Below, piece by piece: positions 1 through 64,000 of a stretch of 64,000 nucleotides of DNA (position 1 is the first letter of the stretch; each line of letters begins with the position of its first letter). The stretch spans positions 10,941 to 74,940 of the forward strand of contig DAINDE010000009.1 of NCBI GenBank assembly GCA_036732025.1, in the 5' to 3' direction. Made by a program: the position numbers and the translations under genes. The stretch is from Rhodocyclaceae bacterium. Lineage in GTDB: Bacteria > Pseudomonadota > Gammaproteobacteria > Burkholderiales > Rhodocyclaceae. The notes under the pieces were generated by a model that did no database searches, was not told the DNA's origin, and saw only the letters and a list, made by a program, of their open reading frames with translations.

Positions 1-100
1 GCGCATGCACTACATCCGCATCCTGCCGGGGGACAAGGTGACGGTGCAATTGACGCCCTACGATTTGAGCAAGGCCCGGATCACCTTCCGGGCAAAGTAA
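1..100 (+). CDS. infA: translation initiation factor IF-1, 3' fragment (start lies upstream of the window)
   Basis: Reading from nt 2 gives [32 protein letters not shown] with TAA at 98-100. This is the conserved IF-1 C-terminus, and it sits directly upstream of rpmJ-rpsM. Confidence 0.85.
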
Positions 101-177
101 ACAGAATTCTCTACGCAATAAACCGCGGGGTTAGGAATCACGGCTGCTTCCGAGCTCTCGCAGACGAGGAGTGAAAC

Positions 178-291
178 ATGAAAGTGCAACCTTCTGTGAA
201 GTGTATCTGCCGCAATTGCAAGGTCATCCGTCGCAAGGGCGTCGTGCGCATCATCTGCAAGGACCCGCGTCATAAGCAGCGCCAGGGCTAA
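178..291 (+). CDS. rpmJ: 50S ribosomal protein L36
   Basis: ATG 178, TAA 289-291, GAGGAG at 166-171. Translates to [37 protein letters not shown] (37 aa), the Cys/His zinc-ribbon L36. It is below the size cut-off of the ORF track. Confidence 0.95.
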
Positions 292-344
292 GTGCCCGGC
301 GTGAGTCCGGTATTCGTTAATTTTCGAAAAATTGGAGTGATTCG

Positions 345-707
345 ATGGCCCGTATCGCAGGGGTAAACATTTCGAACCATCAGCATGCCGAAATCGCTCT
401 GACCGCGATTTACGGTATCGGCCGTACCCGTGCCCAGAAGATCTGTGACGCGGCCGGCATTGTCCGTACCACCAAGGTGAAGGATCTGTCCGACGCCGAC
501 ATGGATCGCCTGCGCGAGGAAGTGGGCAAATACACCGTCGAGGGCGATCTGCGCCGCGAGGTGACCATGAGCATCAAGCGCCTCATGGACCTGGGCTGCT
601 ACCGCGGCCTGCGTCACCGCAAGGGCCTGCCCTGCCGCGGCCAGCGCACCCGTACCAACGCTCGTACCCGCAAGGGTCCGCGCAAGGCCATCGCCGGCAA
701 GAAGTAA
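345..707 (+). CDS. rpsM: 30S ribosomal protein S13
   Basis: 120-aa [33 protein letters not shown]..., canonical S13, first gene of the alpha operon order. Confidence 0.97.
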
Positions 708-719
708 TAGGGACGAAAC

Positions 720-1109
720 ATGGCAAAGACTGCTACCAAAGTTCGCAAGAAGGTCAAGAAGAACGTGGCCGAGGGCATTGCCCACATCCACGCTTCCTTC
801 AACAACACCATCATCACCATCACCGATCGCCAGGGCAATGCGCTGTCCTGGGCCACCTCCGGTGGTGCCGGCTTCCGCGGTTCCCGTAAGTCCACCCCTT
901 TCGCCGCCCAGGTGGCTGCCGAGGCGGCTGGCAAAGCGGCCCAGGAATGTGGCGTCAAGAATCTGGAAGTCCGCATCAAGGGGCCCGGTCCCGGCCGCGA
1001 ATCTTCGGTCCGCGCCCTCAACGCGCTGGGCATGAAGATCACCGCCATTTCCGACGTCACGCCGGTTCCCCACAACGGTTGCCGTCCGCCCAAGAAGCGC
1101 CGCATCTAA
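720..1109 (+). CDS. rpsK: 30S ribosomal protein S11
   Basis: 129-aa ORF with [28 protein letters not shown] and a C-terminal [12 protein letters not shown] signature. Confidence 0.97.
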
Positions 1110-1121
1110 GGAGAAAGACAA

Positions 1122-1751
1122 GTGGCTCGTAATCTCGATCCGAAATGCCGTCAGTGCCGCCGCGAAGGCGAAAAGCTCTTTTTGAAGGGCGAAAAGTGCT
1201 ACACGGACAAGTGCGCCATTGAGCGTCGTTCCTATGCGCCCGGCCAGCACGGCCAGAAATCCGGTGCCCGTCTTTCCGACTATGGCGTCCACCTGCGTGC
1301 CAAGCAGAAGATCCGTCGCGTTTATGGCGTGCTCGAAGGCCAATTCCGCAAGACCTTCTTCGAAGCCGAGCGCCGCAAGGGCCAGACCGGCGAAAACCTG
1401 CTGCAGTTGCTGGAAGCGCGCCTGGATTCCGTCGCCTACCGCATGGGCTTCGGTGCTTCCCGTGCCGAGTCCCGCCAGGTCGTCCGCCACAATGGGGTGC
1501 TGGTCAACGGCAAGCGGGTCAATATCCCGTCCTACGTGGTCAAGCCCGGCGACGTGGTGCAACTGACCGACCGTGCCAAGGGTTCCCTGCGCGTCAAGGC
1601 CGCCCTCGAGGCCGCCGAGTCCCGCGGCTTCCCCGAGTGGATCTCCGTCGACGTCAAGGAAGGCAAGGGTACCTTCAAGGCCATGCCGCAGCGTTCCGAA
1701 TTGCCGTCGACCCTGAACGAAGGTCTGGTCATCGAACTTTATTCGAAGTAA
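1122..1751 (+). CDS. rpsD: 30S ribosomal protein S4
   Basis: 209-aa ORF with GTG start. The N-terminus is [31 protein letters not shown], followed by an S4 RNA-binding domain. Confidence 0.97.
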
Positions 1752-1775
1752 TCACCGAGGTCAGGAAACTTGCCC

Positions 1776-2750
1776 ATGCAAAGCAGTGGACTTCTGAAAC
1801 CCCGCATCATCGACGTGCAAAGCGTTTCTCCGGTGCAGGCCAAGGTTGTGATGGAGCCGTTCGAACGCGGCTTCGGTCACACCCTGGGCAATGCCCTGCG
1901 CCGCATCCTGCTCTCTTCCATGCCGGGCTACGCCCCCACGGAAGTGACCATGGATGGCGTTCTGCACGAGTACTCCACCGTGGATGGTGTCCAGGAAGAT
2001 GTCGTTGACATCCTTCTCAACCTCAAGGGCGTGGTGTTCAAGCTGCACAACCGCGAGGTCGTCACCCTGAACCTGTCCAAGGAAGGCGAAGGCGTTGTCC
2101 GTGCCGGCGACATCGAGTTGCCCCACGACGTCGAGATCATCAACCCCGAGCACGTCATCGCTCACCTCTCCCCGGGCGGCAAGTTGTCCATGGAGATCAA
2201 GGTGGAGAAGGGCCGCGGCTACGTCCCCGGCAACGTGCGCAACCTGGGCGACTCCAAGACCATCGGCAAGCTGGTCCTGGACGCTTCCTACAGCCCCATC
2301 CGCCGCGTCGCCTACAACGTCGAGAGTGCCCGCGTCGAGCAGCGTACCGACCTGGACAAGCTGATCGTCGATATCGAAACCAACGGCGTCGTCGAGCCGG
2401 AAGAAGCCATCCGCTACGCCGCCCGCGTGCTGATGGAACAGCTCTCCGTCTTCGCCGACCTGGAAGGCACCGCCCCGGTGGCGGAGGCTTCCAAGCCGGC
2501 CCAGGTGGACCCGGTGCTGCTCCGCCCGGTGGACGATCTCGAATTGACGGTTCGCTCTGCCAACTGCCTGAAGGCCGAGAACATCTACTACATCGGCGAC
2601 CTCATCCAGCGTACCGAGAACGAGCTCTTGAAGACCCCCAACCTGGGTCGCAAGTCGCTCAACGAAATCAAGGAAGTGCTGGCTGCCCGCGGTCTGACCC
2701 TGGGTATGAAACTCGAGAACTGGCCGCCCGCCGGTCTGGAAAAGGCCTGA
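1776..2750 (+). CDS. rpoA: DNA-directed RNA polymerase subunit alpha
   Basis: The track ORF starts at TTG 1770, but the in-frame ATG at 1776 gives the usual [15 protein letters not shown]-terminus. The C-terminal domain [22 protein letters not shown] is present. Confidence 0.96.
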
Positions 2751-2809
2751 TCGGCCTTCCCCGACCGCGGCAGCCAAGGGACGCCTGCAGAATATAGAAA
2801 GGATTAACC

Positions 2810-3211
2810 ATGCGTCACCGTAATGGACTTCGCAAACTCAACCGTACCAGCAGCCATCGCCTGGCGATGCTGCGCAACATGACCGTTTCGCTGCTCCGCC
2901 ACGAAGCGATCAAGACCACGCTGCCCAAGGCCAAAGAACTGCGTCGCGTCGTCGAGCCCATGATTACCCTGGGCAAGACGCCGACCCTGGCCAACAAGCG
3001 CCTGGCCTTCGACCGCCTGCGCGACCGCGAGATCGTGGTCAAGCTCTTCGCCGAAATCGGCCCGCGCTACGCGGCCCGTCCCGGTGGCTACCTGCGCATC
3101 CTCAAGTGCGGTTTCCGCGTTGGCGACAACGCGCCGATGGCCTTCGTCGAACTCGTGGATCGCCCCGAGCCGACGGAGCCCGTCGAAGTGGCCGAGGAAG
3201 CTGCCGCCTAA
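2810..3211 (+). CDS. rplQ: 50S ribosomal protein L17
   Basis: 133-aa [27 protein letters not shown]..., canonical L17, last gene of the alpha operon. Confidence 0.97.
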
Positions 3212-3232
3212 GTCGGCTTGTTCACCGCTACG

Positions 3233-3262
3233 AAAGGCCGGAGGAAACTCCGGCCTTTTTTC
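3233..3262 (+). terminator. Rho-independent terminator of the alpha operon, lying between convergent rplQ and gltL
   Basis: AAAGGCCGGAG (3233-3243), loop GAAA, CTCCGGCCTTT (3248-3258) running into a T-tract to 3261. It lies 22 nt after the rplQ stop. The complementary A-run is short, so it is weaker on the minus strand. Confidence 0.85.
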
Positions 3263-3273
3263 TTGGGCGGTCC

Positions 3274-4002
3274 TCAGTGCTGCAGGATCTTGGCCAGGAA
3301 CTGCTGGGCCCGCTCCGAGCGGGGGTTGGCGAAGAAGGTTTCCGTGCCCTCGTCCTCGACGATGCGGCCGTGGTCCATGAAGATCACCCGGTGGGCCACC
3401 CGCTTGGCGAAGCCCATCTCGTGGGTGACGCACATCATGGTCATGCCCTCCTGGGCCAGCTCGGTCATGACGTCCAGCACCTCGTTGATCATCTCCGGGT
3501 CCAGGGCCGAGGTGGGCTCGTCGAAAAGCATGCAGATGGGGTCCATGGCCAGGGCCCGGGCGATGGCCACCCGCTGCTGCTGGCCGCCGGAAAGCTGGCC
3601 GGGGAACTTGTGGGCGTGGGCCTTCAGCCCCACCCGGTCGAGGAGCTTCAGGCCCTTGTCCACCGCCTCGTCACGGCCGCGCTTCAACACCTTCATCTGG
3701 GCAATGGCCAGGTTGTCGGTGATGCTCATGTGGGGAAAGAGTTCGAAGTGCTGGAAGACCATGCCCACCCGGGCCCGCAGCTTGGACAGGTTGGTCCGGG
3801 GGTCGCCGACGGAGGTGCCATCGACGACGATGTTGCCGGCCTGGAAGGGCTCCAGGCCATTGACGCACTTGATGAGGGTGGACTTGCCGGAGCCCGAGGG
3901 GCCGCAGACCACCACCACCTCGCCCTTGGCGATGGTGGTGCTGCAGTCCTTGAGGACTTCGAAGCTGCCGTACCACTTGGATACCTTGTCGATCTCGATC
4001 AC
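3274..4002 (-). CDS. gltL: glutamate/aspartate ABC transporter ATP-binding protein
   Basis: Only the C-terminal 242 codons of the 684-aa track ORF are credible. A GTG at 4002 gives (M)[19 protein letters not shown]...GPSGSGKST (Walker A), LSGGQQQR and [10 protein letters not shown]. The start overlaps the gltK stop (GTGA). Confidence 0.93.
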
Positions 4003-4673
4003 TTGACGTACCTCGCTTGCAGGCGGCGGACCAGTTGGGAGGCGGAGAAACAGAGGACGAAATAGACCGCGCCGGCGAAGAGCAGCAGTTCCACCAGGCG
4101 GCCGTCCCGGTCGCCCACCTTGTAGGCGGTACCGAAGAAGTCGGAGAGGCCGATGACATAGACCAGGGATGTGTCCTGGAAGAGGATGATGGCCTGGGTG
4201 AGCAGCAGGGGCACCATGTTGCGGAAGGCCTGGGGCAGCACCACCAGGCGCATCGTCTGGCCGGGCGTGAGGCCGAGGGCGAGCCCCGCCGCCACCTGGC
4301 CCTTGGGTACGCTCTGGATGCCGGCGCGGATGATTTCCGAATAGTAGGCCGCCTCGAAGAGGGCGAAGGCGACCAGGGCCGAGGTGAGCCGGATATCGGC
4401 GATGCCCTCCCCGAAGATCGCCCGCAGCACCTGGGGAACGATGAGGTAGAACCACAGGATGACCATCACCAGCGGCACCGAGCGGAAGAGATTGACATAG
4501 CCGGCGGCCAGGGCGGCGACGATGCGGTTGCTGCCTAGCCGGGCAACGGCCAGTACCGTGCCCCAGACAATGCCGACGACGATGGCGGTGGCCGTCACCT
4601 CGAGGGTGATGGTCATTCCCCTGGCGAGAAGGGGCAGGGCACCGGGAATGGAAGACCAGTCGAATTCGTACAT
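3999..4673 (-). CDS. gltK: glutamate/aspartate ABC transporter permease
   Basis: 224-aa polytopic ORF of the polar amino-acid permease family (HisM/GltK-like), sandwiched in gltIJKL order. Confidence 0.9.
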
Positions 4674-4676
4674 GGG

Positions 4677-5417
4677 CTATTTCCCTCCCCCGACGTAGCC
4701 GGGAATCTGCACCCGCCTTTCCAGGCGGCGCATGAGGAACATCACCGTGGCGTTGATCAGGATGTAGAGCAGGGTCACGGCCAGGAAGGCCTCGTAGGGT
4801 TGGGCGGTGTAATCCACCAGTTGCTGGGCCTGGCGGGACAGTTCGATGAGGCCGATGGTGGTGGCGACGGCGGAGTTCTTGAAGATGTTGAGGAATTCCG
4901 AGGTGAGCGGCGGGATGACGATGCGCAGGGCCATGGGCAGCATGACATGGCGGTAGGTCTGGGGCAGGGTGAGGCCCAGGGCCAGGGCGGCGTTCTTCTG
5001 GCCCCGGGGCAGGGAACCGATGCCGGCCCGCACCTGCTCCGCCACCCGGGCACTGGTGAACAGCCCGAGGCAGAGCATCGCCGCCAGGAACTGCTGGAGG
5101 AGAGGGTCGGCCTGCTTGAAGGCGTTGCCCCACTGGGGCGGGAGCAGTTCGGGGAGGACGAAGTACCAGGAAAAGAGCTGGACGAGGAGAGGGACGTTGC
5201 GGAAGAGTTCCACCCAGGTCGCCGCCAGGCCCGCCAGCCAGCGGTTGGGTACAGTGCGCAGCACGCCGACCAGGGCGCCTACCGCCAGGGCGATGACCCA
5301 GGCGGAAAGGGAAAGGCCGATGGTCCACTTGAGCCCGGTGAACAACCAGCCCAGGTAGGTGCTGTCACCGGCCGGGGTCGGTTGCAGAAAGACCGACCAG
5401 TTCCAGTTGTAGCTCAT
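4677..5417 (-). CDS. gltJ: glutamate/aspartate ABC transporter permease
   Basis: 246-aa polytopic ORF of the polar amino-acid permease family, 3 nt upstream of gltK. Confidence 0.9.
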
Positions 5418-5483
5418 GATGCCCCTCCACGGATGGGCAGCGGGCTGCCCCGCCCTGCCGGGTCGCCCCGGTGCCGGGCTGAA

Positions 5484-6371
5484 TCAGTCGAAAGCCTTGT
5501 CGTTGGGCGCCTTGTAGAGGGTCTTCATGTCGTCCGACAGGGGCATGTTGAGATTCAGCCCCTTGGGCGGGATGGGGTTCATGAACCATTTGGCGTAGAT
5601 CTTCTCGGCGTCGCCCGAAGTCATGGCCTTGGTCAGCGCCGCATCGACCACCTTCTTGAAGCCCGGGTCGTCCTTCCTCAGCATGCAGCCGTAGGCTTCC
5701 TTCGATTGGGGCGTGCCCACCACCACCCAGTCGCCGGGCTTCTTGGCCTTGGCCATCTCGCCGAAGAGCAGCGCGTCGTCCATCATGAAGGCCACCGCCC
5801 GGCCGGTTTCCAGGGTGAGGAAGCTCTCCCCGTGGTCCTTGGCGGAGATGATGTTCATGCCCATCTTCTTGTCTTCGTTCATCTTGCGGATGAGCCGCTC
5901 GGAGGTGGTGCCGGCGGTGGTGACGACGTTCTTGCCGGCGAGGTCGGGGAAGTCCTTGATGCCGGAGTCCTTCTTGGTCATCAGGCGGGTGCCGATGACG
6001 AAGATGGTGGTGGAGAAGCCGACCTGTTTCTGCCGTTCCAGGTTGTTGGTGGTGGAGCCGCATTCGATGTCGACGGTGCCGTTCTGGACCAGGGTGATGC
6101 GGTTGGCAGAGGTGACGGGCATCAGCTTGGTGTCGAGCTTGGCGAGCTTCAGTTCGGCCTTGAGGGCGTCGACCACCTTCAGCATCAGCTCCTGGGAATA
6201 GCCGATGACCTGCTGCTTGTCGTCGTAGTAGGAGAAGGGGATGGACGATTCCCGGTGGCCCAGGGTGATCGAGCCGGTGTCCTTGATCTTCTTGAGGGTG
6301 GGGGACTCCTGGGCGAAGGCCGGAGCGGCGAGGAAGCAGGTGGCGACCAGTGCGGCGATGCGTGCTTTCAT
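5484..6371 (-). CDS. gltI: glutamate/aspartate periplasmic binding protein
   Basis: 295-aa ORF with a signal peptide. Long stretches match my memory of E. coli GltI: GHRESSIPFSYYDDKQQVIGYSQ, ECGSTTNNLERQKQVGFS, ISAKDHGESF, GRAVAFMMDDALL, EAYGCMLRKDDPGFKK and NPIPPKGLNLNMPLSDDMK. AGGAGA RBS at 6377-6382. Confidence 0.95.
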   Translation of the reverse strand: MKARIAALVATCFLAAPAFAQESPTLKKIKDTGSITLGHRESSIPFSYYDDKQQVIGYSQELMLKVVDALKAELKLAKLDTKLMPVTSANRITLVQNGTVDIECGSTTNNLERQKQVGFSTTIFVIGTRLMTKKDSGIKDFPDLAGKNVVTTAGTTSERLIRKMNEDKKMGMNIISAKDHGESFLTLETGRAVAFMMDDALLFGEMAKAKKPGDWVVVGTPQSKEAYGCMLRKDDPGFKKVVDAALTKAMTSGDAEKIYAKWFMNPIPPKGLNLNMPLSDDMKTLYKAPNDKAFD

Positions 6372-6393
6372 GGGCTTCTTCTCCTATAGCAGG

Positions 6394-7953
6394 TCAGGGA
6401 CAGTCAATCACCATCAGGGAAATATCGTCGCTGGCGGCACCCGTCCCCAGGTGCCGCGCCAGGGCCGCCTGGATGGCCTCGAAGCGCTGGCCGGGCAGGG
6501 TGTTGGCGGCGCCGGCGATGAGACCCTCCTTGCCGAACTGCCGGCCGGCGTCGCCCTCGGCTTCGATGAGGCCGTCGGAGAACAGCACCAGTTGGCTTTC
6601 CGTACTCCAGGCAAAGCGGACCGGATCTGCGCCGATGGCGTCGTTGTCGACGATGCCCAGGGGTAATTCCGTAGAGACGAATTCCTGCGCCAAGTTCCCG
6701 CCGCGGTCGAAGAGCAGGGCCTCGGGGGTGCCGCCGACCCAGATTTCCCCTTGGGAGCGGCTTTCGTCCAGGCAGACGACGGTGGCGGCGACGAAGCGCC
6801 CAAGGGGCATGGATTCCCGCAATTGCTGGTTGAGTTCGAGTACCAGTTCGCGCACCGGGGAATCGTTGGACACCATGCGGTAGAAGACGGTGAGCAGGGG
6901 CAGCACGCTGATGGCCGCCGCCAGGCCGTGGCCGGTGGCGTCGGCCAGCAGGGCGTAGAAGCGTCCCTCCGGCGAGCGGGCTGCGGCCACCACGTCACCG
7001 CTGAAATGCTGGGCGGGAATGACTTTGTAATGGAGGCGGGGGTCCTGCAGGCCGCGCCGGTGCAACTGCTTCTGCACCAGCTTCATGGCCAGTTGCTGCT
7101 CGCCTTCGGTGTGGTCGTAGTAGGCCTGGAGCTGGTCGGCGTTTTCCCGCAGTTTGCGTTCGGCCAGCTTGCGCTCGGAAATGTCGCGCAGAACGCCGAT
7201 GAAGAGGCGGGTATTGTCCAGGCGCAACTCGGAGACTCCCAGTTCGGCGGGGAACTCGGACCCATCCCGGCGGCGGGCGGTGACCTCCCGCTCGGTGCCG
7301 ATCACGTGGGAGGGGCCGCCGGCCACGTAGGCGCGCACGTATTCGTCGTGACGTTGATGGTGGGGGGCGGGGATCAGCACGTTTACGTTCTGCCCCACCA
7401 GTTCGTCGGGCTGCCAGCCGAAGAGCCGCGCAGTGGCGTGGTTGCAGGCGATGATCCGGGCCTCGGTGTCGATGGTGATGATGGCTTCCATCACCGCGTC
7501 GGAGATGGCCTGCATGCGCTTGAAGGACTCCGCCGCCTGTTGCTGCAGGTTGAGGGAGCGCTGCATCGAGCGGATCTTGGCCTCCAGCACGATGAAGTTG
7601 ATGGGCTTGGTGAGGTAGTCGTCGCCGCCGGCTTCCAGGCCTTCGAGCAGGTTCTCGTCGCGGTTGAGGGCGGAGAGGAAGATGACCGGAACCCAGCGCT
7701 CGCTGGAGCGGGCCTTGATCTGGCGGGCCGCCTCGAAGCCGTCCATGACCGGCATCATGATGTCGAGGAGCACCATGTCCGGATGTTCCCTGTCGAAGCG
7801 CTGTACGGCTTCCTCGCCGTTCTCCGCCAGGATGACCTCGTGCCCCAGCTTCTTGAGGAAGACCTGCAGGATGTGCAGGTTGGTGCGGTTGTCATCGACC
7901 GCCAGGATGCGCAGCCGGGTCAGAGCCGGGGTCACGGTTGCTTCCTCACCCAC
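6394..7953 (-). CDS. response regulator with REC-PAS-PP2C (SpoIIE/RsbU-type) phosphatase output
   Basis: 519 aa. The receiver is ILAVDDNRTNLHIL...DMVLLDIMMPVMDGFE, followed by a PAS region. The C-terminal region SGDVVAA...LADATGHGLAAA...LFSDGLIEA is typical of SpoIIE/PP2C phosphatases. Confidence 0.85.
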   Translation of the reverse strand: MGEEATVTPALTRLRILAVDDNRTNLHILQVFLKKLGHEVILAENGEEAVQRFDREHPDMVLLDIMMPVMDGFEAARQIKARSSERWVPVIFLSALNRDENLLEGLEAGGDDYLTKPINFIVLEAKIRSMQRSLNLQQQAAESFKRMQAISDAVMEAIITIDTEARIIACNHATARLFGWQPDELVGQNVNVLIPAPHHQRHDEYVRAYVAGGPSHVIGTEREVTARRRDGSEFPAELGVSELRLDNTRLFIGVLRDISERKLAERKLRENADQLQAYYDHTEGEQQLAMKLVQKQLHRRGLQDPRLHYKVIPAQHFSGDVVAAARSPEGRFYALLADATGHGLAAAISVLPLLTVFYRMVSNDSPVRELVLELNQQLRESMPLGRFVAATVVCLDESRSQGEIWVGGTPEALLFDRGGNLAQEFVSTELPLGIVDNDAIGADPVRFAWSTESQLVLFSDGLIEAEGDAGRQFGKEGLIAGAANTLPGQRFEAIQAALARHLGTGAASDDISLMVIDCP

Positions 7954-7965
7954 GGATAGCGGAGT

Positions 7966-10710
7966 TCAGGAGTGCTTGCGCCTGTCTTGCCCATGGTGAT
8001 GCCCGCTTGCCTCCTTGGTATTCGTCTTTGGCAGCAGCACGGTGAACGTGGCGCCGCCACGGCGGTTGTTATCGGCCGTAATCGTACCATGATGGGCGCT
8101 CACGATCTCCCGGCAGATGGCCAGTCCGAGGCCGGTTCCTCCGGCTCCGGACTTGGTGCGGCTGCTCTGGACGAATTTCTCGAAGATGATCTCCCGCTCC
8201 TCGTCCGGAATGCCCACCCCCTCGTCGGCGAAAGCCACGGACAGGCCGGCGTTCAGGCTGCCGTCGCCGGGCAGCGGCGAATCCGCCAGGGTGACGGTGA
8301 TGCGGCCGTGGGGCGGGGAGAACTTGATGGCATTGGCCAGCAGGTTGTGGATGACGCGCTCGATCAGGATGCCGTCGGCCTCGATGGCCGTGGCGGCGGC
8401 CAGGTCGTCGACGATTATCTCCAGGCCCTTGGCCGGCAGCAGCGATTCGAGATGGCTGGTTGCCCGCAGCACCAGTTGCCGGACATCCACCCGGGCGATG
8501 GCCAGCGGCCGCTGGTGAGCTTCCAGGCGGGAGAGTTCCAGCAGATCGTTCACCAGGCCGAGGAGCCGCTGGGCGCTCTGGCGGATGCGCTCGAAATACT
8601 GGGCAAGCTTGTCCTGGCCGGCAGCGGCGGCACGGTCATGGCCCAGGCCGCTGAAGCTGAGGATGGCATGCATCGGCGTGCGCAGTTCATGGGACATGTT
8701 GGCGAGGAACTCGGATTTCGCCTGGCTGGCGGCGCTGGCCGCCTGCAGGGCGTCCTGGAGTTCGGCGGTGCGGGCGTCCACCAGTTCCTGCAGATGATCC
8801 CGGTGCTGGCGGAGTTCTTCGTCGGCGCGCCGGCGCTCGGTCACGTCGGTGTAAATGGTGACGAAGCCGCCCTCGGGCAGGGGCGTGCCCCGGACCTCGA
8901 TAACCTTGCCGTTGGGCCGCGTGCGTTCGAAGAGATGGGGCTGGGGATCGGCGGCCCGGGCGACGACGGCATCGGCCAGGGCTTCCGGGTCTCCGGGCCC
9001 GTAGTCGCCCCGGCGGGCGTTGAACAGCGCGACCTCGCGGAAGGTGGGCGTGCGCGGATGGAAGAGGCTCTCCGGGAAGTCGAGGATTTCCCGCAGGCGC
9101 TGGTTGGCGGCGATGAAGTTGAGATCCCGGTCGATGAGGGAAACGCCCACCGGCAGGTGGGCAAGGATGTTCTGCAGCGTCGCGTGCTGCCGGTGCAGCG
9201 CTTCCTCCATTCGCAGGCGTTCGCTGATGTCCAGGGCGATGCCGAGGAAACCGGCGATCCCGCCTGCTCCATTTCTCTGGGCGGTGACGGTCAGGCTGAC
9301 CCGCAGTCGCCGCCCATCCCGGCGCCGGTAGCTCCAGTCCCGGGTTTCATGGCCGGTACTGGCGGGCAGGGCGGTGAAAACGGCGAAACCTGCGACGGGG
9401 CGCCTCAGTTCCTCGCTGAGCGCCCGGCCCCGGGCCTCGACCTCGTCGCCATCGTGGAAGATCAGGGGCGTCTGGCGGCCGACGACTTCTGCCGCCGAAT
9501 AACCCAGCATCGCTTCCGCCCCCCGGTTGAAGAGGGTGATGGTGCCTTCGGCGTCGGTGGCGATCACGGCCACCGCGCTCGCCGCATCCAGGATGTCCTG
9601 CTTGAACTGGTCCTTGGCCCGGATGGTGGCTTCCGCCTCCCGCAGGCCTTCGGTCACCGCCCGGGCATAGGCCTGCGTTCGCTCGCCCTGGCTGGTCAGG
9701 AGGTAGATGCCCAGCGCCAGCAGGCTGCTGATGAGCATGCCGCCCAGGAAGACGAGGGTGGAATCGTCGCCGCCGCCGTAACCGCCGACCGGCTGGTACG
9801 TGGTGAAGTCGAGACGCCAGGTGCGCTGGCCGAACTGCACCTGGCGTTCGGCGGCCTGGACCGGCCCCGCGCTCGCCGGGCGGCCGGAGGCGAAGAGGAG
9901 GAGCGGCTCGGTTCCCCCGTTGGCGGCCGCCCTGACTTCCAGGCGCCAGTTTTCGCCGAGGCGATTGTGGATGGCGCCGATGAACTCATGGCCCCGGTAG
10001 GCAGTGTAGACGACGCCGGCGGCGGCTTCGCGGCGCTCCCGGACGCTGCCGAGCGGCAGTCCCGGCCGGAAGACGGGGCGCAGCATGAGGAATCCCGGGT
10101 GCCTCGAATCCCGGTCCAGGATCAGGGTGACGGGGTCGCTCAACACCGTGTCGCCCAGGTCGATGGCCCGCTCGATGGCCTCCCGCCGCGCCCTTTCGGA
10201 AAACAGGTCGAAGCCGAGAGTCTTGTCCACTGTTGTCGACGCCGGCGCGGCGATGATGACCGGGAAGGCATCCGCCGGGCCAGCGGGACGCGGGTAGACG
10301 GTGTATTCCGGCATGCCCTGCCGGCGCACGCCGCCTTCCCAGGTTGCCAAGCCGGCTGCCGGTACCCGCGGCGCATAGCCGAAGGCGACGATGCCGGGGA
10401 GCTTGCGCACGCCTTCGGTATAGGCCGCGAAGCGGCGCCAGGCCGGGAGCCCCGCCTCCTGGTGGGTGGCGAAATAGGCGCCGAAGGTGCGCAGGAACTG
10501 CTCGTGCAGCTGGAGATGATCCTCCAGTTCGGAAACCGTCAGTGCCGTGCGGGCGGCAAAGGCCTCCGCCTGGATCGTGCGGCGGGCTTCGGCATGGCGC
10601 ACGGTGAAGTAGGCGGTCGCCGCCGACAGCAGCAAAAAGACGCACAGCGGCCACAGCCAGGAAGGCCGCGGCCGGGTTCCCTCCGGGACGGGGGAGGACA
10701 AGGGAGGCAT
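7966..10710 (-). CDS. sensor histidine kinase with periplasmic CHASE domain and tandem PAS domains
   Basis: 914 aa. N-terminal TM helix, then a CHASE-like block (PGIVAFGYAPRV...TLGFDLFSERARREAIERA...PGFLMLRPVF), a second TM and two PAS regions. HisKA is [18 protein letters not shown] and the HATPase motifs are NLLANAIKF and GTGLGLAI. There is no receiver. Confidence 0.88.
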   Translation of the reverse strand: MPPLSSPVPEGTRPRPSWLWPLCVFLLLSAATAYFTVRHAEARRTIQAEAFAARTALTVSELEDHLQLHEQFLRTFGAYFATHQEAGLPAWRRFAAYTEGVRKLPGIVAFGYAPRVPAAGLATWEGGVRRQGMPEYTVYPRPAGPADAFPVIIAAPASTTVDKTLGFDLFSERARREAIERAIDLGDTVLSDPVTLILDRDSRHPGFLMLRPVFRPGLPLGSVRERREAAAGVVYTAYRGHEFIGAIHNRLGENWRLEVRAAANGGTEPLLLFASGRPASAGPVQAAERQVQFGQRTWRLDFTTYQPVGGYGGGDDSTLVFLGGMLISSLLALGIYLLTSQGERTQAYARAVTEGLREAEATIRAKDQFKQDILDAASAVAVIATDAEGTITLFNRGAEAMLGYSAAEVVGRQTPLIFHDGDEVEARGRALSEELRRPVAGFAVFTALPASTGHETRDWSYRRRDGRRLRVSLTVTAQRNGAGGIAGFLGIALDISERLRMEEALHRQHATLQNILAHLPVGVSLIDRDLNFIAANQRLREILDFPESLFHPRTPTFREVALFNARRGDYGPGDPEALADAVVARAADPQPHLFERTRPNGKVIEVRGTPLPEGGFVTIYTDVTERRRADEELRQHRDHLQELVDARTAELQDALQAASAASQAKSEFLANMSHELRTPMHAILSFSGLGHDRAAAAGQDKLAQYFERIRQSAQRLLGLVNDLLELSRLEAHQRPLAIARVDVRQLVLRATSHLESLLPAKGLEIIVDDLAAATAIEADGILIERVIHNLLANAIKFSPPHGRITVTLADSPLPGDGSLNAGLSVAFADEGVGIPDEEREIIFEKFVQSSRTKSGAGGTGLGLAICREIVSAHHGTITADNNRRGGATFTVLLPKTNTKEASGHHHGQDRRKHS

Positions 10711-10743
10711 GGCATCGGCAGGTTGTTTTTTCTGGTCAGTATA

Positions 10744-12561
10744 TTACTTTTGGGATATCTGGGGCGCGGCGTCTTCCTGCTGTTGCAACGCCCAGAGGCG
10801 GGCGTAGGCCCCGTCGGCCGCCAGCAGCGCTCCGTGGCTTCCCCGCTCGATGATGCGCCCGTCCTGCATCACCAGGATTTCGTCGGCGTTCATGACCGTA
10901 GACAGGCGATGGGCGATGACCAGGGTGGTACGGCCCCGGGCCGCCAGTTCCAGTTGGGCCTGGATGGCCTTCTCCGTCTTGGAATCCAGCGCCGAGGTCG
11001 CCTCGTCGAAAATCAGGATGGGGGGATTCTTGAGCAGGGTGCGGGCGATCGCCACCCGCTGCTTCTCCCCGCCGGAAAGCTTCAGCCCCCGTTCGCCGAC
11101 CCGGGACTCGTACTTCTGGGGCAGGGATTCGATGAAATCGTGCAACTGGGCGGCGCGGGCGGCGGCGTAGACCTCCTCGCGGCTGGCCTCGGGGCGACCG
11201 TACTGGATGTTGTAGAAAATGCTGTCGTTGAACAGCACCGTGTCCTGGGGAACGATGCCGATGGCCGCGCGCAGGCTGGCCTGGCGGAGGTGCCGCAGAT
11301 CGTGGCCGTTGATGCGGATGGCGCCGCCGCTGACATCGTAGAAGCGGTAGAGCAGCCGGGCCAGGGTGGATTTGCCGGCGCCCGAATGGCCCACCACGGC
11401 GACGGTACGCCCCGGGGCGATGGCGAAATCGACGCCGTCGAGGATCTGCCGCTCCTTCTCGTAGGCGAAGCGGACGCCCTCGAAATTCACCTGCAGCGGC
11501 CCGGCGGGCAGGTCGCGGGCATCGGGGGCGTCGGCGATTTCGCGGTGCTCCTGCAGCAGCTTGAACATGCGTTCGATGTCGGTGAGGGCCTGGCGTATCT
11601 CCCGGTACACCACCCCCAGGAAATTGAGCGGGATGTAGAGCTGGATGAGGAAGGCGTTCACCAGCACCAGGTCGCCGATGGTCATGGTGCCGGCGACCAC
11701 GCCGCTTGCCGCCCGCCACATCATGGCGGTGACGCCGAGGGCGATGATGGCCTGCTGGCCCAGGTTGAGGAGGGAGAGGGTGGTCTGGCTGCGGGTAGCG
11801 GCGTCCTCCCAGTGGCGCAGCTGCTCGTCGTAACGGCGGGCCTCGTACTCCTCGTTGTTGAAGTACTTCACCGTCTCGTAGTTGAGCAGGCTGTCGACGG
11901 CCCGGGTGTTGGCCGCCGAATCGGTTTCGTTCACCGTGCGCCGGATGTCGATGCGCCAGTTGCTCACCTTCACCGTGAACACGATGTAGGCGCCCAGCGA
12001 CAGCGCCGTGATGATGACGAAACCCGCGTCGTAGCGGACGAACAGGATGCCCAGCACCAGGGAGATTTCCACCAGGGTGGGCAGGATGGAGTAAAGGGTG
12101 TAGCTGATCAGGCTGGAGATCGAGCGCGTGCCCCGCTCGATGTCGCGGGAGACGCCGCCGGTCTGCCGTTCCAGGTGGAAGCGGAGCGACAGCGCATGCA
12201 GGTGGCGGAAGACCTCCAGAGCCACCTGCCGCACCGCCTGCTGGGTGACGCGGGCGAAGAGGATTTCCCGCAGCTCGGTGAACAGGGCCGTGGAAAAGCG
12301 CAGCGCGCCGTAGAGAAGGAGCAGCAGGATCGGCAGGGCGAGCAACTGCCGGGGTCCGGCGAGATCGTCGATCATCTCCTTGAAGACCATGGGCACGGCC
12401 ACGTTGGCCACTTTGGCGCCGACCAGGCAGGACAGGGCGAAGACGACCCGCAGCCGGTAATGCCAGAGGTAGGGGAAGAGGGTGCGGACGGTCAGCCAGG
12501 CGTGGGTCTGGGGCAGGGGCATGCCGGCCGGCGGCTTGGGGAGGGCGGAAGAGCGGCGCAT
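10744..12561 (-). CDS. ABC transporter, fused permease/ATPase (Atm1/AtmA-like exporter)
   Basis: 605 aa. Six-TM exporter domain, then GHSGAGKST (Walker A), LSGGEKQRVAIAR and ILIFDEATSALD. The overall N-terminal pattern resembles Atm1-type exporters; the subfamily call is from memory. Confidence 0.85.
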   Translation of the reverse strand: MRRSSALPKPPAGMPLPQTHAWLTVRTLFPYLWHYRLRVVFALSCLVGAKVANVAVPMVFKEMIDDLAGPRQLLALPILLLLLYGALRFSTALFTELREILFARVTQQAVRQVALEVFRHLHALSLRFHLERQTGGVSRDIERGTRSISSLISYTLYSILPTLVEISLVLGILFVRYDAGFVIITALSLGAYIVFTVKVSNWRIDIRRTVNETDSAANTRAVDSLLNYETVKYFNNEEYEARRYDEQLRHWEDAATRSQTTLSLLNLGQQAIIALGVTAMMWRAASGVVAGTMTIGDLVLVNAFLIQLYIPLNFLGVVYREIRQALTDIERMFKLLQEHREIADAPDARDLPAGPLQVNFEGVRFAYEKERQILDGVDFAIAPGRTVAVVGHSGAGKSTLARLLYRFYDVSGGAIRINGHDLRHLRQASLRAAIGIVPQDTVLFNDSIFYNIQYGRPEASREEVYAAARAAQLHDFIESLPQKYESRVGERGLKLSGGEKQRVAIARTLLKNPPILIFDEATSALDSKTEKAIQAQLELAARGRTTLVIAHRLSTVMNADEILVMQDGRIIERGSHGALLAADGAYARLWALQQQEDAAPQISQK

Positions 12562-12649
12562 GGGGGGAAGGGTTGGAGGGAGCGCTGCCAGTATATGAAA
12601 AAGCGCGCCATTCCGCGAAAATCCGAGTTTTGTCTACCAGAGGATCGTC

Positions 12650-13051
12650 ATGGCCGAAGAACCCGTCTCCCTCCCCGATGGTCCGCCCTCCCTGCGGGTG
12701 GTGCCCATGCCGGCGGATTCCAACCAGTTCGGCGACGTCTTCGGCGGCTGGGTCATGGCCCAGGTGGACGTGGCCGGCGCCATCCCCGCCATGCGCCGCG
12801 CCCGGGGGCGGGTGGCCACGGTGTCGGTCAACTCCTTCCTCTTCAAGCAGCCCATCTCCGTCGGCGACGTGGTCAGCTTCTACTCCGAGGTCGTTCAGGT
12901 CGGCCGCACTTCCATCACCGTCAATGTCGAGGTCTATGCCGAACGCAACTACGCGGCGCCGATCACGGTGAAAGTGACGGAAGCGCAACTGACCTACGTC
13001 GCCATCGATGCCAGCGGCAAAAAGCGGGACGTGCCGCCGGAAAGTGCGTAG
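12650..13051 (+). CDS. acyl-CoA thioesterase, hotdog fold (YciA-like)
   Basis: 133 aa. MPADSNQFGDVFGGWVMAQVDVAG...SVNSFLFKQPISVGDVV matches the YciA-type hotdog signature. Confidence 0.85.
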   Translation: MAEEPVSLPDGPPSLRVVPMPADSNQFGDVFGGWVMAQVDVAGAIPAMRRARGRVATVSVNSFLFKQPISVGDVVSFYSEVVQVGRTSITVNVEVYAERNYAAPITVKVTEAQLTYVAIDASGKKRDVPPESA

Positions 13052-13096
13052 AATCCGCAAGTTAAGACCATTACTTCGCGTGCTCGGGAATAAACG

Positions 13097-14299
13097 ATGA
13101 AAACCATGTCCATGCGTGTCCTGCCGGCCCTTCTGCTGGCCGCCTTTTCCGGCGGCGCCTCCGCCGCCGCCTTCCAGTTGTGGGAACAGAACGCCAGCGG
13201 CATCGGCACCGCCTACGCCGGTTCCGCCGCGGTGGCCGACAACGCCAGCACCATCTTCTTCAACCCGGCCGGCATGACCCAGCTGACCGGCCTGCGCCTG
13301 TCTGCGGGCGTGGCCGGCGTCAATGCCAACTTCAAGTTCAAGAACGAGGGCTCCACCCCCGTCGGCGGCGGCAACGGCGGCGACGCCGGCGGCGACTGGC
13401 AGGCCATTCCCAACGTCTACGTTTCCTGGCAGGTTTCCCCGCAATGGTTCGTCGGCCTGGGCATTTCGTCGCCCTTCGGCCTGTCCACCGAATACGATTC
13501 CAGCTGGATCGGCCGCTTCCACGCCATCGAATCCGAAATCCGGACCATCAACGTCAACCCCTCGGTGGCCTACCAACTCAACGACAAGGTCTCCCTGGGC
13601 TTCGGTCTCAATTACCAGAGCATCGACGCTAAGATGACCATGTTGGTGCCGTTAGGGCCGGTGCTCTACCGCCTTGAGGGAGATGCAGCATCATGGGGAT
13701 GGAATGCTGGCGCCCTGGTCACCCTCTCTCCTTCGATGCGGGTGGGGGTTTCCTACCGCTCCGGTGTGGAGCACAAGTTGGATGTGGAGCGCGACATTTC
13801 CGGATTTGCTTCACTAGATGGCAGCGCCAAGCTCAAGTTGCCGGGTACCTTCATCCTGTCCGTCTGGCAGCAGGTGTCCGACCGCTGGGAAGCCATGGGC
13901 GACCTCTCCTACACCGACTGGAGCACCGTCGATAAATTGAAGTTCAAGCACTTTGGTGGCGCCGACGTGGCTACTTTCAACTACAAAGATTCCTGGCGTT
14001 TCGCCTGGGGCGCTGCCTACAAGGCCAGCGACGCCTGGAAGGTCAAGTTCGGCATCGCCTACGACCGCACCCCCACCACCGATGGCAACCGCTCGCCCCG
14101 GGTGCCCGACAACAGCCGCATCTGGCTGTCCGTGGGCGGCCAATGGCGCCCGGCCAAGGAAACCACCGTCGACTTCGGCTACGCCTACCTCTACCTGCGG
14201 GATCCGGCCATCAGCCACACCAATGCGGCCGGCACCCTGCGCGGGCACTACAACGACAGCGGCCACGTCCTGGGCATCCAGTACTCCCAGGGCTTCTGA
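13097..14299 (+). CDS. outer-membrane hydrophobic-compound channel, FadL/OmpP1/TodX family
   Basis: 400 aa. Signal peptide ending ASAAAF, N-terminal hatch motif FQLWEQNASGIGTAYAGSAA, beta-strand-rich sequence and a C-terminal aromatic residue (GF). Confidence 0.88.
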   Translation: MKTMSMRVLPALLLAAFSGGASAAAFQLWEQNASGIGTAYAGSAAVADNASTIFFNPAGMTQLTGLRLSAGVAGVNANFKFKNEGSTPVGGGNGGDAGGDWQAIPNVYVSWQVSPQWFVGLGISSPFGLSTEYDSSWIGRFHAIESEIRTINVNPSVAYQLNDKVSLGFGLNYQSIDAKMTMLVPLGPVLYRLEGDAASWGWNAGALVTLSPSMRVGVSYRSGVEHKLDVERDISGFASLDGSAKLKLPGTFILSVWQQVSDRWEAMGDLSYTDWSTVDKLKFKHFGGADVATFNYKDSWRFAWGAAYKASDAWKVKFGIAYDRTPTTDGNRSPRVPDNSRIWLSVGGQWRPAKETTVDFGYAYLYLRDPAISHTNAAGTLRGHYNDSGHVLGIQYSQGF

Positions 14300-14323
14300 C
14301 GGGTCGCTCCGGAGCGGGGGAGC

Positions 14324-14821
14324 GTGGGAGGGGAACTGGGCGGCATCGTGATCGGCTGGCGCGAGCTTGTGCTGGCGGTCATCGCCGCCGTCGTCGCCTA
14401 CATGCTGGTGGTCGTGCTGCGCATGCGCCGCCTGCGCCAGCCGCCCCCCGTCGTTGGAGAGCCGGCGGCCGGCCAGCCACCAGCCGCAGAATTTTCCGCT
14501 CCACCCGAGGTGCCGCCGCTGGCGGAAGGGGCCGAGGAAGCGCCGGCGCCTGCGCCGGCCTTCGTCCAGGGCGTCGAGGCTGAAGTGCTGCAATTGCGCG
14601 AGGAGGTCGATGCCCTGCGCGGCGAAGTGGCCGCCCTGCGCGACGAATTGCACAACGAACTCGCCCACCTGCGGGCCACCCAGACGGTGTCACCCCTGTA
14701 CACGGATGCCATGCAGATGGCGACCCTGGGCCATGACGCGGCCACCATCGCCGAGCGCTGCGGCATTTCCCGGGCAGAGGCCGAACTGATGGTGGCGCTG
14801 GTCAAGAATCAGGAGCAGTGA
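14324..14821 (+). CDS. membrane-anchored protein, DUF2802-like
   Basis: 165 aa with GTG start. One TM, a coiled-coil stretch and a C-terminal helix-turn-helix-like block GHDAATIAERCGISRAEAELMVAL. The family name is from memory and the start is uncertain. Confidence 0.6.
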   Translation: MGGELGGIVIGWRELVLAVIAAVVAYMLVVVLRMRRLRQPPPVVGEPAAGQPPAAEFSAPPEVPPLAEGAEEAPAPAPAFVQGVEAEVLQLREEVDALRGEVAALRDELHNELAHLRATQTVSPLYTDAMQMATLGHDAATIAERCGISRAEAELMVALVKNQEQ

Positions 14822-14828
14822 GGAAACC

Positions 14829-15608
14829 ATGGCGGAAAACAATGGCAACGCAAAAGACGCTGAACTGCAGGGGGAGCTGAAGAAAAAGCTGGTCAAGCGC
14901 CTGGCGGTGGCGGCGGTCCTGGTGGCGGTGCTCCTCGCCGTCCTCGCCTTCTTCGACTACCTGGCGACGCCGGAAGAACCAGAAGAGCCGGCCACCTTCA
15001 ATCGTCCCGTCCCGGTGCCGCCCCAGAAGGAGCTGACCCAGCCGGTCAAGCCGGCGGAAAGCGCCGGGGAGCCGCCCAAGGCCGAAGCGCCTGCGGCAGA
15101 ACCCCCGCCGCCGCCGGTAGCGCCGGCCCCGGCCGAAACGACGCCGCCCGCGGTGGCCGCCCAGCCGGCCGTGCCGGCCAAGGAAGGGGCCCCGGCGCCG
15201 CGGATTGCGCCGTCGCGTCCAGCCCCAACCGCACCCGCCCGGGAAACGGCGCCAGCCGCCGTGCCCGAGCGCACCGAAGCGCCGGCGCCGGCAGCGGTGC
15301 CTTCCGTTCCCGACGAGGCGGCAGTTGCCGCCAAGCCGCCGGCCAGGATCACCGACCTGGCGCCCCGCCCCGCCGCCACCCTGCCGCGCCCGGCGACGGG
15401 TTACGTCCTGCAGGCGGGGGTCTTCGCCAGCGCCCAGCGGGCCGAGGAACTCCACGCCAAGCTGACCCTGAACGGCATCCCCTCCACCCTGGAGGCCCGC
15501 GTCCAGGTGGGGCCCTTCAAATCCCGCCAGGAGGCGGAAGCCGCCCGGGAAAAGATGAAGACCCTGGGCATCGAGGCGGTGCTCATCCCCCCCGCCGGCA
15601 AGCGCTAA
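14829..15608 (+). CDS. SPOR domain-containing protein (peptidoglycan-binding), Pro/Ala-rich linker
   Basis: 259 aa. One TM, a long P/A/E-rich linker and a C-terminal SPOR-like GYVLQAGVFASAQRAEELHAKL...VQVGPFKSRQEAEAAREKM. Confidence 0.85.
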   Translation: MAENNGNAKDAELQGELKKKLVKRLAVAAVLVAVLLAVLAFFDYLATPEEPEEPATFNRPVPVPPQKELTQPVKPAESAGEPPKAEAPAAEPPPPPVAPAPAETTPPAVAAQPAVPAKEGAPAPRIAPSRPAPTAPARETAPAAVPERTEAPAPAAVPSVPDEAAVAAKPPARITDLAPRPAATLPRPATGYVLQAGVFASAQRAEELHAKLTLNGIPSTLEARVQVGPFKSRQEAEAAREKMKTLGIEAVLIPPAGKR

Positions 15609-15940
15609 AGCGGCTCGGCGAGTTTCTTCTCCAGGCGCTTGCGGAAGACGCCCATTTCCTTGGCCGCCTGTACGTCCCCCTTGCCGGTGGCCACCTCGAT
15701 GCCCATCTCGTAGGCGGCCAGGGCCGCCCGGAGGTCGCCGGCTTCGGTCAGTGCCTTGCCCAGCAGCTTCCAGGCGGCCGAATACTGCGGATCGCGGGCC
15801 ACGGCTTCGCGCAGGTAGGCCGCGGCCCGGGCGCCATCCCCGGCCTTGAGGTATTCGTTGCCGATGGAGTAGCGCAGCAAGGGGCCGTCGCGGGGGCCGC
15901 CGAGCAGTTTTTCCAGGGTGGCGATGGCGGGCGTGCTCAT
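15605..15940 (-). CDS. tetratricopeptide-repeat protein
   Basis: 111 aa with TPR-like helices (GDGARAAAYLREAVARDPQYSAAWKLLGKALTEAGD). The 3' end overlaps the convergent SPOR gene by 4 nt. Confidence 0.7.
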   Translation of the reverse strand: MSTPAIATLEKLLGGPRDGPLLRYSIGNEYLKAGDGARAAAYLREAVARDPQYSAAWKLLGKALTEAGDLRAALAAYEMGIEVATGKGDVQAAKEMGVFRKRLEKKLAEPL

Positions 15941-15978
15941 TTAACATTCCTCCGTATTCTTCTTCCTGAGACCCTACC

Positions 15979-16359
15979 ATGAGCAAAACGATCATTTCCA
16001 CGCCCAACGCCCCCGCCGCCATCGGCACCTATTCCCAGGCCGTGCGGGTGTGCAATACCGTCTACATGTCCGGCCAGATCGGGCTGGACCCCGCCACCAT
16101 GCAGATGGTGGACGGCATCGACGCCCAGATCGTGCGCGTCTTCGAGAACCTCAAGGCGGTGGCCGAGGCGGCCGGCGGCTCGCTGGCCGACGTGGTCAAG
16201 CTCAACGTCTTCCTCACCGACCTGGCCAATTTTGCCAAGGTGAACGAGACCATGGCCCGGTATTTCAGCGAGCCCTTCCCGGCCCGCGCCGCCGTGGGCG
16301 TCAAGGAACTGCCGCGGGGCGCCCTGGTGGAAGCCGACGCGGTAATGCACTTAGTGTAG
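15979..16359 (+). CDS. ridA: RidA family reactive enamine/imine deaminase
   Basis: 126 aa. [22 protein letters not shown]...SGQIGLDP...[22 protein letters not shown] is collinear and equal in length with E. coli RidA as I recall it. The stop codon TAG 16357-16359 lies inside the left arm of the palindromic element. Confidence 0.93.
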
Positions 16360-16517
16360 TGCTGCACACTATTCGGCACATAAAACCGCGCCTTTGCCCC
16401 CGTGGCGGCGTTGCAAATCCTCGCGATACCAAATGGGTATCGCTGCGGTTTGTGCCTTGCCACAAGGGCAAATGCATCGGTTTTATTAAGTGCCTCATAG
16501 CGTGCAGCACTACACTA
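16352..16517. repeat. 166-nt imperfect palindrome with 16-nt perfect terminal inverted repeats (MITE/REP-like element or giant hairpin)
   Basis: The left end TAGTGTAGTGCTGCAC (16352-16367) is the exact reverse complement of the right end GTGCAGCACTACACTA (16502-16517). Inward pairing continues in blocks CTAT, GGCAC, ATAAAACCG, TTTGCCC, GTGGC and GCGATACC, down to a 5-nt apical loop at 16431-16435. Confidence 0.8.
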
Positions 16518-16522
16518 GCCAC

Positions 16523-18562
16523 ATGACGGCAGCGGGGGCGCCCGCTCCCATCCCGGCCTCGGAGGCCCTGCGCAGGAAGCTCGCCAAGCTGGGGCTGCAT
16601 ACGGTGGATGACCTGGTCGTCCATCTGCCCCTGCGCTACGAGGACGAAACCCGCATCGTGCCGGTGGCCGAAGCGCCCTGGGGTGAGCCGGTGCAGGTTG
16701 AGGTCACGGTGCTGTCCAGCGAGGTGCAGTTCCGGCCCCGCCGCCAGCTCGTGGTGCGCGCCCGGGACGCCAGCGGCGAAATCTGGCTGCGCTTCTTCAG
16801 CTTCTACCCCAACCAGAAGGCGATGCTGGCCGAGGGGGCACGCATCCGCGCCTTCGGCGAAGTGCGCAGCGGCTTCTTCGGCGCCGAGATGGTCCATCCT
16901 CGCTTCCACGCCGCCGGCGAAGGCGAGCCCCTGCCGGAAGGACTGACCCCCATCTACCCGACCACTGCGGGCGTCGGCCCGGCCACCCTGCGCAAGCTCA
17001 TCGGCCAAGCCCTGGCTGCCGCCGATCTGGCTGACACGGTGGATGAAGCGGCCCGCCACCGCCTGCACCTGCCGGGTTTCGCCCGCAGCCTCAGGTTCCT
17101 GCATGCCCCGCCGCCGGGCACGGCCCTCAACGCCCTGCTTTCCCGCAATCACCCGGCCTGGTTGCGGGTGAAGTTCGACGAAGTCCTGGCCCAGCAGCTT
17201 TCCCTGCGCCGAGCCTACCGGGCCCGGCGGGAGCAGGGGGCGCCGTCCCTGGTGCCGGCGGACGATCTCGCCGGCCGCCTGCGGGCGGCGCTGCCCTTTG
17301 GCCTGACGGACGCACAGCACCGGGCCGTGGCCGAGATCGCCGCCGACCTGGCGCGGCCCTATCCCATGCAGCGCCTCCTGCAGGGCGATGTCGGCAGCGG
17401 CAAGACCATCGTCGCCGCCCTGGCCGCCTGCCAGGCCATCGCCGCCGGCTGGCAGGCTGCCTTCATGGCCCCCACCGAAATCCTCGCCGAGCAGCACTAC
17501 CTGAAACTCAAGGCCTGGCTTGAACCGCTGGGCGTTCAGGTGGCCTGGCTCTCCGGCAGCCTCAAGGCGGCGGCCAAGCGGACCCAGCAGGCCAGGGCGG
17601 CGGCGGGCGCCCAACTGGTGGTGGGCACCCACGCCCTCATCCAGGACACCGTCGATTTCGCCCGCCTGGGCCTGGCCATCGTGGACGAGCAGCACCGCTT
17701 CGGCGTTGCCCAGCGCCTGGCCCTGCGCAAGAAGGGCGGCAACCCGCACCAGCTCATGATGTCGGCGACGCCCATCCCGCGCACCCTGGCCATGAGCTAT
17801 TACGCGGACCTCGACGTCACTGTCCTCGACGAGTTGCCGCCCGGGCGCACCCCGGTCAAGACCCGCCTGGTGGCCGACAGCCGCCGGGACGACGTGGTGG
17901 GCTTCGTCGACAAGCATGTGGCCGAGGGCCGCCAAGCCTACTGGGTATGCCCCCTGATCGAAGAGTCGGAGGCCCTGCAGCTGCAGACCGCCCAGGACAC
18001 CTACGCTCACCTGCAGGAAGACTTGCCCGGGCTGGCCATCGGTCTCGTCCATGGCCGCCTGAAGGCCGACGAGAAGCAGGCCACCATGGCCGCCTTCGCC
18101 GCCGGCGCCATTGACGTGCTGGTGGCGACGACGGTGATCGAAGTGGGGGTGGACGTGCCCAACGCTAGCCTCATGGTCATCGAGCATGCCGAGCGCTTCG
18201 GCCTTTCCCAGTTGCACCAGTTGCGGGGGCGGGTGGGGCGCGGGGCGCACGAATCGACCTGCGTCCTGCTCTACGCCCAGCCCCTGTCGGAGACGGCGCG
18301 GCAGCGCCTCAAGATCATCTTCGAGAACACCGACGGCTTCGAGATCGCCCGCCAGGACCTGCAATTGCGGGGGCCGGGGGAATTCGTCGGCAGCCGCCAG
18401 AGCGGCGTGCCCCTGCTGCGCTACGCCGATCTGGAACTGGACGCCGACCTGGTTTCCGCCGCCCGGGAGGTGGCGGAAACCATGCTCGACCAGGCGCCGG
18501 AACAGGCCGAACGCCACCTGCAGCGCTGGCTCGGCTCCCGCCAGGAACTCCTCAAGTCCTGA
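16523..18562 (+). CDS. recG: ATP-dependent DNA helicase RecG
   Basis: Wedge domain, then helicase motifs GDVGSGKT, DEQHRFG, SATPIPRT and LHQLRGRVGRG. The track start at 16490 lies inside the palindromic element, so the in-frame ATG at 16523 (MTAAGAPAP...) is preferred. The start is uncertain by 11 codons. Confidence 0.93.
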   Translation: MTAAGAPAPIPASEALRRKLAKLGLHTVDDLVVHLPLRYEDETRIVPVAEAPWGEPVQVEVTVLSSEVQFRPRRQLVVRARDASGEIWLRFFSFYPNQKAMLAEGARIRAFGEVRSGFFGAEMVHPRFHAAGEGEPLPEGLTPIYPTTAGVGPATLRKLIGQALAAADLADTVDEAARHRLHLPGFARSLRFLHAPPPGTALNALLSRNHPAWLRVKFDEVLAQQLSLRRAYRARREQGAPSLVPADDLAGRLRAALPFGLTDAQHRAVAEIAADLARPYPMQRLLQGDVGSGKTIVAALAACQAIAAGWQAAFMAPTEILAEQHYLKLKAWLEPLGVQVAWLSGSLKAAAKRTQQARAAAGAQLVVGTHALIQDTVDFARLGLAIVDEQHRFGVAQRLALRKKGGNPHQLMMSATPIPRTLAMSYYADLDVTVLDELPPGRTPVKTRLVADSRRDDVVGFVDKHVAEGRQAYWVCPLIEESEALQLQTAQDTYAHLQEDLPGLAIGLVHGRLKADEKQATMAAFAAGAIDVLVATTVIEVGVDVPNASLMVIEHAERFGLSQLHQLRGRVGRGAHESTCVLLYAQPLSETARQRLKIIFENTDGFEIARQDLQLRGPGEFVGSRQSGVPLLRYADLELDADLVSAAREVAETMLDQAPEQAERHLQRWLGSRQELLKS

Positions 18563-19418
18563 AGAAATCCTCGATCAGCCGTGCGGTGGCTTCCGGCTGG
18601 TCGTGGTGCAGCATGTGGCCGGCATCGTCGATCCAGCATTCCTCGACCTGGGCGAAGCAGGCCCGGCGGGCTTCCCAGTCGCCGGGGCGGGCGGCGAATT
18701 CCCTGACCACCCAGGATTCCCGCCCGGCCACCCAGCGTACCGGGCAGGTGACGCGGCGCCAGACGGCCATGGATTCATCGAGCTGGAAGAGGTAGGGGCC
18801 CGGGGCCTTGTGCCAGGGGTCGCCGTTCCACACCACGCCGCCGTCGGCCTCCCGCGCCAGGTGCTCGGCCAGGAAGGAGGCCCGCTCCGCGGTCAGAAAA
18901 CGGTCGTCGCGCAGCAAGCGGGCGGCGAAGGCGGCGCGATCGGCATAGACGTGCATGCGGGGCGGCGACGGCAGTGCCGCCAGCCACTTGCGGAAGCGTT
19001 CCGGGGCCATGTCGGGTGTCGACGGGGCAATGCCGAAACCTTCCAGACTGACGACGCCCGCCACCCGGTCCGGGCGGATGCCGCCATAGAGGCAGGCAAC
19101 GATGCCGCCCATGCTGTGCCCGGCCAGGCGGGCTGGCTCCTGGGGGGAGTAGTGGTGCAGCAGGCCGTCCAGGTCGGCCACATGGTCTGCGAAGTAGTAG
19201 GGCCGGTGCAGCCATTGGGACAGGCCGAAGCCCCGCCAGTCGGGGGCGATGACATTCCACTTTCGGGCCAGGGCATCCACGGTGAATTGGAAGGAAGCGG
19301 AAACATCCATCCAGCCGTGCAGCAGGAAGAGGGCGGGGGCGGCCGGATCGCCCCAGTGCCGGACGTGCAGGCGGATGAAGGGCAGATCGAGGAATTCGGA
19401 ACGGGAAGCGGCGGGCAT
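18552..19418 (-). CDS. alpha/beta-fold hydrolase
   Basis: LFLLHGWMDVSASFQ and nucleophile elbow LAGHSMGG, with C-terminal DDAGHMLHHDQPE. The track ORF begins at 19523, but the first 35 codons are compositionally odd and span a strong hairpin, so ATG 19418 is preferred. No clear SD precedes either start. The gene overlaps the recG 3' end by 11 nt. Confidence 0.8.
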   Translation of the reverse strand: MPAASRSEFLDLPFIRLHVRHWGDPAAPALFLLHGWMDVSASFQFTVDALARKWNVIAPDWRGFGLSQWLHRPYYFADHVADLDGLLHHYSPQEPARLAGHSMGGIVACLYGGIRPDRVAGVVSLEGFGIAPSTPDMAPERFRKWLAALPSPPRMHVYADRAAFAARLLRDDRFLTAERASFLAEHLAREADGGVVWNGDPWHKAPGPYLFQLDESMAVWRRVTCPVRWVAGRESWVVREFAARPGDWEARRACFAQVEECWIDDAGHMLHHDQPEATARLIEDFFRT

Positions 19419-19795
19419 GGGGAGGCGGGAGGGGGCTCGGCAATAACGATAGCACCGCCCCGGCAAGTTTTCCCGGCCCTGAAAAGGCGGAAGCCCCGGA
19501 TTGGGGGAACCCGGGGCTTCCATGGCGACCGTTTTTTGGGGGGAGGGGAACGGTCGCCGAGGGGGGAGGTTACAGGCCGAAATGCTTGCGGGACGCGGCG
19601 AGGAATGCTTCGATCACTTGCTCGTCCAGGTCTGCGGGGCCTGTGTTGTTCGGCATGGGTAGAAGATAAGGGCGGGGCGCGCCAGGTTCAAGTAACGGTT
19701 TGCAACAGCGTGTAGCAGGCGGTAAGCGGGGCCGCCCGCGCCGCATTTCCCCGGCTTCGTGATAGCCTAACGGCCTTCGTTCCATCCATTTGATC

Positions 19796-20236
19796 ATGAC
19801 TTCTCCCGACCAGAAACCTGCCTCCTCCCCGTCGGCCCGGACCTTCCTCAAGACGCTCCATGAACAGTACCCGGTACTGCGCGACCACCTGCCCCTGGCC
19901 ATCGGCATCGACAAGCAAATCCTGGCGCAGCAGCCTGACATCGACCGCAAGATGCTGCGCCAGGCCATGCGCTTCCACACCAGCTCCACCCGCTACCTCA
20001 AGGAAATGCAGGTAGCGACGGTCCGCCACGGCCTGGATGGCCAGCCGGCCGACCCGGTGACCGACGAACAGCGTCAGCATGCTGCCGAACTGCTGCGGGA
20101 GCGTTTCAAGAAGGTTGCCGAACAGCGTCGCGCCGAGGAAGCGGCAAAGAAAGCCGAGGCAGCCGCCCAGCAGGCCGAGGCACGGCGCCAGGAGAAACTG
20201 GGACAGTTGGCTGCCAAGTTCGGCCGGCGCGCCTGA
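19796..20236 (+). CDS. ProQ/FinO-domain RNA-binding protein
   Basis: TFLKTLHEQYPVLRDHLPLAIGIDKQILAQQPDIDRKMLRQAMRFHTSSTRYLKEM matches the ProQ/FinO fold signature, followed by a K/A/E-rich basic tail. The ATG at 19796 lies two codons inside the TTG-initiated track ORF. Confidence 0.85.
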   Translation: MTSPDQKPASSPSARTFLKTLHEQYPVLRDHLPLAIGIDKQILAQQPDIDRKMLRQAMRFHTSSTRYLKEMQVATVRHGLDGQPADPVTDEQRQHAAELLRERFKKVAEQRRAEEAAKKAEAAAQQAEARRQEKLGQLAAKFGRRA

Positions 20237-20340
20237 TCGTTTCCCGGAGAAACTGTGCGGGCGATGCGAAAGGCATTTCCCGGCCGGCATAAAAACACTA
20301 CAATCGGTACGGTTTATTGCTTCCCGGGAGGTTGGCGATC

Positions 20341-21192
20341 ATGGGCATGCTGGACCGTCTGACGCAGACACTGCGGGCGCAGGGAGCCTTCCCTGGCAGG
20401 CACCGCTGTCTTGACCTGGTGCGCGATACCCTCGGCCCGGCGCTGGCCTCGGCGCCGGAATTCGAAACCATTCTCGGTCCGGCCCTGGACTTCGCGCTGG
20501 AATATTTCGAGGGCCAGATCGAAGCGATTCCCGGTCCCTTCCCCATCGCCACCGCCGCTCACGCCGGCGATCCTTTCCTGGCGGCGCTCTTCCCCGCGCG
20601 GGAGGACATCATGGCTGCCTTCGGCCGCAGCGTCGAAGTCAAGAACTTCCTGCCGACGCTGGCGCGGGACGGGCACGCCTGCGTCCACGCCCTGCTCGGC
20701 GTGCGCCGCAGGGCGGACGGTGAGCGGCAGCTTTTCGCCGACCATACCCTCCGCAACCTGGCGCCGACCCATCGTTTCGCCCGGGAGAGCCTCGCCCGCT
20801 CGGCCCTGGCGCGCCTCCTCAACGGGTTCCGCGACCATGTGGACCGTCGCCGGCAACAGGACAAGCTGTCGCGGATCGAATGGGACATGGGCAACCTCAT
20901 CCCCGCCGCCGCCGCGCCGGCGGTTGCCCGGGAGTTCGCGGCGGGCGGGGACGATCTGGCACCGGCCCGGCTGGTCCGGGATCTGGCGGCATGGCTGCAC
21001 GATCCGGCATGCGTCCTGCAGATTGGGGAGGGCGTGGCCGTTGCCGCCGGCGAAGGCAATGTCCGCCGGCTGCCCGCCCTGCGCTGCGCCGATCGCCGGC
21101 AGTGGATCGTCTGCCACGTTGAACTGAGCGTGGCCGAGGCGCTGCACGCCATCGCCGCGGAGTCCAGGGTGCATCGTTACATCTTCATCTGA
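20341..21192 (+). CDS. hypothetical protein (no recognisable domain)
   Basis: 283 aa from ATG 20341, with GGGAGG 10 nt upstream. Coding-like G/C third positions, no TM or signal peptide, no motif I recognise. Confidence 0.6.
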   Translation: MGMLDRLTQTLRAQGAFPGRHRCLDLVRDTLGPALASAPEFETILGPALDFALEYFEGQIEAIPGPFPIATAAHAGDPFLAALFPAREDIMAAFGRSVEVKNFLPTLARDGHACVHALLGVRRRADGERQLFADHTLRNLAPTHRFARESLARSALARLLNGFRDHVDRRRQQDKLSRIEWDMGNLIPAAAAPAVAREFAAGGDDLAPARLVRDLAAWLHDPACVLQIGEGVAVAAGEGNVRRLPALRCADRRQWIVCHVELSVAEALHAIAAESRVHRYIFI

Positions 21193-21219
21193 GTTGCCAT
21201 CTCCCTTGGGCGTGGGCAC

Positions 21220-21259
21220 TTGACAACTCATGTCGATATAACTACGATTATCGACATGA
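21220..21259 (+). promoter_or_regulatory. candidate sigma-70 promoter with an embedded perfect 11-bp inverted-repeat operator
   Basis: TTGACA 21220-21225, a 17-nt spacer, then TACGAT 21243-21248. The inverted repeat TCATGTCGATA (21228-21238) / TATCGACATGA (21249-21259) with a 10-bp spacer straddles the -10 and covers the ATG at 21256. Confidence 0.6.
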
Positions 21260-21567
21260 AGTCCGACTACAGCCGCGCCCTCCCTGCCGAATGGAAACCC
21301 ATGTCCAAGGTGTTCACCGCCCTGGGCGACGAGCATCGGCAGCGCATCCTGCTACTTTTCGAGGCTGGGGAGCGGCTCAACGTCGGGCAGATCGCCGAGG
21401 TGTCCACCCTTACCCGCTCCACCGTCTCCCACCACCTCAAGATCCTGCGCGAGGCCGAGGTGCTGGCTTCCGAGAAGATCGGCAAGGAGGTCTGGTTCTG
21501 GATCAACCGGTCCTATCTGGAGGAAGTGCTGGGCAACGTGCTGGACTACGTGCGGGAAAGCGCCTGA
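21256..21567 (+). CDS. ArsR/SmtB-family transcriptional regulator lacking cysteines
   Basis: 103 aa from ATG 21256. FTALGDEHRQRILLLF...LNVGQIAEVSTLTRSTVSHHLKILREAEVL is the winged-HTH of the ArsR family. The sequence contains no Cys, so classical thiolate metal sensing is unlikely. Confidence 0.85.
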   Translation: MKSDYSRALPAEWKPMSKVFTALGDEHRQRILLLFEAGERLNVGQIAEVSTLTRSTVSHHLKILREAEVLASEKIGKEVWFWINRSYLEEVLGNVLDYVRESA

Positions 21568-21662
21568 AATTTTTTTTTGTTCAAATATATCGAAATACGT
21601 ATGTATATCGTTACTTATGTGGAATGCTTCGTTTATAGTGCCGACGGGAGGGAATTGACCGT

Positions 21663-23804
21663 ATGCGTTCGCTGATCAAACCGTTGTTGCGCGGCCTGTG
21701 CCGCCTTTTGTTCCGGGTCCGGGTCGAGGGCCTGACCCGGGAATTCGCCGCCGACCGCCTGTTGGTGGTGGCCAATCACGAATCCTTTCTCGATGGCCTG
21801 CTGCTCGGGCTCTTCCTGCCCATCGACCCGGTCTTCGTGGTCCATACCGGGGTGGCCAACGACTGGCTCTTCCGCCTGCTGCTCTCGCAGGTGGATTACC
21901 TGGCGGTGGACCCCACCAGCCCCATGGCCATGAAGAAGGTCATCCGCCTGCTGGAAACCGGCCGGCCGGTGGTCATCTTCCCGGAAGGGCGCATCACTAC
22001 CACGGGCAGCCTGATGAAGGTCTACGACGGCCCCGCCTTCGTCGCCGCCAAGACCGGCGCCACGGTGCTGCCGGTGCGCCTGGACGGGCCTTCCCGCAGC
22101 TACTTCTCGCGGGTCTCGGGCAAGCATCCCCGGGTATTCTTCCCCAAGGTGCGGCTCAGCGTGCTGCCGGCGACCACCATCCCCATGCCGGAAGCGCCCA
22201 CCGCCAAGCTGCGCCGGCGCAAGGCCGGCGAGGCCATGCGCCGGCTGATGCAGGAGATGATCTTCGCCTCCCGCCCGCAGCAGACGCTGTTCAGCGCCCT
22301 GTGCGACGCCGCCGATGTTTTCGGCAGGCAGCGCCGGGTGCTGGAGGACATGAAGCAGATCGAGTATTCCTACAACGACCTGCTCAAGATGGCCCTCATG
22401 CTCACCCGCCTGGTGGAGCGCCACACTGCGGCCAGCGAGCGGGTCGGCCTGCTGCTGCCCAACCTGGCCCCCACCCTGGGGCTGCTCATCGGCCTTACCG
22501 CCCGCCGCCGGGTGCCGGCCATGCTCAACTACACCGCCGGCGTCGACGCCATGCAGGCGGCGTGCACGGCGGCGGAAATCCGCACCATCGTCACCTCCCG
22601 GGCCTTTGTCGAGCAGGCCAAGCTGGGCGACAAGCTGGCGGCCCTCGCCGGCATCCAGTTCCTCTACCTGGAAGACCTGCGCGAGGCCATCGGCCTCGGC
22701 GACAAGCTCTGGCTGATGGCCTGGGCCATCCACCGGCCGCGGGCCTTCGAGCTGCCCACCTCGCCGGAGGAAGCCGCCGTGGTGCTGTTCACCTCCGGCT
22801 CCGAGGGCAAGCCCAAGGGCGTGGTGCTGCCGCACCGGGCCATCCTCGCCAACATCGCCCAGGTGCGGGCGGTGATCGACTTCTCGGTGGACGACAAGGT
22901 CTTGAACGCCCTGCCGGTCTTCCACTCCTTCGGCCTCACCGCCGGGGCGCTGCTGCCGGTGCTCACCGGCGCCAGCCTCTTCCTCTACCCGACGCCGCTG
23001 CACTACCGCATCATCCCCGAGCTGGCCTACGACCGGAACTGCACGGTGCTCTTCGGCACCTCCACCTTCCTCGGCAACTACGCCAAGTTCGCCCACCCCT
23101 ACGACTTCTACCGCCTGCGCTACGTGGTGGCCGGCGCCGAGAAGCTCTCCGAGGCCGTGCGCAACACCTGGTTCGAGAAATTCGGCATCCGCATCTTCGA
23201 GGGTTACGGCGCCACCGAGACCGCCCCCGTGCTGGCGGTGAACACTCCCATGGCCTACCGCACCGGCACCGTCGGCAACCTGCTGCCGGGCATCGCGGCC
23301 AGGCTGCTGCCGGTGCCCGGCATCGAGCGCGGCGGCATCCTCCACGTGCGCGGCCCCAACGTCATGGCCGGCTACCTCAAGGCCGACGCCCCGGGTCTGC
23401 TGCAACCGCCGGTCTCCGAGGCGGGCGAGGGCTGGTACGAGACGGGCGACGTGGTGGAGCTCGACGACGAGGGCTTCGTCAAGATCGTCGGTCGCGTCAA
23501 GCGCTTCGCCAAGATCGCCGGTGAGATGGTCAGCCTGGAAGTGGTGGAAAAGCTGGCCGTCGCCTCCTCCCCGGCCCAGGCCCACGCCGCGTCGAGCCAG
23601 CCCGACGCCGCCAAGGGCGAGGCCCTGGTGCTGTTCACCACCGACGGCGGGCTGTCCCGCGAACTGCTGGCGGCCAAGGCGCGGGAGCTGGGCATCCCGG
23701 AACTGGCGGTGCCGCGCAAGATCCACAAGGTCGATTCCCTGCCGCTGCTGGGCACCGGCAAGGTGGATTATCTGACCCTGAAGCGCCTGGCCGAGGGCGT
23801 CTGA
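21663..23804 (+). CDS. aas: bifunctional 2-acyl-glycerophospholipid acyltransferase / acyl-[ACP] synthetase
   Basis: 713 aa. The N-terminal PlsC-type HX4D box is NHESFLDG with FPEGRITTTG. The C-terminal adenylate-forming domain has FTSGSEGKPKGV and GYGATETAP. The architecture is identical to E. coli Aas. Confidence 0.9.
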   Translation: MRSLIKPLLRGLCRLLFRVRVEGLTREFAADRLLVVANHESFLDGLLLGLFLPIDPVFVVHTGVANDWLFRLLLSQVDYLAVDPTSPMAMKKVIRLLETGRPVVIFPEGRITTTGSLMKVYDGPAFVAAKTGATVLPVRLDGPSRSYFSRVSGKHPRVFFPKVRLSVLPATTIPMPEAPTAKLRRRKAGEAMRRLMQEMIFASRPQQTLFSALCDAADVFGRQRRVLEDMKQIEYSYNDLLKMALMLTRLVERHTAASERVGLLLPNLAPTLGLLIGLTARRRVPAMLNYTAGVDAMQAACTAAEIRTIVTSRAFVEQAKLGDKLAALAGIQFLYLEDLREAIGLGDKLWLMAWAIHRPRAFELPTSPEEAAVVLFTSGSEGKPKGVVLPHRAILANIAQVRAVIDFSVDDKVLNALPVFHSFGLTAGALLPVLTGASLFLYPTPLHYRIIPELAYDRNCTVLFGTSTFLGNYAKFAHPYDFYRLRYVVAGAEKLSEAVRNTWFEKFGIRIFEGYGATETAPVLAVNTPMAYRTGTVGNLLPGIAARLLPVPGIERGGILHVRGPNVMAGYLKADAPGLLQPPVSEAGEGWYETGDVVELDDEGFVKIVGRVKRFAKIAGEMVSLEVVEKLAVASSPAQAHAASSQPDAAKGEALVLFTTDGGLSRELLAAKARELGIPELAVPRKIHKVDSLPLLGTGKVDYLTLKRLAEGV

Positions 23805-23808
23805 CGCC

Positions 23809-25047
23809 ATGGACTCCCGCAGGGCTCCCCCTTCTCCCCGCCGGCGCCGTTTCTTGGGCATGCTCGCCGGCACCGCCGCCGGCTGGGCGGCAGCGCGGCC
23901 CTTGCTGGTCAATCCCTGCCGCGCCGCCCTGCCGCCGGAGTTCGCCGCCAGCCCCTGGCTCGCCCGGGCGTGGGCGGGGCTCGACCCGGCCCAGGTCTGG
24001 GACTGCCACGTCCATGTCGCCGGCACCGGCGACGGCGGCAGCGGCATCGAAATCGGCCCCCAGCTCTCCTCCTGGCTCTACCCGGTGCAATACACCCAGC
24101 GCCTCTTCTACATGAACGCCGGCTGCGCCCACGACGCCCCGGGCCGGGTGGACGCCAGCTATGCCGCCCGCCTGCGCAACCTGGTGGAGGGCATGCCCGC
24201 CGGCTTCAAGGCGCTGCTCTTCGCCTTCGAGCGCTTCCACGACGAAGCCGGCCGGCCGGTGCCCGAGCACATGGCCTTCCATGTCCCCGACGCCTACGCC
24301 CGCTGGCTGGCTGCGGAATTCCCGGCGGGTTTCGAATGGGCGGCCTCCATCCACCCCTACCGGCCGGATGCCGTGGATGCCCTGCAGGCGGCCATCGCCG
24401 GCGGTGCCCGCGCCGTCAAGTGGCTGCCGGCGGCCATGGGCATGGACCCGGCTTCGCCCAAGTGCGACGCCTTCTACCGGGTGCTGGCCGAGGCCCGGCT
24501 GTCCCTCATCGTCCATTGCGGCGAAGAAAAGGCGGTCAAGGGCGGCGATACCCAGCACCTGGGCAACCCCCTCCTGCTGCGCCGCGCCCTCGACGCCGGC
24601 GTCAAGGTCGTAGTCGCCCATTGCGCCACCATCGGCGAGGACATCGACCTCGACGCCGGTAGCGCCGGGCCGCGGCGGGCGAGCTTCGACCTCTTCGCCC
24701 GCCTGATGGCCGAACCCCGCGCCAAGGACCGGCTCTACGGCGACATTTCCGCCATCGTCCTGCGCAACCGCGACAGCGAGCGTATCAAGGCGCTCCTGCA
24801 ACGCGGCGAGTGGCACCCGCGCCTGCTCAACGGCTCCGATTACCCGCTCCCCGGCATCCTGCCCATCGTCTCGCCGGCCGCGCTGGCCCGGGCCGGGCTG
24901 CTGCCCGCCGAGGCGGTTGCCGACCTCGAAGGCATCCGCGAGCACAACCCCCTGCTCTTCGACCTGGCGGTCAAGCGCCTACTGGCCTGGGAAGGGCAGT
25001 CCTTCCCGACGGCGGTGTTCGAGACGCGGCGGGTGTTCCAGGTTTGA
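23809..25047 (+). CDS. Tat-exported metal-dependent amidohydrolase (TIM-barrel, amidohydrolase_2-like)
   Basis: 412 aa. Twin-arginine signal SPRRRRFLGMLAGTAAG, HxH metal motif DCHVHV and later conserved His/Asp (IVHCGEE, VAHC, GSDYP). Starts 4 nt after the aas stop. Confidence 0.8.
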   Translation: MDSRRAPPSPRRRRFLGMLAGTAAGWAAARPLLVNPCRAALPPEFAASPWLARAWAGLDPAQVWDCHVHVAGTGDGGSGIEIGPQLSSWLYPVQYTQRLFYMNAGCAHDAPGRVDASYAARLRNLVEGMPAGFKALLFAFERFHDEAGRPVPEHMAFHVPDAYARWLAAEFPAGFEWAASIHPYRPDAVDALQAAIAGGARAVKWLPAAMGMDPASPKCDAFYRVLAEARLSLIVHCGEEKAVKGGDTQHLGNPLLLRRALDAGVKVVVAHCATIGEDIDLDAGSAGPRRASFDLFARLMAEPRAKDRLYGDISAIVLRNRDSERIKALLQRGEWHPRLLNGSDYPLPGILPIVSPAALARAGLLPAEAVADLEGIREHNPLLFDLAVKRLLAWEGQSFPTAVFETRRVFQV

Positions 25048-25082
25048 ACTGCAACCACTTTCTATATTCATCGGGAAAAACA

Positions 25083-26738
25083 ATGAACAACATCCTGTCC
25101 GCATCGCGTCTGGCCCGTTTCTTCATCACCGTGGCGGGTGCCTGGGCGGTGGCGCCGGCCAGCCTTTCCGCCGCGACCATCGAGAGCGCCGTGGCTACCG
25201 GCAATCTCGGCTTGTTTGGCGCGGCCGATTTTCGCCTGGCGACGGGCCGCTGTACCGACTGCCCCGCTGAAAAGCAGGCCATGTGGTATTTCGGGGACGA
25301 TACGGTGGCGGTCCCCAAGGCCGGGGCAGGGGGATTCTCGCCCCGGCTCAGGGCGCAGGAGGACGTCCGTGAGTGGCAGGTACGACGGAGTGGCCGGGAG
25401 GGGGCGGAGCGGCCATCTCCGGTGTGGATCGGTTCGCCGGAGAAAGCCGCTGGCTGGACCCTGGCCGATGACGGCGCCAGTATGCTCGGCCGGGATGGCA
25501 GTGCCCGCCCGTTTGCCCTGGTTCCCAAGATCGAGGCGAATCGCTCCTATTTCGATGCCGCCAGCCGAAGCTATTTCGCCGGCCGTCCCCTGATCCTGCG
25601 GGGCCGCACGGAGGGCGGTCGCTTTGTGGCCCGAACGCTATGGCCGGAGGATTTTGCCCTGGACAACCCGCCGGCGGCGCCCCTCGGCGCCGGTGAAACG
25701 CTGGCCGGCCTGGTACGGGCGGAGGACGGCGGCGCACGGGCCCCCCTTGCCGCCCGGGTACTCTGGCAAAAGGACGGGGGCAAGCCGGTGGCGCTTGCCG
25801 GAAAGCCGGTCCTCACCTTCATGCTCAACGGTGCCCAGGGCGACGACGACGAAGCCCACGGCGGCCACTTCGCCATCGCCACCGGGCGCTTCGGCCCCCA
25901 CGGGGAGTGGGGCGACTGGCTGGTGAACAACTTCTACGGTCTCGATTCCTACAGCGAAAAGGGCATCGTGGCGTCCATGCTGCCCATGGATGCCTACATG
26001 GGCGACCTGAACTCAGGACAGTCCTGGTACCGTCCCTCCCACATGCTGGTGGCGGTGCTCAAGGATGAACGGGCGGCGCGGGAGTACCAGGGGGCCATTG
26101 CCCGGGTTTTCACCCATTTCTACCGTCATGACTTCGTCTATCGCCACGCCACCGCCAATTGCGCCGGCATCAGCCTGGAAACCCTGCGCACCCTGGGCTG
26201 GAACATTCCCAAGGAGGGCGCGACCAATCGCCTGAAGGCTGTCGTGGCGCTGCCCTACATGGCCATCAAGGAGGGCAGCCTGGAGAGCGGCAAGAAAGCC
26301 TACGACTACCTGTCCGCGGAAGTGACCGATCTTTATCCCTTCGTCGCCTTCGACGCCATCGGCCGCGACCTGCTGGGCCGCGTCACCCGGGGTGGCGCCC
26401 ATGGGGGGCTGGAGCAATGGCTGGCCGAGGATGTGGAGGCGCTGGTTTTCGTGCGCATTCCCCAGTTTCCCTCGTCCCGGGCTTTCGGCCGGGCGCCGGT
26501 GGCGTCCTTTGACGAATACATGAGCCGCGTCCCCGAGGACCGGGAGAAATGGCAGGTAGTGCCGGTACCGCCGCGGCCCTTCCCGCCGGAGATGAAGGAT
26601 GCCGCTGCGCCCGCCGACGAATGGGAGCCGTCCTCCTACGCTGTCGCCGCCTATGGCGGATTCTTCGGCCTGGCGTCGGTGGCCGTGGTCCGCCGGCGCA
26701 AGGCGAAGGCCGGCAAGGGGAAAGGAGGCCGGAAATGA
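25083..26738 (+). CDS. exported, C-terminally membrane-anchored hypothetical protein with a His...Asn-Cys signature
   Basis: 551 aa from ATG 25083; the upstream part of the 642-aa track ORF overlaps the amidohydrolase. Signal peptide MNNILSASRLARFFITVAGAWAVAPASLSA. Conserved-looking EAHGGHFAIATG and YRHATANCAGISLETL. C-terminal TM AVAAYGGFFGLASVAVV plus a basic tail. Confidence 0.75.
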   Translation: MNNILSASRLARFFITVAGAWAVAPASLSAATIESAVATGNLGLFGAADFRLATGRCTDCPAEKQAMWYFGDDTVAVPKAGAGGFSPRLRAQEDVREWQVRRSGREGAERPSPVWIGSPEKAAGWTLADDGASMLGRDGSARPFALVPKIEANRSYFDAASRSYFAGRPLILRGRTEGGRFVARTLWPEDFALDNPPAAPLGAGETLAGLVRAEDGGARAPLAARVLWQKDGGKPVALAGKPVLTFMLNGAQGDDDEAHGGHFAIATGRFGPHGEWGDWLVNNFYGLDSYSEKGIVASMLPMDAYMGDLNSGQSWYRPSHMLVAVLKDERAAREYQGAIARVFTHFYRHDFVYRHATANCAGISLETLRTLGWNIPKEGATNRLKAVVALPYMAIKEGSLESGKKAYDYLSAEVTDLYPFVAFDAIGRDLLGRVTRGGAHGGLEQWLAEDVEALVFVRIPQFPSSRAFGRAPVASFDEYMSRVPEDREKWQVVPVPPRPFPPEMKDAAAPADEWEPSSYAVAAYGGFFGLASVAVVRRRKAKAGKGKGGRK

Positions 26739-28618
26739 GCAGCCAGTTCCAGTTGCTGCAGGAGCGCCGCTTCCGGCCCTTCTTCTTCACCCAGTTCCTG
26801 GGGGCCTTCAACGACAACGTCTTCAAGACCGCCCTGATCACCCTGGTGACCTTTCGTGCCGGGCAACTGACCGACATCGACGGCAAGACCCTGGCAACCT
26901 TGCTGCCGGGGCTCTTCATCCTGCCCTTCTTCCTCTTTTCCGCCACCAGCGGACAGATCGCCGACAAATTCGAAAAATCCGCCGTCGCCCGGGCGGTCAA
27001 GGTCTTCGAGATCGGCATCATGTTGCTCGCCGCCTGGGGTTTCCTCAACAACAGCCTGTGGCCCCTGGTGGGCGCCCTGTTCCTGATGGGCGTACATTCG
27101 ACCCTGTTCGGGCCGGTGAAATACTCCTACCTGCCCCAGCACCTCAGGGAAGAGGAACTGGTCGGCGGCAACGGCATGATCGAGATGGGAACCTTCGTCG
27201 CCATCCTGGTGGGGGAGATCCTCGGCGCCTGGCTGGCCACCTCAAGCTTCGGCCCCGGCCTTACCGCCGCCGTGGTGGTGGGGGTGGCGGTGGCAGGCTA
27301 CTGGGTGAGCCGGAGCATTCCCCTGTCGCCCGCCGCCGACCCGGGCCTGAAGATCAACTGGAACCCGGTCACGGAAACCTGGAACAACCTGCGCTTTGCC
27401 CATGGCAACCGGACCGTGTGGCTTTCCCTCCTGGGCATCTCCTGGTTCTGGTTCTACGGGGCTACGGTGCTGGCCCAGTTCCCCACCTACGCCAAGGAGG
27501 TACTCCATGGCGACGAGAGCGTTTTCATCCTCCTGCTGGCGGTATTCTCCTTCGGCATCGGCGCCGGTTCGCTCCTCTGCGAAAAGCTCTCCGGGCACAA
27601 GGTGGAGATCGGCCTGGTTCCCTTCGGCGCCATCGGCCTCACGGTCTTCGGCGTCGAACTCTACTTCGCCACGCCGGGAGGCCTGGCGCCGACGGAGCAG
27701 TGGAACTGGTCGGCCTTCCTCGGCCAGGCAGCACACTGGCGCGTGCTTGCCGACGTGGTCCTGCTCGGGCTCTTCGGCGGCTTCTACATCGTTCCCCTCT
27801 ATGCCCTGATCCAGACCCGCAGCGAGAAGAGCCACCAGTCCCGGGTCATCGCCGCCAACAACATCCTCAACGCCTTGTTCATGGTGGTCTCGGCCCTGGT
27901 GTCGATGGTGCTGTTCCAGCTTGGGCTGACCATTCCGCAGCTATTCCTGGCGACGGCGCTGTTCAACGCGGTGGTGGCGATCTACATCTATTCGCTGGTG
28001 CCGGAATTTCTCCTGCGCTTCATCGTCTGGATGCTGATCCATACCATCTACCGCCTCGACTGCCGTGGCGTCGAGGAACAGGTGCCGGACCAGGGCGGCG
28101 CCCTTATCGTCTGCAACCACGTGAGCTTCGTCGACGCCCTGGTGATCGCCGCCGCCTGCCGTCGTCCGATCCGCTTCATCACCGACCACAATGTCTTCCG
28201 GCTGCCGATCCTGAACTTCGTATTCCGGGAATCCCGGGCCATTCCCATCGCTTCCGCCAAGGAAGACCCGGCGATGATGGAGCGGGCCTTCGACGAAGCC
28301 GCCCGCGCCCTGGCGGCGGGCGAGCTGGTCGGTATCTTTCCCGAGGGGAAGGTGAGCGAGGACGGGGATATCCACACCTTCCGCCCGGGGTTTCGCCGTA
28401 TCCTGGAGCGCAGTCCGGCGCCGGTGGTGCCCCTGGCCCTGCGCGGCCTGTGGGGGAGCTTCTTTTCCCGGGTGGAGGGCAGCGCCATGAAGCGGCCGTT
28501 CCGCCGGGGGATGTTCTCGCGCATCGCCCTGGTGGCGGGGACGCCCATTCCGCCGGCGGAGGCATCGCCGGAGCGCCTGCAGGCGGCGGTGACGGCCCTG
28601 CGGGGCGAGCAACGCTAA
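26735..28618 (+). CDS. lplT: lysophospholipid transporter LplT (MFS) fused to a C-terminal PlsC-type acyltransferase
   Basis: 627 aa from ATG 26735 (ATGA overlap with the upstream stop). MSSQFQLLQERRFRPFFFTQFLGAFNDNVFK and 12 TM-like segments are typical of LplT. The C-terminal domain has the HX4D box NHVSFVDA and FPEGKVSEDG. Confidence 0.85.
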   Translation: MSSQFQLLQERRFRPFFFTQFLGAFNDNVFKTALITLVTFRAGQLTDIDGKTLATLLPGLFILPFFLFSATSGQIADKFEKSAVARAVKVFEIGIMLLAAWGFLNNSLWPLVGALFLMGVHSTLFGPVKYSYLPQHLREEELVGGNGMIEMGTFVAILVGEILGAWLATSSFGPGLTAAVVVGVAVAGYWVSRSIPLSPAADPGLKINWNPVTETWNNLRFAHGNRTVWLSLLGISWFWFYGATVLAQFPTYAKEVLHGDESVFILLLAVFSFGIGAGSLLCEKLSGHKVEIGLVPFGAIGLTVFGVELYFATPGGLAPTEQWNWSAFLGQAAHWRVLADVVLLGLFGGFYIVPLYALIQTRSEKSHQSRVIAANNILNALFMVVSALVSMVLFQLGLTIPQLFLATALFNAVVAIYIYSLVPEFLLRFIVWMLIHTIYRLDCRGVEEQVPDQGGALIVCNHVSFVDALVIAAACRRPIRFITDHNVFRLPILNFVFRESRAIPIASAKEDPAMMERAFDEAARALAAGELVGIFPEGKVSEDGDIHTFRPGFRRILERSPAPVVPLALRGLWGSFFSRVEGSAMKRPFRRGMFSRIALVAGTPIPPAEASPERLQAAVTALRGEQR

Positions 28619-28627
28619 GGAGGAATC

Positions 28628-28900
28628 ATGGTGAACGCCCTGGTCGTCATCCTCAAGGTGCTGGTGCTGGCCCTCGGACTGGGTCTGCTGTTCGGGGGTG
28701 GGGCGTGCCTGGCTTTCCTGGTGCCGGAAGCCCTGCGCGCCGGCAACGGGGGCGACATCGCGCCCTTCCTGCTGATTTCCCTGGTGGTGGCGGGGGTGGG
28801 GCTGCTCCTGGTGCTGGCGATGATCCGGGCCCTGCGCCGACGCGACAAGGCGCCGGCATCCGGGGTCTCCGGGGGTGATTCCTGGCCGGACGGCCGATAA
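28628..28900 (+). CDS. two-TM miniprotein, paralogue 1 (90 aa)
   Basis: AAGGAGG RBS 28617-28623. Basic n-region, hydrophobic stretch, GGGAC (Cys27), a short loop, a second TM, RRRD, then a disordered tail. Confidence 0.7.
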   Translation: MVNALVVILKVLVLALGLGLLFGGGACLAFLVPEALRAGNGGDIAPFLLISLVVAGVGLLLVLAMIRALRRRDKAPASGVSGGDSWPDGR

Positions 28901-28918
28901 GGGGGAAAGGGGAAAACC

Positions 28919-31642
28919 ATGTGGCTGGTCGGCATGATCGTGGGGCTGGTGCTGGGGGCGCCCTTCGGCAGCGAAGCGGCGGTGGGCGGGGCGCTCATGG
29001 GCCTGCTGGCGGGCGTGGTTGCCGGATCGCTGCGCAAGCCGCAGGAAGGCGAGACCACGGCGGCCACGGCGCAGCGCCTGCAGTTGCTGGAGCAGCAGGT
29101 GGCCTGGCTGCATCGGGAAACCCAGCGCCTGCGGGGCGAACTGGCGGCGTTGCGGGGAGGCGAGGCGCCTGCCGGGGCCACGTCGCCCCCGGCGGAGGTG
29201 CCGCCAGAGGCTATGCCCGAAACGCCCCCGGCCGTTGCCGAAGCGCCGGCCGTCTTCATCGACGAGACGCCGACCCGGCCGGGCATCGATCTGCCGGCCG
29301 CCGAGCCGGCGCCAGCGGTGCGGCCCGGGCCGGCCCCGGTGCCACCGGAGCCGACCCTCTGGCAGCGGCTCATGGCCGGCAACCCCCTGGCCAAGATCGG
29401 CGTCGTCCTGCTCTTCTTCGGCGTCGCCTCAGCCCTGCGGCTGGCGGCGGACTACGGCTTCCTGCCGGTACCGTTGCGCCTGCTGCTGGGAGCGGTGGCG
29501 GGGACGGCGATGATCGCCTTCGGCTGGCACAAGGTGCGCCAGGGCGGCCACTTCGCCTTCGCCATCGCCCTCCAGGGGGGCGGCTTCGCCATCCTCTACC
29601 TGATCGTCTACTTCATGCTGGCCCGCTACGGCCTGCTCGGGCCGACGCCGTCCTTCGCCCTCTTCGCCATTCTCGGTGTGGTCTGCGTGCTCCTGGCCGC
29701 CGCCCAGGATGGCGTGGTGCTGGCGGTGTTCGGCCTGGCCGGCGCCTTCGCCGCGCCGGTGCTGGCCTCCACCGGCAGTGGCGAGCCCCTGGGCCTCTTC
29801 GGTTACTTCGTCCTGCTCAACGCCTTCATCGTCGGCGTCTCCTGGTTCAAGGCCTGGCGGCCGCTCAACGTCACCGGCTTCTTCTTCACCCTCGGCGTCG
29901 GCGTGGCCTGGGCCATGCAGCATTACCACGCCGGCCACCACGACGTGTGCCAGGGCTTCCTCATCTTCTTCTGGGCGCTCTACGCCGTGACGCCAGTGGC
30001 CATGGCCCTCTTCCGGGCGCCGGGCTGGGCGGGGTGGAGCGACGCCACCCTGGTCTTCGGCACGCCCCTGGTGGGCTTCGCCCTGCAATCGCAACTGGCG
30101 GCGGACCGCTACGAACTGGCCTGGGCGGCCTTCGCCGCGGCGCTCGCCTATGGCGCCCTGTGGGGCCTGCTCTTCCGCCGGGGCGAAGAAGAAAGCCGCC
30201 TGCTGGAGCGCTGCCAGCTCGGCCTGGCCATCGCCTTCGCCACCCTGGCGGTGCCGCTTGCCTTCGGCGTCCAGGTGACGGCAGCCTTCTGGGCCCTGGA
30301 GGGCGTCGCCGTACTGTGGTTCGGCGTGGCGCAAGCCCGGCGCCTGGCCATGGCCACCGGCGCCCTGCTGCAGGGGGCGGCCGGCGCCTATTTCCTCTAC
30401 GGCCTGGAGCGGATGCACACCGCCCTGCCGGTGATCAACGACGTCTGCCTGGGGGCCGTGCTCCTGGCCGGGGCCGGCTTCGCCAGTGCCCGCCTGTTGC
30501 GCCGCTTCGCCGAGGGGCCGGCGGCGGGGGCGCTGCTGTGGGCCTTCGCCTGGTGGTGCTTCGCCGGCGGCTTCGAGCTCGACCGCCTTGCCTCCCCATC
30601 CCTCGGCGTGCCGCTCATGCTCGCCTACGTCGCCGGCTCCCTGGCGGCCCTGGAAATCCTCGGCCGGAGCGAGGGCTGGCGGGCGGCCCGCCACCTATCG
30701 TTGCTGCTCCTGCCCGCTCTCTGGCTGGCGGCGGCCTCCACCTTCGATCACGACCACCATTTCCTGGCCGGCCTGATGGTCATCGTCCTGCCCCTGGCCC
30801 TGGGGCTTCATTACTGGGTACTCGCCCGGCAGGAGGCGGACGAAGCGGCCCTGTGGCCGACGCTGCGCCACGTGGGCGGCTTCTGGCTCGCCATGGCGCT
30901 GGTTACCGTGGAACTGGCCTGGCTGGGCGACCGCCTGGCGCCGGGGGTACGGCTGTGGCCGCTGCTCGCCGCCGCCGTCGGCCCGGCCCTGGGCCTCTGG
31001 GCGGCGCTCGCCGGCGAGCGCCGGCAACTACCGCCGGTGGCCGGCCACGGCTTCGCCTACCTGGGCTTCGGGGCGCTGCTGCCGGCGGTGTTCCTGGCCG
31101 GCTGGTCCGTCTTCGCCAACTTCGACCATGCCGGGGGCGGTTCTGGCCTGCCCTACGTGCCTATCCTCAATCCCTTCGACCTGGTGCAACTGGCCGCCAT
31201 GGGCGCGCTTTTCGCCTGGTTGTGCAAACTTGACGAAGAACCCATGGCCGGCATGCCGGTGCCGCGACCCGCCTGGGTGGGCGTCCTCGCCTTCATCTGG
31301 GTGAGCTGCCTCGCCGCCCGCATTGCTCACCATTGGGGCGGCGTTCCCTTCACCGGCCATCACCTGTGGCAGTCCACCCTGCTGCAGGCGCTGCTGACGC
31401 TCTTGTGGACAGCGCTCGCCATCGCCGCCATGATCGCCGCCACCCGGGTCGGGGTGCGCCGCCTTTGGCAGGGGGGCTTCGCCCTGCTGGCGGTGGTGGG
31501 GGCCAAGCTGATGCTGGTCGATCTGGCCAACGCCGGTACCCTGGTGTGGACCGGCTCCCTCATCGGCGTCGCCCTGCTGGTGTTGGCCGCCGGCTACTTC
31601 GCCCCGGCGCCGCCGGCGGCCGACAAGGAGAAAACGACATGA
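28919..31642 (+). CDS. DUF2339-type polytopic membrane protein
   Basis: 907 aa. N-terminal TM, coiled coil (QRLQLLEQQVAWLHRETQRLRGELAAL) and a Pro-rich linker. These are followed by more than 15 predicted TM helices starting NPLAKIGVVLLFFGVASALRLAADYG. The family name is from memory. Confidence 0.75.
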   Translation: MWLVGMIVGLVLGAPFGSEAAVGGALMGLLAGVVAGSLRKPQEGETTAATAQRLQLLEQQVAWLHRETQRLRGELAALRGGEAPAGATSPPAEVPPEAMPETPPAVAEAPAVFIDETPTRPGIDLPAAEPAPAVRPGPAPVPPEPTLWQRLMAGNPLAKIGVVLLFFGVASALRLAADYGFLPVPLRLLLGAVAGTAMIAFGWHKVRQGGHFAFAIALQGGGFAILYLIVYFMLARYGLLGPTPSFALFAILGVVCVLLAAAQDGVVLAVFGLAGAFAAPVLASTGSGEPLGLFGYFVLLNAFIVGVSWFKAWRPLNVTGFFFTLGVGVAWAMQHYHAGHHDVCQGFLIFFWALYAVTPVAMALFRAPGWAGWSDATLVFGTPLVGFALQSQLAADRYELAWAAFAAALAYGALWGLLFRRGEEESRLLERCQLGLAIAFATLAVPLAFGVQVTAAFWALEGVAVLWFGVAQARRLAMATGALLQGAAGAYFLYGLERMHTALPVINDVCLGAVLLAGAGFASARLLRRFAEGPAAGALLWAFAWWCFAGGFELDRLASPSLGVPLMLAYVAGSLAALEILGRSEGWRAARHLSLLLLPALWLAAASTFDHDHHFLAGLMVIVLPLALGLHYWVLARQEADEAALWPTLRHVGGFWLAMALVTVELAWLGDRLAPGVRLWPLLAAAVGPALGLWAALAGERRQLPPVAGHGFAYLGFGALLPAVFLAGWSVFANFDHAGGGSGLPYVPILNPFDLVQLAAMGALFAWLCKLDEEPMAGMPVPRPAWVGVLAFIWVSCLAARIAHHWGGVPFTGHHLWQSTLLQALLTLLWTALAIAAMIAATRVGVRRLWQGGFALLAVVGAKLMLVDLANAGTLVWTGSLIGVALLVLAAGYFAPAPPAADKEKTT

Positions 31643-31950
31643 ACGAATTGCTCAGAGTGCTCTGGATCGTTGCCAAGGGCATCTTACTGCTCGTCGGCGT
31701 CGCCGCCATCCTGGCCGGCGGCATCTGCGGCGCCATCCTGACCCCCGGCGCCCTCGGCCACGACAGCATGGCGCGGGAGTTCCTGATGATTGCCGGCATC
31801 GTCTTCGTCGTCGGCCTGGCCATCGCCATTCCCGCCTGGAAGAGCCTGCGCCGCGACCACCGGGAGGCGCGGGCCAGGCTGGACGCGGAGCTGGAGGCGA
31901 TCCGGCGGCGAGGGGACGGATCGGGCCCCGGCGACGGAGGTGGGCAATAA
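31639..31950 (+). CDS. two-TM miniprotein, paralogue 2 (103 aa)
   Basis: ATGA overlap with the DUF2339 stop. MNELLRVLWIVAKGILLLVGVAAILAGGIC (Cys30), a loop, a second TM, SLRRD, then a charged tail. Only the last 103 codons of the 205-aa track ORF are credible. Confidence 0.7.
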   Translation: MNELLRVLWIVAKGILLLVGVAAILAGGICGAILTPGALGHDSMAREFLMIAGIVFVVGLAIAIPAWKSLRRDHREARARLDAELEAIRRRGDGSGPGDGGGQ

Positions 31951-32184
31951 ATGGATTTCCTCAAGTTCCTCTTCAAGGCCTGTGTCCTGATCCTGGGGCT
32001 GTTGCTCATCGCCGGCGGCGGCCTGGTGAGTCTGTGCGGGGTGCTGGTCCACGACGGCTCCGTCCTGCTCCTCGGATTCTTGCCGCTTGCACTCGGCATC
32101 CTTGGTCTGGTGTTTGTTTTCCGGGGTAAGCCGACGCAGGATTCCGGGGCCGGGTCGCCCAACAGCCCGGAGAATCTGCCTTGA
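31951..32184 (+). CDS. two-TM miniprotein, paralogue 3 (77 aa)
   Basis: The ATG immediately follows the TAA of the previous gene. MDFLKFLFKACVLILGLLLIAGGGLVSLC (Cys29), a loop, a second TM, FRGK, then a Ser/Pro/Gly tail. Confidence 0.7.
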   Translation: MDFLKFLFKACVLILGLLLIAGGGLVSLCGVLVHDGSVLLLGFLPLALGILGLVFVFRGKPTQDSGAGSPNSPENLP

Positions 32185-32930
32185 TCGCTCCGCAATACGC
32201 AGCCTTTGTACATGGCTGCTTTGAAATGCTGGCCCTGGCCGCCGGGGTCGCCTACTACCGCCGCCTGCGGGCGCGGGCGGGGGGCGGCGATCTGCTGCAC
32301 GGCGCCGAGTTCGCCGTCGCCGCCGGCTGCATCTTCGGCGCTGCCCTGGGCAACAAGCTGGTCTTCTGGGCCGAGGTGCCCCACCTGCTGCCGCTCTATT
32401 GGGACAGGCCGGAAGCCTGGCTGGGTGGGCAGTCCATGGTGGGTGGCCTGCTCGGCGGGCTGATCGGCGTCGAGATCGCCAAGAAGCTCACCGGGGTTGT
32501 CCGCTCCACCGGCGATGCCTTCGTCTTCCCCGTCCTCCTCGGGCTGATGATCGGCCGCGTCGGCTGCTTCCTTGCCGGGCTGGCCGACGGTACCTATGGT
32601 CTGCCGACGGGGCTGCCCTGGGGAGTGGATTTCGGCGACGGTATTCGCCGGCATCCGACCCAGCTCTACGAAATCGCTTTCGCCGGGGTGATGTGGCTTG
32701 CCTTGCGGTATTTGCAACCGTCCCTTGCCGGGCAACCCGGCTTGCTCTTCAAGACAATGCTCTGCGCCTATCTCGTCTGGCGGCTGGCGATCGATTCCCT
32801 CAAGCCCGTGCCCTTTGCTTATCCCTTCGGGGCTTCCGGCATCCAGTGGGTTTGCCTGGTTGCCCTGGTCGCCTATCTTCCGCTGGCCTGGCGGCAATGG
32901 CAGCGGCTCAGGCACTTGGCCACTGCCTGA
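32181..32930 (+). CDS. diverged prolipoprotein diacylglyceryl transferase (Lgt) family protein
   Basis: 249 aa with TTG start overlapping the upstream stop; an alternative ATG is at 32226. Three blocks are collinear with the Lgt motifs GGMSFHGGLIG, GRLGNFINGE and RHPSQLYE as I recall them from E. coli: GGQSMVGGLLGGLIG, GRVGCFLAGLADG and RRHPTQLYE. Confidence 0.8.
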   Translation: MIAPQYAAFVHGCFEMLALAAGVAYYRRLRARAGGGDLLHGAEFAVAAGCIFGAALGNKLVFWAEVPHLLPLYWDRPEAWLGGQSMVGGLLGGLIGVEIAKKLTGVVRSTGDAFVFPVLLGLMIGRVGCFLAGLADGTYGLPTGLPWGVDFGDGIRRHPTQLYEIAFAGVMWLALRYLQPSLAGQPGLLFKTMLCAYLVWRLAIDSLKPVPFAYPFGASGIQWVCLVALVAYLPLAWRQWQRLRHLATA

Positions 32931-33007
32931 AACCATGCAAATCACGGAATCGGATTCCACGATTACAAGGATGTTCGAGTGCCATCCATCTCCCTGAGAA
33001 ACCCAAA

Positions 33008-34432
33008 ATGACCCGCAAAAACCGCCCCTGGCTCTTTTACGACACCACCGCCTCCGTCTGCACCACCTGCCTGCGCCAGGTGGAGGCCAAGGTGGTCATC
33101 AAGGGGGACGAGGTCTTCCTCGACAAGTGGTGCCCGGCCCACGGCAGCGAGCGGGTGCTGATCGCCGACGATGCCGATTACTACCGCCTGGGCCGCGAGG
33201 TGTACGTCAAGGCGCCGGAAATGCCGGAGCGCTTCAACACGGAAATGCGCCACGGTTGCCCTTACGACTGCGGCCTTTGCCCGGACCACATGCAGCATTC
33301 CTGCCTCTCGGTGGTGGAGATCACCGAGCACTGCAACCTGCGCTGCCCGGTGTGCTACGCGGAATCGGGGCCGGAGCGGCAGGCCCATCGGTCGCTGGCG
33401 GAGGTGGAGGCCATGCTCGACACCGTCGTCGCCAACGAGGGGGAGCCGGATGTCGTGCAGCTTTCCGGCGGCGAGCCGACCCTGCACCCGGACTTCTTCG
33501 CCATCCTCGACGCCGCCAAGGCCCGGCCCATCCGCCATCTGATGATCAATACCAACGGCCTGCGGCTGGCCAGGGAGCCGGACTTCGTCGCCCGCCTGGC
33601 GGCCTACAGGCCGGGGATCGAGATCTATCTGCAGTTCGATTCCCTGCGGGACGAGGTTCTGCAACAGTTGCGGGGCGCCGATCTGGCCGAGATCCACGAG
33701 CGGGCCCTGGCCAACCTGGAAGCCCACGGCATCTCGACCACCCTCGTCATGACCGTCAAGCGCGGGGTGAACGATGGCGAGATCGGCGCCGTCATCCGCC
33801 ACGGCCTCAAATACCGCTGCGTGCGCGGCGTCACCCTGCAGCCGGTGTCCGACGCCGGCCGCAACCTGGATTTCGACGCTCGCCGCCATCGCCTGACGGT
33901 GAGCGAGGTGCGCCGCCGCGTCGCCGAGCAGTCGGCGTTGTTCAGCCTCGACGACATCGTTCCCGTTCCCTGCAACCCGGACACCCTGGCCATGGGCTAC
34001 GCCGTCAAGCTGGGCGGCGAGGTGCTGCCCCTGACCCGCCACCTGGGGCCGGAAGCCCTGCTGGCCGGGCCGCGCAACACCATCGTCTTCGAGCGCGATC
34101 CGGCGATGAAGGAGGCCGTGTTCAAGCTCTTCTCCACCAACCACTCGCCGGAGACGCAAGCCAACTGCCTGTCGGCGCTCCTCTGTTGCCTGCCGACGGT
34201 GGCGGCGCCGGAGCTGAGCTACGAAAACGTCTTCCGCGTCCTCATCGTCCAGTTCATGGACGCCGCCAACCTGGACCTGCGGGCGTTGAAGAAATCCTGC
34301 GTCCATTTCGCCCAGCCCGACGGGCGCCTTATCCCCTTCGAGGCCTACAATCTTTTCTACCGGGGCGAACGGGCGGCGAAGACGGCGGAGATCCAGGCGG
34401 AAATCCGCGAGGCGGCCATGCGGCGCCGCTGA
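33008..34432 (+). CDS. radical SAM enzyme of the MJ0619 / tetraether-synthase (Tes, GDGT-MAS)-like class
   Basis: 474 aa from ATG 33008. N-terminal Cys/His knuckle SVCTTC...WCPAHG, auxiliary cluster motif GCPYDCGLCPDHMQHSC and radical SAM CNLRCPVCYA (CX3CX2C). SAM-binding LSGGEPTLHPDF and C-terminal VQFMDAANLDLRALKKSCVHFAQPDGRLIPFEAYN. The subfamily call is from memory. Confidence 0.8.
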   Translation: MTRKNRPWLFYDTTASVCTTCLRQVEAKVVIKGDEVFLDKWCPAHGSERVLIADDADYYRLGREVYVKAPEMPERFNTEMRHGCPYDCGLCPDHMQHSCLSVVEITEHCNLRCPVCYAESGPERQAHRSLAEVEAMLDTVVANEGEPDVVQLSGGEPTLHPDFFAILDAAKARPIRHLMINTNGLRLAREPDFVARLAAYRPGIEIYLQFDSLRDEVLQQLRGADLAEIHERALANLEAHGISTTLVMTVKRGVNDGEIGAVIRHGLKYRCVRGVTLQPVSDAGRNLDFDARRHRLTVSEVRRRVAEQSALFSLDDIVPVPCNPDTLAMGYAVKLGGEVLPLTRHLGPEALLAGPRNTIVFERDPAMKEAVFKLFSTNHSPETQANCLSALLCCLPTVAAPELSYENVFRVLIVQFMDAANLDLRALKKSCVHFAQPDGRLIPFEAYNLFYRGERAAKTAEIQAEIREAAMRRR

Positions 34433-34517
34433 GCCTGGGTTTTTCCCGATTCCGGTGGGGGAACCTTTGCGCGAAGCTGTAGCCTGACACACTTCCCAGC
34501 TTTTGCCGCGCCACCCG

Positions 34518-35729
34518 ATGACTGACAACAAGCCCGCCTCCCTCGCTCCCGTCCTCCTCTTCGCCGCCGGCATCGTCTGCGTGGCCATGGGCATTCGCCA
34601 CACCTTCGGCCTCTTCCTGGCGCCGATGACCACGGATCACCAGTGGGGGCGGGAGGTGTTCTCCTTCGCCATCGCCCTGCAGAACCTGGCCTGGGGCGCC
34701 GCCCAGCCCTTCGCCGGGCTGCTCGCCGACCGCTACGGCGCCAAGCGGGTGTTGTGGGGCGGCGGCGTACTCTATGCCCTGGGCCTTGCCGGCATGGCCT
34801 GGGCCAGCAACGCCACCGGCTTTGCCGCCACCGCCGGCCTGCTCATCGGCCTGGCCCAGAGCGGCACCACCTACAGCGTCGTCTTCTCGGCCCTCGGCAA
34901 GCTGGTGCCGGCCAACCGCCAGAGCTGGGCCATGGGCCTGGTGGCGGCGGCGGGTTCCTTCGGCCAGTTCCTCATGGTGCCGGTGGGCTCCGGCCTCATC
35001 GGCGGCCTGGGCTGGTTCGGCACCCTGCTGGTCTTCGCCGGGGCGGCGCTGCTCATCCTGCCCCTCGGTTCGGCCCTGGCCAGGGGCCTGGCCCCGGGTG
35101 CCGCCAGCGCCGGCCAGACGGCGGGGGAGGCGATCCGCGAAGCGGTGCGGGAGAAGAGCTTCGTCTTCCTCATGGTCAGCTACTTCGTCTGCGGCTTCCA
35201 GGTGGTGTTCATCGGCGTGCACCTGCCCACCTACCTGCTGGACAAGGGGCTGTCGGGCAACGTGGGCATGACGGCCCTGGCCCTCATCGGCCTCTTCAAC
35301 ATCGCCGGCACCTATGCCGTGGGGCAACTGGGCACCCGCTTTCCCAAGCGCTACCTGCTGGCCGGCATCTACAGCCTGCGGAGCGTGGTCATCTCGGCCT
35401 TCCTGCTGCTGCCGCTGACGCCGTGGTCGGTCTATGTCTTCGCCGCCTGCATCGGCCTCCTCTGGCTGTCCACGGTGCCGCCGACCAACGCCATCGTCGC
35501 CCAGATCTTCGGCGTCCGCTTCCTCGGCATGCTTTCCGGCCTGGTTTTCTTCAGCCACCAGATCGGCAGCTTCCTGGGGGTCTGGCTGGGCGGGCGCCTG
35601 TTCGACGCCACCGGCTCCTACGACCTGGTGTGGGGCATCTGCATCGCCCTGGGCGTGCTGGCGGCGCTTTTCAATCTGCCCATCGACGAGCGCAGCCTGG
35701 CAAGCCGGCGGGCGGCCAGTACCGCTTGA
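34518..35729 (+). CDS. MFS transporter
   Basis: 403 aa from ATG 34518 (the track ORF starts at TTG 34503). Twelve hydrophobic segments and the loop motif [12 protein letters not shown]. Confidence 0.85.
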
Positions 35730-35746
35730 AGTCGTCATGGCCCGCC

Positions 35747-36655
35747 ATGGCCGGTAAAATGCCGGCCATGAACTGGAAAGCGATCAAGGAACGCCTCGAC
35801 CTCTACGAATGCCTGATGCGGCTGGACAAGCCCATCGGCATCCTGCTCCTCCTCTGGCCCACCCTGTGGGGCCTGTGGCTGTCCGCCCTGGGGCGGCCCG
35901 ACTGGGTGGTGGTGTGGATCTTCTGCCTGGGTACCGTGCTCATGCGCTCGGCGGGCTGCGTCATCAACGATTTCGCCGACCGGGATTTCGACCGCCACGT
36001 GGAGCGGACCAGGGAGCGCCCGCTCACCGCCGGCAAGGTCAGCGCCAAGGAGGCCCTCGTCCTCTTCGCCCTGCTTTCGCTGTCGGCCTTCGCCCTGGTG
36101 CTGCTCATGGGCAATTCGCTGGTCATCTGGCTGTCGGTGCCGGCCCTCTTTCTCGCCGCCAGCTACCCCTTCACCAAGCGCTTCTTCGCCATTCCCCAGG
36201 CCTACCTGGGCATCGCCTTCGGCTTCGGTATCCCCATGGCCTATGCCGCCCACCTCGGCGAGGTGCTGCCGGAAGCCTGGTGGCTGCTGCTGGCCAACGT
36301 CTTCTGGGCCATCGCCTACGATACCGAGTACGCAATGGTGGACCGGGAAGACGACCTCAAGATCGGCATCAAGACTTCGGCGTTGACCTTCGGCCGCTAC
36401 GACGTGGCCGCCGTCATGGCCTGCTACGCCGCGGCGCTGGCGCTCATTGCCTGGGTGGGCCACGGCCTCGACATGGGCTGGGCCTTCTACGCCGGCCTGG
36501 GTGTGGCGGCTGGCATCATGGGTTGGCACTACACCCTGATCCGGGGGCGCGAGCGCATGGCCTGCTTCCGGGCGTTTCTCAACAACAACTACGTCGGGGC
36601 GGCCATCTTCGGCGGTATCGTTCTCGATTTCCTGGTCTCGGGGAGGGCTTCCTGA
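35747..36655 (+). CDS. ubiA: 4-hydroxybenzoate polyprenyltransferase
   Basis: Tail of the 670-aa track [47 protein letters not shown] and [17 protein letters not shown] are the two Asp-rich UbiA motifs. In-frame ATGs occur at 35747, 35759 and 35768, so the start is uncertain. Confidence 0.9.
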
Positions 36656-37086
36656 TGCGTGGTTCAATCGTCGCCGGCTTGGTCATGCTGGCCGTTCCCC
36701 TGTCGCTCATGGCCGAGGATGCCCGGCAGCTGGCCAAGCTGCCCGACCCCGCCCGCGCTGCGCTGCGGGAGGAGATGGTGGGCAACCTCGTTGCCCTCAA
36801 CGAGGTGCTGGCCCTGCTGGCGGTCGGCCAGACCCGGGAAGCCGGCGAGGCGGCGGAAAGGAACCTGGGGGTCTCGGCCATGGGCCGGCATCGGGACAAG
36901 CCCTTCGAGGCCCGGCCGGGGCCCCACATGCCGCCGGCGATGCACGCCCTGGGCATGGAAGGGCACAAGGCCGCCAGCGAATTCGCCCGGCTGGCCCAGG
37001 CCGGCGACCGCGACGCGGCGCTGGCGGCGCTGCCTAAGCTGACAGGGGCCTGCGTGGCGTGCCACGCTTCCTGGCGGGTTCGCTGA
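36655..37086 (+). CDS. class II (cytochrome c-prime / four-helix-bundle type) c-type cytochrome, exported
   Basis: 143 aa. The ATG shares one nucleotide with the ubiA TGA (TGATG). Signal peptide, helical sequence and a single heme motif CVACH nine residues from the C-terminus, as in class II cytochromes c. Confidence 0.7.
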   Translation: MRGSIVAGLVMLAVPLSLMAEDARQLAKLPDPARAALREEMVGNLVALNEVLALLAVGQTREAGEAAERNLGVSAMGRHRDKPFEARPGPHMPPAMHALGMEGHKAASEFARLAQAGDRDAALAALPKLTGACVACHASWRVR

Positions 37087-38404
37087 GGGCCGGTTCCGGC
37101 CGGTGGCTCCGCCACCAGGCGATGAACGCATCGACGGCCATCGGGCGGGCGTAGAGGAAACCCTGGGCGCGGTCGCCGCCGAGGCGGGCAATGACCGCCG
37201 CGACCGCGGCGGTTTCGACACCTTCGGCGATGACGCTCATCTTCAGGCGGTGGGCAAGCTTGACGATGGCGGCGATGATTTCGCGATCCTTCTTCGACTC
37301 CCCGGCGTTGCTCACGAAGCTGCGGTCGATCTTGACCTCCTGTACCGGCAGGCGCTGCAGGTAGCTCATGCCGGCGTAGCCGGTGCCGAAATCGTCCAGG
37401 GAGAGGCGCAGCCCGGCGGTGCGCAAGCGTTCCAACACATCGACCACCTGCTGCGTTTCCTCCACCATGGCGGTTTCCGTTAACTCCAGCAACAGGCGCT
37501 CCGGGGGGATTTCCCAGGTGGCGAGGCTCTGGCTGACGAGATCGGGCAGTTCGGTGTCGAGCAGGTCGCTGGCCGAGAGATTGACGGACAAGGTGATGGC
37601 GACGCCGGCCTCATCGAGGCGGGTCAGCAGTTGCATGGCCTGCTGCAGCAGCCAGCGGGTGAAGGCGGAGCGCAGGCCGAGGCGTTCGACGATGGCCAGG
37701 GTGCGTTGGGGCGGCACCCATTCGCCGTTGTCCCGCTGCCAGCGCAGCAGCGCCTCGCACCCCACGCAGGTGCCATCGGCCAGGCCCACCTGGGGTTGCA
37801 GGTGCAGGCCAAGCCCGCGGCCGCTGCCCAGGGCCAGGGCCAGTTCCGCGTGCAGGGCTTGCTGGCCGGCGTCGTTGTGTTCCATGCCGGGGTCGTAGAG
37901 GGCCTGGCCCGCGCCGTCGCGGCTGGCCGCCAGGCGGGCGATGCGGGCGGACTGGACGAGGTGCAGGGCATCTTCGCCGTGGTCCGGCCACAGGGCGCCA
38001 CCGCAGGATACCTGCAGGGCCACGGGGCCGGCGGGGGTGGAAACCGGGTCGGCGAAGAGGTGGGCCAGCTTGAGCATGGCCAGGGGCAGAGGGGCGCTGC
38101 TCGGCAGGTCAGGCAGGACTGCCAGCCATTCCCAGTGGCTGATGGTGTAGAGCCGGTCCTTCTCCTTGAGCAATTCGGCGATCCGGCGGCTGACGTCGGC
38201 GCGCAGGGCCTGGGCCGTCTCCGGCGTCAGACGGTAGAGGGCGGCATCGGGAAGGATGGCGAAGGCGATGACGCCCAGGGCGCGGTCGGCTTCCTGCCGG
38301 CGGGCCAGGTGGGGTATCTCCACCAGGGCCGAGGCGTAGCGGGGCAGGCCGGTGACATGGTCGGTCAGGTCGCTGTGCAGTTGGGCGAACGCGCTGATGG
38401 CCAT
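37034..38404 (-). CDS. degenerate-GGDEF / EAL-domain c-di-GMP phosphodiesterase
   Basis: 456 aa. The GGDEF position reads SCGGA (degenerate). The EAL domain looks intact: CEALLRW, SVNLSA, ELTE, DDFGTGYAG, KIDRSF, EGVET, QGF. The 3' end overlaps the convergent cytochrome gene by 53 nt. Confidence 0.85.
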   Translation of the reverse strand: MAISAFAQLHSDLTDHVTGLPRYASALVEIPHLARRQEADRALGVIAFAILPDAALYRLTPETAQALRADVSRRIAELLKEKDRLYTISHWEWLAVLPDLPSSAPLPLAMLKLAHLFADPVSTPAGPVALQVSCGGALWPDHGEDALHLVQSARIARLAASRDGAGQALYDPGMEHNDAGQQALHAELALALGSGRGLGLHLQPQVGLADGTCVGCEALLRWQRDNGEWVPPQRTLAIVERLGLRSAFTRWLLQQAMQLLTRLDEAGVAITLSVNLSASDLLDTELPDLVSQSLATWEIPPERLLLELTETAMVEETQQVVDVLERLRTAGLRLSLDDFGTGYAGMSYLQRLPVQEVKIDRSFVSNAGESKKDREIIAAIVKLAHRLKMSVIAEGVETAAVAAVIARLGGDRAQGFLYARPMAVDAFIAWWRSHRPEPALSEPARKRGTPRRPLSA

Positions 38405-38405
38405 G

Positions 38406-39719
38406 TCAATCCAGGTAGAAGTCGGCGGGGTTGATGCCGTAGGCGTTGTTGGGCAGCGAATGGACGATGCGGTAGGCCTCGCCGGTGCCGAAGGTGGGCT
38501 CCATGAGCAGGTCGAGGGTGCGTGGCCGCCGCTCGATGGACTTGTCCGGGCCGAGGACGACCAGGACCCGCGGCTTCAGGCGCCGGATCTGGTTCTGCTG
38601 GATGACCACCGCCACCTCGCCGCTGTTGAGTTCCACCAGGGTGCCGATGGGGTAGAGGCCGATGCACTGGACGAACTGGTCCACCACCGGTTCGCGGAAC
38701 TTGCTGCCGCGCATGCGGATGAGATCCTCCAGGGCCTTCTGGCTGGAGATGGCGGGCTGGTAGGAACGTTGCCGGGTCATGGCGCAGTAGCTGTCGATGA
38801 GGCCGGCCAGTTCGGACAGCAGACCGAGTTTTTCGCCCTTGAGGCGGCGGGGGTAGCCGCTGCCGTCGGCGCGCTCGTGGTGGCTGGCGACGATGTCCAG
38901 GGCCTCCACCGAAAACCCCGGCTGGCCGACCAGGATTTCCAGGGAACTGGCGACGTGGGACTGCACCAGGGCGTATTCTGCGTCGGTCAGCTCCCCGGGT
39001 TTGGCGAGGATGTCGCTGGGGATGTCCACCTTGCCCACGTCCTGCATCAGGCCGGCCAGCCCCAGGAGTTCGACCGACGTGGCCGGCAGGCCCAGGAAGC
39101 GGCCGAGGACCATGAGGTGCACGGAGACGTCGACGGCGTGGTCGTAGGAATACTGGTCGGCGCTTTTCAGGCGGGCCAGCCAGAGCATGGCGTCCGGGTT
39201 GCGCTCGACGGCCCGGGCCATTTCGCCGACCAGGCCGCCGACCTGCTTGATGTTGGCGCTGACGTCGGTGCCCAGGGACTCGCGGATGCTCTTGAGCGTC
39301 TTCTTGACGTCTTCGACGATGGGGGCGGAGTAGAGCAGTTCCGGTTCCAGCCGGCTCTGGTTGTCGAAGCCGCGGATGGTGGGAAACTGGGCGTAGCGCC
39401 GGCTCTGCGGCTCGACGCGGAGCATGCGGCAGATGGCGGCGAAATCGTCGGCGGCGGCGTCGTCCGCCTGCTGGAAAACGGGGGCGGGCAGGCCCCGCAG
39501 GGGCGCGTCCTTTTCCCGGGGGCGACCGGCATAGTGGGCGCCGACGGAGTGGCTGCGGTCGATGGTGACGGTCCGGCACAGGCGCTGCAGCGCGGCGATC
39601 TGCTCATCGTCCTCGACCAGGAAGCCCTGCAGGGGGAAAGGTGTCTCCAGCCACGGGCGATCCAGTTCCACCACGAACATGCCGCGCCGAATTTCGCTCG
39701 TGGGGATGACGGACTTCAC
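38406..39719 (-). CDS. HD-GYP domain c-di-GMP phosphodiesterase with DUF3391-like N-terminal domain
   Basis: 437 aa. N-terminus MKSVIPTSEIRRGMFVVELDRPWLETPFP. The HD domain has YDHAVDVSVH and HHERADGSGYP. The stop lies 1 nt before the downstream EAL gene start. Confidence 0.88.
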   Translation of the reverse strand: MKSVIPTSEIRRGMFVVELDRPWLETPFPLQGFLVEDDEQIAALQRLCRTVTIDRSHSVGAHYAGRPREKDAPLRGLPAPVFQQADDAAADDFAAICRMLRVEPQSRRYAQFPTIRGFDNQSRLEPELLYSAPIVEDVKKTLKSIRESLGTDVSANIKQVGGLVGEMARAVERNPDAMLWLARLKSADQYSYDHAVDVSVHLMVLGRFLGLPATSVELLGLAGLMQDVGKVDIPSDILAKPGELTDAEYALVQSHVASSLEILVGQPGFSVEALDIVASHHERADGSGYPRRLKGEKLGLLSELAGLIDSYCAMTRQRSYQPAISSQKALEDLIRMRGSKFREPVVDQFVQCIGLYPIGTLVELNSGEVAVVIQQNQIRRLKPRVLVVLGPDKSIERRPRTLDLLMEPTFGTGEAYRIVHSLPNNAYGINPADFYLD

Positions 39720-39852
39720 CTGGCGTTTCCTTGTAGTGGATCAGATGCAATTGTAATGGCGACGGGGCGACCCTCCTGCGGCAATATTACCGGGTTTGCT
39801 TTTCCTGCGGCTTTTGGGCATCGTTGCCCCGTTTCCTTAGTATAGCCGGGCC

Positions 39853-41322
39853 ATGAAATACCACGATTTGCGCGACTTCCTGTCGCAACTGGAGCAGCGC
39901 GGCCAATTGAAGCGGGTCGGCGCCGAGGTGGATACCTATCTCGAAATGACCGAGATCTGCGACCGTGTCCTGCGCGCCGCCGGGCCGGCCATCCTCTTCG
40001 AGAATCCCAGGGGCCACGCCATGCCGGTGCTGGCCAACCTCTTCGGCACCCCGGAGCGGGTGGCCCTGGGCATGGGCGAAGAGGGCGACTGGCGGCAGGC
40101 CCTGCGCGAGGTGGGCAAGCTGCTCGCGTACCTCAAGGAGCCGGAGCCGCCCAAGGGCCTGAAGGACGCCTGGGACAAGCTGCCCATCCTCAAGCAGGTG
40201 CTCAACATGGCGCCGAAAAAGGTGTCCTCGGCCCCCTGCCAGGAGATCGTCTGGGAAGGCAAGGACGTCGATCTCTCCCGCCTGCCCATCCAGCACTGCT
40301 GGCCCGGCGACGTGGCGCCGCTGATCACCTGGGGCCTGGTGGTCACCCGCGGTCCCCACAAGAACCGCCAGAACCTGGGCATCTACCGCCAGCAGGTGCT
40401 GGGACCGAACAAGGTGATCATGCGCTGGCTGGCCCACCGCGGCGGGGCCCTGGATTTTCGCGACCATCAGCTGGCCAGGCCCGGGGAGCCCTTCCCGGTG
40501 GCGGTGGTGCTCGGCTGCGACCCAGCCACCATCCTCGGCGCCGTGACGCCGGTGCCCGACACCCTCTCCGAATACCAGTTCGCCGGGCTGCTCCGCGGCG
40601 GCAAGACGGAACTCACCCAGTGCCTGGGTTCCGAACTGCAGGTGCCGGCCTCCGCCGAGATCGTGCTGGAAGGCGCCATCCATCCCGGCGAGACGGCCCT
40701 CGAAGGCCCCTACGGCGACCACACCGGCTACTACAACGAGCAGGCGGAGTTCCCGGTGTTCACCATCGAGCGCATCACCATGCGCAGGAATCCCATCTAC
40801 CACAGCACCTACACCGGCAAACCGCCCGACGAGCCGGCCATCCTCGGGGTCGCCCTGAACGAGGTGTTTGTGCCGCTGTTGCAGAAGCAGTACCCGGAAA
40901 TCGTCGATTTCTACCTGCCGCCGGAGGGCTGTTCCTACCGCATGGCCATCGTGTCCATCAAGAAGCAGTACCCCGGCCACGCCAAGCGCATCATGTTCGG
41001 CATCTGGTCCTTCCTGCGCCAGTTCATGTACACCAAGACCATCATCGTGGTGGACGACGACGTGAACATCCGCGACTGGAAGGAGGTGGTCTGGGCCATC
41101 ACCACCCGCATGGACGCCAGCCGCGACACCACCCTCGTCGACAACACCCCCATCGACTACCTCGACTTTGCCAGCCCGGTGGCCGGTCTTGGCTCCAAGA
41201 TGGGGCTCGACGCCACCAACAAGTGGCCCGGCGAGACCAGCCGCGAATGGGGGCGGCCCATCGTCATGGACGACGCGGTGAAGCGGCGGGTGGACGGCAT
41301 GTGGGCGGAGCTGGGGCTGTGA
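39853..41322 (+). CDS. ubiD: 4-hydroxy-3-polyprenylbenzoate decarboxylase
   Basis: 489 aa. [22 protein letters not shown]...[12 protein letters not shown]..., full-length UbiD pattern. Confidence 0.95.
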
Positions 41323-41810
41323 TGGCCCGGGCCGTCGCCGTGACGGCGGTGGATCTGGGCGATCCGGGCCAGGCGGCCGCCTTCATCGACCTCCTCGACC
41401 ACTACGCCCGCGACCCCATGGGCGGCGGCAGCGGCCTCTCCCCCCATGCCCGCCAGCACCTCGTCGCCGAGCTGCGCCGCCTGCCCCATTTTCATGGCGC
41501 CCTGGCCTGGCTGGGGGGGCGGGCCGTCGGCCTCGTCAATTGCTTCGCCGGCTTTTCCACCTTCGCCGCCCGGCCGCTCCTCAACATCCACGACATCGTC
41601 GTCCATGGCGACGTGCGCGGCACCGGCATCGGCCAGGCCCTGCTGGCCTGGGCCGAGGGACGGGCGCGGGAACTGGGGTGCTGCAAGCTGACCCTGGAGG
41701 TCCTGGCCAACAACCGGAGGGCCCTGCTCGCCTACGAGCGGGCCGGCTTCGCCCCCTACGTGCTGGACCCCGCCGCCGGTCAGGCCCTCTTCCTGCAAAA
41801 GCTCCTCTGA
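41322..41810 (+). CDS. GNAT family N-acetyltransferase
   Basis: 162 aa. The ATG shares one nucleotide with the ubiD stop. The acetyl-CoA loop is VHGDVRGTGIGQALLAWAE. Only the tail of the 396-aa track ORF is real. Confidence 0.8.
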   Translation: MARAVAVTAVDLGDPGQAAAFIDLLDHYARDPMGGGSGLSPHARQHLVAELRRLPHFHGALAWLGGRAVGLVNCFAGFSTFAARPLLNIHDIVVHGDVRGTGIGQALLAWAEGRARELGCCKLTLEVLANNRRALLAYERAGFAPYVLDPAAGQALFLQKLL

Positions 41811-42514
41811 TGCGCCTGCCGCCCCTGACCGAAGGCCGCCTGGTGGTGCGCCGCAACCGCTTCGTCGCCGAGGTGGATATCGGCGGCACCGTGGTCGACG
41901 CCCACTGCCCCAACACCGGCTCCATGCTCGGCTGCAAGGCGCCGGGCAGCCGGGTCTGGCTGTCGCCGGCGGAGAATCCCGAGCGCAAGCTCGCCTGGAC
42001 CTGGGAGATCGTCGAGGCGCTGCCCGGCGTGCTGGTGGGGCTCCATACCGGCCGGCCCAACGGCCTGGTGGAAGAGGCCCTGCGGGCCGGCCGGGTGCCG
42101 GAACTGGCGGGCTACACGGGCTACCGCCGCGAGGTCCGCTACGGGCGGGAAAACAGCCGCATCGACCTGCTCCTGGAAGGCGACGGCCTGCCGCCCTGCT
42201 ACGTCGAGGTGAAGAACGTCACGGCGGCGGTGGAAGGCGGCAGCGGCTTCTTTCCCGATGCCGTCACCGAGCGCGGCGCCAAGCACCTGCGGGAAATGAT
42301 GGCGGTGGTGCGGGACGGCGCCCGGGCGGCGCTGGTCTTCTGCGTGCAGCGGGGCGACGTGGCCGAGGTGCGTCCGGCCGACCACATCGATCCGGTCTAC
42401 GGCCGCACCCTGCGTGCGGCCCTGGCCGCCGGGGTCGAGGCGTACGCCCTGGGGGCCGTGGTCAGGCCGGAGGAAATCGTCCTCGACCGCCGCCTGCCGG
42501 TGGTCACTGGATGA
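41810..42514 (+). CDS. sfsA: sugar fermentation stimulation protein A (SfsA family nuclease-like)
   Basis: 234 aa. RRNRFVAEVDIGGTVVDAHCPNTGSM...SRIDLLL...YVEVKNVT...FPDAVTERGAKHL matches SfsA. The ATG shares one nucleotide with the upstream stop. Confidence 0.9.
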   Translation: MRLPPLTEGRLVVRRNRFVAEVDIGGTVVDAHCPNTGSMLGCKAPGSRVWLSPAENPERKLAWTWEIVEALPGVLVGLHTGRPNGLVEEALRAGRVPELAGYTGYRREVRYGRENSRIDLLLEGDGLPPCYVEVKNVTAAVEGGSGFFPDAVTERGAKHLREMMAVVRDGARAALVFCVQRGDVAEVRPADHIDPVYGRTLRAALAAGVEAYALGAVVRPEEIVLDRRLPVVTG

Positions 42515-43496
42515 CCCCCAGGCGGCCGTTGTGGCTGCCCATGTACCAGTAGCGGCCGGCGGCATCGATGATCGCCTTGCGGATGCCCACCTGGCGTGAC
42601 GGCAGGGGGATCACCCGGAAGCGCTCCGCGGCCGGGTCGAAAACGGCCACCGTGTCGGTGGCGATCTCGTTGGCCCAGACCCGCCCGGCGCCATCCACCG
42701 TCACCGCGTAGGGCCCGCCGTCGGCCCCCGCCGGCATGGGGTAGGCGGCCACGATCCGGGCGGCAGCTGGGTCAATCTTGAGCAGCCGCCCGTCGCCGTA
42801 AGCGGTGACCCACAGTGTGCCGTCGGGGCCGAGGGCCATCCGCCGCGGCCGGCTGCCCTTGCCCGTCGGCACCTCCGTGATGACGCCGGTGGCCGGGTCC
42901 AGGCGGCCCAGGCCGTCGCCCTGGAAGCGGCAGAACCACACCATGCCCTGGCGGTCGACGGCGATGCCGTAAGGATTGCCCGAGGTGCGGTACTCGACGA
43001 TGCGGCCGCTGCGGCGGTCCAGGCGGCCGATGCGCTGGCCGCCCTGGACGGTGAACCAGATCGTCCCGCCGGCGTCGAGCACCAGGGTATGGGGATCGCC
43101 GCCGGAAGGCGCGCGGTATTCGGTGACCCTGCCGGTGGCCGGATCGAGGCGGCCGATGGTGCCGTTGCCGTTGCCGGTGTACCAGACGATGCCCTCGGGA
43201 TCGACCAGCAGGCCGTGGGGGCGGGCGCCCCGGGGCAGCTCCCACTCGCGGAAGGTCTCGCTGGCGGGGTCGAAACGGGCGATGCGGTTGCCGGCCATGA
43301 CAGCGATGAAGATGCTGCCGTCGGGCGCCGGGGCCGGATCGCGGGCGAATTCCGGGGTCGGCACCGGCCATTCGCGGATCTGGCCGGCGATCTGCGGCAA
43401 GGCGCCGGGAACGACGCCGTAGTTGGAGCCGCCGGCTGCCGCGGCGGCGGCCGCCAGCGCCAGGGCAAGGGCGAACCAGGGGCGAAGGGACGGCAT
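42504..43496 (-). CDS. secreted beta-propeller protein, Vgb (virginiamycin B lyase)-like repeat family
   Basis: 330 aa, the last third of the 1400-aa track ORF. GGAGGT RBS and signal peptide MPSLRPWFALALALAAAAAAAG. Repeated units of the type GPHGLxVDxxGxxWFT...GxIGRLDPxTG. Confidence 0.75.
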   Translation of the reverse strand: MPSLRPWFALALALAAAAAAAGGSNYGVVPGALPQIAGQIREWPVPTPEFARDPAPAPDGSIFIAVMAGNRIARFDPASETFREWELPRGARPHGLLVDPEGIVWYTGNGNGTIGRLDPATGRVTEYRAPSGGDPHTLVLDAGGTIWFTVQGGQRIGRLDRRSGRIVEYRTSGNPYGIAVDRQGMVWFCRFQGDGLGRLDPATGVITEVPTGKGSRPRRMALGPDGTLWVTAYGDGRLLKIDPAAARIVAAYPMPAGADGGPYAVTVDGAGRVWANEIATDTVAVFDPAAERFRVIPLPSRQVGIRKAIIDAAGRYWYMGSHNGRLGVIQ

Positions 43497-43585
43497 GGCG
43501 ACCTCCGGGAGGCGACGGTCATCCCCTCTGGACCGATGCGTCGGCGATTGGTTCTCGGCCGCCCCGGCCTGGCGGAGCGTCCGCG

Positions 43586-45016
43586 TCAATCCCCTTCCAG
43601 CAGGGGCAGACCTTCCCCGCTCTGGCGCTGGGCCACCCACAGGAGCAGGGCGTCGATGGCCGGGCCGCCGGCCTGGGCCTTGGGGTGGTTGATGAGAAAG
43701 GTGACGGCGTAGCGCCGGCCCTGGCTGTCGAGGGCGTAGCCGGCGGCGGTCTTGACCCCGTCCAGGGTGCCGGTCTTGATGTGGGCGCGGCCGCTGGCGG
43801 TGCTTTCCTTGAGCCGCTTCTTCATGGTGCCGTCGATGCCGACGATGGGCAGGGAGGACGCCAGCTCCGGCATCACCGGGCTCTTCCAGGCGTCCAGCAG
43901 GAGGCGGTTGAGGCTGCCGGCGCTGATGCGCTCCTGGCGGGAAAGGCCGGAGCCGTTCTCCAGCACGAGCTCCGGGAATTTGAGGCCACGCCCGGCCAGC
44001 CAGTCGATGACGCGCTGGCGGGCCCGCTCGGGGGTGGACGGCACCCCGTCGTTGCCCAGCGTCAGGAAGAGCTGGCGGGCCATGACGTTGTTGGAAAACT
44101 TGTTGATGTCGCGTACCACGTCGGCCAGGGGTGGCGATTCCTGCACGGCCACGGGGCGGGCGTTCGCCGGTACGGTGCCGGCCCGCACCCGGCCGCCGAG
44201 ACTGCCGCCCAGTTCCTTCCACAGGGCCAGGAAAAGGCCCTCCACCTGGGCTTCCGCCGCCAGGGGCGACAGGTTGAGACTCTTTTCGCCGCACTGGGCG
44301 CTGAAACTGCCGGCGAACTCCAGGCGCTGGCCGCCGTTGTGGGGCAACAGACGGACGCTCACGGCGTCCTTCCAGTCGCTGCCGCAGGCGCCGGCGGACA
44401 ATTGCAGCCGGTTGTCCACCGCCAGGCCCTCGCTGGGGGTCTCCTGCAGGACGCGCACCTTGCCGCCTTCGGCCAGCAGCGTGAAGCGGAGCGCCCGGAA
44501 ATTGACCAGCAGTCCATCCGGGCCGACGTTGTAGGGGCGCATGGGCTTGTCGTCGAAGGCGCCCGGGTCGATGGCGGGCACGGCGAAGGCGCTGCGGTCG
44601 AGCACCACGTCGCCGACGATGTGCTCGATGCCCCGCACCCGCAACTGGCGCAGCAGCACCCAGAAGTGCTCGAGGGCGAACTTGGGGTCGCCGCTGCCCT
44701 TGAGGTAGAGGTTGCCGCCCAGCTTGCCGTCCACCGGCTCGGCCTCGGCGTAGGCGGCGGTTTTCCAGGTCCAGGCGGGGCCCAGCAGGTCGAGGCCGGC
44801 GTAGGTGGTGACCAGTTTCATCACCGAGGCCGGGTTCATGGCCTGGCGGGCGTTGTGGGAAACCAGGGCGAAGCGCGAATCCACCGGCTGCACGACCACG
44901 GCGACGCTGGCGGCCGGGATCTGGGCCGCCTTGAGGGCCTGGGCGACGGGGGGCGGCAGGGGCTCGGCGCAGGCCAGGCCGGCGGCCAGGCAGACGAGGG
45001 GCAGGAAGCGTTTCAT
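43586..45016 (-). CDS. dacB: D-alanyl-D-alanine carboxypeptidase/endopeptidase (PBP4, peptidase S13)
   Basis: 476 aa. Signal peptide, active-site PASVMKL (SxxK), SNN-type motif FSNNVMARQL and KTG motif HIKTGTL. Confidence 0.9.
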   Translation of the reverse strand: MKRFLPLVCLAAGLACAEPLPPPVAQALKAAQIPAASVAVVVQPVDSRFALVSHNARQAMNPASVMKLVTTYAGLDLLGPAWTWKTAAYAEAEPVDGKLGGNLYLKGSGDPKFALEHFWVLLRQLRVRGIEHIVGDVVLDRSAFAVPAIDPGAFDDKPMRPYNVGPDGLLVNFRALRFTLLAEGGKVRVLQETPSEGLAVDNRLQLSAGACGSDWKDAVSVRLLPHNGGQRLEFAGSFSAQCGEKSLNLSPLAAEAQVEGLFLALWKELGGSLGGRVRAGTVPANARPVAVQESPPLADVVRDINKFSNNVMARQLFLTLGNDGVPSTPERARQRVIDWLAGRGLKFPELVLENGSGLSRQERISAGSLNRLLLDAWKSPVMPELASSLPIVGIDGTMKKRLKESTASGRAHIKTGTLDGVKTAAGYALDSQGRRYAVTFLINHPKAQAGGPAIDALLLWVAQRQSGEGLPLLEGD

Positions 45017-45076
45017 GGCCGAGATGATACCCGAGGGGCCGGCCCGGCAGGCCCGCCGCGGCGGGCCTGCGGCGCA

Positions 45077-47173
45077 TCAGCGCCGGCCGTACAGTTCGAA
45101 GCGGCCGATCAGGGAGTCGAGCTGGCGGGCGGTGGCCAGCAATTCGTCGGCGGCGCTGCGGGCGGCGGTGGCCGCCCCGGTGTTGCGCTCGATGAGGTCG
45201 GTGATGCGCTGCATGCTGTTGGCCACTTCCTCGCTGGCGACGCCCTGCTGGCGGGCAGCTTCCGAAATGTGCCCGGCCATGGCGGCAACCTGCTGGCTGC
45301 TGGCGGTGATGCTGTCCAGGCCGGCAACGCTGTCGCGCAGGGAGCCGACGCCGGTTTCCACTTCCCGCGCCGCCACGTCCATGCCGCTCACCGCCTGCTG
45401 CGTCACCGCCTCGATCTCGCCGACGGTGGCCGCGATGTCGGCGGTGGAGGCGGTGGTGCGTTCGGCGAGCTTCCTCACTTCGTCGGCCACCACCGCGAAG
45501 CCCCGGCCCTGCTCTCCGGCCCGGGCCGCCTCGATGGCGGCGTTGAGGGCGAGGAGGTTGGTCTGGCTGGCGATTTCGGCGATGACCCGGGTGATGTCGC
45601 CGATCTTCTGGATGGAACGGCTCAGCGCGTCGATGGTGCCGCTGGAGCCCTGGACCGCTTCCACCACCCGGCCGGTGGCGTCCATGCTCTGCCGGATCTT
45701 GCCGTTGCTTTCCGCCACCAGGTCCTGGGCGTTGCGCGCCGCCAGCGCCGTTTCCTGGGCGTTGGCCGCGACTTCCTGCACCGACTGGCTGAATTCTTCG
45801 GTGGCGGCGGCGACGCCCTCGACGCTGGCCTGCTGCTCGCCCGACTGGGCGGCGACCGCCTGCATCTGCGCTTCGAGCTGGCGGCTGCGCTCGTCGATGG
45901 CGCGGGAGGCGCTGCCGATTTCGTCGAGCATGGCCTTGAGGGTGCCCTGCATGATGGCCAGGTTGCCCAGCAGTTGCCCCGTTTCGTCGCGCCCGGAAAT
46001 GTCGATGTCGTCGGTGAGGCGGCCTTCGGCGATGCGCTCGAAGTGGCCGATGGCGCGCCGGATGGGGCGTCCGATGGCGGCCGCCAGGAGGCCGCCGCCG
46101 ACGGCGGCGAAGAGGAGCGCGAGGGCGGTGAGGGTGACGGACAGGTTGCGCAGGGTGCCGTAGCGGCCTTCCGCCGCCTGGAAGTCCCGTTCGGCGCCGG
46201 CGGCGAATTCCTGGACGAGGGCCTCGGCGTCCTTGCGCATGGCAGCGTAAAGCGGGTTGATGTGCAGCAGCAGGGTCTCGTTGGCCTTCAGGAACTGCCC
46301 GGCCTTGAGCTGCTCGCGGGCGACGTTCACGCCCTCCCGGGAGAAGCGCTCCCGGGTTTCCCCGAACTGGGCGAGGAGGGCCGCTTCCTTTTCCGTCAGG
46401 GGCAGCTTGCGCAGTTCCTCGAGGAGGCTGTTGATCTCCTGGCGGTTCTTCAGGGTGTTCTCGATGTGCAGGTCGAGGGCGTGGTCGTGCAGCCGGGCGT
46501 TGGGGTGGGTGGGGTCGTGCTGGAGGCCGAGCATGATCTGGGCGCGGTTGTCGCCGAGCAGGAAGCTGATGCGGCCGACGAGGTCGGAGGGAATCAGCTT
46601 CTGCCGGTACATGCTTTCCAGTTGCCGGTTGCTTTCCGTCAGGCCGGCGAGGTTGGCGGCCGCCAGGATCGCCATGACCATGGCCAGGGCGCCGGTCACG
46701 GCCCACAGGCGGGCGCGCAGGGAAAGGGGGGCGAGGAAGCCGCGGCCGCCGGGGAGCTTGCCGTTGCCCTGGCGCAGACGGGCGTACAGGGCCTCGGCGT
46801 CGGCTACCTGGCTACGCTCCGGCGGGGTGCGCACCGACATGTAGCCGGTGACCACGCCGTCCTTCTTGAGCGGCACCACCAGGGCCTGGACCCAGTAGAA
46901 ATCGCCGTTCTTGCAGCGGTTCTTGACCAGCCCCCGCCAGGGCATGCCGGCCTTGACCGTCCGCCAGAGGTCGGCGAAGGCGGCCGGCGGCATGTCCGGA
47001 TGGCGCACGATGTTGTGGTTCTGGCCCAGGAGTTCCTCCCGGGAAAAGCCGCTGATGGCGATGAAGGCATCGTTGGCGTAGGTTATCGCCCCCTTGAGGT
47101 CGGTTTTCGAGACGAGGTAGCAGTTGGGCGGGAAGAGGGCTTCGTGTTGGGTGACGGGTTGGTTGTTTTTCAT
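45077..47173 (-). CDS. methyl-accepting chemotaxis protein with N-terminal cytoplasmic PAS domain
   Basis: 698 aa. The PAS region is [41 protein letters not shown], followed by two TMs flanking a helical sensor, then HAMP. The signalling hairpin is [40 protein letters not shown]. Confidence 0.92.
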
Positions 47174-47247
47174 CGGGTTGGGGGGGGCTATCTGTTATTG
47201 GAATGTGTGTATATGGTGTCCATTCCTGCACTGACACCAGGGTTATT

Positions 47248-48108
47248 ATGACGAAAGACCTAATTTGTGCAACTGCGGAAATCGCCCGGGCCGCCGCGCT
47301 GATCGGCGAAGCGGACGGTCTGCTCGTCACCGCCGGCGCCGGAATGGGTGTCGATTCCGGCCTGCCCGACTTTCGTGGGCGGGAGGGCTTCTGGCGGGCC
47401 TACCCGGCCCTGGCCCGGGCCCGCATCGACTTCGAGGAGGCGGCCTGCCCCGCCACCTTCCGCCGCGACGCCCGCCTCGCCTGGGGTTTCTATGGCCATC
47501 GCCTGGCCCTCTACCGGCGCACCGTGCCCCATGCGGGCTTCGCCATCCTGCGGCGCTGGGCCGAGGGCCGTCCCCGGGGGGGCTTCGTGTTCACCAGCAA
47601 CGTCGATGGCCAGTTCGGCCGGGCTGGCTTCGACCCCCGGCGCCTTTGCGAGATCCACGGCTCCATTCATCACCTGCAGTGCCTAGAACCGTGCAGTGAC
47701 CGCATCTGGGGCGCCGACGACATCCAGCCGGAGGTGGACGACGAGAACTGCCGTCTGCTGTCCGACTTGCCCCACTGCCCCCGCTGCGGCGGGCTGGCGC
47801 GGCCCAACATCCTCATGTTCGGCGACGGCGGCTGGGTGGCGGAACGGACCCGCCGCCAGCAGGCCCGGCTGGAGGCCTGGCTGCGGGAGACGGAAAACCC
47901 GGTGGTGGTGGAGCTGGGAGCCGGCACCCAGGTGCCGACGGTACGCTGGTTCGGCGAAAGCCTGGGGGCGCCGCTGGTCCGCATCAACCCCGACGAGCCG
48001 GCAGTCGCCAGTGCCCGCAGCGTGGGCATCCGGGCCGGGGCGCTGGCGGCGCTGGGGGCCATCGACCAGGCCCTCGGCGGGCCGCTTCCGGTCGCGCCTC
48101 AGGCCTGA
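47248..48108 (+). CDS. SIR2-family NAD-dependent protein deacylase
   Basis: 286 aa from ATG 47248. [23 protein letters not shown], the catalytic His in EIHGSIH, and zinc Cys pairs CLEPC...CPRCGG. Confidence 0.85.
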
Positions 48109-48211
48109 TGCGTCGATCAGAAACAGCGCGTTGGCGGCCCGGGGAATTCCCCCTACTCCGCCATGGCGTGAAGGCGTAGGATGCTATTCGCTTGTCAATC
48201 AGCGGGTATTC

Positions 48212-51200
48212 ATGTTCTCCCATTTGCGTAGCCGGCTGTGGCTGCTCATCGCCATCTCCATCCTGCCCCTGGCGCTGTACTCGCTGTACAGCTACCAGGA
48301 GCAGCGGGTTGCCGCCATCGCCGAGATGGAGAGGGATCTCCGCCAGTTCATCCGCACCGTGCGGCTGGAGGAAGGCCACCTGGTCAGCGATACCCGCAAC
48401 CTGCTGCGCATCATGGCCAACGCCAACGATCTGCAGCACCTCGATCCTGCCGAATGTTCGGGGCTGGCGGCCCGGCTGGCGGCGACCCAGAGGAATTACG
48501 CCAATTTCGGCGCCGCGCTGCCCGACGGCAAGCTGTTCTGCTCCGCCGTTTCCATGCCGGATCCGGTCGATGTCGGCGACCGGGTCTGGTTCCGGGAGGC
48601 CGTGGCCAGCGGCGACTTCACCACCGGCGGCTTCATTGTCGGCCGCGTTTCCGGTGCGCCCGCCCTGGCCTTCAGCCTGCCCATGCGCGACGCCGACGGG
48701 CAGATCCGGGCGGTGCTGTTCGCCTCCACCGGGTTCGCCTGGCTGGAAACCCTGGTGCGGGCCATCGAGTTGCCGGCTCAGGGGCACGTCTACATCGCCG
48801 ACAAGGCGGGGCGGGTCTATGCCCGCTTCCCCGCCGACGGTTCCGTCGTCGGCGCGCCCCTGCCGGACACAGCGTTGGGTGACCATGTCCGGGGCGGGCC
48901 CGGCGAAGGCCTGATCTCCCTGCCCGGTTGTGGGGGCGAATGTCTGTATAGCGTCTCGCCGCTCCAGTCCAGCCGCGGCGACCTCTACCTGGTGGTGGGC
49001 ACCCCCCGCGACCTGGTCCTGGCGGATGTGAACCGCCGCTTCACCCTCCAGCTTTTCGTCCTGGCGCTGGTGGCGGCGCTTTCCTTCCTGGGGGCGCGCT
49101 GGCTGGTGCAGCGAAGCCTGGTCAACTGGGCCGAGCGCCTGGTGGCGACCACCCGCCGCTTCGGCGACGGCCTGTTCGGGGAACGGGTGGCGGAGCCCAG
49201 TTCCATCCAGGAATTGAAGGAAATCGACGACAGCTTCAACGCCATGGCCGACAGCCTGGTCAGCGCCGACGCCGTGCTGCGCAAGGCCAAGGATCGTTTC
49301 GAGGCGATGGCGACGACGGTGCCCGGGGTGCTCTACGAGTATGTCCCCCATGCCGAGGGCGGGGGCACCTTCCGCTACATCAGCCCCCGCTGCCAGGAGA
49401 TGTTCGGCTATTCCGCCGAAGCCATCGAGTCCGATCCGGGGCTCCTCTGGCGCCGGGTCCACCCCGAGGATGTGGACGCCCTGCGCCGCGAGGAGCGCGA
49501 GGCCATCCGTCTGGGGCGGCCCTTCCAGGCTCTGGCGCGCATGCTGACCGCCGAGGGGGAAGTGAAGTGGATCCAGATGCAGTCATGCCGCGGCGAGCAG
49601 AGCCAGGGCGGGGTGCCGGTGTGGTACGGCATCCTCCTCGACGTCACCGCCCGCCAACAGGCCGAAGCCCAGTTGCGCAAGCTGTCGCTGGCCGTCGAAC
49701 AGAGCCCCTTGAGCATCGTCGTGACCGACGCCGACGCCAACATCGAGTACGTCAATGAAGCCTTCGTCGCCTGCTCCGGCTACGGCCGGGACGAGGCGAT
49801 CGGCCGCAACCCGCGCTTCCTCGCCTCCGGCCGCACGCCCCGGGAAACCTACGCGGCCCTGTGGCGCACCCTGGCGGCCGGGCAGGCGTGGAAGGGGGAA
49901 TTCATCAACCGGCGCAAGGACGGCTCCGAATACGACGAGCTGGTGAAGATCGCACCGGTGCGGGGGCCGGACGGGCGGGTCACCCACTTCGTCTCCATCC
50001 AGGAAGACATCACCGTGCGCAAGGCGCTGGCCGCCGAACTGGACATGCATCGCCACCACCTGCAGGACCTGGTGGACGAGCGCACCCGCCAATTGCAGGA
50101 GGCCAACGCCCAACTGGCGGTCAAGGCCCGGGAGGTGGCCGAGCTCAACGCCGCCCTGCGGGAGCGGGCCGACGAGGCGGAGGCGGCGACCCAGGCCAAG
50201 AGCGCCTTCCTGGCCAACATGAGCCACGAGATCCGGACGCCCATGAACGCCATCGTCGGCCTCGTCCACATGCTCCGGCGCAGCCCCCTCTCCGCCGAGC
50301 AGGCGGAACGCCTGGACAAGATCGGCGACGCTTCCGACCACCTGCTGGCGGTCATCAACGACATCCTCGACCTCTCCAAGATCGAGGCCGGGAAGCTGTC
50401 GCTGGAAGCGGCCCCCTTCGATCTGGCCGGCGTGCTGGAGCGGGTGGCCGGCCTGGTCGGCGAGCGGGCGCGGGCCAAGGGCCTGGAATTCCGCCTGGAA
50501 ACCGAGGGACTGCCCCGCCGGGTCGTCGGCGACGCCACGCGGTTGGCGCAACTGCTCCTCAATTACGTGGGCAACGCCATCAAATTCACCGAGCGGGGCC
50601 AGGTAGTGCTCTCGGGGCGGGTGGAGGCCGAGGGGGGACACGATGTGCGGCTGCGCTTCGAAGTGGCCGATACCGGTATCGGCCTGACGCCGGAGCAGGT
50701 GGAGCGGTTGTTCGCCCCCTTCGAGCAGGGGGACTCGTCCACCACGCGCCGCTACGGCGGAACCGGCCTGGGGCTGGCCATCAACCGGCATCTGGCCCGC
50801 CTCATGGGCGGCGACGTGGGAGCGCGCGGCGAGCCCGGCCGGGGCAGCGTCTTCTGGGCGACGGTGCGCCTGGGGCGGGAGGCCGGCGAGGTGCCGGCGC
50901 TGCCTCCTGCCGCCGAGCAGCCGCCGCCGGCCGCGGTTGGCCACTGTCGCGGCCGCCGCCTGCTGCTGGTGGAAGACAATGCCATCAACCGTGAAGTGGC
51001 GCTGGAGCTGTTGAGCGACCTCGGCTGCGCCATCGACGTGGCGGAAAACGGCCGCGAAGCGGTGGAGCGTGCCGCGGCGACGGCCTACGACCTCATTCTC
51101 ATGGACGTGCAGATGCCGGTGATGGACGGGCTGGAGGCCACCCGGCGCATCCGCGCCCTGCCCGGCCGCGAAGCCACGCCCATCCTGGCCATGACCGCCA

Positions 51201-51361
51201 ACGCCTTCGGCGAGGATCGGGCCCAGTGCCTGGCGGCGGGCATGAACGACCACGTGGCCAAGCCGGTGGATCCGGAGCGGCTCTGCGCCACGGTGGCCCG
51301 CTGGCTAGGCCAGGCGGGCGGCGTGGGTGCGCAGCAGGCCGACGAAGTCCGTCCGCGATAG
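48212..51361 (+). CDS. hybrid sensor histidine kinase (periplasmic Cache/PDC-like sensor, HAMP, tandem PAS, HisKA-HATPase, REC)
   Basis: 1049 aa from ATG 48212; the upstream part of the 1221-aa track ORF overlaps the SIR2 gene. HisKA is [18 protein letters not shown]. HATPase motifs are NYVGNAIKF and GTGLGLAI. The receiver is [13 protein letters not shown]...[14 protein letters not shown]...KPV. Confidence 0.9.
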
Positions 51362-53512
51362 CGGGTGGCAGAAGCGGTAGCCCTGCATGACGGTGCATCC
51401 CGAGCGCTGCAGGTAGCGTAGCTGGGCGTCGGTCTCGACGCCCTCGGCGACCAGGTGGAGGCCGAGGCCGCGGGCGATGGAAATGATTGCCAGGACCACC
51501 GGGTAATGCCCCTTCTCGCTGGCGATCTCGCGCACGAAGGACTGGTCGATCTTGATGGTATTGACCGGGAAGCGGTGCAGGTAGGCCAGGGACGAGTAGC
51601 CGGTGCCGAAATCGTCGATGGCGGTGCTGACGCCCAGGCCGTGCAGGCGGTTGAGCTGCTCGATGGCGTGCTGGGGGTTGCGGATGCAGATGTTCTCGGT
51701 GATCTCGATTTCCAGGCGCTCCGGGGCGATCTGGTGCCGGCGCAGGGTTTCCTGCATGCGCTCCACGAACTCGCCCCGGTCGAGATACTGGGGCGAGGTG
51801 TTCAGCGCCAGGCGCAGCTTGCCGGCGCCGGCGGCCTCCCATTCCCGCAGATCGCGGCAGGCGGCCTCCAGCATCCAGTCGCTGATGGGCAGGATGAGGC
51901 CGGATTCCTCGGCGAAGGGCAGGAACTCGCCGGCGCTGAGCAGGCCGCGCTCCGGATGGTGCCAGCGCATCAGCCCCTCGGCGCCCACCACCTTGCCGGT
52001 GGCGACATCGACCTGGGGCTGGTAATACATCTCCAGTTCGTCGTTCTCGATGGCCTTGCGCAGGCGCTTGTCGAGGGAAACCTTCTGGTGGACGTCCTCC
52101 AGCATGGCCGGGTCGAAGAAGCGCAGCCCGTCCTTGCCCTCGCCCTTGACCCGGTACATGGCGATGTCGGCGTGGCGCACCAGTTGTTCGCCGTCGTCGC
52201 CGTGGTGGGGATAGATGGCGATGCCGATGCTGGCCGAGACGAAGACCTCCTGCTGGTCCAGGGCAAAGGGCTGGCGCAGGGCTTCGAGGATCTTGCGGGC
52301 CACCAGCTCGGCGTCGTCCCGGTCCCGCAGTTCCGGCAGTACCAGGGTGAATTCGTCGCCGCCGTGGCGGGCCAGGGTGTCCCCCCGCCGCAGGCAGAGC
52401 TTCAGGCGCGCCGCCACCTGCTGCAGCAACTGGTCGCCATTGATGTGGCCGAGGGAGTCGTTGACGATCTTGAAACGGTCAAGGTCCACGAACATCACCG
52501 CCAGTTCGGCGTTGTTGCGCTTGGCCTGGATGATGGCGAGCCCCAGGCGGTCCTGGAAGAGGATGCGGTTGGGCAGGTCGGTGAGGATGTCGTGGTAGGC
52601 CTGGTAGGACATCTGCTCCTCGGCCCGCTTGCGGTCGGTGACATCCCGGGCGACGCCGTAGGTGCCGAAGTACTCCCGGCGTTGCGGGCCATTGTCGGTG
52701 GAATAGATGCCCACCGAGTTGAAGGAGACGGTCATCAGGGTCGTCTCGAAGCAGCGGCTGTCCTCGCGGCCGTTGACGCACTTCAGGCGCAGCTCGACGT
52801 TGCGGGTGGCGCGGTCCCCCGAGCGGCGCTCGTGGAAGACGTAGTGGGCGCGCTCCAGGTCTTCCTCGTGGACGATCAGGGAGTAGTGCTTGCCGATCAG
52901 GTCCGCCTTGGCGTAGCCCAGCAGTTGGCCGACCCGCTCGTTGATGAAGGTGAACTGCCCGTCGTGGTTGAGGGTGTAGATGATGTCCGGGGAGCTGTCG
53001 ACCAGGTAGCGATAGAGTTTTTCCGACGACTCCAGTTGCGCCGCGATGCGCTGGTTTTCCAGCGCCAGGCTGCGTTCCTGCAGGGCGTGCTCGATGGTGT
53101 TGAGCAGTTCCTCGCGGGGGTAGGGCTTGCGCAGGAAGTCGTAGGCGCCCCGCTTGAGGGCGCCGATGGCGGCCTCGATCTCGACGTCGCCGCTGAGGAC
53201 GATGACGCGGGTGTCGATGCTGGTGGCCTTGATGAAATCCATGACGCCGTGGCCGCTGATGTCCGGCAGGCGCAGGTCGAGGAGGACCAGGTCGAAGCGG
53301 AGGCGGGCCAGCTGGGCGATGGCCTCCTCGCCGGTGGTGGCCGTCACCAGTTCCCAGCCGCGGTCGGCCAGCAGGTCGTGGAGGCTCTGCAGCAGGCGGG
53401 GCTCGTCGTCCACCAGGAGCAGGCGGGGGCGGAAGGCCGGCAGGCTGGCCGCCACTTCCCCGCAAAGCGCCTGTTTCAGTGCTGCCGCATCGTTGTCAGC
53501 CAAGCGATTCAT
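51305..53512 (-). CDS. response regulator REC-PAS-GGDEF-EAL
   Basis: 735 aa. REC is [11 protein letters not shown]...[14 protein letters not shown], followed by PAS. GGDEF is intact (RHGGDEFTL). The EAL domain has an EGL variant (GAEGLMRW), then [24 protein letters not shown]. Confidence 0.9.
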
Positions 53513-55671
53513 GCCTCACCTTTCCCGATTTCCCTCGGGGGCGGCGCCTCGCCATTGCGGGCAGGGCCGCGGGTCGGCAGGAGTATGGCGAACTCCGTCC
53601 CCTCGCGGCCGCTCCGGCAGGTCACCTCGCCCCCCAGCTTGCCGGCCAGTTCGCCGACAATGCACAGCCCCAACCCCTGGTGATCGCCCCCCTTGCCGCT
53701 CTTGACCTCGGTAAACAGGTTGGCGAGCATCTCCCTGGGAATTCCCGGCCCATTGTCCCGCACATTGAGCTCGACATAAAGCTGCCCGCCCCGGTTCGCC
53801 AACCCCTGGACGCCGACGTGGATCTCCCCGCCCTGGGGCAGCGCCTCGACGGCGTTCTTGATCAGGTTGATCAGCATCTGGCGGACGGCGTTCGCGTCGC
53901 CGGCGACGGTCATCGCCTCGTCGTGCAGGTGGGCGTTGATGCGGATGTCCGGTGGCACGAACTCGGTTTCCTGGAAGAGGCGCACCACGTCGCGCACGAT
54001 GCGGTTGGCGTCGAGGACGCCGGCCATGCTCTCCGGCTTGATCTGGGCGAAGGACTTGACGATGCGGCTGACCCGGTCGATTTCCTCGTTGAGGATGGAA
54101 ACCTCGCCGGAGACCGGCTCCTCCCGGCTGAGCTTGGTGTCCAGAACGCTCAGGTAGTTCTTGATGATGGACAGGGGGTTGTTGACCTCATGCACGATGC
54201 GCTGTGCCGCACCGCGGTAATCCTCGACGACGCTGCTGACACGCTGGGAGGCCTCGGTCCGCTCCTGCAGGGCGGCGATCATGGCGGCGGCGCCCTGGGC
54301 GGCGAAGGCCTGCAGGAAACCGCTCTTCTGCTGCAGCCCTTCGAGCTGCCATGGCTGCACGGCGCCGACCAGGGCGCCTACCGTCTGCTGGGCGGTGGCC
54401 AGGGGCAGGCAGACGGCGGCGTCGGTGCCGAGGACGCGCATCAACTGGTCCTCGGCCACGCTGACGGGCAGGGTGCGGCGGTTGATGAAGGCCGGCGTCT
54501 TCTTGAGCACCGCCTCCGCCATGCGCTGGCCGGCCACCAGGGGCAGCGAGAATTCCGCCAGCCGCTGGCGGTGCTTGCCGAGGGGCACGCCTACCAGGGA
54601 ACGGTTGCCGTGGCTGACCAGGAGCACCAGGGCGTCATCCAGGTCGAAAAGCAGCCGGGCCGAGCGGGTCAGCGCCTCCAGCAACTGGAGGTCGCCGCGC
54701 TGGCGGGCGAGGCTGCGGGTGGCCTCGCTGGTCAGCACCAGTTGCCGGACTTCCTCGGCCAGTTGGGCGTGGCAGTCCGCCTCCTGGGGTGCCGGGTCGG
54801 CCAGTTCGATGCCCAGTTGCTCCGCCGCCAGCTTCACCTGGCTGGCGGCATTGTCGTTGATGGCCTGGAGTTCCCGCGGGCTGACGCCGCACACCGTGCA
54901 TGCTTCCGCCACGGCCGGGCTATCCGGGCCGCCCACCGAGAGGCGGTTGGCGAGGAGGACGATGCGCACCAGCGGATGGGCCGCCTCCAGCTGGCGGGCC
55001 GGCTCGTGGTGGTAGAGGATGCTGTCGGCGAGGAAGGAGTCCAGCCGCCAGCGCTCGATCATCCAGGCGCCGGCTTCGGCATGGGTGATCTGCAGGCTGG
55101 ATTTTTCCGCCTCGCACAGGCTGTCGTCATCGACGGCGAGAAAATGGGGAGCGTACTCCTTGGGGGCCGTGCCGAGCAGGGCCAGGCGCCCGACGTCGTG
55201 GAGCAGGCCGGCCAGGTAGGCCTCCTCGGCGTGGGCGTAGGACAGCCGGGAGGCCAGTTCCCGGGCCATGACGGCAGTGGTCAGGGAGTGCCGCCAGAAA
55301 TCGCTGAGATCGGTGGCGCACCGGCGGGTAAAGGCGTTGAATACCTGGGCCACCGATTCGCCGATGACCAGCGACTTGATGGTGTCGACGCCGAGGACCA
55401 TGAGCGACTGCTCCAGGCCGATGCGCTGGCTGCTGCGCTGGTAGGCGGCGCTGTTGGCAACGCCGAGGATGCGCCCGGCCATGCCGGCGTCCTTGCCCAC
55501 CAGCTCGGCGTATTCGCCGATGGCGGCGGAATCGCTGCGGCACAGGGCCAGGAGTTTCAGCAGCACCTGGGGCATGGCCGGCAGGCGCGCTGCCAGCAGG
55601 CGGTCGCGGATATCGCCGCTCAAGGTCGGCGCTCCCGGCCGGGCGGCACAGGGAGCAGCAAAGGCGCGCAC
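53509..55671 (-). CDS. HDOD-GAF sensor histidine kinase
   Basis: 720 aa. HDOD-like blocks are LPAMPQVLLKLLAL...GVDTIKSLV and LAGLLHDVGRLAL, followed by a GAF-like region. The kinase core has HEVNNPLSII, NLIKNAVEA and HQGLGLCIV. The stop overlaps the downstream RR start (ATGA). The N-terminal start is uncertain. Confidence 0.82.
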   Translation of the reverse strand: MRAFAAPCAARPGAPTLSGDIRDRLLAARLPAMPQVLLKLLALCRSDSAAIGEYAELVGKDAGMAGRILGVANSAAYQRSSQRIGLEQSLMVLGVDTIKSLVIGESVAQVFNAFTRRCATDLSDFWRHSLTTAVMARELASRLSYAHAEEAYLAGLLHDVGRLALLGTAPKEYAPHFLAVDDDSLCEAEKSSLQITHAEAGAWMIERWRLDSFLADSILYHHEPARQLEAAHPLVRIVLLANRLSVGGPDSPAVAEACTVCGVSPRELQAINDNAASQVKLAAEQLGIELADPAPQEADCHAQLAEEVRQLVLTSEATRSLARQRGDLQLLEALTRSARLLFDLDDALVLLVSHGNRSLVGVPLGKHRQRLAEFSLPLVAGQRMAEAVLKKTPAFINRRTLPVSVAEDQLMRVLGTDAAVCLPLATAQQTVGALVGAVQPWQLEGLQQKSGFLQAFAAQGAAAMIAALQERTEASQRVSSVVEDYRGAAQRIVHEVNNPLSIIKNYLSVLDTKLSREEPVSGEVSILNEEIDRVSRIVKSFAQIKPESMAGVLDANRIVRDVVRLFQETEFVPPDIRINAHLHDEAMTVAGDANAVRQMLINLIKNAVEALPQGGEIHVGVQGLANRGGQLYVELNVRDNGPGIPREMLANLFTEVKSGKGGDHQGLGLCIVGELAGKLGGEVTCRSGREGTEFAILLPTRGPARNGEAPPPREIGKGEA

Positions 55672-55863
55672 AGCATGTCATCGCGGAACGCCGCGTCGAA
55701 CCACTGGCCAGCCTTTCCCACAGTCCCTCCCCGTTCTGACGTTGGTAATATGACTATACGGATAGGATGTTACAGGAAAAGTCAAGGCGTTGACGGGGCG
55801 CGCCGGCCATTTCGCGGCCGTCGTGAAAAAATTCCGTTCGCGTCGGCGGCGCGCGGCGGGCAC

Positions 55864-55890
55864 AAAAAACCCGGCCGAAAGTCGGCCGGG
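55864..55890 (-). terminator. Rho-independent terminator after the small secreted-protein gene
   Basis: On the minus strand: CCCGGCCGA, loop CTT, TCGGCCGGG, followed by TTTTTT. On the plus strand this is the A-run 55864-55869 and the stem 55870-55890. It lies 23 nt downstream of the stop at 55913. Confidence 0.85.
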
Positions 55891-55912
55891 TGCGGGGGCT
55901 GGGCGACGGGGT

Positions 55913-56176
55913 TCAGGCGTGGCGGCCGCCACGGCGCTGGCGATCGCCGGGGCGCTCGTTGTCGCCGCCGCGGGGACGTTCGCCGGCTTCGCGGGCGATC
56001 AGCATGGTCCCGTCGAGGGCGCCGACCTTTTCCCGCTTTTCGGGCTTCTGGGGCTTTTCGGGACGTTCCGCCCGGGCGATGCCTTCGCCCAAGGCTGGCT
56101 GGCTGGCGGCGACGGCGGGCAGGGACGGCAGGACGATGGCGGCAATCACGGTCAGGGTGGTCAGGGTCGTTCTCAT
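55913..56176 (-). CDS. small secreted, highly charged Pro/Arg/Glu/Lys-rich protein (87 aa)
   Basis: AAGGAG RBS. MRTTLTTLTVIAAIVLPSLPAVA-AS signal peptide, then ARAERPEKPQKPEKREK...ERPRGGDNERPGDRQRRGGRHA. Bracketed by a sigma-54 promoter and a terminator. Confidence 0.75.
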   Translation of the reverse strand: MRTTLTTLTVIAAIVLPSLPAVAASQPALGEGIARAERPEKPQKPEKREKVGALDGTMLIAREAGERPRGGDNERPGDRQRRGGRHA

Positions 56177-56253
56177 GGTGGGGCTCCTTGTGCGGATGAT
56201 GGATGGGCCTGGGGAACCGCGCTGCCAGCAGCGCCTTCCCGCACTGGCTACAT

Positions 56254-56269
56254 CGCAACCGCCATGCCA
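56254..56269 (-). promoter_or_regulatory. sigma-54 (RpoN) -24/-12 promoter
   Basis: The minus strand reads TGGCATGGCGGTTGCG, against the consensus TGGCACG-N4-TTGCW. GG and GC have exactly the canonical spacing. The site is about 80 nt upstream of the ATG at 56176 and downstream of an NtrC-family activator gene. Confidence 0.75.
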
Positions 56270-56396
56270 GGAGCGTAGCGGAAGGCAAGGCACTGATTTG
56301 TATGTGGAAAATATTCCCGCGTTGCGGCCTTGCATCGGCCCGGGCGGGGCATCGGGTGAAATCACCTGACCAGGCGGGGCATTTCCCCCACTGCCC

Positions 56397-57794
56397 TCAA
56401 CCGCGCCGCGACAGGCCGTGCTTTTCGATGCGGTAGCGCAGGGTGTCGCGGGAGACGCCGAGGAACCTGGCCGCCTGGGTGACATTGCCGGCGGCCCGGT
56501 CCAGGGCCTGGACCAGCAGTTCCCGTTCGACCCGTTCGAGGGAGAGGCTGCCGGCCTCCCCGGGGGATGCCGGCCTTTCGGCGTCCGGACGGGGGTTGCC
56601 CAGTACCGCGCAGAAGGGCAGTTGCGCCGCCTCGATGTCGGGGGCGGTGGCGAGGAGGACGGTCTGTTCGATGACGTTGCGCAATTCGCGCACGTTGCCG
56701 GGCCAGCCGTAGGCCAGCATGGCCTGCTCGGCGTCTTCGCCCAGCCGCAGCCCGGGCTTGTTGTAGCGTCGGCGCTGGGTTTCGAGAAAGTGGCGGGCGA
56801 GGAGCAGGATGTCCGGCCCCCGTTCCCGCAGCGGGGGCAGGGCGAGCTGCACGATGCGCAGCCGGAAGAACAGGTCGGAGCGGAATCGGCCCTCGCTCAC
56901 CAGCTTTTCCAGGGGCTGGTTGGTGGCGGCGACGATGCGCGCGTTGACCGGCTGGTCGCGCACACTGCCCAGGCGGCGCACGGTGCGCTCTTCGAGCAGC
57001 TTGAGGATTTTCACCTGCAAGGACATTTCCATGTCGCCGATTTCGTCGAGAAAGAGGGTGCCGCCGTCGGCGGCTTCCGCCAGCCCCAGCTTGCGCTCCT
57101 TGGCGTCGGTGAAGGCGCCGCGCTCGTGGCCGAAAAGTTCGGCTTCGAGGAGCTGGGCGGGAATGGCGCCGCAGTTGAGGGCGATGAAGGGGCCGTTGCG
57201 GCGGGGGCCGCCATGATGGATGGCGCGGGCGAGGACCTCCTTGCCGGTGCCGGTCTCGCCGGTGATGAGGACGGCCGGCGGCCGGTCGTCGCCAAGGGCG
57301 GCCTCGGCGTCGAGGAGGCGCTGCACCATGGCCTTGAGCTGCCGCATCGGCGCCGAATCGCCGAGGAGGCGTCCCAGCCCGTCCTCGAGTCCGTCGCGTT
57401 GGCGGTAGTAGGAAAGGGTCTTTTCGGCCCGTTCGGCACCCAGCACCTTTTCGATGACCAGCCTGAGCTTGCCCAGCACCACCGGTTTGGTCAGAAAATC
57501 GGCGGCGCCCAGTTTCATGGCGGTCACAGCCATTTCCACGCTGGCCTGGCCGGTAAGCATGATGACGGGAATGCCGGGGGCCTCCTCCTGCAGCCAGGCG
57601 AGGAATTCCAGGCCATTCTGGCCGGGGAGCTGGTAGTCGAGCAGCACGACGTCGGGGTGGAAGTCGCGGATTCGCTCCCGGGCCGCCTCGGCGTCTCCTT
57701 CGGCGCGGACGTCGTAGCCGGCCCGTTCCAGGTAGAGGCGCATGTTCTTGGCCAGAATGGCTTCGTCTTCGACGATGAGGACGCCGTGGGCCAT
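56397..57794 (-). CDS. sigma-54-dependent response regulator (NtrC family: REC-AAA+-Fis HTH)
   Basis: 465 aa from ATG 57794. REC is VLIVEDEAILA...DVVLLDYQLPGQNG. The AAA+ domain has GETGTGKE, ELFGHERGAFTDA (a GAFTGA-loop variant) and TLFLDEIGDM. The C-terminal HTH is NVTQAARFLGVSRDTLRYRI. Confidence 0.92.
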   Translation of the reverse strand: MAHGVLIVEDEAILAKNMRLYLERAGYDVRAEGDAEAARERIRDFHPDVVLLDYQLPGQNGLEFLAWLQEEAPGIPVIMLTGQASVEMAVTAMKLGAADFLTKPVVLGKLRLVIEKVLGAERAEKTLSYYRQRDGLEDGLGRLLGDSAPMRQLKAMVQRLLDAEAALGDDRPPAVLITGETGTGKEVLARAIHHGGPRRNGPFIALNCGAIPAQLLEAELFGHERGAFTDAKERKLGLAEAADGGTLFLDEIGDMEMSLQVKILKLLEERTVRRLGSVRDQPVNARIVAATNQPLEKLVSEGRFRSDLFFRLRIVQLALPPLRERGPDILLLARHFLETQRRRYNKPGLRLGEDAEQAMLAYGWPGNVRELRNVIEQTVLLATAPDIEAAQLPFCAVLGNPRPDAERPASPGEAGSLSLERVERELLVQALDRAAGNVTQAARFLGVSRDTLRYRIEKHGLSRRG

Positions 57795-57799
57795 GGGGT

Positions 57800-59167
57800 T
57801 CAGTTCCAGGTGGGCAGTGCGAGGCGGATGGTGGTGCCGGCCCGGGGCTGGCTGTCGAGTTCGACGGAACCGCCGAGTCTTTCGACCACCCGCCTGACCA
57901 GGGGCAGGCCCAGGCCAATGCCGCGCGGCTTGTTGGTGAAGAAGGGCTTGAAGATGCGCCCCATGTCCGCCGCGCTGATGCCGGGGCCGTCGTCGCCGAC
58001 TTCGGCGACGACGCTGCCGCCCGCGCCGCGGCCGCTGGCCAGCGTCAGCCGGCCGCCCTCGGGCATGGCCTCGATGGCGTTGGTGACGAGATTGCCGATC
58101 AGCTGCCGCAGCATCATGGCATCGGCGCGCACCGGCGGCAGGTCGTCGGCCAGATTCCAGGCGACGTCGATGCGATGCCGTTCCAGGTCCCGCCGATAAT
58201 CGGAGGCGGTGTCCTTGAGGACGGTGTTGATATCCACCGGCCCCAGGGTGGCATGGGCGGGTTTGGCGTAGGTGAGCAACTGCCGGACCCAGCCCTCCAG
58301 CCGGTCCACCTGGCCGATGATGTCGCTGGCGTATTCCCGGGCTTCCGCCGGCAAGTCGCTGTCGAGGGCCAGTTCGGCCGACGAGCGGATGGCGGCGAGG
58401 GGGTTGCGCAGCCCGTGGGCGACGGCGGAGCCCATTTCGCCGACCATGGCCAGGGATTCCGACTCCAGGATGCGGTCGCCCTGGCTGTCGATGATGCGGT
58501 GGGCCCGCCGCACGATCCAGAACAGGGTGGTGAAGAGAAAGATGCCGGCCAGGGCGGCGGCGATCCATATGAGGCGGATGCCCGACTCGATGGCCTCGAA
58601 CAGTTCCTCGGGCACCACGTACAGTTCGACCACCCCCACCACCCGCCGGTCATGGACGTCGAAGATGGGGATGTAGCTTTCCACGAAGCGCCGGCTGGCC
58701 GATCCCAGGTGCTGGTGCTCCGACTTGGGCAGGTGCGCCGGGTCGATGATGCCGCTGTGCACCACCAGGTCGGCCCGCAGCGCCTCCTCCAGTTCGTCGT
58801 TGCGATCGAAGCGCTGGCCGATGAGGGCCGGGTCGCTGGACCAGACCACCTTGCGCTCGGCGGAATAGACGTTGGTGCGCAGGACCCCGGGCATGCGGGT
58901 GATGTGGTCGAGAAAGTTCTGCAGTTGTTCGGTGGCGGGGGCGGAGCTGCCGTCGAAATAGGCGTAGGCGTTCTCGGTGGCGACGATGCTGCGCACGAAG
59001 CCGGCCGTCACTTCGGCCTCCTGGCGGATCATGCGTTCGGCCAGGAAATGGGAGAAGAACCAGGCGGCCGTGGCGCTGACCAGTGCGATGGAGGCGAAGG
59101 CGGCCAGCGAAAACCAGCGCATGAGGTTGAAGGGCCGAGGCTGTCGTGCCGAACTGGATATGTGCAT
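57800..59167 (-). CDS. sensor histidine kinase (two TM, periplasmic sensor), partner of the NtrC-family regulator
   Basis: HisKA is MGSAVAHGLRNPLAAI. HATPase motifs are NLVTNAIEA, DDGPGI and GIGLGLPLV. The gene ends 5 nt before the RR start. ATG 59167 (MHISSS..., G-rich RBS) is preferred over 59224; the start is uncertain. Confidence 0.88.
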   Translation of the reverse strand: MHISSSARQPRPFNLMRWFSLAAFASIALVSATAAWFFSHFLAERMIRQEAEVTAGFVRSIVATENAYAYFDGSSAPATEQLQNFLDHITRMPGVLRTNVYSAERKVVWSSDPALIGQRFDRNDELEEALRADLVVHSGIIDPAHLPKSEHQHLGSASRRFVESYIPIFDVHDRRVVGVVELYVVPEELFEAIESGIRLIWIAAALAGIFLFTTLFWIVRRAHRIIDSQGDRILESESLAMVGEMGSAVAHGLRNPLAAIRSSAELALDSDLPAEAREYASDIIGQVDRLEGWVRQLLTYAKPAHATLGPVDINTVLKDTASDYRRDLERHRIDVAWNLADDLPPVRADAMMLRQLIGNLVTNAIEAMPEGGRLTLASGRGAGGSVVAEVGDDGPGISAADMGRIFKPFFTNKPRGIGLGLPLVRRVVERLGGSVELDSQPRAGTTIRLALPTWN

Positions 59168-59296
59168 GGTTTGCCCCCCTCGCCGAGTTCCTCGGAGTGA
59201 TCTTGCCCTGGTTTGCAACCGCATTCTGCCATGACGGACAGGAATGGCACTTGCTAGAGGTATACGTCCATAACCTCGGAGTTATTCCCGCCCGCC

Positions 59297-60049
59297 ATGA
59301 GCCGCCGCCTTCCTCTGCGCCACCTGATGGCGACGCTATCCGCCATCGTCGCCGGGCCCGCCGCTGCCCAGACCTCGGTCAGCCTCAACCTCGATTATGC
59401 CGAGGGCCGTTATGGCGAGCCGGGCAAATCCACCGCCTGGACCCTGCCGCTGATCGTCAAGCACCGCCAGGGCGACTTCGTCTTCAAGGCCTCCCTGCCT
59501 TACGTGCGGACGACGGGAACGGCGGTGGCGGGCGGGGATCGCTTCGCCGCCACCCGCCAGGTCCAGGAAGGATTCGGCGACCTTGCCGCCAGCGTCGCCT
59601 ATGGCCTGATAGGGGAGGACGCCGCCGACGTGGCGGTCGACGTCGGCGTCAAGGCCAAGTTCGCCACCGCTGACCGCCGGCTCGATCTCATCACCACCGG
59701 CCGCAACGACTATTCCCTGTTTGTGGACGTCCTGCGCCGTTTCGGCGGCACCTCGGCGTTCGGCACCCTCGGCAGGACGCGCAAGGGCGACCCCGCCGGC
59801 GTCGACTACCGCGATCCCTGGTTCGCCACGGCCGGACTCAGCCATGGCGTCGGCGGCGGACTCTCGGTGGGGGCGCTCTACGACGCCCGCGAGAAGGTGA
59901 CGGCCGATGGCGACCCGGTGCGCGAAGCCAGCGTCTTTCTCGAGTGGAACCGGGTCGGGTCGGGCAAGGTGCTGTTCTACCTGGTTCGCGGCTTTTCCCG
60001 GGCGAGTCCCGATGTCGGGGCCGGTGCGACCTTCACCGTGCGCTTCTGA
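59297..60049 (+). CDS. putative outer-membrane beta-barrel protein (MetA-pathway/transporter-like family)
   Basis: 250 aa. Signal peptide ending AAAQT, alternating beta-strand pattern, a GFGDL motif and a C-terminal Phe (TFTVRF). The family assignment is from memory. Confidence 0.6.
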   Translation: MSRRLPLRHLMATLSAIVAGPAAAQTSVSLNLDYAEGRYGEPGKSTAWTLPLIVKHRQGDFVFKASLPYVRTTGTAVAGGDRFAATRQVQEGFGDLAASVAYGLIGEDAADVAVDVGVKAKFATADRRLDLITTGRNDYSLFVDVLRRFGGTSAFGTLGRTRKGDPAGVDYRDPWFATAGLSHGVGGGLSVGALYDAREKVTADGDPVREASVFLEWNRVGSGKVLFYLVRGFSRASPDVGAGATFTVRF

Positions 60050-60231
60050 AAGTCGGCGGGTACGGTAGTTGCTCTCTTGATTCCGGGAATGGGCGGCGTT
60101 GCCAGTGGCCATGGGTTTCCGGCGCTGGTGGCGGATGAATGTGCGCCCGACGTTTCCCGGAATCGGGAAGGCAAGCCGGCCGGCCGGCGGCCGGCGGGAG
60201 AGCGGTGGTTCGTCTGACGAGGTGCGGGGTC

Positions 60232-62631
60232 ATGAAAATCTGGGTTCGACTGGTGCTGTCGATTCTCCTGTCGGTGATCGTTTCGGGAGCCGGCCTGATC
60301 TACTGGGCCACCCTCGAACAGCGCCGGATCGCCGTCGACCAGGCCCGGGAGTTCGCCAACAGCGTGCACCAGATGACCCTGGCCGGACTCACCGGCATGA
60401 TGATCACCGGCACTGTACCCTTGCGACCCCTGTTCCTTGACCAGATCAAGGAAATGAACCAGATCGAGTCCCTCAAGGTCATCCGCGGCGACGCGGTGGT
60501 TGGGCAGTTCGGCCCGGGGCTGGAAAGGGAGACCGAAGCCGACCCGGTGGAGCGCACCGTCCTCGATGCCGGGGGGGCCGTCTATCAACTCATTCCCGGC
60601 CGCGACGGCCACGACCGGCTGCGGGCGGTCCTGCCCGCCGTCGCCCAGGAGAATTACCTGGGCAAGAACTGCCTGAACTGCCACGAAGTGGCGCCGGGGA
60701 CGGTTCTCGGCGCCGTCAGCATGGAAATATCCCTGGCCCAGGCCGGCGAGGCGACCCGCCAGTTCAGCCGCAACGCCACCCTGGCGGCGGCCGTCCTGTG
60801 CCTGCCGCTGGGGTTGTTCGTCTGGTTCTTCATCTCCCGCATCGTTTCGCGGCCGCTGGCCCGGATGACCGAAGGCCTGGACCGCATCGCCGCCGGCGAC
60901 ATCGACGAGGCCATGCCGCTGCCGGTGGGGCGGAGCGACGAGGTCGGCGCCGCCACCGCCGCCTTCAACCGGGTGCTGGCCGGGGCGCGGGACCTGATCC
61001 AGCAACAACGGCTGTCGCAACTGGTGTTCGAGAATTCCCTCGAAGGCATTACCGTCACCGACGCCGACGCCCGCATCCAGATGGTCAACAAGGCCTTCAC
61101 CGACACCACCGGCTACTCGGCGGCGGAGGCGATCGGGCAAACCCCTGCCCTCCTCAAGTCGGGCCGGCAGGGGGACGACTTCTACGCCGAATTCTGGGCG
61201 ATCCTGCGGGAAAAGGGCGAATGGCGGGGCGAGATCTGGAACCGGCGCAAGAACGGTTCCGTCTATGCCGAGTGGCTCAATGTCAGCGCCGTGCGCAACC
61301 GGCGCGGCGAGGTGGAGCACTACGTGGCGATTTTCTCCGACATCACCGAGCGCAAGGAGCGGGAGGAGCTGATCACCCACCAGGCTTTCCACGACGCCCT
61401 GACCGGATTGCCCAATCGCCTGCTCTTCCGCGATCGCCTCGACCAGGCCCTGAGCCAGGCGCGGCGCAATCGGGAGCGGGCGCCGGCCATCATGTTCCTG
61501 GACCTCGACCGTTTCAAGCAGATCAACGATACCCTCGGGCACGACGCCGGCGACCTGCTGCTGAAGGAAGTGGCCAACCGCCTGCGGCGCTGCGTGCGGG
61601 CGGCGGACACCGTGGCCCGGCTGGCGGGCGACGAATTCACCATCCTGCTTCCCGAAAGCCGCGGCGAGGACGACGCCCGGGCGGTGGCGGAAAAGGTTCT
61701 GGCGGCCATGGGCGAACCGGTGAATCTTGGCAGCGAGTCCCGGGTCGTCACCACCAGCATCGGCATCAGCATGTTCCCCCGGGACGGGAGGGACGCCGAA
61801 ACCCTCATCAAGCACGCCGATACCGCCATGTATCACGTCAAGGCCGGCGGGCGGGCGGGGATGTGCTTCTTCGTCGAATCCCTGCTGGGCCAGCCCACCC
61901 GCCGGGTGGAGATGGAGGAGCGCCTGCAGCGGGCCCTGGCCGCCCGGGAGTTCGAACTCGAATTCCAGCCCATCATCGACCTGCACAGCGGAACCGTCCA
62001 TGGCCGCGAGGCCCTGCTGCGCTGGCGGCAGGAAGACGGCACCCGGGTCGTCGCCGAGGATTTCATCGGCCTGGCCGAGGAACTGGGCCTGATGACCCGC
62101 ATCGGCGAATGGGTGCTCCAGTCGGCCTGCGTCCAGGCCCGGGCCTGGCAGGCCGGCGGCGCCCCGGTGACGGTGGCGGTCAATCTCTCGGCCAGCGAGT
62201 TCCGCCGGCCGGGCATCGTCGAAACCATCCGCGACATCCTGCGGGAAACGGGGCTCAGTCCCGGCCTGCTGGAAATCGAGATTTCCGAAATGCTGGCGAT
62301 GCAGGACGCCGAATACACCCAGCGCGTTCTCTCGGAACTGGCGGAACTGGGGATCGGGGCCGCCATCGACGACTTCGGCACCGGCTACTCCAACCTCTCG
62401 GTTCTGCGCCACCTGCCCATCCATACCATCAAGATCGACCGCAGCCTGATCCGCGACGAAGCCCGTTCCCTGGAAGAGCCCTCCCTGCTGGCGGCAATCT
62501 TCGGCCTGGCCGGGGCGCTGGGCCTCAAGACCGTGGCCGAAGGCGTGGAAACCCACAGCGAACTGGACCGGGTCCGGCAACTGGCCGCCCACCGGGTCCA
62601 GGGCCGGCTGCTGGCGGCTCCCGCTCCTTGA
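60232..62631 (+). CDS. c-type-heme sensor (DUF3365-like) - HAMP - PAS - GGDEF - EAL protein
   Basis: 799 aa from ATG 60232. The periplasmic domain has the heme-binding motif GKNCLNCHE, followed by TM/HAMP and PAS. The GGDEF site is variant AGDEF (RLAGDEFTI). The EAL domain looks intact: [32 protein letters not shown]. Confidence 0.88.
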   Translation: MKIWVRLVLSILLSVIVSGAGLIYWATLEQRRIAVDQAREFANSVHQMTLAGLTGMMITGTVPLRPLFLDQIKEMNQIESLKVIRGDAVVGQFGPGLERETEADPVERTVLDAGGAVYQLIPGRDGHDRLRAVLPAVAQENYLGKNCLNCHEVAPGTVLGAVSMEISLAQAGEATRQFSRNATLAAAVLCLPLGLFVWFFISRIVSRPLARMTEGLDRIAAGDIDEAMPLPVGRSDEVGAATAAFNRVLAGARDLIQQQRLSQLVFENSLEGITVTDADARIQMVNKAFTDTTGYSAAEAIGQTPALLKSGRQGDDFYAEFWAILREKGEWRGEIWNRRKNGSVYAEWLNVSAVRNRRGEVEHYVAIFSDITERKEREELITHQAFHDALTGLPNRLLFRDRLDQALSQARRNRERAPAIMFLDLDRFKQINDTLGHDAGDLLLKEVANRLRRCVRAADTVARLAGDEFTILLPESRGEDDARAVAEKVLAAMGEPVNLGSESRVVTTSIGISMFPRDGRDAETLIKHADTAMYHVKAGGRAGMCFFVESLLGQPTRRVEMEERLQRALAAREFELEFQPIIDLHSGTVHGREALLRWRQEDGTRVVAEDFIGLAEELGLMTRIGEWVLQSACVQARAWQAGGAPVTVAVNLSASEFRRPGIVETIRDILRETGLSPGLLEIEISEMLAMQDAEYTQRVLSELAELGIGAAIDDFGTGYSNLSVLRHLPIHTIKIDRSLIRDEARSLEEPSLLAAIFGLAGALGLKTVAEGVETHSELDRVRQLAAHRVQGRLLAAPAP

Positions 62632-62634
62632 GCT

Positions 62635-63258
62635 TCAGGGTCTGTTCCCCGTCTGGGGGACGCTGTGGCAGCGGTTGCAGGAGAAGAAGGTGATGAAGGC
62701 CACCCGGTCGTGGCACATGCCGCAGTATTTGCCGCGGAAGATGTCGGCCATGCGGATGGAGGTGCTGCCCGCCCGGGCCGGGAAGGGGTCCGGATGGCAG
62801 TTGGCGCAGGCCAGCCAGAGCGTGTGCGACCGGTGGGGAAAGCGCACGTGGGGCATTTCCCGGGTGTTCTTCATGATGATATCGAGATCGAGAACCTCCA
62901 TGTCCCCCTTGCCGGCCAGGTCGCTGCGGGGCGCGATGAGCCCCTCCCGCAGGGCGCGCATCCAGTCCGGGAAGCCGTTGGCGTCGTAGGGCAGGTGGCG
63001 GGTCGCCTCCTCGATGCGCTGCAGGCGGGCTACATCGGGATTGGCCGGATCCAGGTAGCTGCTGCTGTCGATCGCCCGCCGCGCTTCATGGGCGGCCGCC
63101 GGCGCCGCGGCGGGGGGAGGCGCCTCGGGGGCCGCCACCGCAGATTTCGGCGTCGCCCGCAGGAAGGCCCGGGCCTCGTCAGCGTGCGGAAGCAGGAGGG
63201 CTGCCATCACTGTCAGCGCCACGGCGGCCTGGCACGGCCGCAGAAACCGGCGGCTCAC
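62635..63258 (-). CDS. triheme c(7)/c3-type cytochrome domain protein, exported
   Basis: Three CxxCH motifs (CANCH, CGMCH, CNRCH) lie in the last 60 residues, within the pattern FPHRSHTLWLAC...GKYCGMCHDRVAF...CNRCH. The track ORF extends to 63420. The GTG at 63258 gives a signal-like N-terminus (VSRRFLRPCQAAVALTVMAALLL). The start is uncertain. Confidence 0.75.
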   Translation of the reverse strand: MSRRFLRPCQAAVALTVMAALLLPHADEARAFLRATPKSAVAAPEAPPPAAAPAAAHEARRAIDSSSYLDPANPDVARLQRIEEATRHLPYDANGFPDWMRALREGLIAPRSDLAGKGDMEVLDLDIIMKNTREMPHVRFPHRSHTLWLACANCHPDPFPARAGSTSIRMADIFRGKYCGMCHDRVAFITFFSCNRCHSVPQTGNRP

Positions 63259-63647
63259 CGGGCCCCCGGCCGGAACGCGGGGTGCGGCCGCCCGTCTACC
63301 TGACGGAGAAGCCGTCCGGCGCCCCGCGTGGCGGCGAGAAGATGGATTTCCCGAATGTGGGAACGGATTCCTGCCGACGGGAAAGAGTCGGCTGGGGGCC
63401 ATCCGTCTCCTGCTGCGCACACTGCGGTCGGGTCAGGGGCGGGGGCCGGATCGGGGCGGGCGATAGCGAGGATTGCCATGGCGGACATGATGAGGACAGG
63501 GATTGGCCGTTCGACGACGGTAAGCCTTCCTTGCACGGCTTGTGCCACCCGATTGTGAAATTATTACTTAGGTAATAATATGGTTCCCCGGATACTCGTT
63601 CCTGTTGTCGGAAAGTACGAGCGATCCGGGGGGACAAGGAGGCGGGC

Positions 63648-64000
63648 ATGGTGGCATGGGCTAGCGGGAAGCGCGGCAGGTACATCGGGGTGGCGAGCCT
63701 CGTCGGCCTGCTGCTGGGGCTGACCATCGGCTACGAGGCGCTGGAGCTGCGCCAGGAAATGAAGCGCTCGGCGGCCCGCGGGGTCGCCTACGCCAGCGCC
63801 CTGCGGCTGAGCCAGCGGGTGCAGGAGGCGGTGGGGCCGGCCTACATGCTGGCCGCCCTGGTGCAGCGCGGCAACGGACAGGTGGACCAGTTCGAGGCCG
63901 TGGCGACGGATCTGCTGCAACAGTTCCCCATGGCTCGGGCCGTCGAGCTGGCCCCAGGGGGCGTCATCACCCAGGTCTATCCGCTACCCGGCAACGAGGG
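63648..64000 (+). CDS. membrane sensor protein, N-terminal fragment with CHASE-like periplasmic domain (continues beyond the window)
   Basis: AAGGAGG at 63636-63642 and ATG at 63648. MVAWASGKRGRYIGVASLVGLLLGLTIGY (TM), then ...FEAVATDLLQQFPMARAVELAPGGVITQVYPLPGNE, a pattern typical of extracytoplasmic sensor domains. The frame is open to the window end. Confidence 0.65.
   Translation, partial: MVAWASGKRGRYIGVASLVGLLLGLTIGYEALELRQEMKRSAARGVAYASALRLSQRVQEAVGPAYMLAALVQRGNGQVDQFEAVATDLLQQFPMARAVELAPGGVITQVYPLPGNE

Follow-up and report, generated by a model that had tools for sequence, protein, structure and literature searches.

The fourteen plus-strand genes that run from an ArsR-type regulator to a cytochrome c′-like protein in this 64,000-nt stretch of DNA (the window) are a patchwork that splits into blocks occurring independently of one another. 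With moderate confidence, we read the array as a composite of three units: a lysophospholipid repair operon; a module of Cys-bearing miniproteins, an Lgt-like transferase and a radical SAM enzyme, for which we propose a lipid-transfer chemistry; and unrelated neighbors belonging to a ubiA...ubiD locus. Gene content, modularity, conservation statistics, a gene fusion and residue conservation were observed directly.

Organization of the array

All fourteen genes were confirmed by family matches and by GC3 values typical of coding DNA, and the family assignments of an earlier sequence-only reading hold.

21220-21248, + strand, promoter-like site TTGACA-17-TACGAT upstream of ArsR
21228-21259, + strand, perfect 11-nt inverted repeat TCATGTCGATA-N10-TATCGACATGA overlapping that site
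21256-21567, + strand, ArsR/SmtB-family regulator (PF01022; NF033788, 65.6 bits, cutoff 55)
21568-21662, + strand, AT-rich 95-nt spacer between ArsR and Aas, with a second operator-like site at 21586-21610
21663-23804, + strand, Aas, 2-acyl-GPE acyltransferase/acyl-ACP synthetase with PlsC and AMP-binding domains (NCBIfam equivalog NF005959, 1004 bits, cutoff 886)
23809-25047, + strand, Tat-signal periplasmic amidohydrolase-fold hydrolase, Amidohydro_2 type (ortholog PF04909, residue patterns)
25083-26738, + strand, exported 551-aa protein with a C-terminal membrane helix (conserved uncharacterized family)
26735-28618, + strand, LplT (MFS lysophospholipid flippase) fused to a PlsC acyltransferase (MFS_1 and PF01553)
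28628-28900, + strand, miniprotein 1, 90 aa, N-type Cys-helix, motif LFGGGA-C27 (ortholog in locus L003)
28919-31642, + strand, DUF2339, an Arc3A-family polytopic membrane protein (PF10101, 481 bits), inside the miniprotein array
31639-31950, + strand, miniprotein 2, 103 aa, N-type Cys-helix, motif ILAGGI-C30 (assigned by motif)
31951-32184, + strand, miniprotein 3, 77 aa, N-type Cys-helix, motif GGLVSL-C29 (orthologs in L002 and L150)
32181-32930, + strand, Lgt-like membrane transferase, diverged paralogue with invariant Cys129 (PF01790, 76.7 bits)
33008-34432, + strand, Tes/GDGT-MAS-like radical SAM enzyme with Zn-ribbon and RS domain (14 conserved Cys in four groups)
34518-35729, + strand, MFS transporter, oxalate/formate-lactate type, outside both blocks
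35732-35760, + strand, promoter-like site of ubiA
35747/35768-36655, + strand, UbiA 4-hydroxybenzoate octaprenyltransferase (TIGR01474, 330 bits, above cutoff)
36655-37086, + strand, cytochrome c′-like protein (PF01322)

The computed junctions, in gene order, are 95, 4, 35, -4, 9, 18, -4, 0, -4, 77, 85, 17/38 and -1 nt, exactly the values given in the earlier reading. Between the 551-aa and Lgt-like genes, every junction is an overlap or a gap of ≤18 nt, and no intergenic terminator was found. In the publicly available annotation (GCA_000803445.1), this DNA carries the same gene set, with each of the three miniproteins predicted as well. For ArsR, the TTG at 21220 originally taken as the start belongs to the -35 hexamer of the promoter-like site, and ATG 21256 is the likelier start. 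The inverted repeat is a putative ArsR operator, and the 21568-21662 spacer is probably the aas promoter region.

A lysophospholipid operon joined to Arc3A

The genes for ArsR, Aas, the amidohydrolase, the 551-aa protein and LplT-PlsC (21256-28618), together with DUF2339 (28919-31642), are a lysophospholipid retrieval and re-acylation operon of known type joined to Arc3A. LplT-PlsC aligns with positions 3-585 of NF005291, and its architecture is identical in Pseudomonas aeruginosa PA3267; the Arc3A function of DUF2339 comes from the same study, and its adjacency to aas/lplT (Arc3) is a recurrent published association (PMC8926400). In our survey of 80 LplT-PlsC relatives, DUF2339 lies directly downstream in 35 of 62 informative loci; in 39 of 69 related loci, LplT-PlsC is preceded by an ArsR gene. 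Chance juxtaposition, offered earlier as the alternative to a single cassette, is only partly correct, given the recurrent adjacency of DUF2339 to aas/lplT.

Two further members are exported. The amidohydrolase shows a conserved RR Tat motif and the residue pattern HxH...H...H...D, and its orthologs contain PF04909; the window's protein itself has no Pfam match. The 551-aa protein, previously called an orphan, has at least 2381 homologs and is also encoded within the aas-lplT operon of locus L083; its AF2 model (pLDDT 75) has no fold match in the PDB.

We infer that ArsR controls these genes as an envelope-repair operon. Lysophospholipids flipped inward by LplT would be re-acylated by Aas and the fused PlsC domain, and Arc3A would keep lysophospholipid build-up low under phospholipase attack, with the amidohydrolase-fold hydrolase and the 551-aa protein as probable exported, lineage-variable accessories. 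The window resembles the P. aeruginosa LplT/Aas and Arc3A system in its Aas equivalog, its PA3267-like fusion and the adjoining DUF2339 gene. It differs in that no Arc3B (PF13163) gene was detected, in adding the periplasmic amidohydrolase and the 551-aa protein, in placing DUF2339 within the miniprotein array, and in its putative ArsR-type regulation as opposed to Gac/Rsm.

Neighbors from the ubiA...ubiD locus

The MFS, UbiA and cytochrome c′ genes are unrelated neighbors linked to neither block. UbiD lies 2.8 kb beyond the array, and ubiA-ubiD synteny recurs in L002 and L083. The cytochrome c′-like gene travels with ubiA: its ortholog directly follows ubiA in L002. Its Pfam score of 24.1 bits is just under the cutoff of 26.5, but the protein has a C-terminal CxxCH. 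Elsewhere an MFS gene sits beside the module described next only in L003.

A portable module of miniprotein, Lgt-like and radical SAM genes

The miniproteins (28628-28900 and 31639-32184) and the Lgt-like and radical SAM genes constitute an ancient portable three-component module. Among 82 loci spanning more than 10 phyla, the two enzyme genes are co-directional and adjacent in 74 and adjacent or fused in 75, with stop/start overlap in 43 and a fusion in L055. At least 54 of these loci also encode a small membrane protein whose helix carries an invariant Cys at its outer end; about 20 of the 82 lack a Cys-helix gene detectable by the approach used here. Carriers include Proteobacteria, Acidobacteriota, Cyanobacteria, Bacteroidota, Planctomycetota, Verrucomicrobiota, Bacillota, Actinomycetota, Chloroflexota and archaeal bins, and one RefSeq-annotated example is on a Bacteroidota plasmid. 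The earlier association of small Cys-bearing proteins with an Lgt paralogue and a radical SAM gene is supported and extends far beyond this genome. In the open-access literature we found no described function for the module.

Each miniprotein has one cytoplasm-to-periplasm helix with a single invariant Cys near its outer end, in a G-[G/F]-G-hydrophobic-C-G motif; all 32 N-type motifs depart from the canonical lipobox. In a search of 18,130 ORFs, 43 of the 44 matching an HMM of the N-type miniprotein (E ≤ 1e-3) lay beside the Lgt-like/radical SAM pair. In other phyla a second Cys-helix family, with a C-terminal Cys kept in every new match, is encoded directly downstream of the radical SAM gene.

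E. coli Lgt is a phosphatidylglycerol:prolipoprotein diacylglyceryl transferase whose by-product is glycerol-1-phosphate, with no lysolipid. It is the sole PDB match (5AZB; Foldseek E 1.3e-4, TM 0.56) of the AF2 model of the Lgt-like protein (pLDDT 85), which has the same fold at ~21% identity and in which R126, H158, Y197, R201 and D/E205 align with Lgt R143, H196, Y235, R239 and E243. The module's candidate acceptor is also comparable, being a Cys that follows small residues where an in-to-out helix reaches its outer end, although its motif is not a lipobox. Unlike Lgt, the Lgt-like protein invariably has a radical SAM partner and falls far below the NCBIfam lgt equivalog cutoffs (15-35 bits versus 119-636). 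Of the residues reported as essential in E. coli Lgt, N146 is replaced by a Cys (C129) invariant in 81/81 sequences and H103 by Val, and, by ungapped extension of the alignment, the G154 counterpart is kept in only 32% of sequences; in addition, E151 is Leu. Lacking several essential residues, the Lgt-like protein may catalyze a different reaction.

The radical SAM enzyme matches GDGT-MAS (Tes, the archaeal tetraether lipid synthase; 7TOL) at E 4.5e-61, and the two have in common an N-terminal Zn-ribbon, a GCPYDCGLCP motif, a CxxxCxxC radical SAM core and a Cys-containing C-terminal region. Its four Cys groups are compatible with one mononuclear site and three clusters. It differs from Tes in scoring 260 bits against an NCBIfam cutoff of 450, in residues 323-398, which do not align to 7TOL, in its hosts, which are bacteria with ester-linked acyl lipids, and in its genomic partners, the Lgt-like and Cys-helix proteins. 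Published bacterial Tes homologs have no assigned product (PMC13459092, PMC8941075, PMC13159169). The top NCBIfam match of the module's radical SAM enzyme is TrsS, which places both in one superfamily, but the score (337 bits) is under the cutoff of 490; moreover, Mycolicibacterium and haloarchaeal-plasmid relatives (31-42% identity) of this "radical SAM + methyltransferase" type pair with a methyltransferase instead of an Lgt-like gene. We found no published TrsS function in the open-access literature. The bacterial membrane-spanning lipid synthase Mss of Thermotoga is a precedent for radical SAM acyl-tail coupling in bacteria, from which we propose the chemistry below by analogy (PMC13159169, PMC13459092). 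Mss is not a Tes-type enzyme, since the genomes of T. maritima and T. ethanolicus, which encode Mss, yielded no Tes homolog (PMC13159169), and no Lgt-like or Cys-protein partner has been reported for it.

Proposed chemistry of the module

Our best reading is that the module S-lipidates the miniproteins and radically tailors the lipid; we infer both steps. The Lgt-like enzyme would bind a phosphoglycerolipid through its retained Arg pair and move a lipid moiety onto the miniprotein thiol, possibly via its own Cys129. The radical SAM enzyme would dock at the cytoplasmic C terminus of the Lgt-like protein and activate a hydrocarbon tail of the bound lipid, leading to C-C coupling, macrocyclization or trans-leaflet cross-linking as in GDGT-MAS. 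The end product would be a micro-protein with a covalently attached, tailored lipid. Against this, the miniprotein Cys is at the periplasmic face and the radical SAM enzyme is necessarily cytoplasmic, so that it could reach no farther than lipid tails or the helix's inner half.

Alternatively, the two enzymes could produce a modified membrane lipid that stays free, for example phospholipids that are tail-coupled, macrocyclic or membrane-spanning, with the Cys-helix proteins serving as a scaffold, redox or sulfur relay or regulator instead of as substrates. We consider this rather unlikely. It accords with the clear homology to GDGT-MAS, with a phospholipid-binding Arg pair retained without N146 or G154, with the L055 fusion, which fits a lipid-handing complex, and with the hypothesis raised for bacterial Tes as a brGDGT/MSL synthase (PMC8941075). 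However, conservation of the third component is limited to a single Cys in lipobox-like geometry. This Cys occurs in N-terminal, C-terminal and large-protein forms, a pattern that resembles a tag more than a subunit. Spanning lipids are not a known trait of carriers such as Azonexus, Nostoc and Mucilaginibacter. [quoted passage not shown]

Relationship between the operon and the module

The operon and the module are predicted to be co-transcribed in the window as well as elsewhere in the Betaproteobacteria. A shared role in membrane-lipid homeostasis is the probable reason, but the two are not obligate partners. Their adjacency is restricted to Betaproteobacteria, where an LplT-type gene lies directly upstream of miniprotein and Lgt-like genes in 15 of 23 loci, in three layouts (Rhodocyclales, Sphaerotilaceae-type and Gallionellaceae). 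L002 (Azonexus), for example, has both, without DUF2339 and the 551-aa gene and with ubiA 6 kb away. This recurrence, the tight junctions and the established E. coli precedent, in which lyso-PE made by Lnt is recycled by LplT and Aas (PMC8926400), would suit one dedicated pathway spanning all fourteen genes, or at least aas to the radical SAM gene, in which miniprotein lipidation yields a lysolipid that the in-cluster LplT-PlsC and Aas flip and re-acylate.

We nevertheless judge such a pathway, and with it the self-contained 14-gene cassette first proposed, to be improbable. L083 carries the operon alone (ArsR-Aas-amidohydrolase-551aa-LplT/PlsC, with no Lgt-like or radical SAM gene) and L001 only the small protein, Lgt-like and radical SAM genes; the trio occurs without aas or lplT in 59/59 non-betaproteobacterial and 8 betaproteobacterial loci, and an Lgt-like gene is downstream of LplT-PlsC in just 1 of the 80 relatives. 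Nor does each step of the classical pathway have a candidate paralogue here: the array has no Lnt counterpart (CN-hydrolase gene), Lgt chemistry releases glycerol-1-phosphate and not a lysolipid, and the MFS, UbiA and cytochrome c′ genes are unlinked. Confined to one class, the adjacency could be inherited synteny and not selected coupling.

That only ordinary operons are present, with the Lgt-like gene a surplus housekeeping lgt and the miniproteins unrelated small ORFs or spurious calls, is scarcely credible: small hydrophobic ORFs are readily over-called in a 68% GC genome and Pfam labels the protein LGT, but this reading is contradicted by the lgt equivalog scores, the invariance of Cys129, the conservation of the gene pair, the near-exclusive distribution of the miniprotein family beside it, and the miniproteins' public annotation calls, Shine-Dalgarno sites and GC3 of 0.81-0.87.

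Gene content and mosaic structure of the array

Frame-specific GC3 profiles and family searches delimit 14 consecutive + strand genes in the window (GC content, ~68%), and the same 14 genes, with all three miniproteins, appear in the public annotation of this DNA. The computed junctions are, in gene order, 95, 4, 35, -4, 9, 18, -4, 0, -4, 77, 85, 17/38, and -1 nt, in agreement with the gene count, common direction, and junction sizes of the sequence-only reading, which had taken the array as one lipidation and lysolipid-recycling cassette.

Genes and sites, in order
21228-21259: perfect 11-nt inverted repeat, TCATGTCGATA-N10-TATCGACATGA
21256-37086, + strand: the 14-gene array, comprising the genes listed next
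ArsR regulator
Aas
Tat-signal amidohydrolase-type protein
551-aa exported protein with a C-terminal helix (25083-26738)
LplT(MFS)-PlsC fusion
90-aa miniprotein (mini1)
DUF2339 protein
103-aa miniprotein (mini2)
77-aa miniprotein (mini3)
Lgt-family protein (Lgt-like)
Zn-ribbon/radical SAM protein (rSAM)
MFS transporter
UbiA
cytochrome c′-like protein
37037-38404, - strand: EAL-domain c-di-GMP gene
38409-39719, - strand: HD-GYP c-di-GMP gene
39853-41322: ubiD

We examined neighborhood conservation, the check proposed with the cassette reading, in two locus surveys. For the first, we scanned one genome per species with aligned Lgt-like homologs and obtained at least 504 stretches that encode an Lgt-like relative; 80 loci were kept with 10-kb flanks and, with 2 genomes from protein look-ups, gave 82 loci whose ORFs were all searched with the 14 proteins of the array. 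In 74 of the 82 loci, rSAM lies 3′ of Lgt-like in the same orientation; the two form a single ORF in one (L055), and the 7 exceptions include 2 contig ends; the genes overlap or abut in 43 of 82. LplT-PlsC occurs upstream of the trio of miniprotein, Lgt-like, and rSAM (block C) in Betaproteobacteria only (13 loci; an MFS-only LplT-like gene in 2 Gallionellaceae loci brings the LplT-type total to 15 of 23 betaproteobacterial loci), Aas and ArsR are near the trio only in Rhodocyclales-like loci, and DUF2339, MFS, and UbiA only in the nearest relative, L003. The trio sits amid unrelated genes in Ferriphaselus, Massilia, Parachitinimonas, and one Burkholderiaceae MAG.

The second survey, anchored on LplT-PlsC, covered 80 metagenome loci, among which the commonest layout is ArsR - LplT/PlsC - DUF2339, with ArsR upstream in 39 of 69 loci and DUF2339 next after LplT-PlsC in 35 of the 62 with at least 1 kb downstream. 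A miniprotein and Lgt-like follow LplT-PlsC in just one of the 80 (L150). Another locus, L083, runs ArsR-Aas-Amidohydro_2-551aa-LplT/PlsC and then into unrelated genes, with ubiA-ubiD 4 kb beyond. DUF2339, which interrupts the miniprotein paralogues in the window, is missing from the Azonexus array. Blocks A (ArsR through DUF2339, without mini1) and C are therefore separable both ways; across both surveys conservation extends to the sub-blocks and not to the whole 14-gene set, whose components do not co-occur as one. Given this separation, together with the L083 and Azonexus layouts, the array is a mosaic of block A (a repair operon plus Arc3A), block C, and bystander genes. What the sequence-only reading observed is confirmed, and its interpretation is supported in part, but not as regards a single functional cassette. 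Tight co-directional arrays may be mosaics, and conservation needs block-by-block testing in genome scans.

All-versus-all clustering of neighborhood ORFs returned, beyond Lgt-like and rSAM, mainly alternative-frame shadows of these two enzymes and nothing else in more than 16 loci. In L003, an Azonexaceae MAG, a 1.9-kb insertion (10817-12703) separates the Lgt-like and rSAM genes and carries a 390-aa PDC-S01-type ATPase (PADLOC, 296 bits) and a 218-aa TIR-domain protein, defense-like in look. Two Gallionellaceae loci (L005, 9249-9962; L007, 5447-6214) have a conserved extra protein of 237 to 255 aa, with no Pfam match, between miniprotein and Lgt-like.

The MFS, UbiA, and cytochrome c′-like proteins were ruled out as pathway members on synteny. 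UbiA scores 330.4 bits against its equivalog model TIGR01474 (cutoff, 275.45), and the cytochrome c′-like protein, with CVACH near its C terminus, reaches 24.1 bits against a Pfam gathering threshold of 26.5. The window's ubiD lies past the two minus-strand c-di-GMP genes; the order ubiA, cytochrome c′-like gene, ubiD is uninterrupted in Azonexus.

Block A and its possible coupling to block C

Aas has the PlsC plus AMP-binding architecture and exceeds the equivalog cutoff of NF005959 (1003.9 bits; cutoff, 886). The LplT domain gives 111.5 bits with NF008397 (cutoff, 297), and the N-terminal 585 residues of LplT-PlsC give 564 bits with the LplT-PlsC-AAS fusion model NF005291 (whole-model cutoff, 1349); in architecture the protein equals Pseudomonas aeruginosa PA3267 (PMC8926400). 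DUF2339 is an Arc3A-family polytopic protein (PF10101, 480.6 bits, full model covered). In P. aeruginosa, resistance to the phospholipase toxin Tle3 depends mainly on Arc3A, which stops lysophospholipid build-up, and our second survey reproduces the published linkage of DUF2339 with aas/lplT (PMC8926400). None of the proteins of 21256-37086 matches Arc3B (PF13163); many bacteria carry Arc3A without Arc3B (PMC8926400).

A twin-arginine motif is conserved in the amidohydrolase, which also shows an HxH/H/H/D pattern and whose orthologs carry PF04909; a search against PDB sequences gave no match. The 551-aa protein, taken at first for an orphan, belongs to a family of at least 2381 homologs (54 to 79% identity among the best 120 listed) with invariant motifs NGAQGDDDEAHGGHF and H..N-C-x-G. 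It matches no Pfam or NCBIfam model, and its AF2 model, of moderate confidence, has no PDB fold match. Members of the family occur both within aas-lplT operons (L083) and elsewhere (L084, beside hydrogenase/complex-I-like genes). We rejected it as an Arc3B analogue, and as kin of the ORF that follows the amidohydrolase in L023, for lack of similarity and of any family or fold match. With these two uncharacterized periplasmic partners, the ArsR-Aas-LplT/PlsC-Arc3A repair cluster of the window is more complete than any seen before.

The combination of LplT-type gene, miniprotein, and Lgt-like recurs in three layouts (Rhodocyclales, Burkholderiales, and Gallionellaceae), far above chance. This recurrence argues for useful co-expression of blocks A and C, yet it is lineage restricted and rare when viewed from the LplT side. 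The more specific proposal of a dedicated loop that makes and recycles lysolipid is unsupported, because no Lnt-like gene is present and the Lgt reaction yields no lysolipid.

A diverged Lgt paralogue

Curated lgt models (TIGR00544, NF0007xx) score the Lgt-like protein at 15 to 35 bits, far below their cutoffs of 119 to 636, and only the broad Pfam LGT model is passed (76.7 bits versus 24.9). The protein has the seven-helix Lgt fold (AF2 pLDDT 85, pTM 0.82), with 5AZB as the sole significant PDB match (E = 1.3e-4; TM, 0.56/0.51). It is a paralogue and not the housekeeping Lgt, as had been proposed from the sequence.

We compared residues through a profile alignment to 5AZB and through their conservation among 81 sequences drawn from more than 10 phyla. 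R126, H158, Y197, and R201, equivalent to R143, H196, Y235, and R239 of Lgt, are conserved in 100% of the sequences, and position 205 (Lgt E243) is D or E in the 81. The counterpart of N146 is Cys129, invariant in 81 of 81, and that of G154 is Gly in 32% only (by ungapped extension of the alignment); we take all seven of these Lgt residues to be essential or catalytic in Escherichia coli. H103 of the HGGL signature is replaced by Val in 91%, and E151 corresponds to Leu. C129 may serve in covalent catalysis or pair with a substrate Cys. The gene probably starts at TTG 32181, overlapping the stop codon of mini3; the public annotation begins 15 codons downstream (234 aa; L165, 8815; 32181-32225). 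Conservation upstream of the annotated start of H11 (at least 95% of the 81 sequences), F14, and E15 supports TTG 32181.

A Tes-like radical SAM enzyme

The rSAM (PF23545 plus PF04055) has the CxxxCxxC core, an N-terminal Zn-ribbon, and auxiliary-cluster Cys groups; at least 98% of 66 sequences retain C18/C21/C42, C84/C88/C91/C99, C109/C113/C116, and C322/C393/C394/C431. It is clearly a homolog of GDGT-MAS/Tes (E = 4.5e-61 with GDGT-MAS structure 7TOL), at 259.6 bits with the Tes equivalog NF045702 (cutoff, 450) and 336.8 bits with the nearest model, TrsS (cutoff, 490). More distant relatives (31 to 42% identity) in Mycolicibacterium and on haloarchaeal plasmids are partnered by a methyltransferase instead of Lgt-like, and the Lgt-linked clade is therefore distinct. 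That methyltransferase pairing, seen on a Mycolicibacterium plasmid (L169) and a Salinirubellus plasmid (L170), is a separate uncharacterized context of the superfamily; the Tes-like genes there adjoin thiol-redox genes (CcdA, disulfide oxidoreductase, and peroxiredoxins).

TrsS was rejected as an explanation, since in the open-access literature it appears only as an entry among selenoprotein families, without function. The viperin models of PADLOC matched rSAM solely through the generic radical SAM core. PADLOC matched no defense family to Lgt-like, the miniproteins, DUF2339, the amidohydrolase, or the 551-aa protein.

Pairs of Lgt-like and rSAM also lie on contigs binned as archaeal, from a Halobacteriales bin (L079) and a Thermoplasmatota bin (L072). 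A Cys-helix gene of the C type described below accompanies the pair in L079 only, and the L072 contig ends with the rSAM gene. The literature reports that Lgt homologs are not known from archaea, and these pairs could reflect horizontal transfer or mis-binning.

Cys-helix proteins

The three window miniproteins share one plan: a short basic N terminus, a first helix ending G-[G/F]-G-hydrophobic-C-G, a short loop, a second helix, and a basic cytoplasmic tail. By the positive-inside rule, the helix is predicted to run from inside to outside, with the Cys near its periplasmic end. We searched all 18,130 ORFs from the 82 loci with an HMM of this N type, built from 32 proteins, and obtained 44 ORFs (E ≤ 1e-3): 43 adjoin an Lgt-like/rSAM pair, and the remaining one, in L003, is the ortholog of mini1 and lies upstream of DUF2339. 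In other phyla a C-type small protein lies directly 3′ of rSAM, its last helix ending L-L-[N/V/F]-[A/S/G]-[A/G/T/S]-C-[F/W]-G with 5 to 13 residues after the Cys, which every match outside the training set retains. A RefSeq-annotated Bacteroidota plasmid, for example, encodes an Lgt-family protein, a radical SAM protein, and a 64-aa protein ending ...IGAGVCGSFF.

HMMs place one type or the other in 54 of 82 loci, and inspection adds at least 8, some with larger proteins that bear the same helix at either terminus. The helix heads or tails large proteins in L054 (10952-12925), L015 (2571-3290), and L060/L065 (12108-12821), with lengths of 314, 326, 239, and 237 aa, and so behaves like a portable tag and not a fixed small protein. 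The canonical lipobox, [LVI][ASTVI][GAS]C, fits 0 of 32 N-type and 8 of 29 C-type motifs, and many of the Cys are C-terminal.

Proposed function of block C

Block C is apparently an undescribed, widespread three-gene system assembled from known enzyme families, and it is the noteworthy element of the array. We consider it very probable that the trio is one functional unit. Within that unit, the Lgt-like enzyme would transfer lipid to the thiol of Cys-helix proteins, a reaction we favor because the phospholipid-binding arginines are retained, the Cys, the sole conserved residue of the third component, has a lipobox-like geometry, and the helix is portable in the manner of a tag; that the Cys is in fact lipidated is a tentative proposal, which we put at somewhat under an even chance.

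Lgt has an N-out/C-in topology, and in L055 (9938-12214; Verrucomicrobiota MAG JBEKGJ010000019.1) a natural fusion, uninterrupted and with an ~50-aa linker, puts the Tes-like rSAM on the cytoplasmic C terminus of Lgt-like. As this placement fits the topology, and by analogy with the Tes mechanism (PMC13459092), the fusion suggests that rSAM may act on what Lgt-like holds, most plausibly a hydrocarbon tail. Coupling of such tails is the least probable step, and we think it rather unlikely.

A fuller version, rather unlikely in our estimate, is that block C makes the first protein-bound lipid tailored by a radical SAM enzyme: a dedicated Lgt-like transferase would attach a glycerolipid to the buried Cys of a small Cys-helix tag, and a Tes-like enzyme would then cross-link or cyclize the lipid's tails. 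If the cross-link joined them to a lipid in the other leaflet, the result would be an anchor that spans the membrane. If this version is true, at least 500 species would carry a new class of post-translational lipid modification, and a large clade of the unexplained bacterial "Tes homologs" proposed as brGDGT synthases would gain a function, possibly along with some on archaeal-binned contigs.

No account of an Lgt-like (or diacylglyceryl) function paired with radical SAM, tetraether, or GDGT chemistry turned up in searches of the open-access literature. Bacterial and halobacterial Tes homologs have no assigned function (PMC8941075), and the bacterial ones correlate weakly with production of membrane-spanning lipids (PMC13159169). 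Proposed as the missing synthases of brGDGTs and membrane-spanning lipids despite this poor lipid correlation, they are an open problem in lipid biogeochemistry (PMC8941075, PMC13159169), for which a large clade tied to a membrane tag with one cysteine and to an Lgt paralogue, in one case fused with the latter, offers a concrete, testable alternative. The trio is small enough for heterologous expression. In lipoprotein biology, the trio suggests a second thiol-directed system, derived from Lgt, whose recognition motif is not a lipobox and whose active site carries a Cys.

Regulatory sites and flanking genes

The TTG at 21220, earlier read as the ArsR start, belongs to the -35 box of a site of the form TTGACA-17-TACGAT, and ATG 21256 is the more likely start. 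The inverted repeat (within 21220-21259) overlaps both the -10 box and the start codon of ArsR, and the 95-nt spacer between ArsR and aas, which is unusually rich in AT, contains a related site (21586-21610); both sites are plausible as putative ArsR operators. The 15 terminator-like sites are all intragenic and no more numerous than in shuffled sequences, and are thus no help in placing operon boundaries. Some 7 kb upstream of the array, at 13094-14299, the window encodes a FadL/TodX-type outer-membrane transporter of hydrophobic compounds.

Follow-up and report, generated by a model that had tools for sequence, protein, structure and literature searches.

Cysteine-bearing membrane hairpin miniproteins encoded with an Lgt-like transferase and a Tes-like radical SAM enzyme: candidate targets or helpers in a membrane lipid-modification pathway

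The window analysed here is a stretch of 64,000 nucleotides from a Rhodocyclaceae bacterium. It contains a co-directional gene array in which small open reading frames (ORFs) lie on both sides of a gene for a large DUF2339 membrane protein and are followed by genes for an Lgt-like membrane transferase, termed LgtL, and a radical SAM enzyme (rSAM). The features are as follows:

21663-23804, + strand: aas (acyltransferase with acyl-ACP synthetase), the first of the array's large genes (PF01553, PF00501)
26735-28618, + strand: LplT-type MFS protein fused to a PlsC-type acyltransferase (Pfam and NCBIfam matches)
28628-28900, + strand: mini1, 90-aa hairpin miniprotein with GGGAC (Cys27) in its first transmembrane helix, TM1 (ORF, orthologues, AlphaFold2 model, profile match)
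28919-31642, + strand: DUF2339/Arc3A-family polytopic membrane protein, 907 aa (PF10101, E 1.3e-143)
31639-31950, + strand: mini2, 103-aa hairpin miniprotein with AGGIC (Cys30) (ATGA overlap, orthologues, BLASTP match to mini1)
31951-32184, + strand: mini3, 77-aa hairpin miniprotein with GGGLVSLC (Cys29) (junctions, orthologues)
32181-32930, + strand: LgtL, Lgt-like membrane transferase, 249 aa, signature GRVGCF (PF01790, 76.7 bits)
33008-34432, + strand: Tes/TrsS-like rSAM with an N-terminal HMPTM-type zinc ribbon (PF04055, PF23545)

The sole promoter-like site upstream of the array lies at 21220, 5' of aas, and no convincing terminator was found inside the array. Each miniprotein gene is preceded by a Shine-Dalgarno sequence, namely AGGAGG 4 nt 5' of the ATG for mini1, AAGGAG 8 nt upstream for mini2 and GGAGG 10 nt upstream for mini3. 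The ATG of mini2 overlaps the DUF2339 stop codon as ATGA, the ATG of mini3 directly abuts the TAA of mini2, and the TTG start of LgtL at 32181 overlaps the TGA of mini3 as TTGA. The original prediction had described three ORFs of 90, 103 and 77 aa with these positions and junctions, with cysteines at residues 27, 30 and 29 (contexts FGGGAC, LAGGIC and GGGLVSLC) and with basic patches RRRD, RRD and RGK, all of which were confirmed on the sequence.

The three ORFs are genuine genes. They are syntenic in each of the five species of the genus (this one and four others), their GC3 of 0.82-0.89 is of coding type, and their dN/dS is mostly ~0.25-0.5, compared with 0.13-0.22 for the LgtL gene. The orthologues of mini2 in four species are 46-69% identical. 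Alignment of the orthologues bore out the proposed conservation of the cysteine behind the glycine cluster, which is invariant in 15/15 miniprotein orthologues within the genus. This genome encodes exactly three members of the family, all at this locus. Their proposed paralogy stands unevenly: mini1 and mini2 are directly related (31% identity, E 3e-7 by BLASTP), and mini3, which has no significant BLASTP match to either of them in this genome, is linked to them through its orthologue in species G001, matching mini1 at 39% over 74 aa. The family profile matches each of the three with E ~1e-16 (mini1, E 7e-17), scores that are partly circular because the three miniproteins are themselves among the sequences in that profile.

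No Pfam or NCBIfam model matched the miniproteins above its cut-off. They belong to an unnamed, unannotated family of inner-membrane helical hairpins, whose N-in/C-in topology is predicted from hydropathy, the distribution of charges and an alignment with E. coli Lgt. An exhaustive profile search returned 73 matches, nearly all of 75-100 aa. The hallmark of the family is G-[GF]-G-x-C or G-x-x-G-L-C in TM1, and the cysteine was found in its motif context in 116 of the 119 retrieved proteins of up to 200 aa, the remaining three lacking the entire pattern; all 116 credible relatives thus have it. Glycines are invariant in both helices (G17, G24, G25 and G58), and the cysteine is the only chemically meaningful conserved residue. 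In the AlphaFold2 model of mini1 (mean pLDDT 73.6), a hairpin is formed by helices 2-37 and 45-73, the first of which runs unbroken through the cysteine and for 10 residues beyond it. By the positive-inside rule, the cysteine would sit in the outer-leaflet (periplasmic) half of TM1, level in the membrane with the conserved arginines and cysteine of LgtL. In mini3, an insertion of 3-4 residues displaces the cysteine from the glycine pair by about one helical turn, a shift that a strict recognition motif might not tolerate; mini3-type members retain a local G-L-C-G context, and a GGGLxGLC subtype resembling mini3 is also present in other lineages. The C-terminal tail of mini2 is charged and rich in Arg and Glu.

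The N-terminal half of the miniproteins had been likened to a lipoprotein signal peptide with a non-canonical lipobox, and this description holds. A basic residue and a hydrophobic stretch precede an invariant cysteine at residue 27, 30 or 29, inside the range of about 15-35 expected of a lipoprotein precursor. The canonical lipobox ([LVI][ASTVI][GAS]C, which requires a small -1 residue) is absent, since the residue before the cysteine is usually I, L, F or M; position -3 is Gly. Within the genus, position -1 is A, M, L or T in mini1, I or F in mini2 and L in mini3, and in the wider family it is L, I, F, V or Y. The failure of the canonical lipobox, with I, L, F, M or T at -1 in most members, is a point against reading the cysteine as a thiol acceptor.

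LgtL is a member of the Lgt family, scoring 76.7 bits against PF01790 (cut-off 24.9) over profile positions 14-237 of 240. In Lgt, Arg143 and Arg239 bind phospholipid. In the alignment with E. coli Lgt (5AZB), R143, R239 and Y235 correspond to R126, R201 and Y197 of LgtL, and the position of N146 is occupied by Cys129, that of H103 by Val87 (Val or Ile across the LgtL family) and that of Glu151 by Leu in the family. R126, R201, Y197, an RHP motif and Cys129 each occur in 77/77 family members, a count that for Cys129 must be read with the retrieval in mind, as one of the two patterns used contained the cysteine. The signature GR[VI]GCF is diagnostic of the subfamily. LgtL was rejected as an orthologue of functional Lgt, His103, Asn146 and Glu151 not being kept and its scores against the NCBIfam Lgt equivalogs being far below cut-off; without these three residues it may therefore not catalyse an Lgt-type transfer at all. 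A canonical Lgt is encoded elsewhere in the same genome.

The rSAM gene lies downstream of the LgtL gene in 72/80 loci. The enzyme scored 336.9 bits against the NCBIfam TrsS model (cut-off 490) and 259.6 bits against the Tes model (cut-off 450), scores below equivalog level that place it in a related but distinct subfamily. Tes, its closest characterised relative, works on lipid tails (PMC8941075), and it has been suggested that bacterial Tes homologues make the brGDGT palaeoclimate biomarker lipids, whose synthases are missing (PMC8941075); their function is unproven.

The occurrence of the miniproteins follows that of LgtL and the rSAM. In a sample of 401 genomes of the phylum, searched at E<1e-6 for miniproteins and E<1e-40 for LgtL, both were found in the identical three genomes, with their genes adjacent, and among 151 genomes of the order strong miniprotein matches occurred in only three, all of them LgtL-bearing. 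At 22 proteobacterial LgtL loci, one to three miniprotein copies lie on the same strand within ~1.3 kb, either 5' of LgtL or in the interval separating it from the rSAM (L028, L044), and three independent look-ups starting from miniproteins all led to genes adjoining LGT and Radical_SAM. The suspected link to the Lgt paralogue and the rSAM is thus strongly supported, the family being confined to operons that hold both. The LgtL-rSAM pair itself is far more widespread; no miniprotein was detectable with the pair in Xanthomonadales, Mucilaginibacter, cyanobacteria and others, and its core function therefore does not require the miniprotein family, which accompanies this widespread two-gene module as a dedicated accessory.

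In other phyla, the companions of the pair are different membrane or lipoprotein-like proteins, alike only in having a first helix with a cysteine. Among all such operons, the architectures built on this helix-cysteine module comprise acidobacterial hairpins of 62-95 aa, 4-TM tandem forms within the operon at L056, a 464-aa protein (P0064) with the miniprotein hairpin at its N terminus, 7-8-TM proteins with GLSSCVG, and lipoprotein-like proteins carrying GSLGC or GGTGC. Judged from the protein sequences, zinc-ribbon fusions and further tandem forms (P0050, P0076) contain the same module. A cysteine in the first helix was found in 56/88 operon-adjacent TM-ORFs and in 48/288 controls, giving an odds ratio of 8.75 that ignores kinship and counts related genomes as independent.

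Since the miniproteins are real genes confined to the vicinity of LgtL and the rSAM, they are probably dedicated targets or helpers in a membrane lipid-modification pathway not described before. The specific reading that we prefer, to which we give about even chances, is that they are dedicated thiol acceptors of LgtL and would be lipidated on the conserved cysteine. The hairpins would insert into the membrane, where LgtL would recognise the glycine-rich helix and move a glyceryl-lipid from a phospholipid onto the thiol. Cleavage by signal peptidase II is improbable, given the bulky -1 residue and the second helix further on, so that the product would probably be an uncut, lipidated hairpin; in the mini1 model, the continuous helix through the cysteine and the second TM helix likewise argue against removal of a signal peptide. 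The cytoplasmic rSAM might afterwards modify the attached or neighbouring lipid tails. The transfer reaction, the kind of lipid and the part played by the rSAM are all inferences.

Like prolipoproteins, the miniproteins start with a basic N-region and a hydrophobic helix and have an invariant cysteine predicted near the periplasmic face; unlike them, they combine the motif G-[GF]-G-x-C and a bulky -1 residue with a helix that continues past the cysteine, a second TM helix and no LspA-type site. LgtL is a true PF01790 member that keeps the equivalents of R143, R239 and Y235, but differs from Lgt in having Cys in place of N146 and Val in place of H103, in lacking E151, in being almost always paired with an rSAM and in being additional to a housekeeping Lgt. 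Precedent for paralogous thioether-lipidating enzymes that differ in catalytic residues and in the substrates they select comes from AliA and AliB, archaeal lipoprotein lipidation paralogues (PMC12462473), and from second Lgt copies in Actinobacteria. Those enzymes act genome-wide on lipobox proteins, whereas the putative clients here are operon-encoded hairpins and an rSAM belongs to the module. The rSAM shares the HMPTM-type zinc ribbon with the tetraether lipid synthase Tes/GDGT-MAS, scores 260 bits on the Tes model and 337 bits on TrsS but falls below both NCBIfam cut-offs, and resembles the reported bacterial Tes homologues in a taxonomic spread heavy in Acidobacteriota and Proteobacteria (PMC8941075). 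The Tes-homologue literature that we searched does not mention an Lgt-like partner or cysteine-bearing client genes. In the present analysis, nearly every bacterial Tes homologue has as its partner a diverged Lgt with a cysteine in the active site, and in many lineages also operon-encoded membrane proteins whose common feature is only a helix with an invariant cysteine. The miniproteins and their analogues thus become concrete candidate substrates or partners for both enzymes, and this unannotated family is defined here together with the LgtL signature. From sequence comparison, these data point to a possible second, dedicated cysteine-lipidation route in Gram-negative bacteria beside Lgt/LspA/Lnt.

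A bolder and quite improbable extension is that LgtL, the rSAM and the cysteine hairpins make up a new lipid pathway that is linked to proteins. The long-enigmatic bacterial Tes homologues would then act on glyceryl-lipids bound by thioether to dedicated G-G-x-C membrane proteins and not on bulk membrane lipids, yielding either a new class of tail-modified or cross-linked lipoprotein anchor or, with the hairpins as covalent carriers, membrane-spanning lipids that are put together on them and later released. To our knowledge, Proteobacteria such as the source organism are not known as tetraether producers. If such a pathway exists, the use of Tes-homologue genes as markers of brGDGT producers would change.

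The main competing explanation, which we hold to be rather unlikely, is that LgtL and the rSAM form a membrane complex whose true substrate is a membrane lipid, and that the miniproteins belong to it as accessory subunits or regulators without being substrates. They might tether or orient the soluble rSAM, gate lipid access or serve as a thiol relay, by disulfide or covalent bond, with Cys129 of LgtL. The genomic link would be equally tight in this case, the wider distribution of the LgtL-rSAM pair suggests a lipid-directed core activity, and Tes itself acts on lipid tails (PMC8941075); moreover, the invariant glycines look like helix-packing sites, and the one-turn shift in mini3 would be easier to tolerate in a structural role. 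On the other hand, one to three divergent paralogues per enzyme, evolving with a dN/dS 2-3 times that of LgtL, are unusual for stoichiometric subunits and fit better with clients. The helix-cysteine module also occurs on unrelated cargo (the 464-aa protein, the 7-8-TM proteins and the Sel1 or lipoprotein-like proteins), and the predicted position of the cysteine in the periplasmic leaflet is away from the cytoplasmic active site of the rSAM.

The original prediction had alternatively offered the miniproteins as small subunits or regulators of the DUF2339 protein that they bracket, a proposal that is largely refuted as a general claim and that we consider very unlikely. Its full-length match to PF10101 (profile 2-659/659) assigns this protein to the Arc3A family, an identity that had gone unrecognised: Arc3A (PA5114) is defined as DUF2339, acts in defence against lysophospholipids and phospholipase toxins, and is often a neighbour of aas, as reported for arc3 (PMC8926400) and as is the case for the gene here. 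Mini1 and mini2 do flank DUF2339, mini2 is coupled to it by ATGA, and the arrangement is kept in five species. However, among the 151 genomes of the order 39 encode DUF2339, of which 36 lack a strong miniprotein match, and in G050 and G092 DUF2339 and miniproteins are distant in the genome. Ten other DUF2339 genes had no miniprotein-like ORF within 1.5 kb, and no DUF2339 was found at the 79 other LgtL loci outside the genus (L027 being a congener), including 21 proteobacterial loci with miniproteins. Pelomonas-type loci have three miniproteins in tandem without DUF2339. In contrast to the Arc3A reports, small cysteine hairpins stand beside DUF2339 here, an association confined to one genus. 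DUF2339 is a lineage-specific neighbour and no general partner of the miniproteins; its place between them reflects the neighbouring aas/LplT lysophospholipid block in the genus.

That the miniproteins are ordinary lipoprotein precursors of the housekeeping Lgt, LspA and Lnt is highly improbable: the basic N-region, the hydrophobic stretch, the cysteine at 27-30, the small -1 residue in GGAC of mini1 and the presence of a canonical Lgt would agree with it, but Gly at -3, the mostly bulky residues at -1, the modelled helix past the cysteine followed by a second TM helix, and a phyletic pattern that follows LgtL and not the universal Lgt do not. The chance that the ORFs are non-functional or generic look-alikes of holin or TM composition is close to negligible: spurious ORFs are many in high-GC genomes and weak sub-threshold Pfam matches exist to Phage_holin_3_6 (16.6 and 17.1 bits where 28.4 is the cut-off, so that this identity was rejected) and other TM families, but Shine-Dalgarno sites, gene coupling, synteny, purifying selection, coding GC3 and a motif invariant family-wide all stand against it. 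The upstream LplT-MFS/PlsC gene next to the miniprotein/LgtL/rSAM block recurs at four other loci (L028, L044, L049 and L126).

The three Cys-bearing two-TM miniproteins (mini1 to mini3) are encoded in a co-directional plus-strand array spanning 21.6-36.7 kb of the window (G+C ~68%), with the following order (coordinates without a locus label are window positions).

21663-23804, + strand: aas, with acyltransferase and AMP-binding domains
After aas, + strand: amidohydrolase-like gene
Between the amidohydrolase-like gene and LplT_AT, + strand: gene for a protein of 551 aa that matches no Pfam or NCBIfam model
26735-28618, + strand: LplT_AT, an LplT-type MFS protein fused to a PlsC-type acyltransferase
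28628-28900, + strand: mini1
28919-31642, + strand: DUF2339 protein
31639-31950, + strand: mini2
31951-32184, + strand: mini3
32181-32930, + strand: LgtL, an Lgt-like membrane transferase
33008-34432, + strand: rSAM, a radical SAM protein
After the radical SAM gene, + strand: MFS transporter
After the MFS transporter, + strand: UbiA

A scan of the array for terminators and promoters stayed at background level and returned no convincing site, and the gap between LgtL and rSAM is 77 nt. In a sister species (fetched LgtL locus L123:5331-7217; also L124 and L125), AAA_14/DUF4143 ATPase and TIR_2-domain genes separate LgtL from rSAM, an insertion resembling a defence-type cassette that splits the pair; further gaps at this junction are found at L014:10478-11727 and L015:9931-11922.

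The three small ORFs agree exactly with the original prediction in length, Cys position, basic patch and junctions, and they are unlikely to be non-genes. Each start codon has a Shine-Dalgarno-like site 4-10 nt 5' of it, GC3 (0.82-0.89) is similar to that of the flanking genes, and the order LplT_AT, mini1, DUF2339, mini2, mini3, LgtL, rSAM is kept in all four other species of the genus. The miniproteins evolve faster than their neighbours, with 33-69% interspecies identity compared to 70-95%, and pairwise dN/dS mostly of 0.25-0.5 compared to 0.13-0.22 for LgtL. The Cys after the Gly cluster is unchanged in 15/15 orthologues of the genus, as are G17, G24, G25 and G58 (mini1 numbering). In species G002 (L014:9749-10478), LgtL is frameshifted, its match being split between two reading frames into overlapping parts (query residues 1-93 and 76-243), which reflects either a pseudogene or an assembly error; the three miniproteins of this species are intact.

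The source genome encodes exactly three family members, all at this locus. Their proposed paralogy held for mini1 and mini2, which are homologous (31% identity, E 3e-7), but BLASTP within the genome did not detect homology of mini3 to them. The mini3 orthologue of one species (G001) has an unshifted AGGLC motif and matches mini1 (39% over 74 aa); the remaining mini3 orthologues have an insertion of 3-4 residues that shifts the Cys by about one helical turn, with the local G-L-C-G context retained.

A word-indexed search with the genus alignment recovered only close relatives from the immediate clade. When 1.84 billion cluster representatives were searched exhaustively with an HMMER profile, 73 proteins were returned at E <= 1e-3; nearly all are 75-100 aa long, and their pattern is [KR]-x(6,7)-G-x(6)-G-[GF]-G-x-C. 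The Cys was found in its motif context in 116 of the 119 retrieved proteins of <=200 aa, and the other three, which lack the whole pattern, are probably false positives. Variants include tandem 4-TM duplications, N-terminal zinc-ribbon fusions, and proteins of 450-464 aa that carry a third TM helix and a large domain after the hairpin. The family is not represented by any Pfam or NCBIfam model; holin-X, NuoK and MFS identities were rejected, their scores being sub-threshold and reflecting TM composition only.

AlphaFold2 modelled mini1 (49-sequence alignment) as a hairpin of helices 2-37 and 45-73 with a disordered tail, at a mean pLDDT of 73.6. The miniprotein sequences carry 1-3 positive charges in the N-region, an acidic or neutral loop, and 3-5 positive charges after helix 2. 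This charge distribution, together with the N-terminal zinc ribbon of some relatives, indicates a probable N-in/C-in topology, which would place the Cys ~6 residues below the periplasmic end of TM1.

To define the genomic context of the family, 80 LgtL loci were retrieved from a set of at least 461 confirmed LgtL relatives, ranging over Proteobacteria, Acidobacteriota, Bacteroidota, Cyanobacteria, Planctomycetota, Verrucomicrobiota, other phyla and a few archaeal MAGs. A Tes/TrsS-like rSAM lies downstream of LgtL in 72 of the 80 loci, and the pair is thus an ancient and tightly linked module. Judging from the loci, cultured carriers of the module probably include Massilia kyonggiensis JCM 19189, Pelomonas sp. 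Root1237 and Parachitinimonas caeni DQS-5. In Proteobacteria, 22 LgtL loci contain hairpin miniproteins (profile E<1e-3), on the LgtL strand and usually abutting LgtL or between LgtL and rSAM; the copy number ranges from one to three (three in L027, L034, L047 and L059; two in L046). Conversely, three look-ups that started from miniproteins each led to a site beside LGT and Zn_ribbon_HMPTM/Radical_SAM genes, and the operon of the 464-aa fusion P0064, found on metagenome contigs, reads Aas-like, LplT-like, P0064, two lipoprotein-like genes, LgtL, rSAM. When 401 genomes were sampled evenly across the phylum, miniprotein (E<1e-6) and LgtL (E<1e-40) were found in the identical three genomes, adjacent to each other. 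Among 151 genomes of the order, strong miniprotein matches were confined to three, each LgtL-bearing; in two further LgtL genomes, a Sel1-repeat membrane protein adjoins the pair instead. It is well supported, and we regard it as highly probable, that the LgtL-rSAM system includes the miniproteins as dedicated components.

A 341-aa ORF in a betaproteobacterial MAG (L049:4686-5711) runs a GFGICSLC miniprotein into LgtL. A Rosetta-stone fusion, which would be informative if real, was considered here but set aside, because linking a hairpin that ends in the cytoplasm to an LgtL that starts in the periplasm would need an additional TM helix. Since the record name suggests a long-read (probably nanopore) assembly, an indel is plausible, and the fused ORF is probably an indel artefact.

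LgtL is a genuine member of PF01790, and the source genome has the gene for its housekeeping Lgt at another site. Compared to E. coli Lgt (5AZB; its numbering in brackets), GRLGNFINGE is replaced by GRVGCFLAGLADG and SFHGG by SMVGG, whereas RHP(S/T)QLYE and the Y...R...E/D block are retained. R126 (R143), R201 (R239), Y197 (Y235) and R157-H158 do not vary over 77 LgtL members, whose position 87 (H103) is occupied by Val or Ile. R143 and R239 of Lgt are described as essential and are thought to bind anionic lipid (PMC12462473). Position 129 (N146; codon at 32565-32567) is Cys in 77/77 members across phyla, a uniformity that is partly built in, as the Cys was itself part of one of the two patterns used for retrieval. 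GR[VI]GCF thus offers a simple diagnostic signature for this Lgt-like subfamily. The presence of Cys129 at the position of Lgt's essential Asn146 hints that LgtL may use thiol-based chemistry. Judging from hydropathy and the alignment to E. coli Lgt, C129 would lie in TM4 and R201 in TM6, each in the half within the periplasmic leaflet and at the same depth as the miniprotein Cys.

The partner rSAM has an HMPTM/Tes-type zinc ribbon and scores below cut-off on the TrsS and Tes NCBIfam models. It belongs to the bacterial Tes homologues, proposed brGDGT synthases of unproven function (PMC8941075, PMC13159169). The papers searched contained no link between Lgt and a radical SAM/Tes enzyme and mentioned neither an Lgt-like neighbour nor Cys-bearing client genes of Tes homologues; a search on the name TrsS yielded only a selenoprotein catalogue, without functional information.

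At loci where the hairpin family was not detected, the LgtL-rSAM gap or the site just upstream often holds other membrane proteins, small ORFs outside Proteobacteria being detected with crude hydropathy and motif filters. Apart from Sel1 repeats, none of these proteins has a Pfam domain.

Hairpins of 62-95 aa: TLGYCG, GFGLCS or LGLCGA
7-8-TM proteins: start ...GLSSCVG
Further proteins: start ...LSTLCA
Lipoprotein-like family of ~240 aa: GS[LM]GCATM (L029:4249-4962; L031:4198-4965; L040:2571-3290; L143:6414-7139 and 7216-7947)
Sel1/TPR proteins: e.g. IGGTGC (L025:10408-10833; L026:10560-11183; L043:5620-6429; L046:5728-6654; L128:4980-5774)

The ~240-aa family, with a signal-like N terminus ending in its Cys motif and no Pfam match, recurs in LgtL-rSAM operons of Proteobacteria and a Verrucomicrobiota MAG and is a candidate second client class. 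The Sel1/TPR-repeat proteins, with their Cys in the TM or signal helix, adjoin LgtL-rSAM in several lineages, some without the hairpin family and some with both. The distal two thirds of the first helix contain a Cys preceded by a small residue in 56/88 operon-adjacent TM-ORFs, compared to 48/288 TM-ORFs >1.5 kb away (odds ratio 8.75; Fisher p 2e-16, which overstates the evidence because the genomes are related). What these architectures, though unrelated, have in common is a Cys in a small-residue context at the end of the first helix, as a recognition element for a membrane enzyme would be expected to look.

We favour, with about an even chance of its being right, the reading that the miniproteins may serve LgtL as substrates, that is, as thiol acceptors. 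They have a single invariant reactive residue, a Cys, and it lies at the right membrane depth, the helix-Cys module is attached to diverse cargo, the copies are multiple and fast-evolving, and the known chemistry of the Lgt family is lipid transfer to exactly such a Cys. A serious rival, tentative as it is, holds that the miniproteins are subunits or co-catalysts of LgtL-rSAM: the pair exists without the hairpin family in many lineages, three Lgt catalytic residues are lost in LgtL, Tes-type enzymes act on lipids, and the miniprotein Cys can move by about one helical turn.

Partnership with DUF2339, the other role originally suggested for the miniproteins, is unlikely. DUF2339 is the family of the Pseudomonas aeruginosa protein Arc3A, which is polytopic, keeps lysophospholipids from building up under phospholipase-toxin attack and is frequently encoded next to aas (PMC8926400). 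DUF2339 does sit between mini1 and mini2 throughout the genus, but 36 of the 39 DUF2339-bearing genomes among the 151 of the order have no miniprotein, and no miniprotein-like ORF was found within 1.5 kb of ten other DUF2339 genes. The source genome has a single DUF2339 copy, none was found in three other sampled genomes of the same taxonomic family, and in genomes G050 and G092 it is distant from the miniprotein-LgtL locus. Among the 80 LgtL loci, it occurs only in that from the window's own genus, and in L028, L044, L049 and L126 the miniprotein array lies directly between LplT_AT and LgtL. The bracketing is therefore a genus-level juxtaposition of two blocks, an aas/LplT/Arc3A lysophospholipid block and the miniprotein array. 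The DUF2339 gene of the window lies 5 kb downstream of aas, matching the reported arc3-aas neighbourhood (PMC8926400). Canonical lipoprotein processing of the miniproteins is likewise improbable.

At L024:9000-12600 (with a miniprotein) and L026:8000-11000, the LgtL-rSAM block forms an island of 45-50% GC in genomes of ~60% GC, a compositional difference suggesting that the module may have moved by horizontal transfer. In L023, an ORF that appears phage-integrase-like from its sequence alone adjoins the block.

Follow-up and report, generated by a model that had tools for sequence, protein, structure and literature searches.

The E. coli enzyme Lgt holds and activates phosphatidylglycerol by means of two arginines, a tyrosine and a glutamate, and the residues important to its function, as Pailler 2012 and Mao 2016 are said to have established them, are Y26, H103, R143, N146, E151, G154, Y235, R239 and E243. 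Lipoprotein signal peptides share a common topology, in which a positively charged segment is followed by a helix and then by the lipobox cysteine. The enzyme Tes/GDGT-MAS (MJ0619; PDB 7TOL/7TOM; NF045702) belongs to archaeal lipid chemistry; when it is purified from E. coli its tail pockets contain bacterial phospholipids, and its residues Met439 and Tyr459 are invariant in 1000 archaeal homologues (PMC9433317). Archaea are a domain in which no Lgt homologues have been identified (PMC12462473). The bacterial Tes homologues have since 2022 been known only as BLAST hits, 456 of them in one survey (PMC8941075) and 281 metagenome-assembled genomes in another (PMC11868695), and such matches serve as genomic hints for the producers of branched tetraethers, the basis of palaeotemperature and pH proxies. 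A further radical SAM enzyme that acts on bacterial acyl-chain tails is the membrane-spanning lipid synthase Mss of Thermotoga and Thermoanaerobacter; by its published description it belongs to another radical SAM lineage, with no more than a remote relationship to Tes (PMC13159169), occurs in anaerobes and has no reported Lgt partner. In our literature search no paper was found to connect the diacylglyceryl transferase Lgt with radical SAM enzymes, with Tes or with tetraether lipids, nor any published description of the gene module presented below.

The locus that we have analysed lies in a 64-kb stretch of Rhodocyclaceae DNA (the window) and consists of four genes on the same strand (Table 1). 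Small ORF 2 ends in a TGA that shares nucleotides with the TTG start codon of the Lgt-like gene, whose own stop is followed after 77 nt by the start of the radical SAM ORF. Gene callers begin the Lgt-like gene at the ATG at 32226, giving a 234-aa product, but the TTG at 32181 is the better supported start because the family-invariant His11 and Glu15 are encoded upstream of that ATG. Gene calls made on identical Logan contigs include small ORF 1, which also has an orthologue at the corresponding position of a second locus (L005). The 90% cluster that holds the radical SAM protein of the window also includes Q47J15 of Dechloromonas aromatica RCB and an Azonexus sp. protein, and the host is accordingly a betaproteobacterium of the Azonexaceae/Dechloromonas type. 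The flanking DUF2339 gene (28919-31642) and MFS gene (34503-35729) were considered as members of the module and rejected, their synteny being confined to the closest relative. A promoter and terminator scan of the region from 28.5 to 36 kb gave nothing bearing on operon structure above shuffled expectation, and a search of the window for a canonical lgt gave none.

Table 1. Coordinates and features of the four genes of the locus (positions in the window).
Gene	Coordinates	Strand	Product and features
Small ORF 1	31636..31950	+	104 aa; two-helix membrane protein; candidate acceptor/partner
Small ORF 2	31951..32184	+	77 aa; two-helix membrane protein
Lgt-like gene	32181..32930	+	249 aa; PF01790 seven-helix membrane protein; diverged paralogue
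Radical SAM gene	33008..34432	+	474 aa; GDGT-MAS/Tes architecture

The likeness of the Lgt-like protein to E. coli Lgt (PDB 5AZB/5AZC) extends over the full length of the Pfam LGT family (PF01790, 76.7 bits; residues 11-235 cover positions 14-237 of the 240 in the model) and includes seven predicted transmembrane helices; the ORF contains GGQSMVGGLLGG, GRVGCFLAGLADG and RRHPTQLYE, and the GG...GG block is kept. However, the two proteins are only about 26% identical (tblastn E=0.019), and the lgt equivalog models score the window protein at 30-35 bits against cut-offs of 119-334 (34.8 vs 334 for NF000778, 30.3 vs 118.9 for TIGR00544). A preliminary description of this DNA had compared its Lgt blocks with E. 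coli motifs; these motifs do occur in lgt of K-12 (residues 101-105 for SFHGG, 142-154 for GRLGNF/NGELWG), and residue mapping confirms the replacements of His by Val and of Asn by Cys that it had pointed out. In full, Y26 has become His, H103 Val, N146 Cys (Cys129) and E151 Leu, the position of G154 is variable, and the equivalents of R143, H196-P197, E202, Y235, R239 and E243 are retained, so that the essential or important set survives as R143, Y235, R239 and E243. The same divergence characterizes the whole family, in which H103 is replaced by Val, Met or Leu and N146 by an invariant Cys, the periplasmic head region is shortened, and E98, K101, D112, D153, K208 and Q222 are new invariants. 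Among 70 Lgt-like sequences from many phyla, R126, R157, Y197, R201, C129, D153, K101 and Q222 are present in all 70, H158 in 69 and H11 in 68. The AF2 model (pLDDT 86.9, pTM 0.84) has seven long helices; in a Foldseek comparison with the PDB it gave no match with E<1, and 5azb, the E. coli Lgt structure, was not among the matches listed, an outcome that we do not count against homology. With scores this far below the equivalog cut-offs, the data support the earlier view that the protein is a diverged Lgt paralogue and not the housekeeping lgt product. An Lnt-like triad of E98, K101 and C129 was also considered and rejected: the topology deduced from the AF2 model and the positive-inside rule would put E98 and K101 where helix 3 meets the cytoplasm and C129 where helix 4 meets the periplasm.

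The radical SAM protein carries the Pfam domains Zn_ribbon_HMPTM and Radical_SAM and contains CPYDCGLCPDHMQHSC, CNLRCPVC, GGEPTLHPDF and CVHFAQPDGRLIPFEAYN; like the Lgt blocks, all of the motif strings quoted in the preliminary description are present. That description had placed the protein in the MJ0619/Tes class. As far as architecture is concerned this holds, since the four domains of Tes (knuckle, auxiliary [4Fe-4S] site, radical SAM core and C-terminal domain) are all found, PDB 7TOL is matched with E=4.5e-61, and Foldseek aligns the model with 7tom/7tol at E=1e-35 and TM-scores of 0.78/0.75 (for 7tom over about 500 columns), the next best radical SAM structures, SkfB and SuiB, reaching a TM-score of about 0.36. 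A stretch of 314 residues is 31% identical to Tes, and for the C-terminal 60 residues identity rises to 40%. The CxxC...CxxH, CxxxCxxC plus His and CxxxCxxC sites are all conserved: a rubredoxin-type knuckle (C18xxC21...C42xxH45), a predicted N-terminal auxiliary cluster site (C84, C88, C91, H94/H97, C99) and the SAM cluster cysteines C109, C113 and C116.

As an assignment to Tes proper, however, the earlier placement fails. On NF045702 the protein scores 259.6 bits, where the cut-off is 450, and the positions of Met439 and Tyr459 are occupied by V414 and F434; of 81 family sequences, 48 have Met and 27 have Val at position 414, and position 434 holds either Ile or Phe. At the positions of M. 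jannaschii C438, C455, C456 and C470 the window protein has I413, S430, C431 and E445, so that three of the four cysteines are replaced (by Ile, Ser and Glu/Asp across the family), and C322, C393 and C394 are conserved instead, giving a re-wired C-terminal set of C322, C393, C394 and C431. Moreover, the region corresponding to the second lipid pocket of GDGT-MAS is shorter and poorly predicted (residues 354-401, pLDDT <50). Given the sub-cut-off score and the replacement of Met439, Tyr459 and three C-terminal cysteines, C-C tail coupling cannot be assumed for this enzyme. The best-scoring curated model is in fact that of the radical SAM (seleno)protein TrsS (NF045646), which aligns end to end (residues 13-450 on model positions 2-432 of 441); its score of 336.8 bits is nevertheless below the cut-off of 490, and no selenocysteine codon is evident in the window gene. 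The NCBIfam peptide-maturase models gave 33-59 bits, a similarity at the level of the core only, which does not make the protein a SPASM/twitch peptide maturase. The evidence therefore supports a genuine enzyme of the GDGT-MAS/Tes architecture that is not a Tes orthologue and that differs from Tes also in being bacterial and in having an Lgt-like partner.

That the two genes belong together functionally, as had been proposed, is borne out by their co-occurrence across genomes in both directions. Among 80 genome loci of at least 8 phyla found by way of the radical SAM gene, 72 have a same-strand Lgt-like gene, and in 56 of these 72 it lies no more than 150 nt upstream; a contig end cuts five of the eight loci without it. 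Starting from the Lgt-like gene, the radical SAM gene is present at 63 of 80 metagenome loci, 14 of the 17 negatives having less than 1.5 kb of downstream sequence. Linkage thus amounts to about 96% of the assessable loci in either direction, and no other conserved gene families of 70 aa or more were found around the pair. There are also natural LGT + Zn-ribbon + radical SAM fusions, in at least 57 protein clusters from Tepidisphaerales and Verrucomicrobiota, and these retain R126, C129, D153, H158, Y197 and Q222. Two-way linkage across phyla, together with the natural fusions, implies that the two genes are functionally coupled. The preliminary description thought modified acyl chains unexpected in a betaproteobacterium, but the pair has counterparts 53-95% identical to it in Pseudomonadota, Acidobacteriota, Bacillota, Bacteroidota, Planctomycetota, Cyanobacteriota, Myxococcota and others, the module being distributed over at least 10 bacterial phyla. 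The pairing is neither due to chance nor peculiar to betaproteobacteria.

Beside the pair there is a third component, small membrane proteins with a conserved cysteine, which the preliminary description had overlooked. Small ORF 1 has Cys30 in the context ...ILAGGICGAIL..., at the predicted outer end of its helix 1, and small ORF 2 has Cys29 in ...GLVSLCGVL.... Upstream of the Lgt-like gene, ORFs of this type are found in tandem in three other loci (L005, L006, L009) and singly in three more (L010, L011, L012); small Cys proteins also follow the fused genes. ORFs of the Cys-motif class make up 89 of the 108 adjoining the pair and 64 of 190 controls, themselves a mixture of real and spurious ORFs (82% vs 34%, p=1.4e-16), and the enrichment was replicated in independent loci (45/52 vs 7/18). 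At least one such protein is present at 64 of 80 loci; a module has one to three of them, or else larger proteins with the same tail. The motif is [G/A/S]-[I/L/V/A/T]-C-[G/S/F/A], predicted to lie where a transmembrane helix, preceded by a positively charged cytoplasmic segment, ends in the outer leaflet, and in most phyla its cysteine comes after the last helix, near the C-terminus. This candidate acceptor cysteine, which closes a hydrophobic helix on its outer side behind a positively charged segment, resembles that of the Lgt system in topology, but the small ORFs do not conform to the classical prolipoprotein lipobox [LVI][ASTVI][GAS]C, which has Gly, Ala or Ser at -1, whereas the motif has [GAS] at -2 and a bulky [ILVAT] at -1. 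The Cys tail is also joined to unrelated N-terminal domains, including Zn-ribbon proteins (L040, L047, L041, L043) and larger proteins (L044, L048), as would be expected of a recognition tag.

When 18 small Cys proteins, including the type of small ORF 1, were scanned with Pfam and NCBIfam, none was assigned to a family; recurrent sub-threshold matches were to NF058595, a "lipo-invert putative C-terminal anchoring domain" (10-15 bits vs a cut-off of 37), and a literature search for "lipo-invert" found nothing. Single linkage of phmmer matches unites 72 of these proteins. A single homologous family for all of them was nonetheless rejected, HMM cross-searches rising barely above reversed or shuffled controls, and from their sequences we would claim only a shared architecture and motif.

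Taken together, there is about an even chance, in our estimation, that the Lgt-like and radical SAM genes supply the core enzymes of a membrane module of three parts, widespread and so far undescribed, that is dedicated to Cys-directed lipidation or lipid-tail modification; the module is probably the sign of a new type of modification, of proteins or of lipids. As we infer its substrate, order of steps and chemistry, the small membrane proteins would offer their conserved cysteine at the outer-leaflet end of a helix to a seven-helix enzyme of presumed Lgt fold, in which the residues handling phosphatidylglycerol are kept and an invariant Cys stands in place of the essential Asn146; the third part would be a cytoplasmic Tes-type radical SAM enzyme, which is either coupled in translation to the Lgt-like protein or joined as a fusion to the latter's cytoplasmic C-terminus. 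In the likeliest mechanism the Lgt-like subunit would bind a glycerophospholipid, the diacylglyceryl part of which would be transferred or tethered to the small-protein cysteine. Before or after this transfer, the radical SAM subunit may take a hydrogen from an unactivated carbon of the lipid tail, which could then be cross-linked, cyclised or otherwise functionalised, and an unusual lipid borne by a small membrane protein or peptide would result. The original suggestion had been an unusual lipid or a lipid-anchored protein, and the presence of adjacent lipobox-like Cys proteins shifts the weight toward the second of these, or a modified protein, and away from a free lipid. Several features speak against a lipidation reading: the conserved cysteine and the Lgt-like active site are predicted to be on the outer face and the Fe-S enzyme in the cytoplasm; the -1 residue of the motif is bulky, unlike that of classical lipoboxes; about 20% of loci are without an adjacent small Cys protein; the small-protein types are, as judged by sequence comparison, not demonstrably homologous to one another; the control ORFs of the enrichment test are partly spurious; Foldseek did not recover E. 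coli Lgt from the AF2 model; and the region of the second lipid pocket is shorter than in GDGT-MAS and poorly predicted. The fullest form of the proposal we put forward tentatively, as possible but on the doubtful side: a new lipidation pathway of more than 500 bacterial species in at least 10 phyla, in which the Lgt paralogue would lipidate the cysteine of small hairpin proteins or of C-terminal Cys tails and the Tes-type enzyme would rewire the lipid tails into cross-linked, macrocyclic or membrane-spanning forms.

On balance unlikely is the main reading of the preliminary description, a remodelling of free lipids, in which the radical SAM enzyme would couple or macrocyclise the tails of ordinary bacterial phospholipids, the Lgt-like protein would serve as an anchor presenting phosphatidylglycerol and the small proteins would be accessory. 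Consistent with this are the overall fold and the three of four GDGT-MAS metal sites that are kept, the phospholipid-binding arginines retained by the Lgt-like protein, the binding of E. coli phospholipids by GDGT-MAS (PMC9433317) and the proposal that bacterial Tes homologues make membrane-spanning lipids (PMC8941075). However, the sub-cut-off Tes score, the change of Met439 to Val and Tyr459 to Phe, the family-wide loss of C438, C455 and C470 and the reduced second lipid-pocket region all argue against it, and Tes homologues do not track the producers of iso-diabolic acid, being present in 3 of 14 acidobacteria and in none of the other producers (PMC13159169). Moreover, a mere anchor would need neither an invariant active-site cysteine nor a conserved catalytic core, and the Cys motif of the neighbours would be left unexplained.

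The short, variable, precursor-like genes in tandem beside a radical SAM gene could instead suggest a chemistry directed at peptides, like that of ribosomally made modified peptides, for example a thioether or cross-link near the cysteine of the small proteins, with the Lgt-like protein as a scaffold or processing factor and no lipid transfer. The Tes mechanism, in which a substrate carbon bonds to cluster sulfur (PMC9433317), is compatible with this, as is a rhodanese-like membrane protein coupled to the fused genes in two loci (L085, L086), although the rhodanese match is under the Pfam cut-off (19 vs 22.2 bits). However, the enzyme has no SPASM/twitch or peptide-recognition domain, its fold being that of the lipid enzyme, the cysteine is predicted on the membrane face opposite to it, and the phosphatidylglycerol-handling residues are retained in the Lgt-like protein, so that we consider this explanation improbable. 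A housekeeping lgt that lies by chance beside an unrelated enzyme, such as the pterin methylase under which many databases list it, would account for the PF01790 match of the first gene and for the label 7,8-dihydro-6-hydroxymethylpterin dimethyltransferase that JGI has given to many homologues of the radical SAM protein. This ordinary explanation is extremely improbable and in practice refuted by the low equivalog scores, the replacement of the essential Y26, N146 and E151, the two-way linkage and the fusions; the pterin assignment of MJ0619, furthermore, could not be corroborated, the enzyme having been shown to be a tetraether synthase (PMC9433317).

A large and highly conserved subset of the bacterial Tes homologues thus has an Lgt paralogue and membrane proteins with the Cys motif as fixed companions, a concrete and testable context that advises caution against reading every Tes match as a tetraether synthase. 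If the new-pathway proposal were true, lipoprotein-type lipidation and radical lipid-tail chemistry would be connected for the first time, and many "bacterial Tes homologues" would not be synthases of free tetraether lipids. The possible new protein lipidation or protein-linked lipid would occur in common cultured bacteria, for the carriers include Dechloromonas aromatica RCB, Paenibacillus, relatives of Bacillus, Massilia and many Flavobacteriia. Finally, the analysis corrects both annotations ("prolipoprotein diacylglyceryl transferase" and "7,8-dihydro-6-hydroxymethylpterin dimethyltransferase") and gene models, in that the Lgt-like gene had been given a truncated start and small ORFs had gone uncalled.

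The association of the Lgt-like gene with the radical SAM gene, which the preliminary description had noted in a proteobacterium, proved to be no peculiarity of the betaproteobacteria. At least 523 relatives of the radical SAM protein were found in a scan with one genome per species, and the best 80 of them (53-95% identity) already come from Beta-, Gamma- and Alphaproteobacteria, Acidobacteriota, Bacillota (Paenibacillus, Fictibacillus, Heyndrickxia and Bacillus), Bacteroidota, Planctomycetota, Cyanobacteriota, Myxococcota and others. An HMM of the Lgt-like family detected a same-strand member in 72 of the 80 loci, and in 56 it lies no more than 150 nt upstream of the radical SAM gene (77 nt in the window). 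Five of the eight other loci are cut at a contig end; only L033, L035 and L081 have 6 kb of sequence on each side and no match to the HMM. For the last of these, from Fischerella sp. PCC 9431, the Lgt-like partner may be encoded elsewhere. The proposed co-occurrence holds in the reverse direction as well: metagenome loci seeded with the Lgt-like protein have the radical SAM gene downstream in 63 of 80 cases, and in 14 of the 17 loci without it the sequence extends less than 1.5 kb downstream. The paired genes of Ferriphaselus amnicola overlap by 4 nt, in surroundings that are otherwise unrelated; no further gene family of at least 70 aa was conserved around the pair in the genome loci compared. 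Finally, an exhaustive search of representatives revealed LGT – Zn-ribbon – radical SAM fusion proteins, and a follow-up search across several data sources raised the number of distinct fusion clusters (656-825 aa) to at least 57, among them clusters from Tepidisphaerales and Verrucomicrobiota. The C-terminus of E. coli Lgt is cytoplasmic and an Fe-S enzyme must be cytoplasmic too; the domain order of the fusions fits this topology.

The host is an Azonexaceae/Dechloromonas-type betaproteobacterium: the radical SAM protein shares a 90%-identity cluster with Q47J15 of Dechloromonas aromatica RCB and an Azonexus sp. protein, and the top genome locus (95% identity) is a metagenome-assembled Azonexaceae genome. 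All the Lgt blocks and radical SAM motifs quoted in the preliminary description were recovered in the two ORFs, and the E. coli motifs it cited were verified on the K-12 lgt gene (SFHGG at 101-105, GRLGNFINGELWG at 142-154). Public gene calls for the Lgt-like gene (P0121) begin at ATG 32226 and give 234 aa; the TTG is the better start, because the shorter version drops the family-invariant His11 and Glu15.

Features of the window and of related loci (L-handles)
Sequence	Positions	Strand	Feature
window	26549-28618	+	MFS transporter-PF01553 acyltransferase fusion, LplT/PlsC lysophospholipid transporter-acyltransferase type
window	28919-31642	+	DUF2339 membrane protein, 907 aa; stop overlaps start of small ORF 1 by 7 nt
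window	31636-31950		small ORF 1, ...AGGICGA...
window	31951-32184		small ORF 2, ...VSLCGV...; TGA stop overlaps TTG start of Lgt-like gene
window	32181-32930	+	Lgt-like gene; TTG start, 249 aa, three Lgt-type blocks
window	33008-34432	+	radical SAM gene, 474 aa; CxxC...CxxH knuckle, CPYDCGLCPDHMQHSC, CNLRCPVC, GGEPTLHPDF, CVHFAQPDGRLIPFEAYN
window	34503-35729	+	MFS transporter, 70 nt after radical SAM gene
window	35756-36655		ubiA (Pfam-run)
window	37034-39719	-	pair of neighbouring genes that look like signalling genes in sequence; one product has an EAL-type C-terminal half, the other is HD-GYP-like
window	39853-41322		apparent ubiD (named from translation only)
L005	4080-5993		2-kb insert between Lgt-like and radical SAM genes
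L081	6001-7770		radical SAM gene, then typical small Cys-tail protein (...LLNGGCWIWF...)
L085	1580-3004		polytopic protein upstream of fused gene, overlapping its start
L086	1703-3001		polytopic protein upstream of fused gene, overlapping its start

The description of the first protein as a diverged Lgt paralogue was borne out. It matches Pfam LGT end to end (76.7 bits), yet reaches only 30-35 bits on the NCBI lgt equivalog models (cut-offs 119-334) and E=0.004 when compared with the sequence of the E. coli Lgt structure. This makes it a paralogue and not the housekeeping enzyme. Judged by residue conservation it still looks like an enzyme, and the fused proteins have the same residue pattern as the stand-alone family. 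Invariants new to the family are E98, K101, D112, D153, K208 and Q222. The AlphaFold model (pLDDT 86.9) has seven long helices; a Foldseek search with it did not return E. coli Lgt among its matches. From the positive-inside rule and homology, R126, C129, D153, R157, Y197 and R201 would lie in the periplasmic half, and E98, K101 and D112 at the cytoplasmic face, positioned for possible contact with the radical SAM partner.

Equivalents of E. coli Lgt residues in the Lgt-like family (70 sequences drawn from many phyla; their identity to the window protein has a median of 39%)
E. coli Lgt	Lgt-like family	Conservation
Y26	H11	His 68/70
H103	position 87	Val, Met or Leu
R143	R126	70/70
N146	C129	Cys 70/70
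E151	position 134	mostly Leu, Val or Ile
R195-H196-P197	R157-H158-P159	R157 70/70, H158 69/70, P159 about 99%
E202	E164	Glu 66, Asp 4
Y235	Y197	70/70
R239	R201	70/70
E243	position 205	always Asp or Glu

The radical SAM protein (Pfam Zn_ribbon_HMPTM plus Radical_SAM) matches the archaeal tetraether synthase Tes (GDGT-MAS, 7TOL; E=4.5e-61). Its AlphaFold model (pLDDT 80.7, pTM 0.85) superposes on 7TOM and 7TOL with TM-scores of 0.78 and 0.75, whereas the remaining radical SAM structures match in the core only (about 0.36). It falls below the cut-offs of both the curated Tes model (259.6 bits, cut-off 450) and the TrsS model (336.8 bits, cut-off 490), and none of the curated models searched is specific for its clade or its partners. 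Over 81 family sequences, the rubredoxin-type site of M. jannaschii Tes, C9/C12/C33/H36, is conserved as C18/C21/C42/H45; so are the N-terminal auxiliary cluster, C84/C88/C91 with H94/H97, and C109/C113/C116. Tes residues C438, C455 and C470 are replaced by Ile, Ser and Glu/Asp, and C322, C393, C394 and C431 are conserved instead. To judge from these alignments, three metal sites of Tes are kept and the fourth is rewired, and an auxiliary cluster remains plausible. It is at the C-terminal cluster that the carbon-sulfur intermediate of archaeal Tes forms, and Met439 and Tyr459 are invariant among 1000 archaeal homologues (PMC9433317). Their counterparts in the window protein are Val414 and Phe434; across the family, position 414 is Met (48/81) or Val (27/81) and position 434 Ile or Phe. 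In the model, the region of the second lipid pocket of Tes corresponds to residues 354-401, a stretch that is shorter and poorly predicted. The Tes mechanism cannot simply be transferred to this protein. The wider Zn_ribbon_HMPTM radical SAM family is functionally diverse, since it includes fusions with a class-I methyltransferase, a MobA-like nucleotidyltransferase (with or without HD) and DUF5714 (representatives P0322, P0351, P0376 and P0337). Many homologues carry the JGI name '7,8-dihydro-6-hydroxymethylpterin dimethyltransferase', inherited from an earlier assignment of MJ0619 that the tetraether synthase study could not corroborate (PMC9433317), and some other records say 'AlbA'; neither name is likely to be right for this clade.

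A third component emerged from loci with an insert between the paired genes, where small hydrophobic ORFs in which a Cys motif recurs were first seen. Scanning for same-strand ORFs of 40-140 aa that adjoin the pair and have a hydrophobic helix whose C-terminal end bears a Cys gave at least one in 64 of the 80 genome loci, and another in L008 if an over-extended start is allowed for. Such a Cys is present in 89 of 108 pair-adjacent small hydrophobic ORFs versus 64 of 190 controls, a mix of real and spurious ORFs more than 1.5 kb away (Fisher p=1.4e-16); independent metagenome loci replicate the enrichment (45/52 versus 7/18). The Cys is preceded mostly by Gly, Ala or Ser at -2 and by Ile, Leu, Ala, Val or Thr at -1, and followed by Gly, Ser, Phe or Ala. 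The placement of these genes varies with lineage: upstream of the pair in Betaproteobacteria, with the Cys after helix 1; between both enzyme genes in Acidobacteriota (e.g. ...SLGLCGVNF...; two tandem copies in L024); and directly downstream in Bacteroidota, Bacillota, Cyanobacteriota and Planctomycetota, with the Cys 5-12 residues before the C-terminus (...SLGICGAM..., ...LLNAACFGL..., ...GVSVCS...). The fused genes are likewise followed by such ORFs, and tandem copies are common. The Cys tail occurs on unrelated N-terminal parts as well, such as Zn-ribbon proteins (Paenibacillus, Planctomycetes) and larger proteins (L044, L048). Homology between the types was not established by sequence comparison, and Pfam and NCBIfam scans gave no covering family. 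A positively charged segment precedes the Cys-ending helix in every type, and we therefore infer an outer-leaflet position for the Cys, as for that of a lipobox. In the Bacteroidota loci L052, L069, L071 and L073, small ORFs repeatedly score 10-15 bits, below the cut-off of 37, against NCBIfam NF058595 ('lipo-invert putative C-terminal anchoring domain'), a name on which we found no literature.

The best fit to these observations, to which we give about an even chance, is a dedicated three-part module of Lgt-like enzyme, small Cys protein and Tes-type enzyme. The first would handle glycerophospholipid at the outer face, the Cys would be acceptor or partner, and the Tes-type enzyme would modify a lipid tail by radical chemistry. 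The active sites of the two enzymes seem to be on opposite sides of the membrane, for which the proposed module offers no explanation. Remodelling of free lipids, with the small proteins as accessories, is a possible if rather unlikely alternative. Radical chemistry directed at a peptide, with no lipid transfer, seems improbable. That an ordinary lgt has a chance neighbour is scarcely credible for a paralogue linked to its partner in both directions.

Bacterial Tes homologues, proteobacterial ones included, were reported in 2022 as candidates for membrane-spanning lipid synthesis (PMC8941075) and metagenomes have been surveyed for their number (PMC11868695). Their distribution does not follow that of the known iso-diabolic-acid producers, for which another enzyme, Mss, was identified (PMC13159169), and a 2026 review still lists them as bioinformatic hits only (PMC13459092). 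Our literature search found no paper in which they are connected with an Lgt paralogue or with membrane proteins of the Cys-motif type. Each of the two enzymes is a new and divergent member of a known family, and the three-part system appears to be undescribed. The pair first noticed is real and more general than was thought, and the interpretation put on it was partly right. The module affects how 'bacterial Tes homologues' should be read, points to lipidation by a possible new pathway and is present in bacteria that are cultured and tractable.

With respect to the neighbourhood, the DUF2339 and MFS genes fall outside the conserved module, because their synteny is retained only in the closest relative, L005. 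The insert that splits the operon of this 95%-identical Azonexaceae relative has the appearance of a mobile or defence-type element; its two ORFs are of 400 aa (P-loop ATPase-like) and 237 aa. The LplT/PlsC-type fusion gene, of lipid-repair type, lies 3.5 kb upstream on the same strand and is not conserved with the module. The putative signalling genes sit between ubiA and the apparent ubiD. The polytopic protein of L085 and L086 (432-474 aa) combines a Cys-rich stretch with a CxxGxxS loop resembling that of rhodanese (19 bits on Pfam Rhodanese, short of the 22.2 cut-off), which may hint at sulfur chemistry in these lineages.
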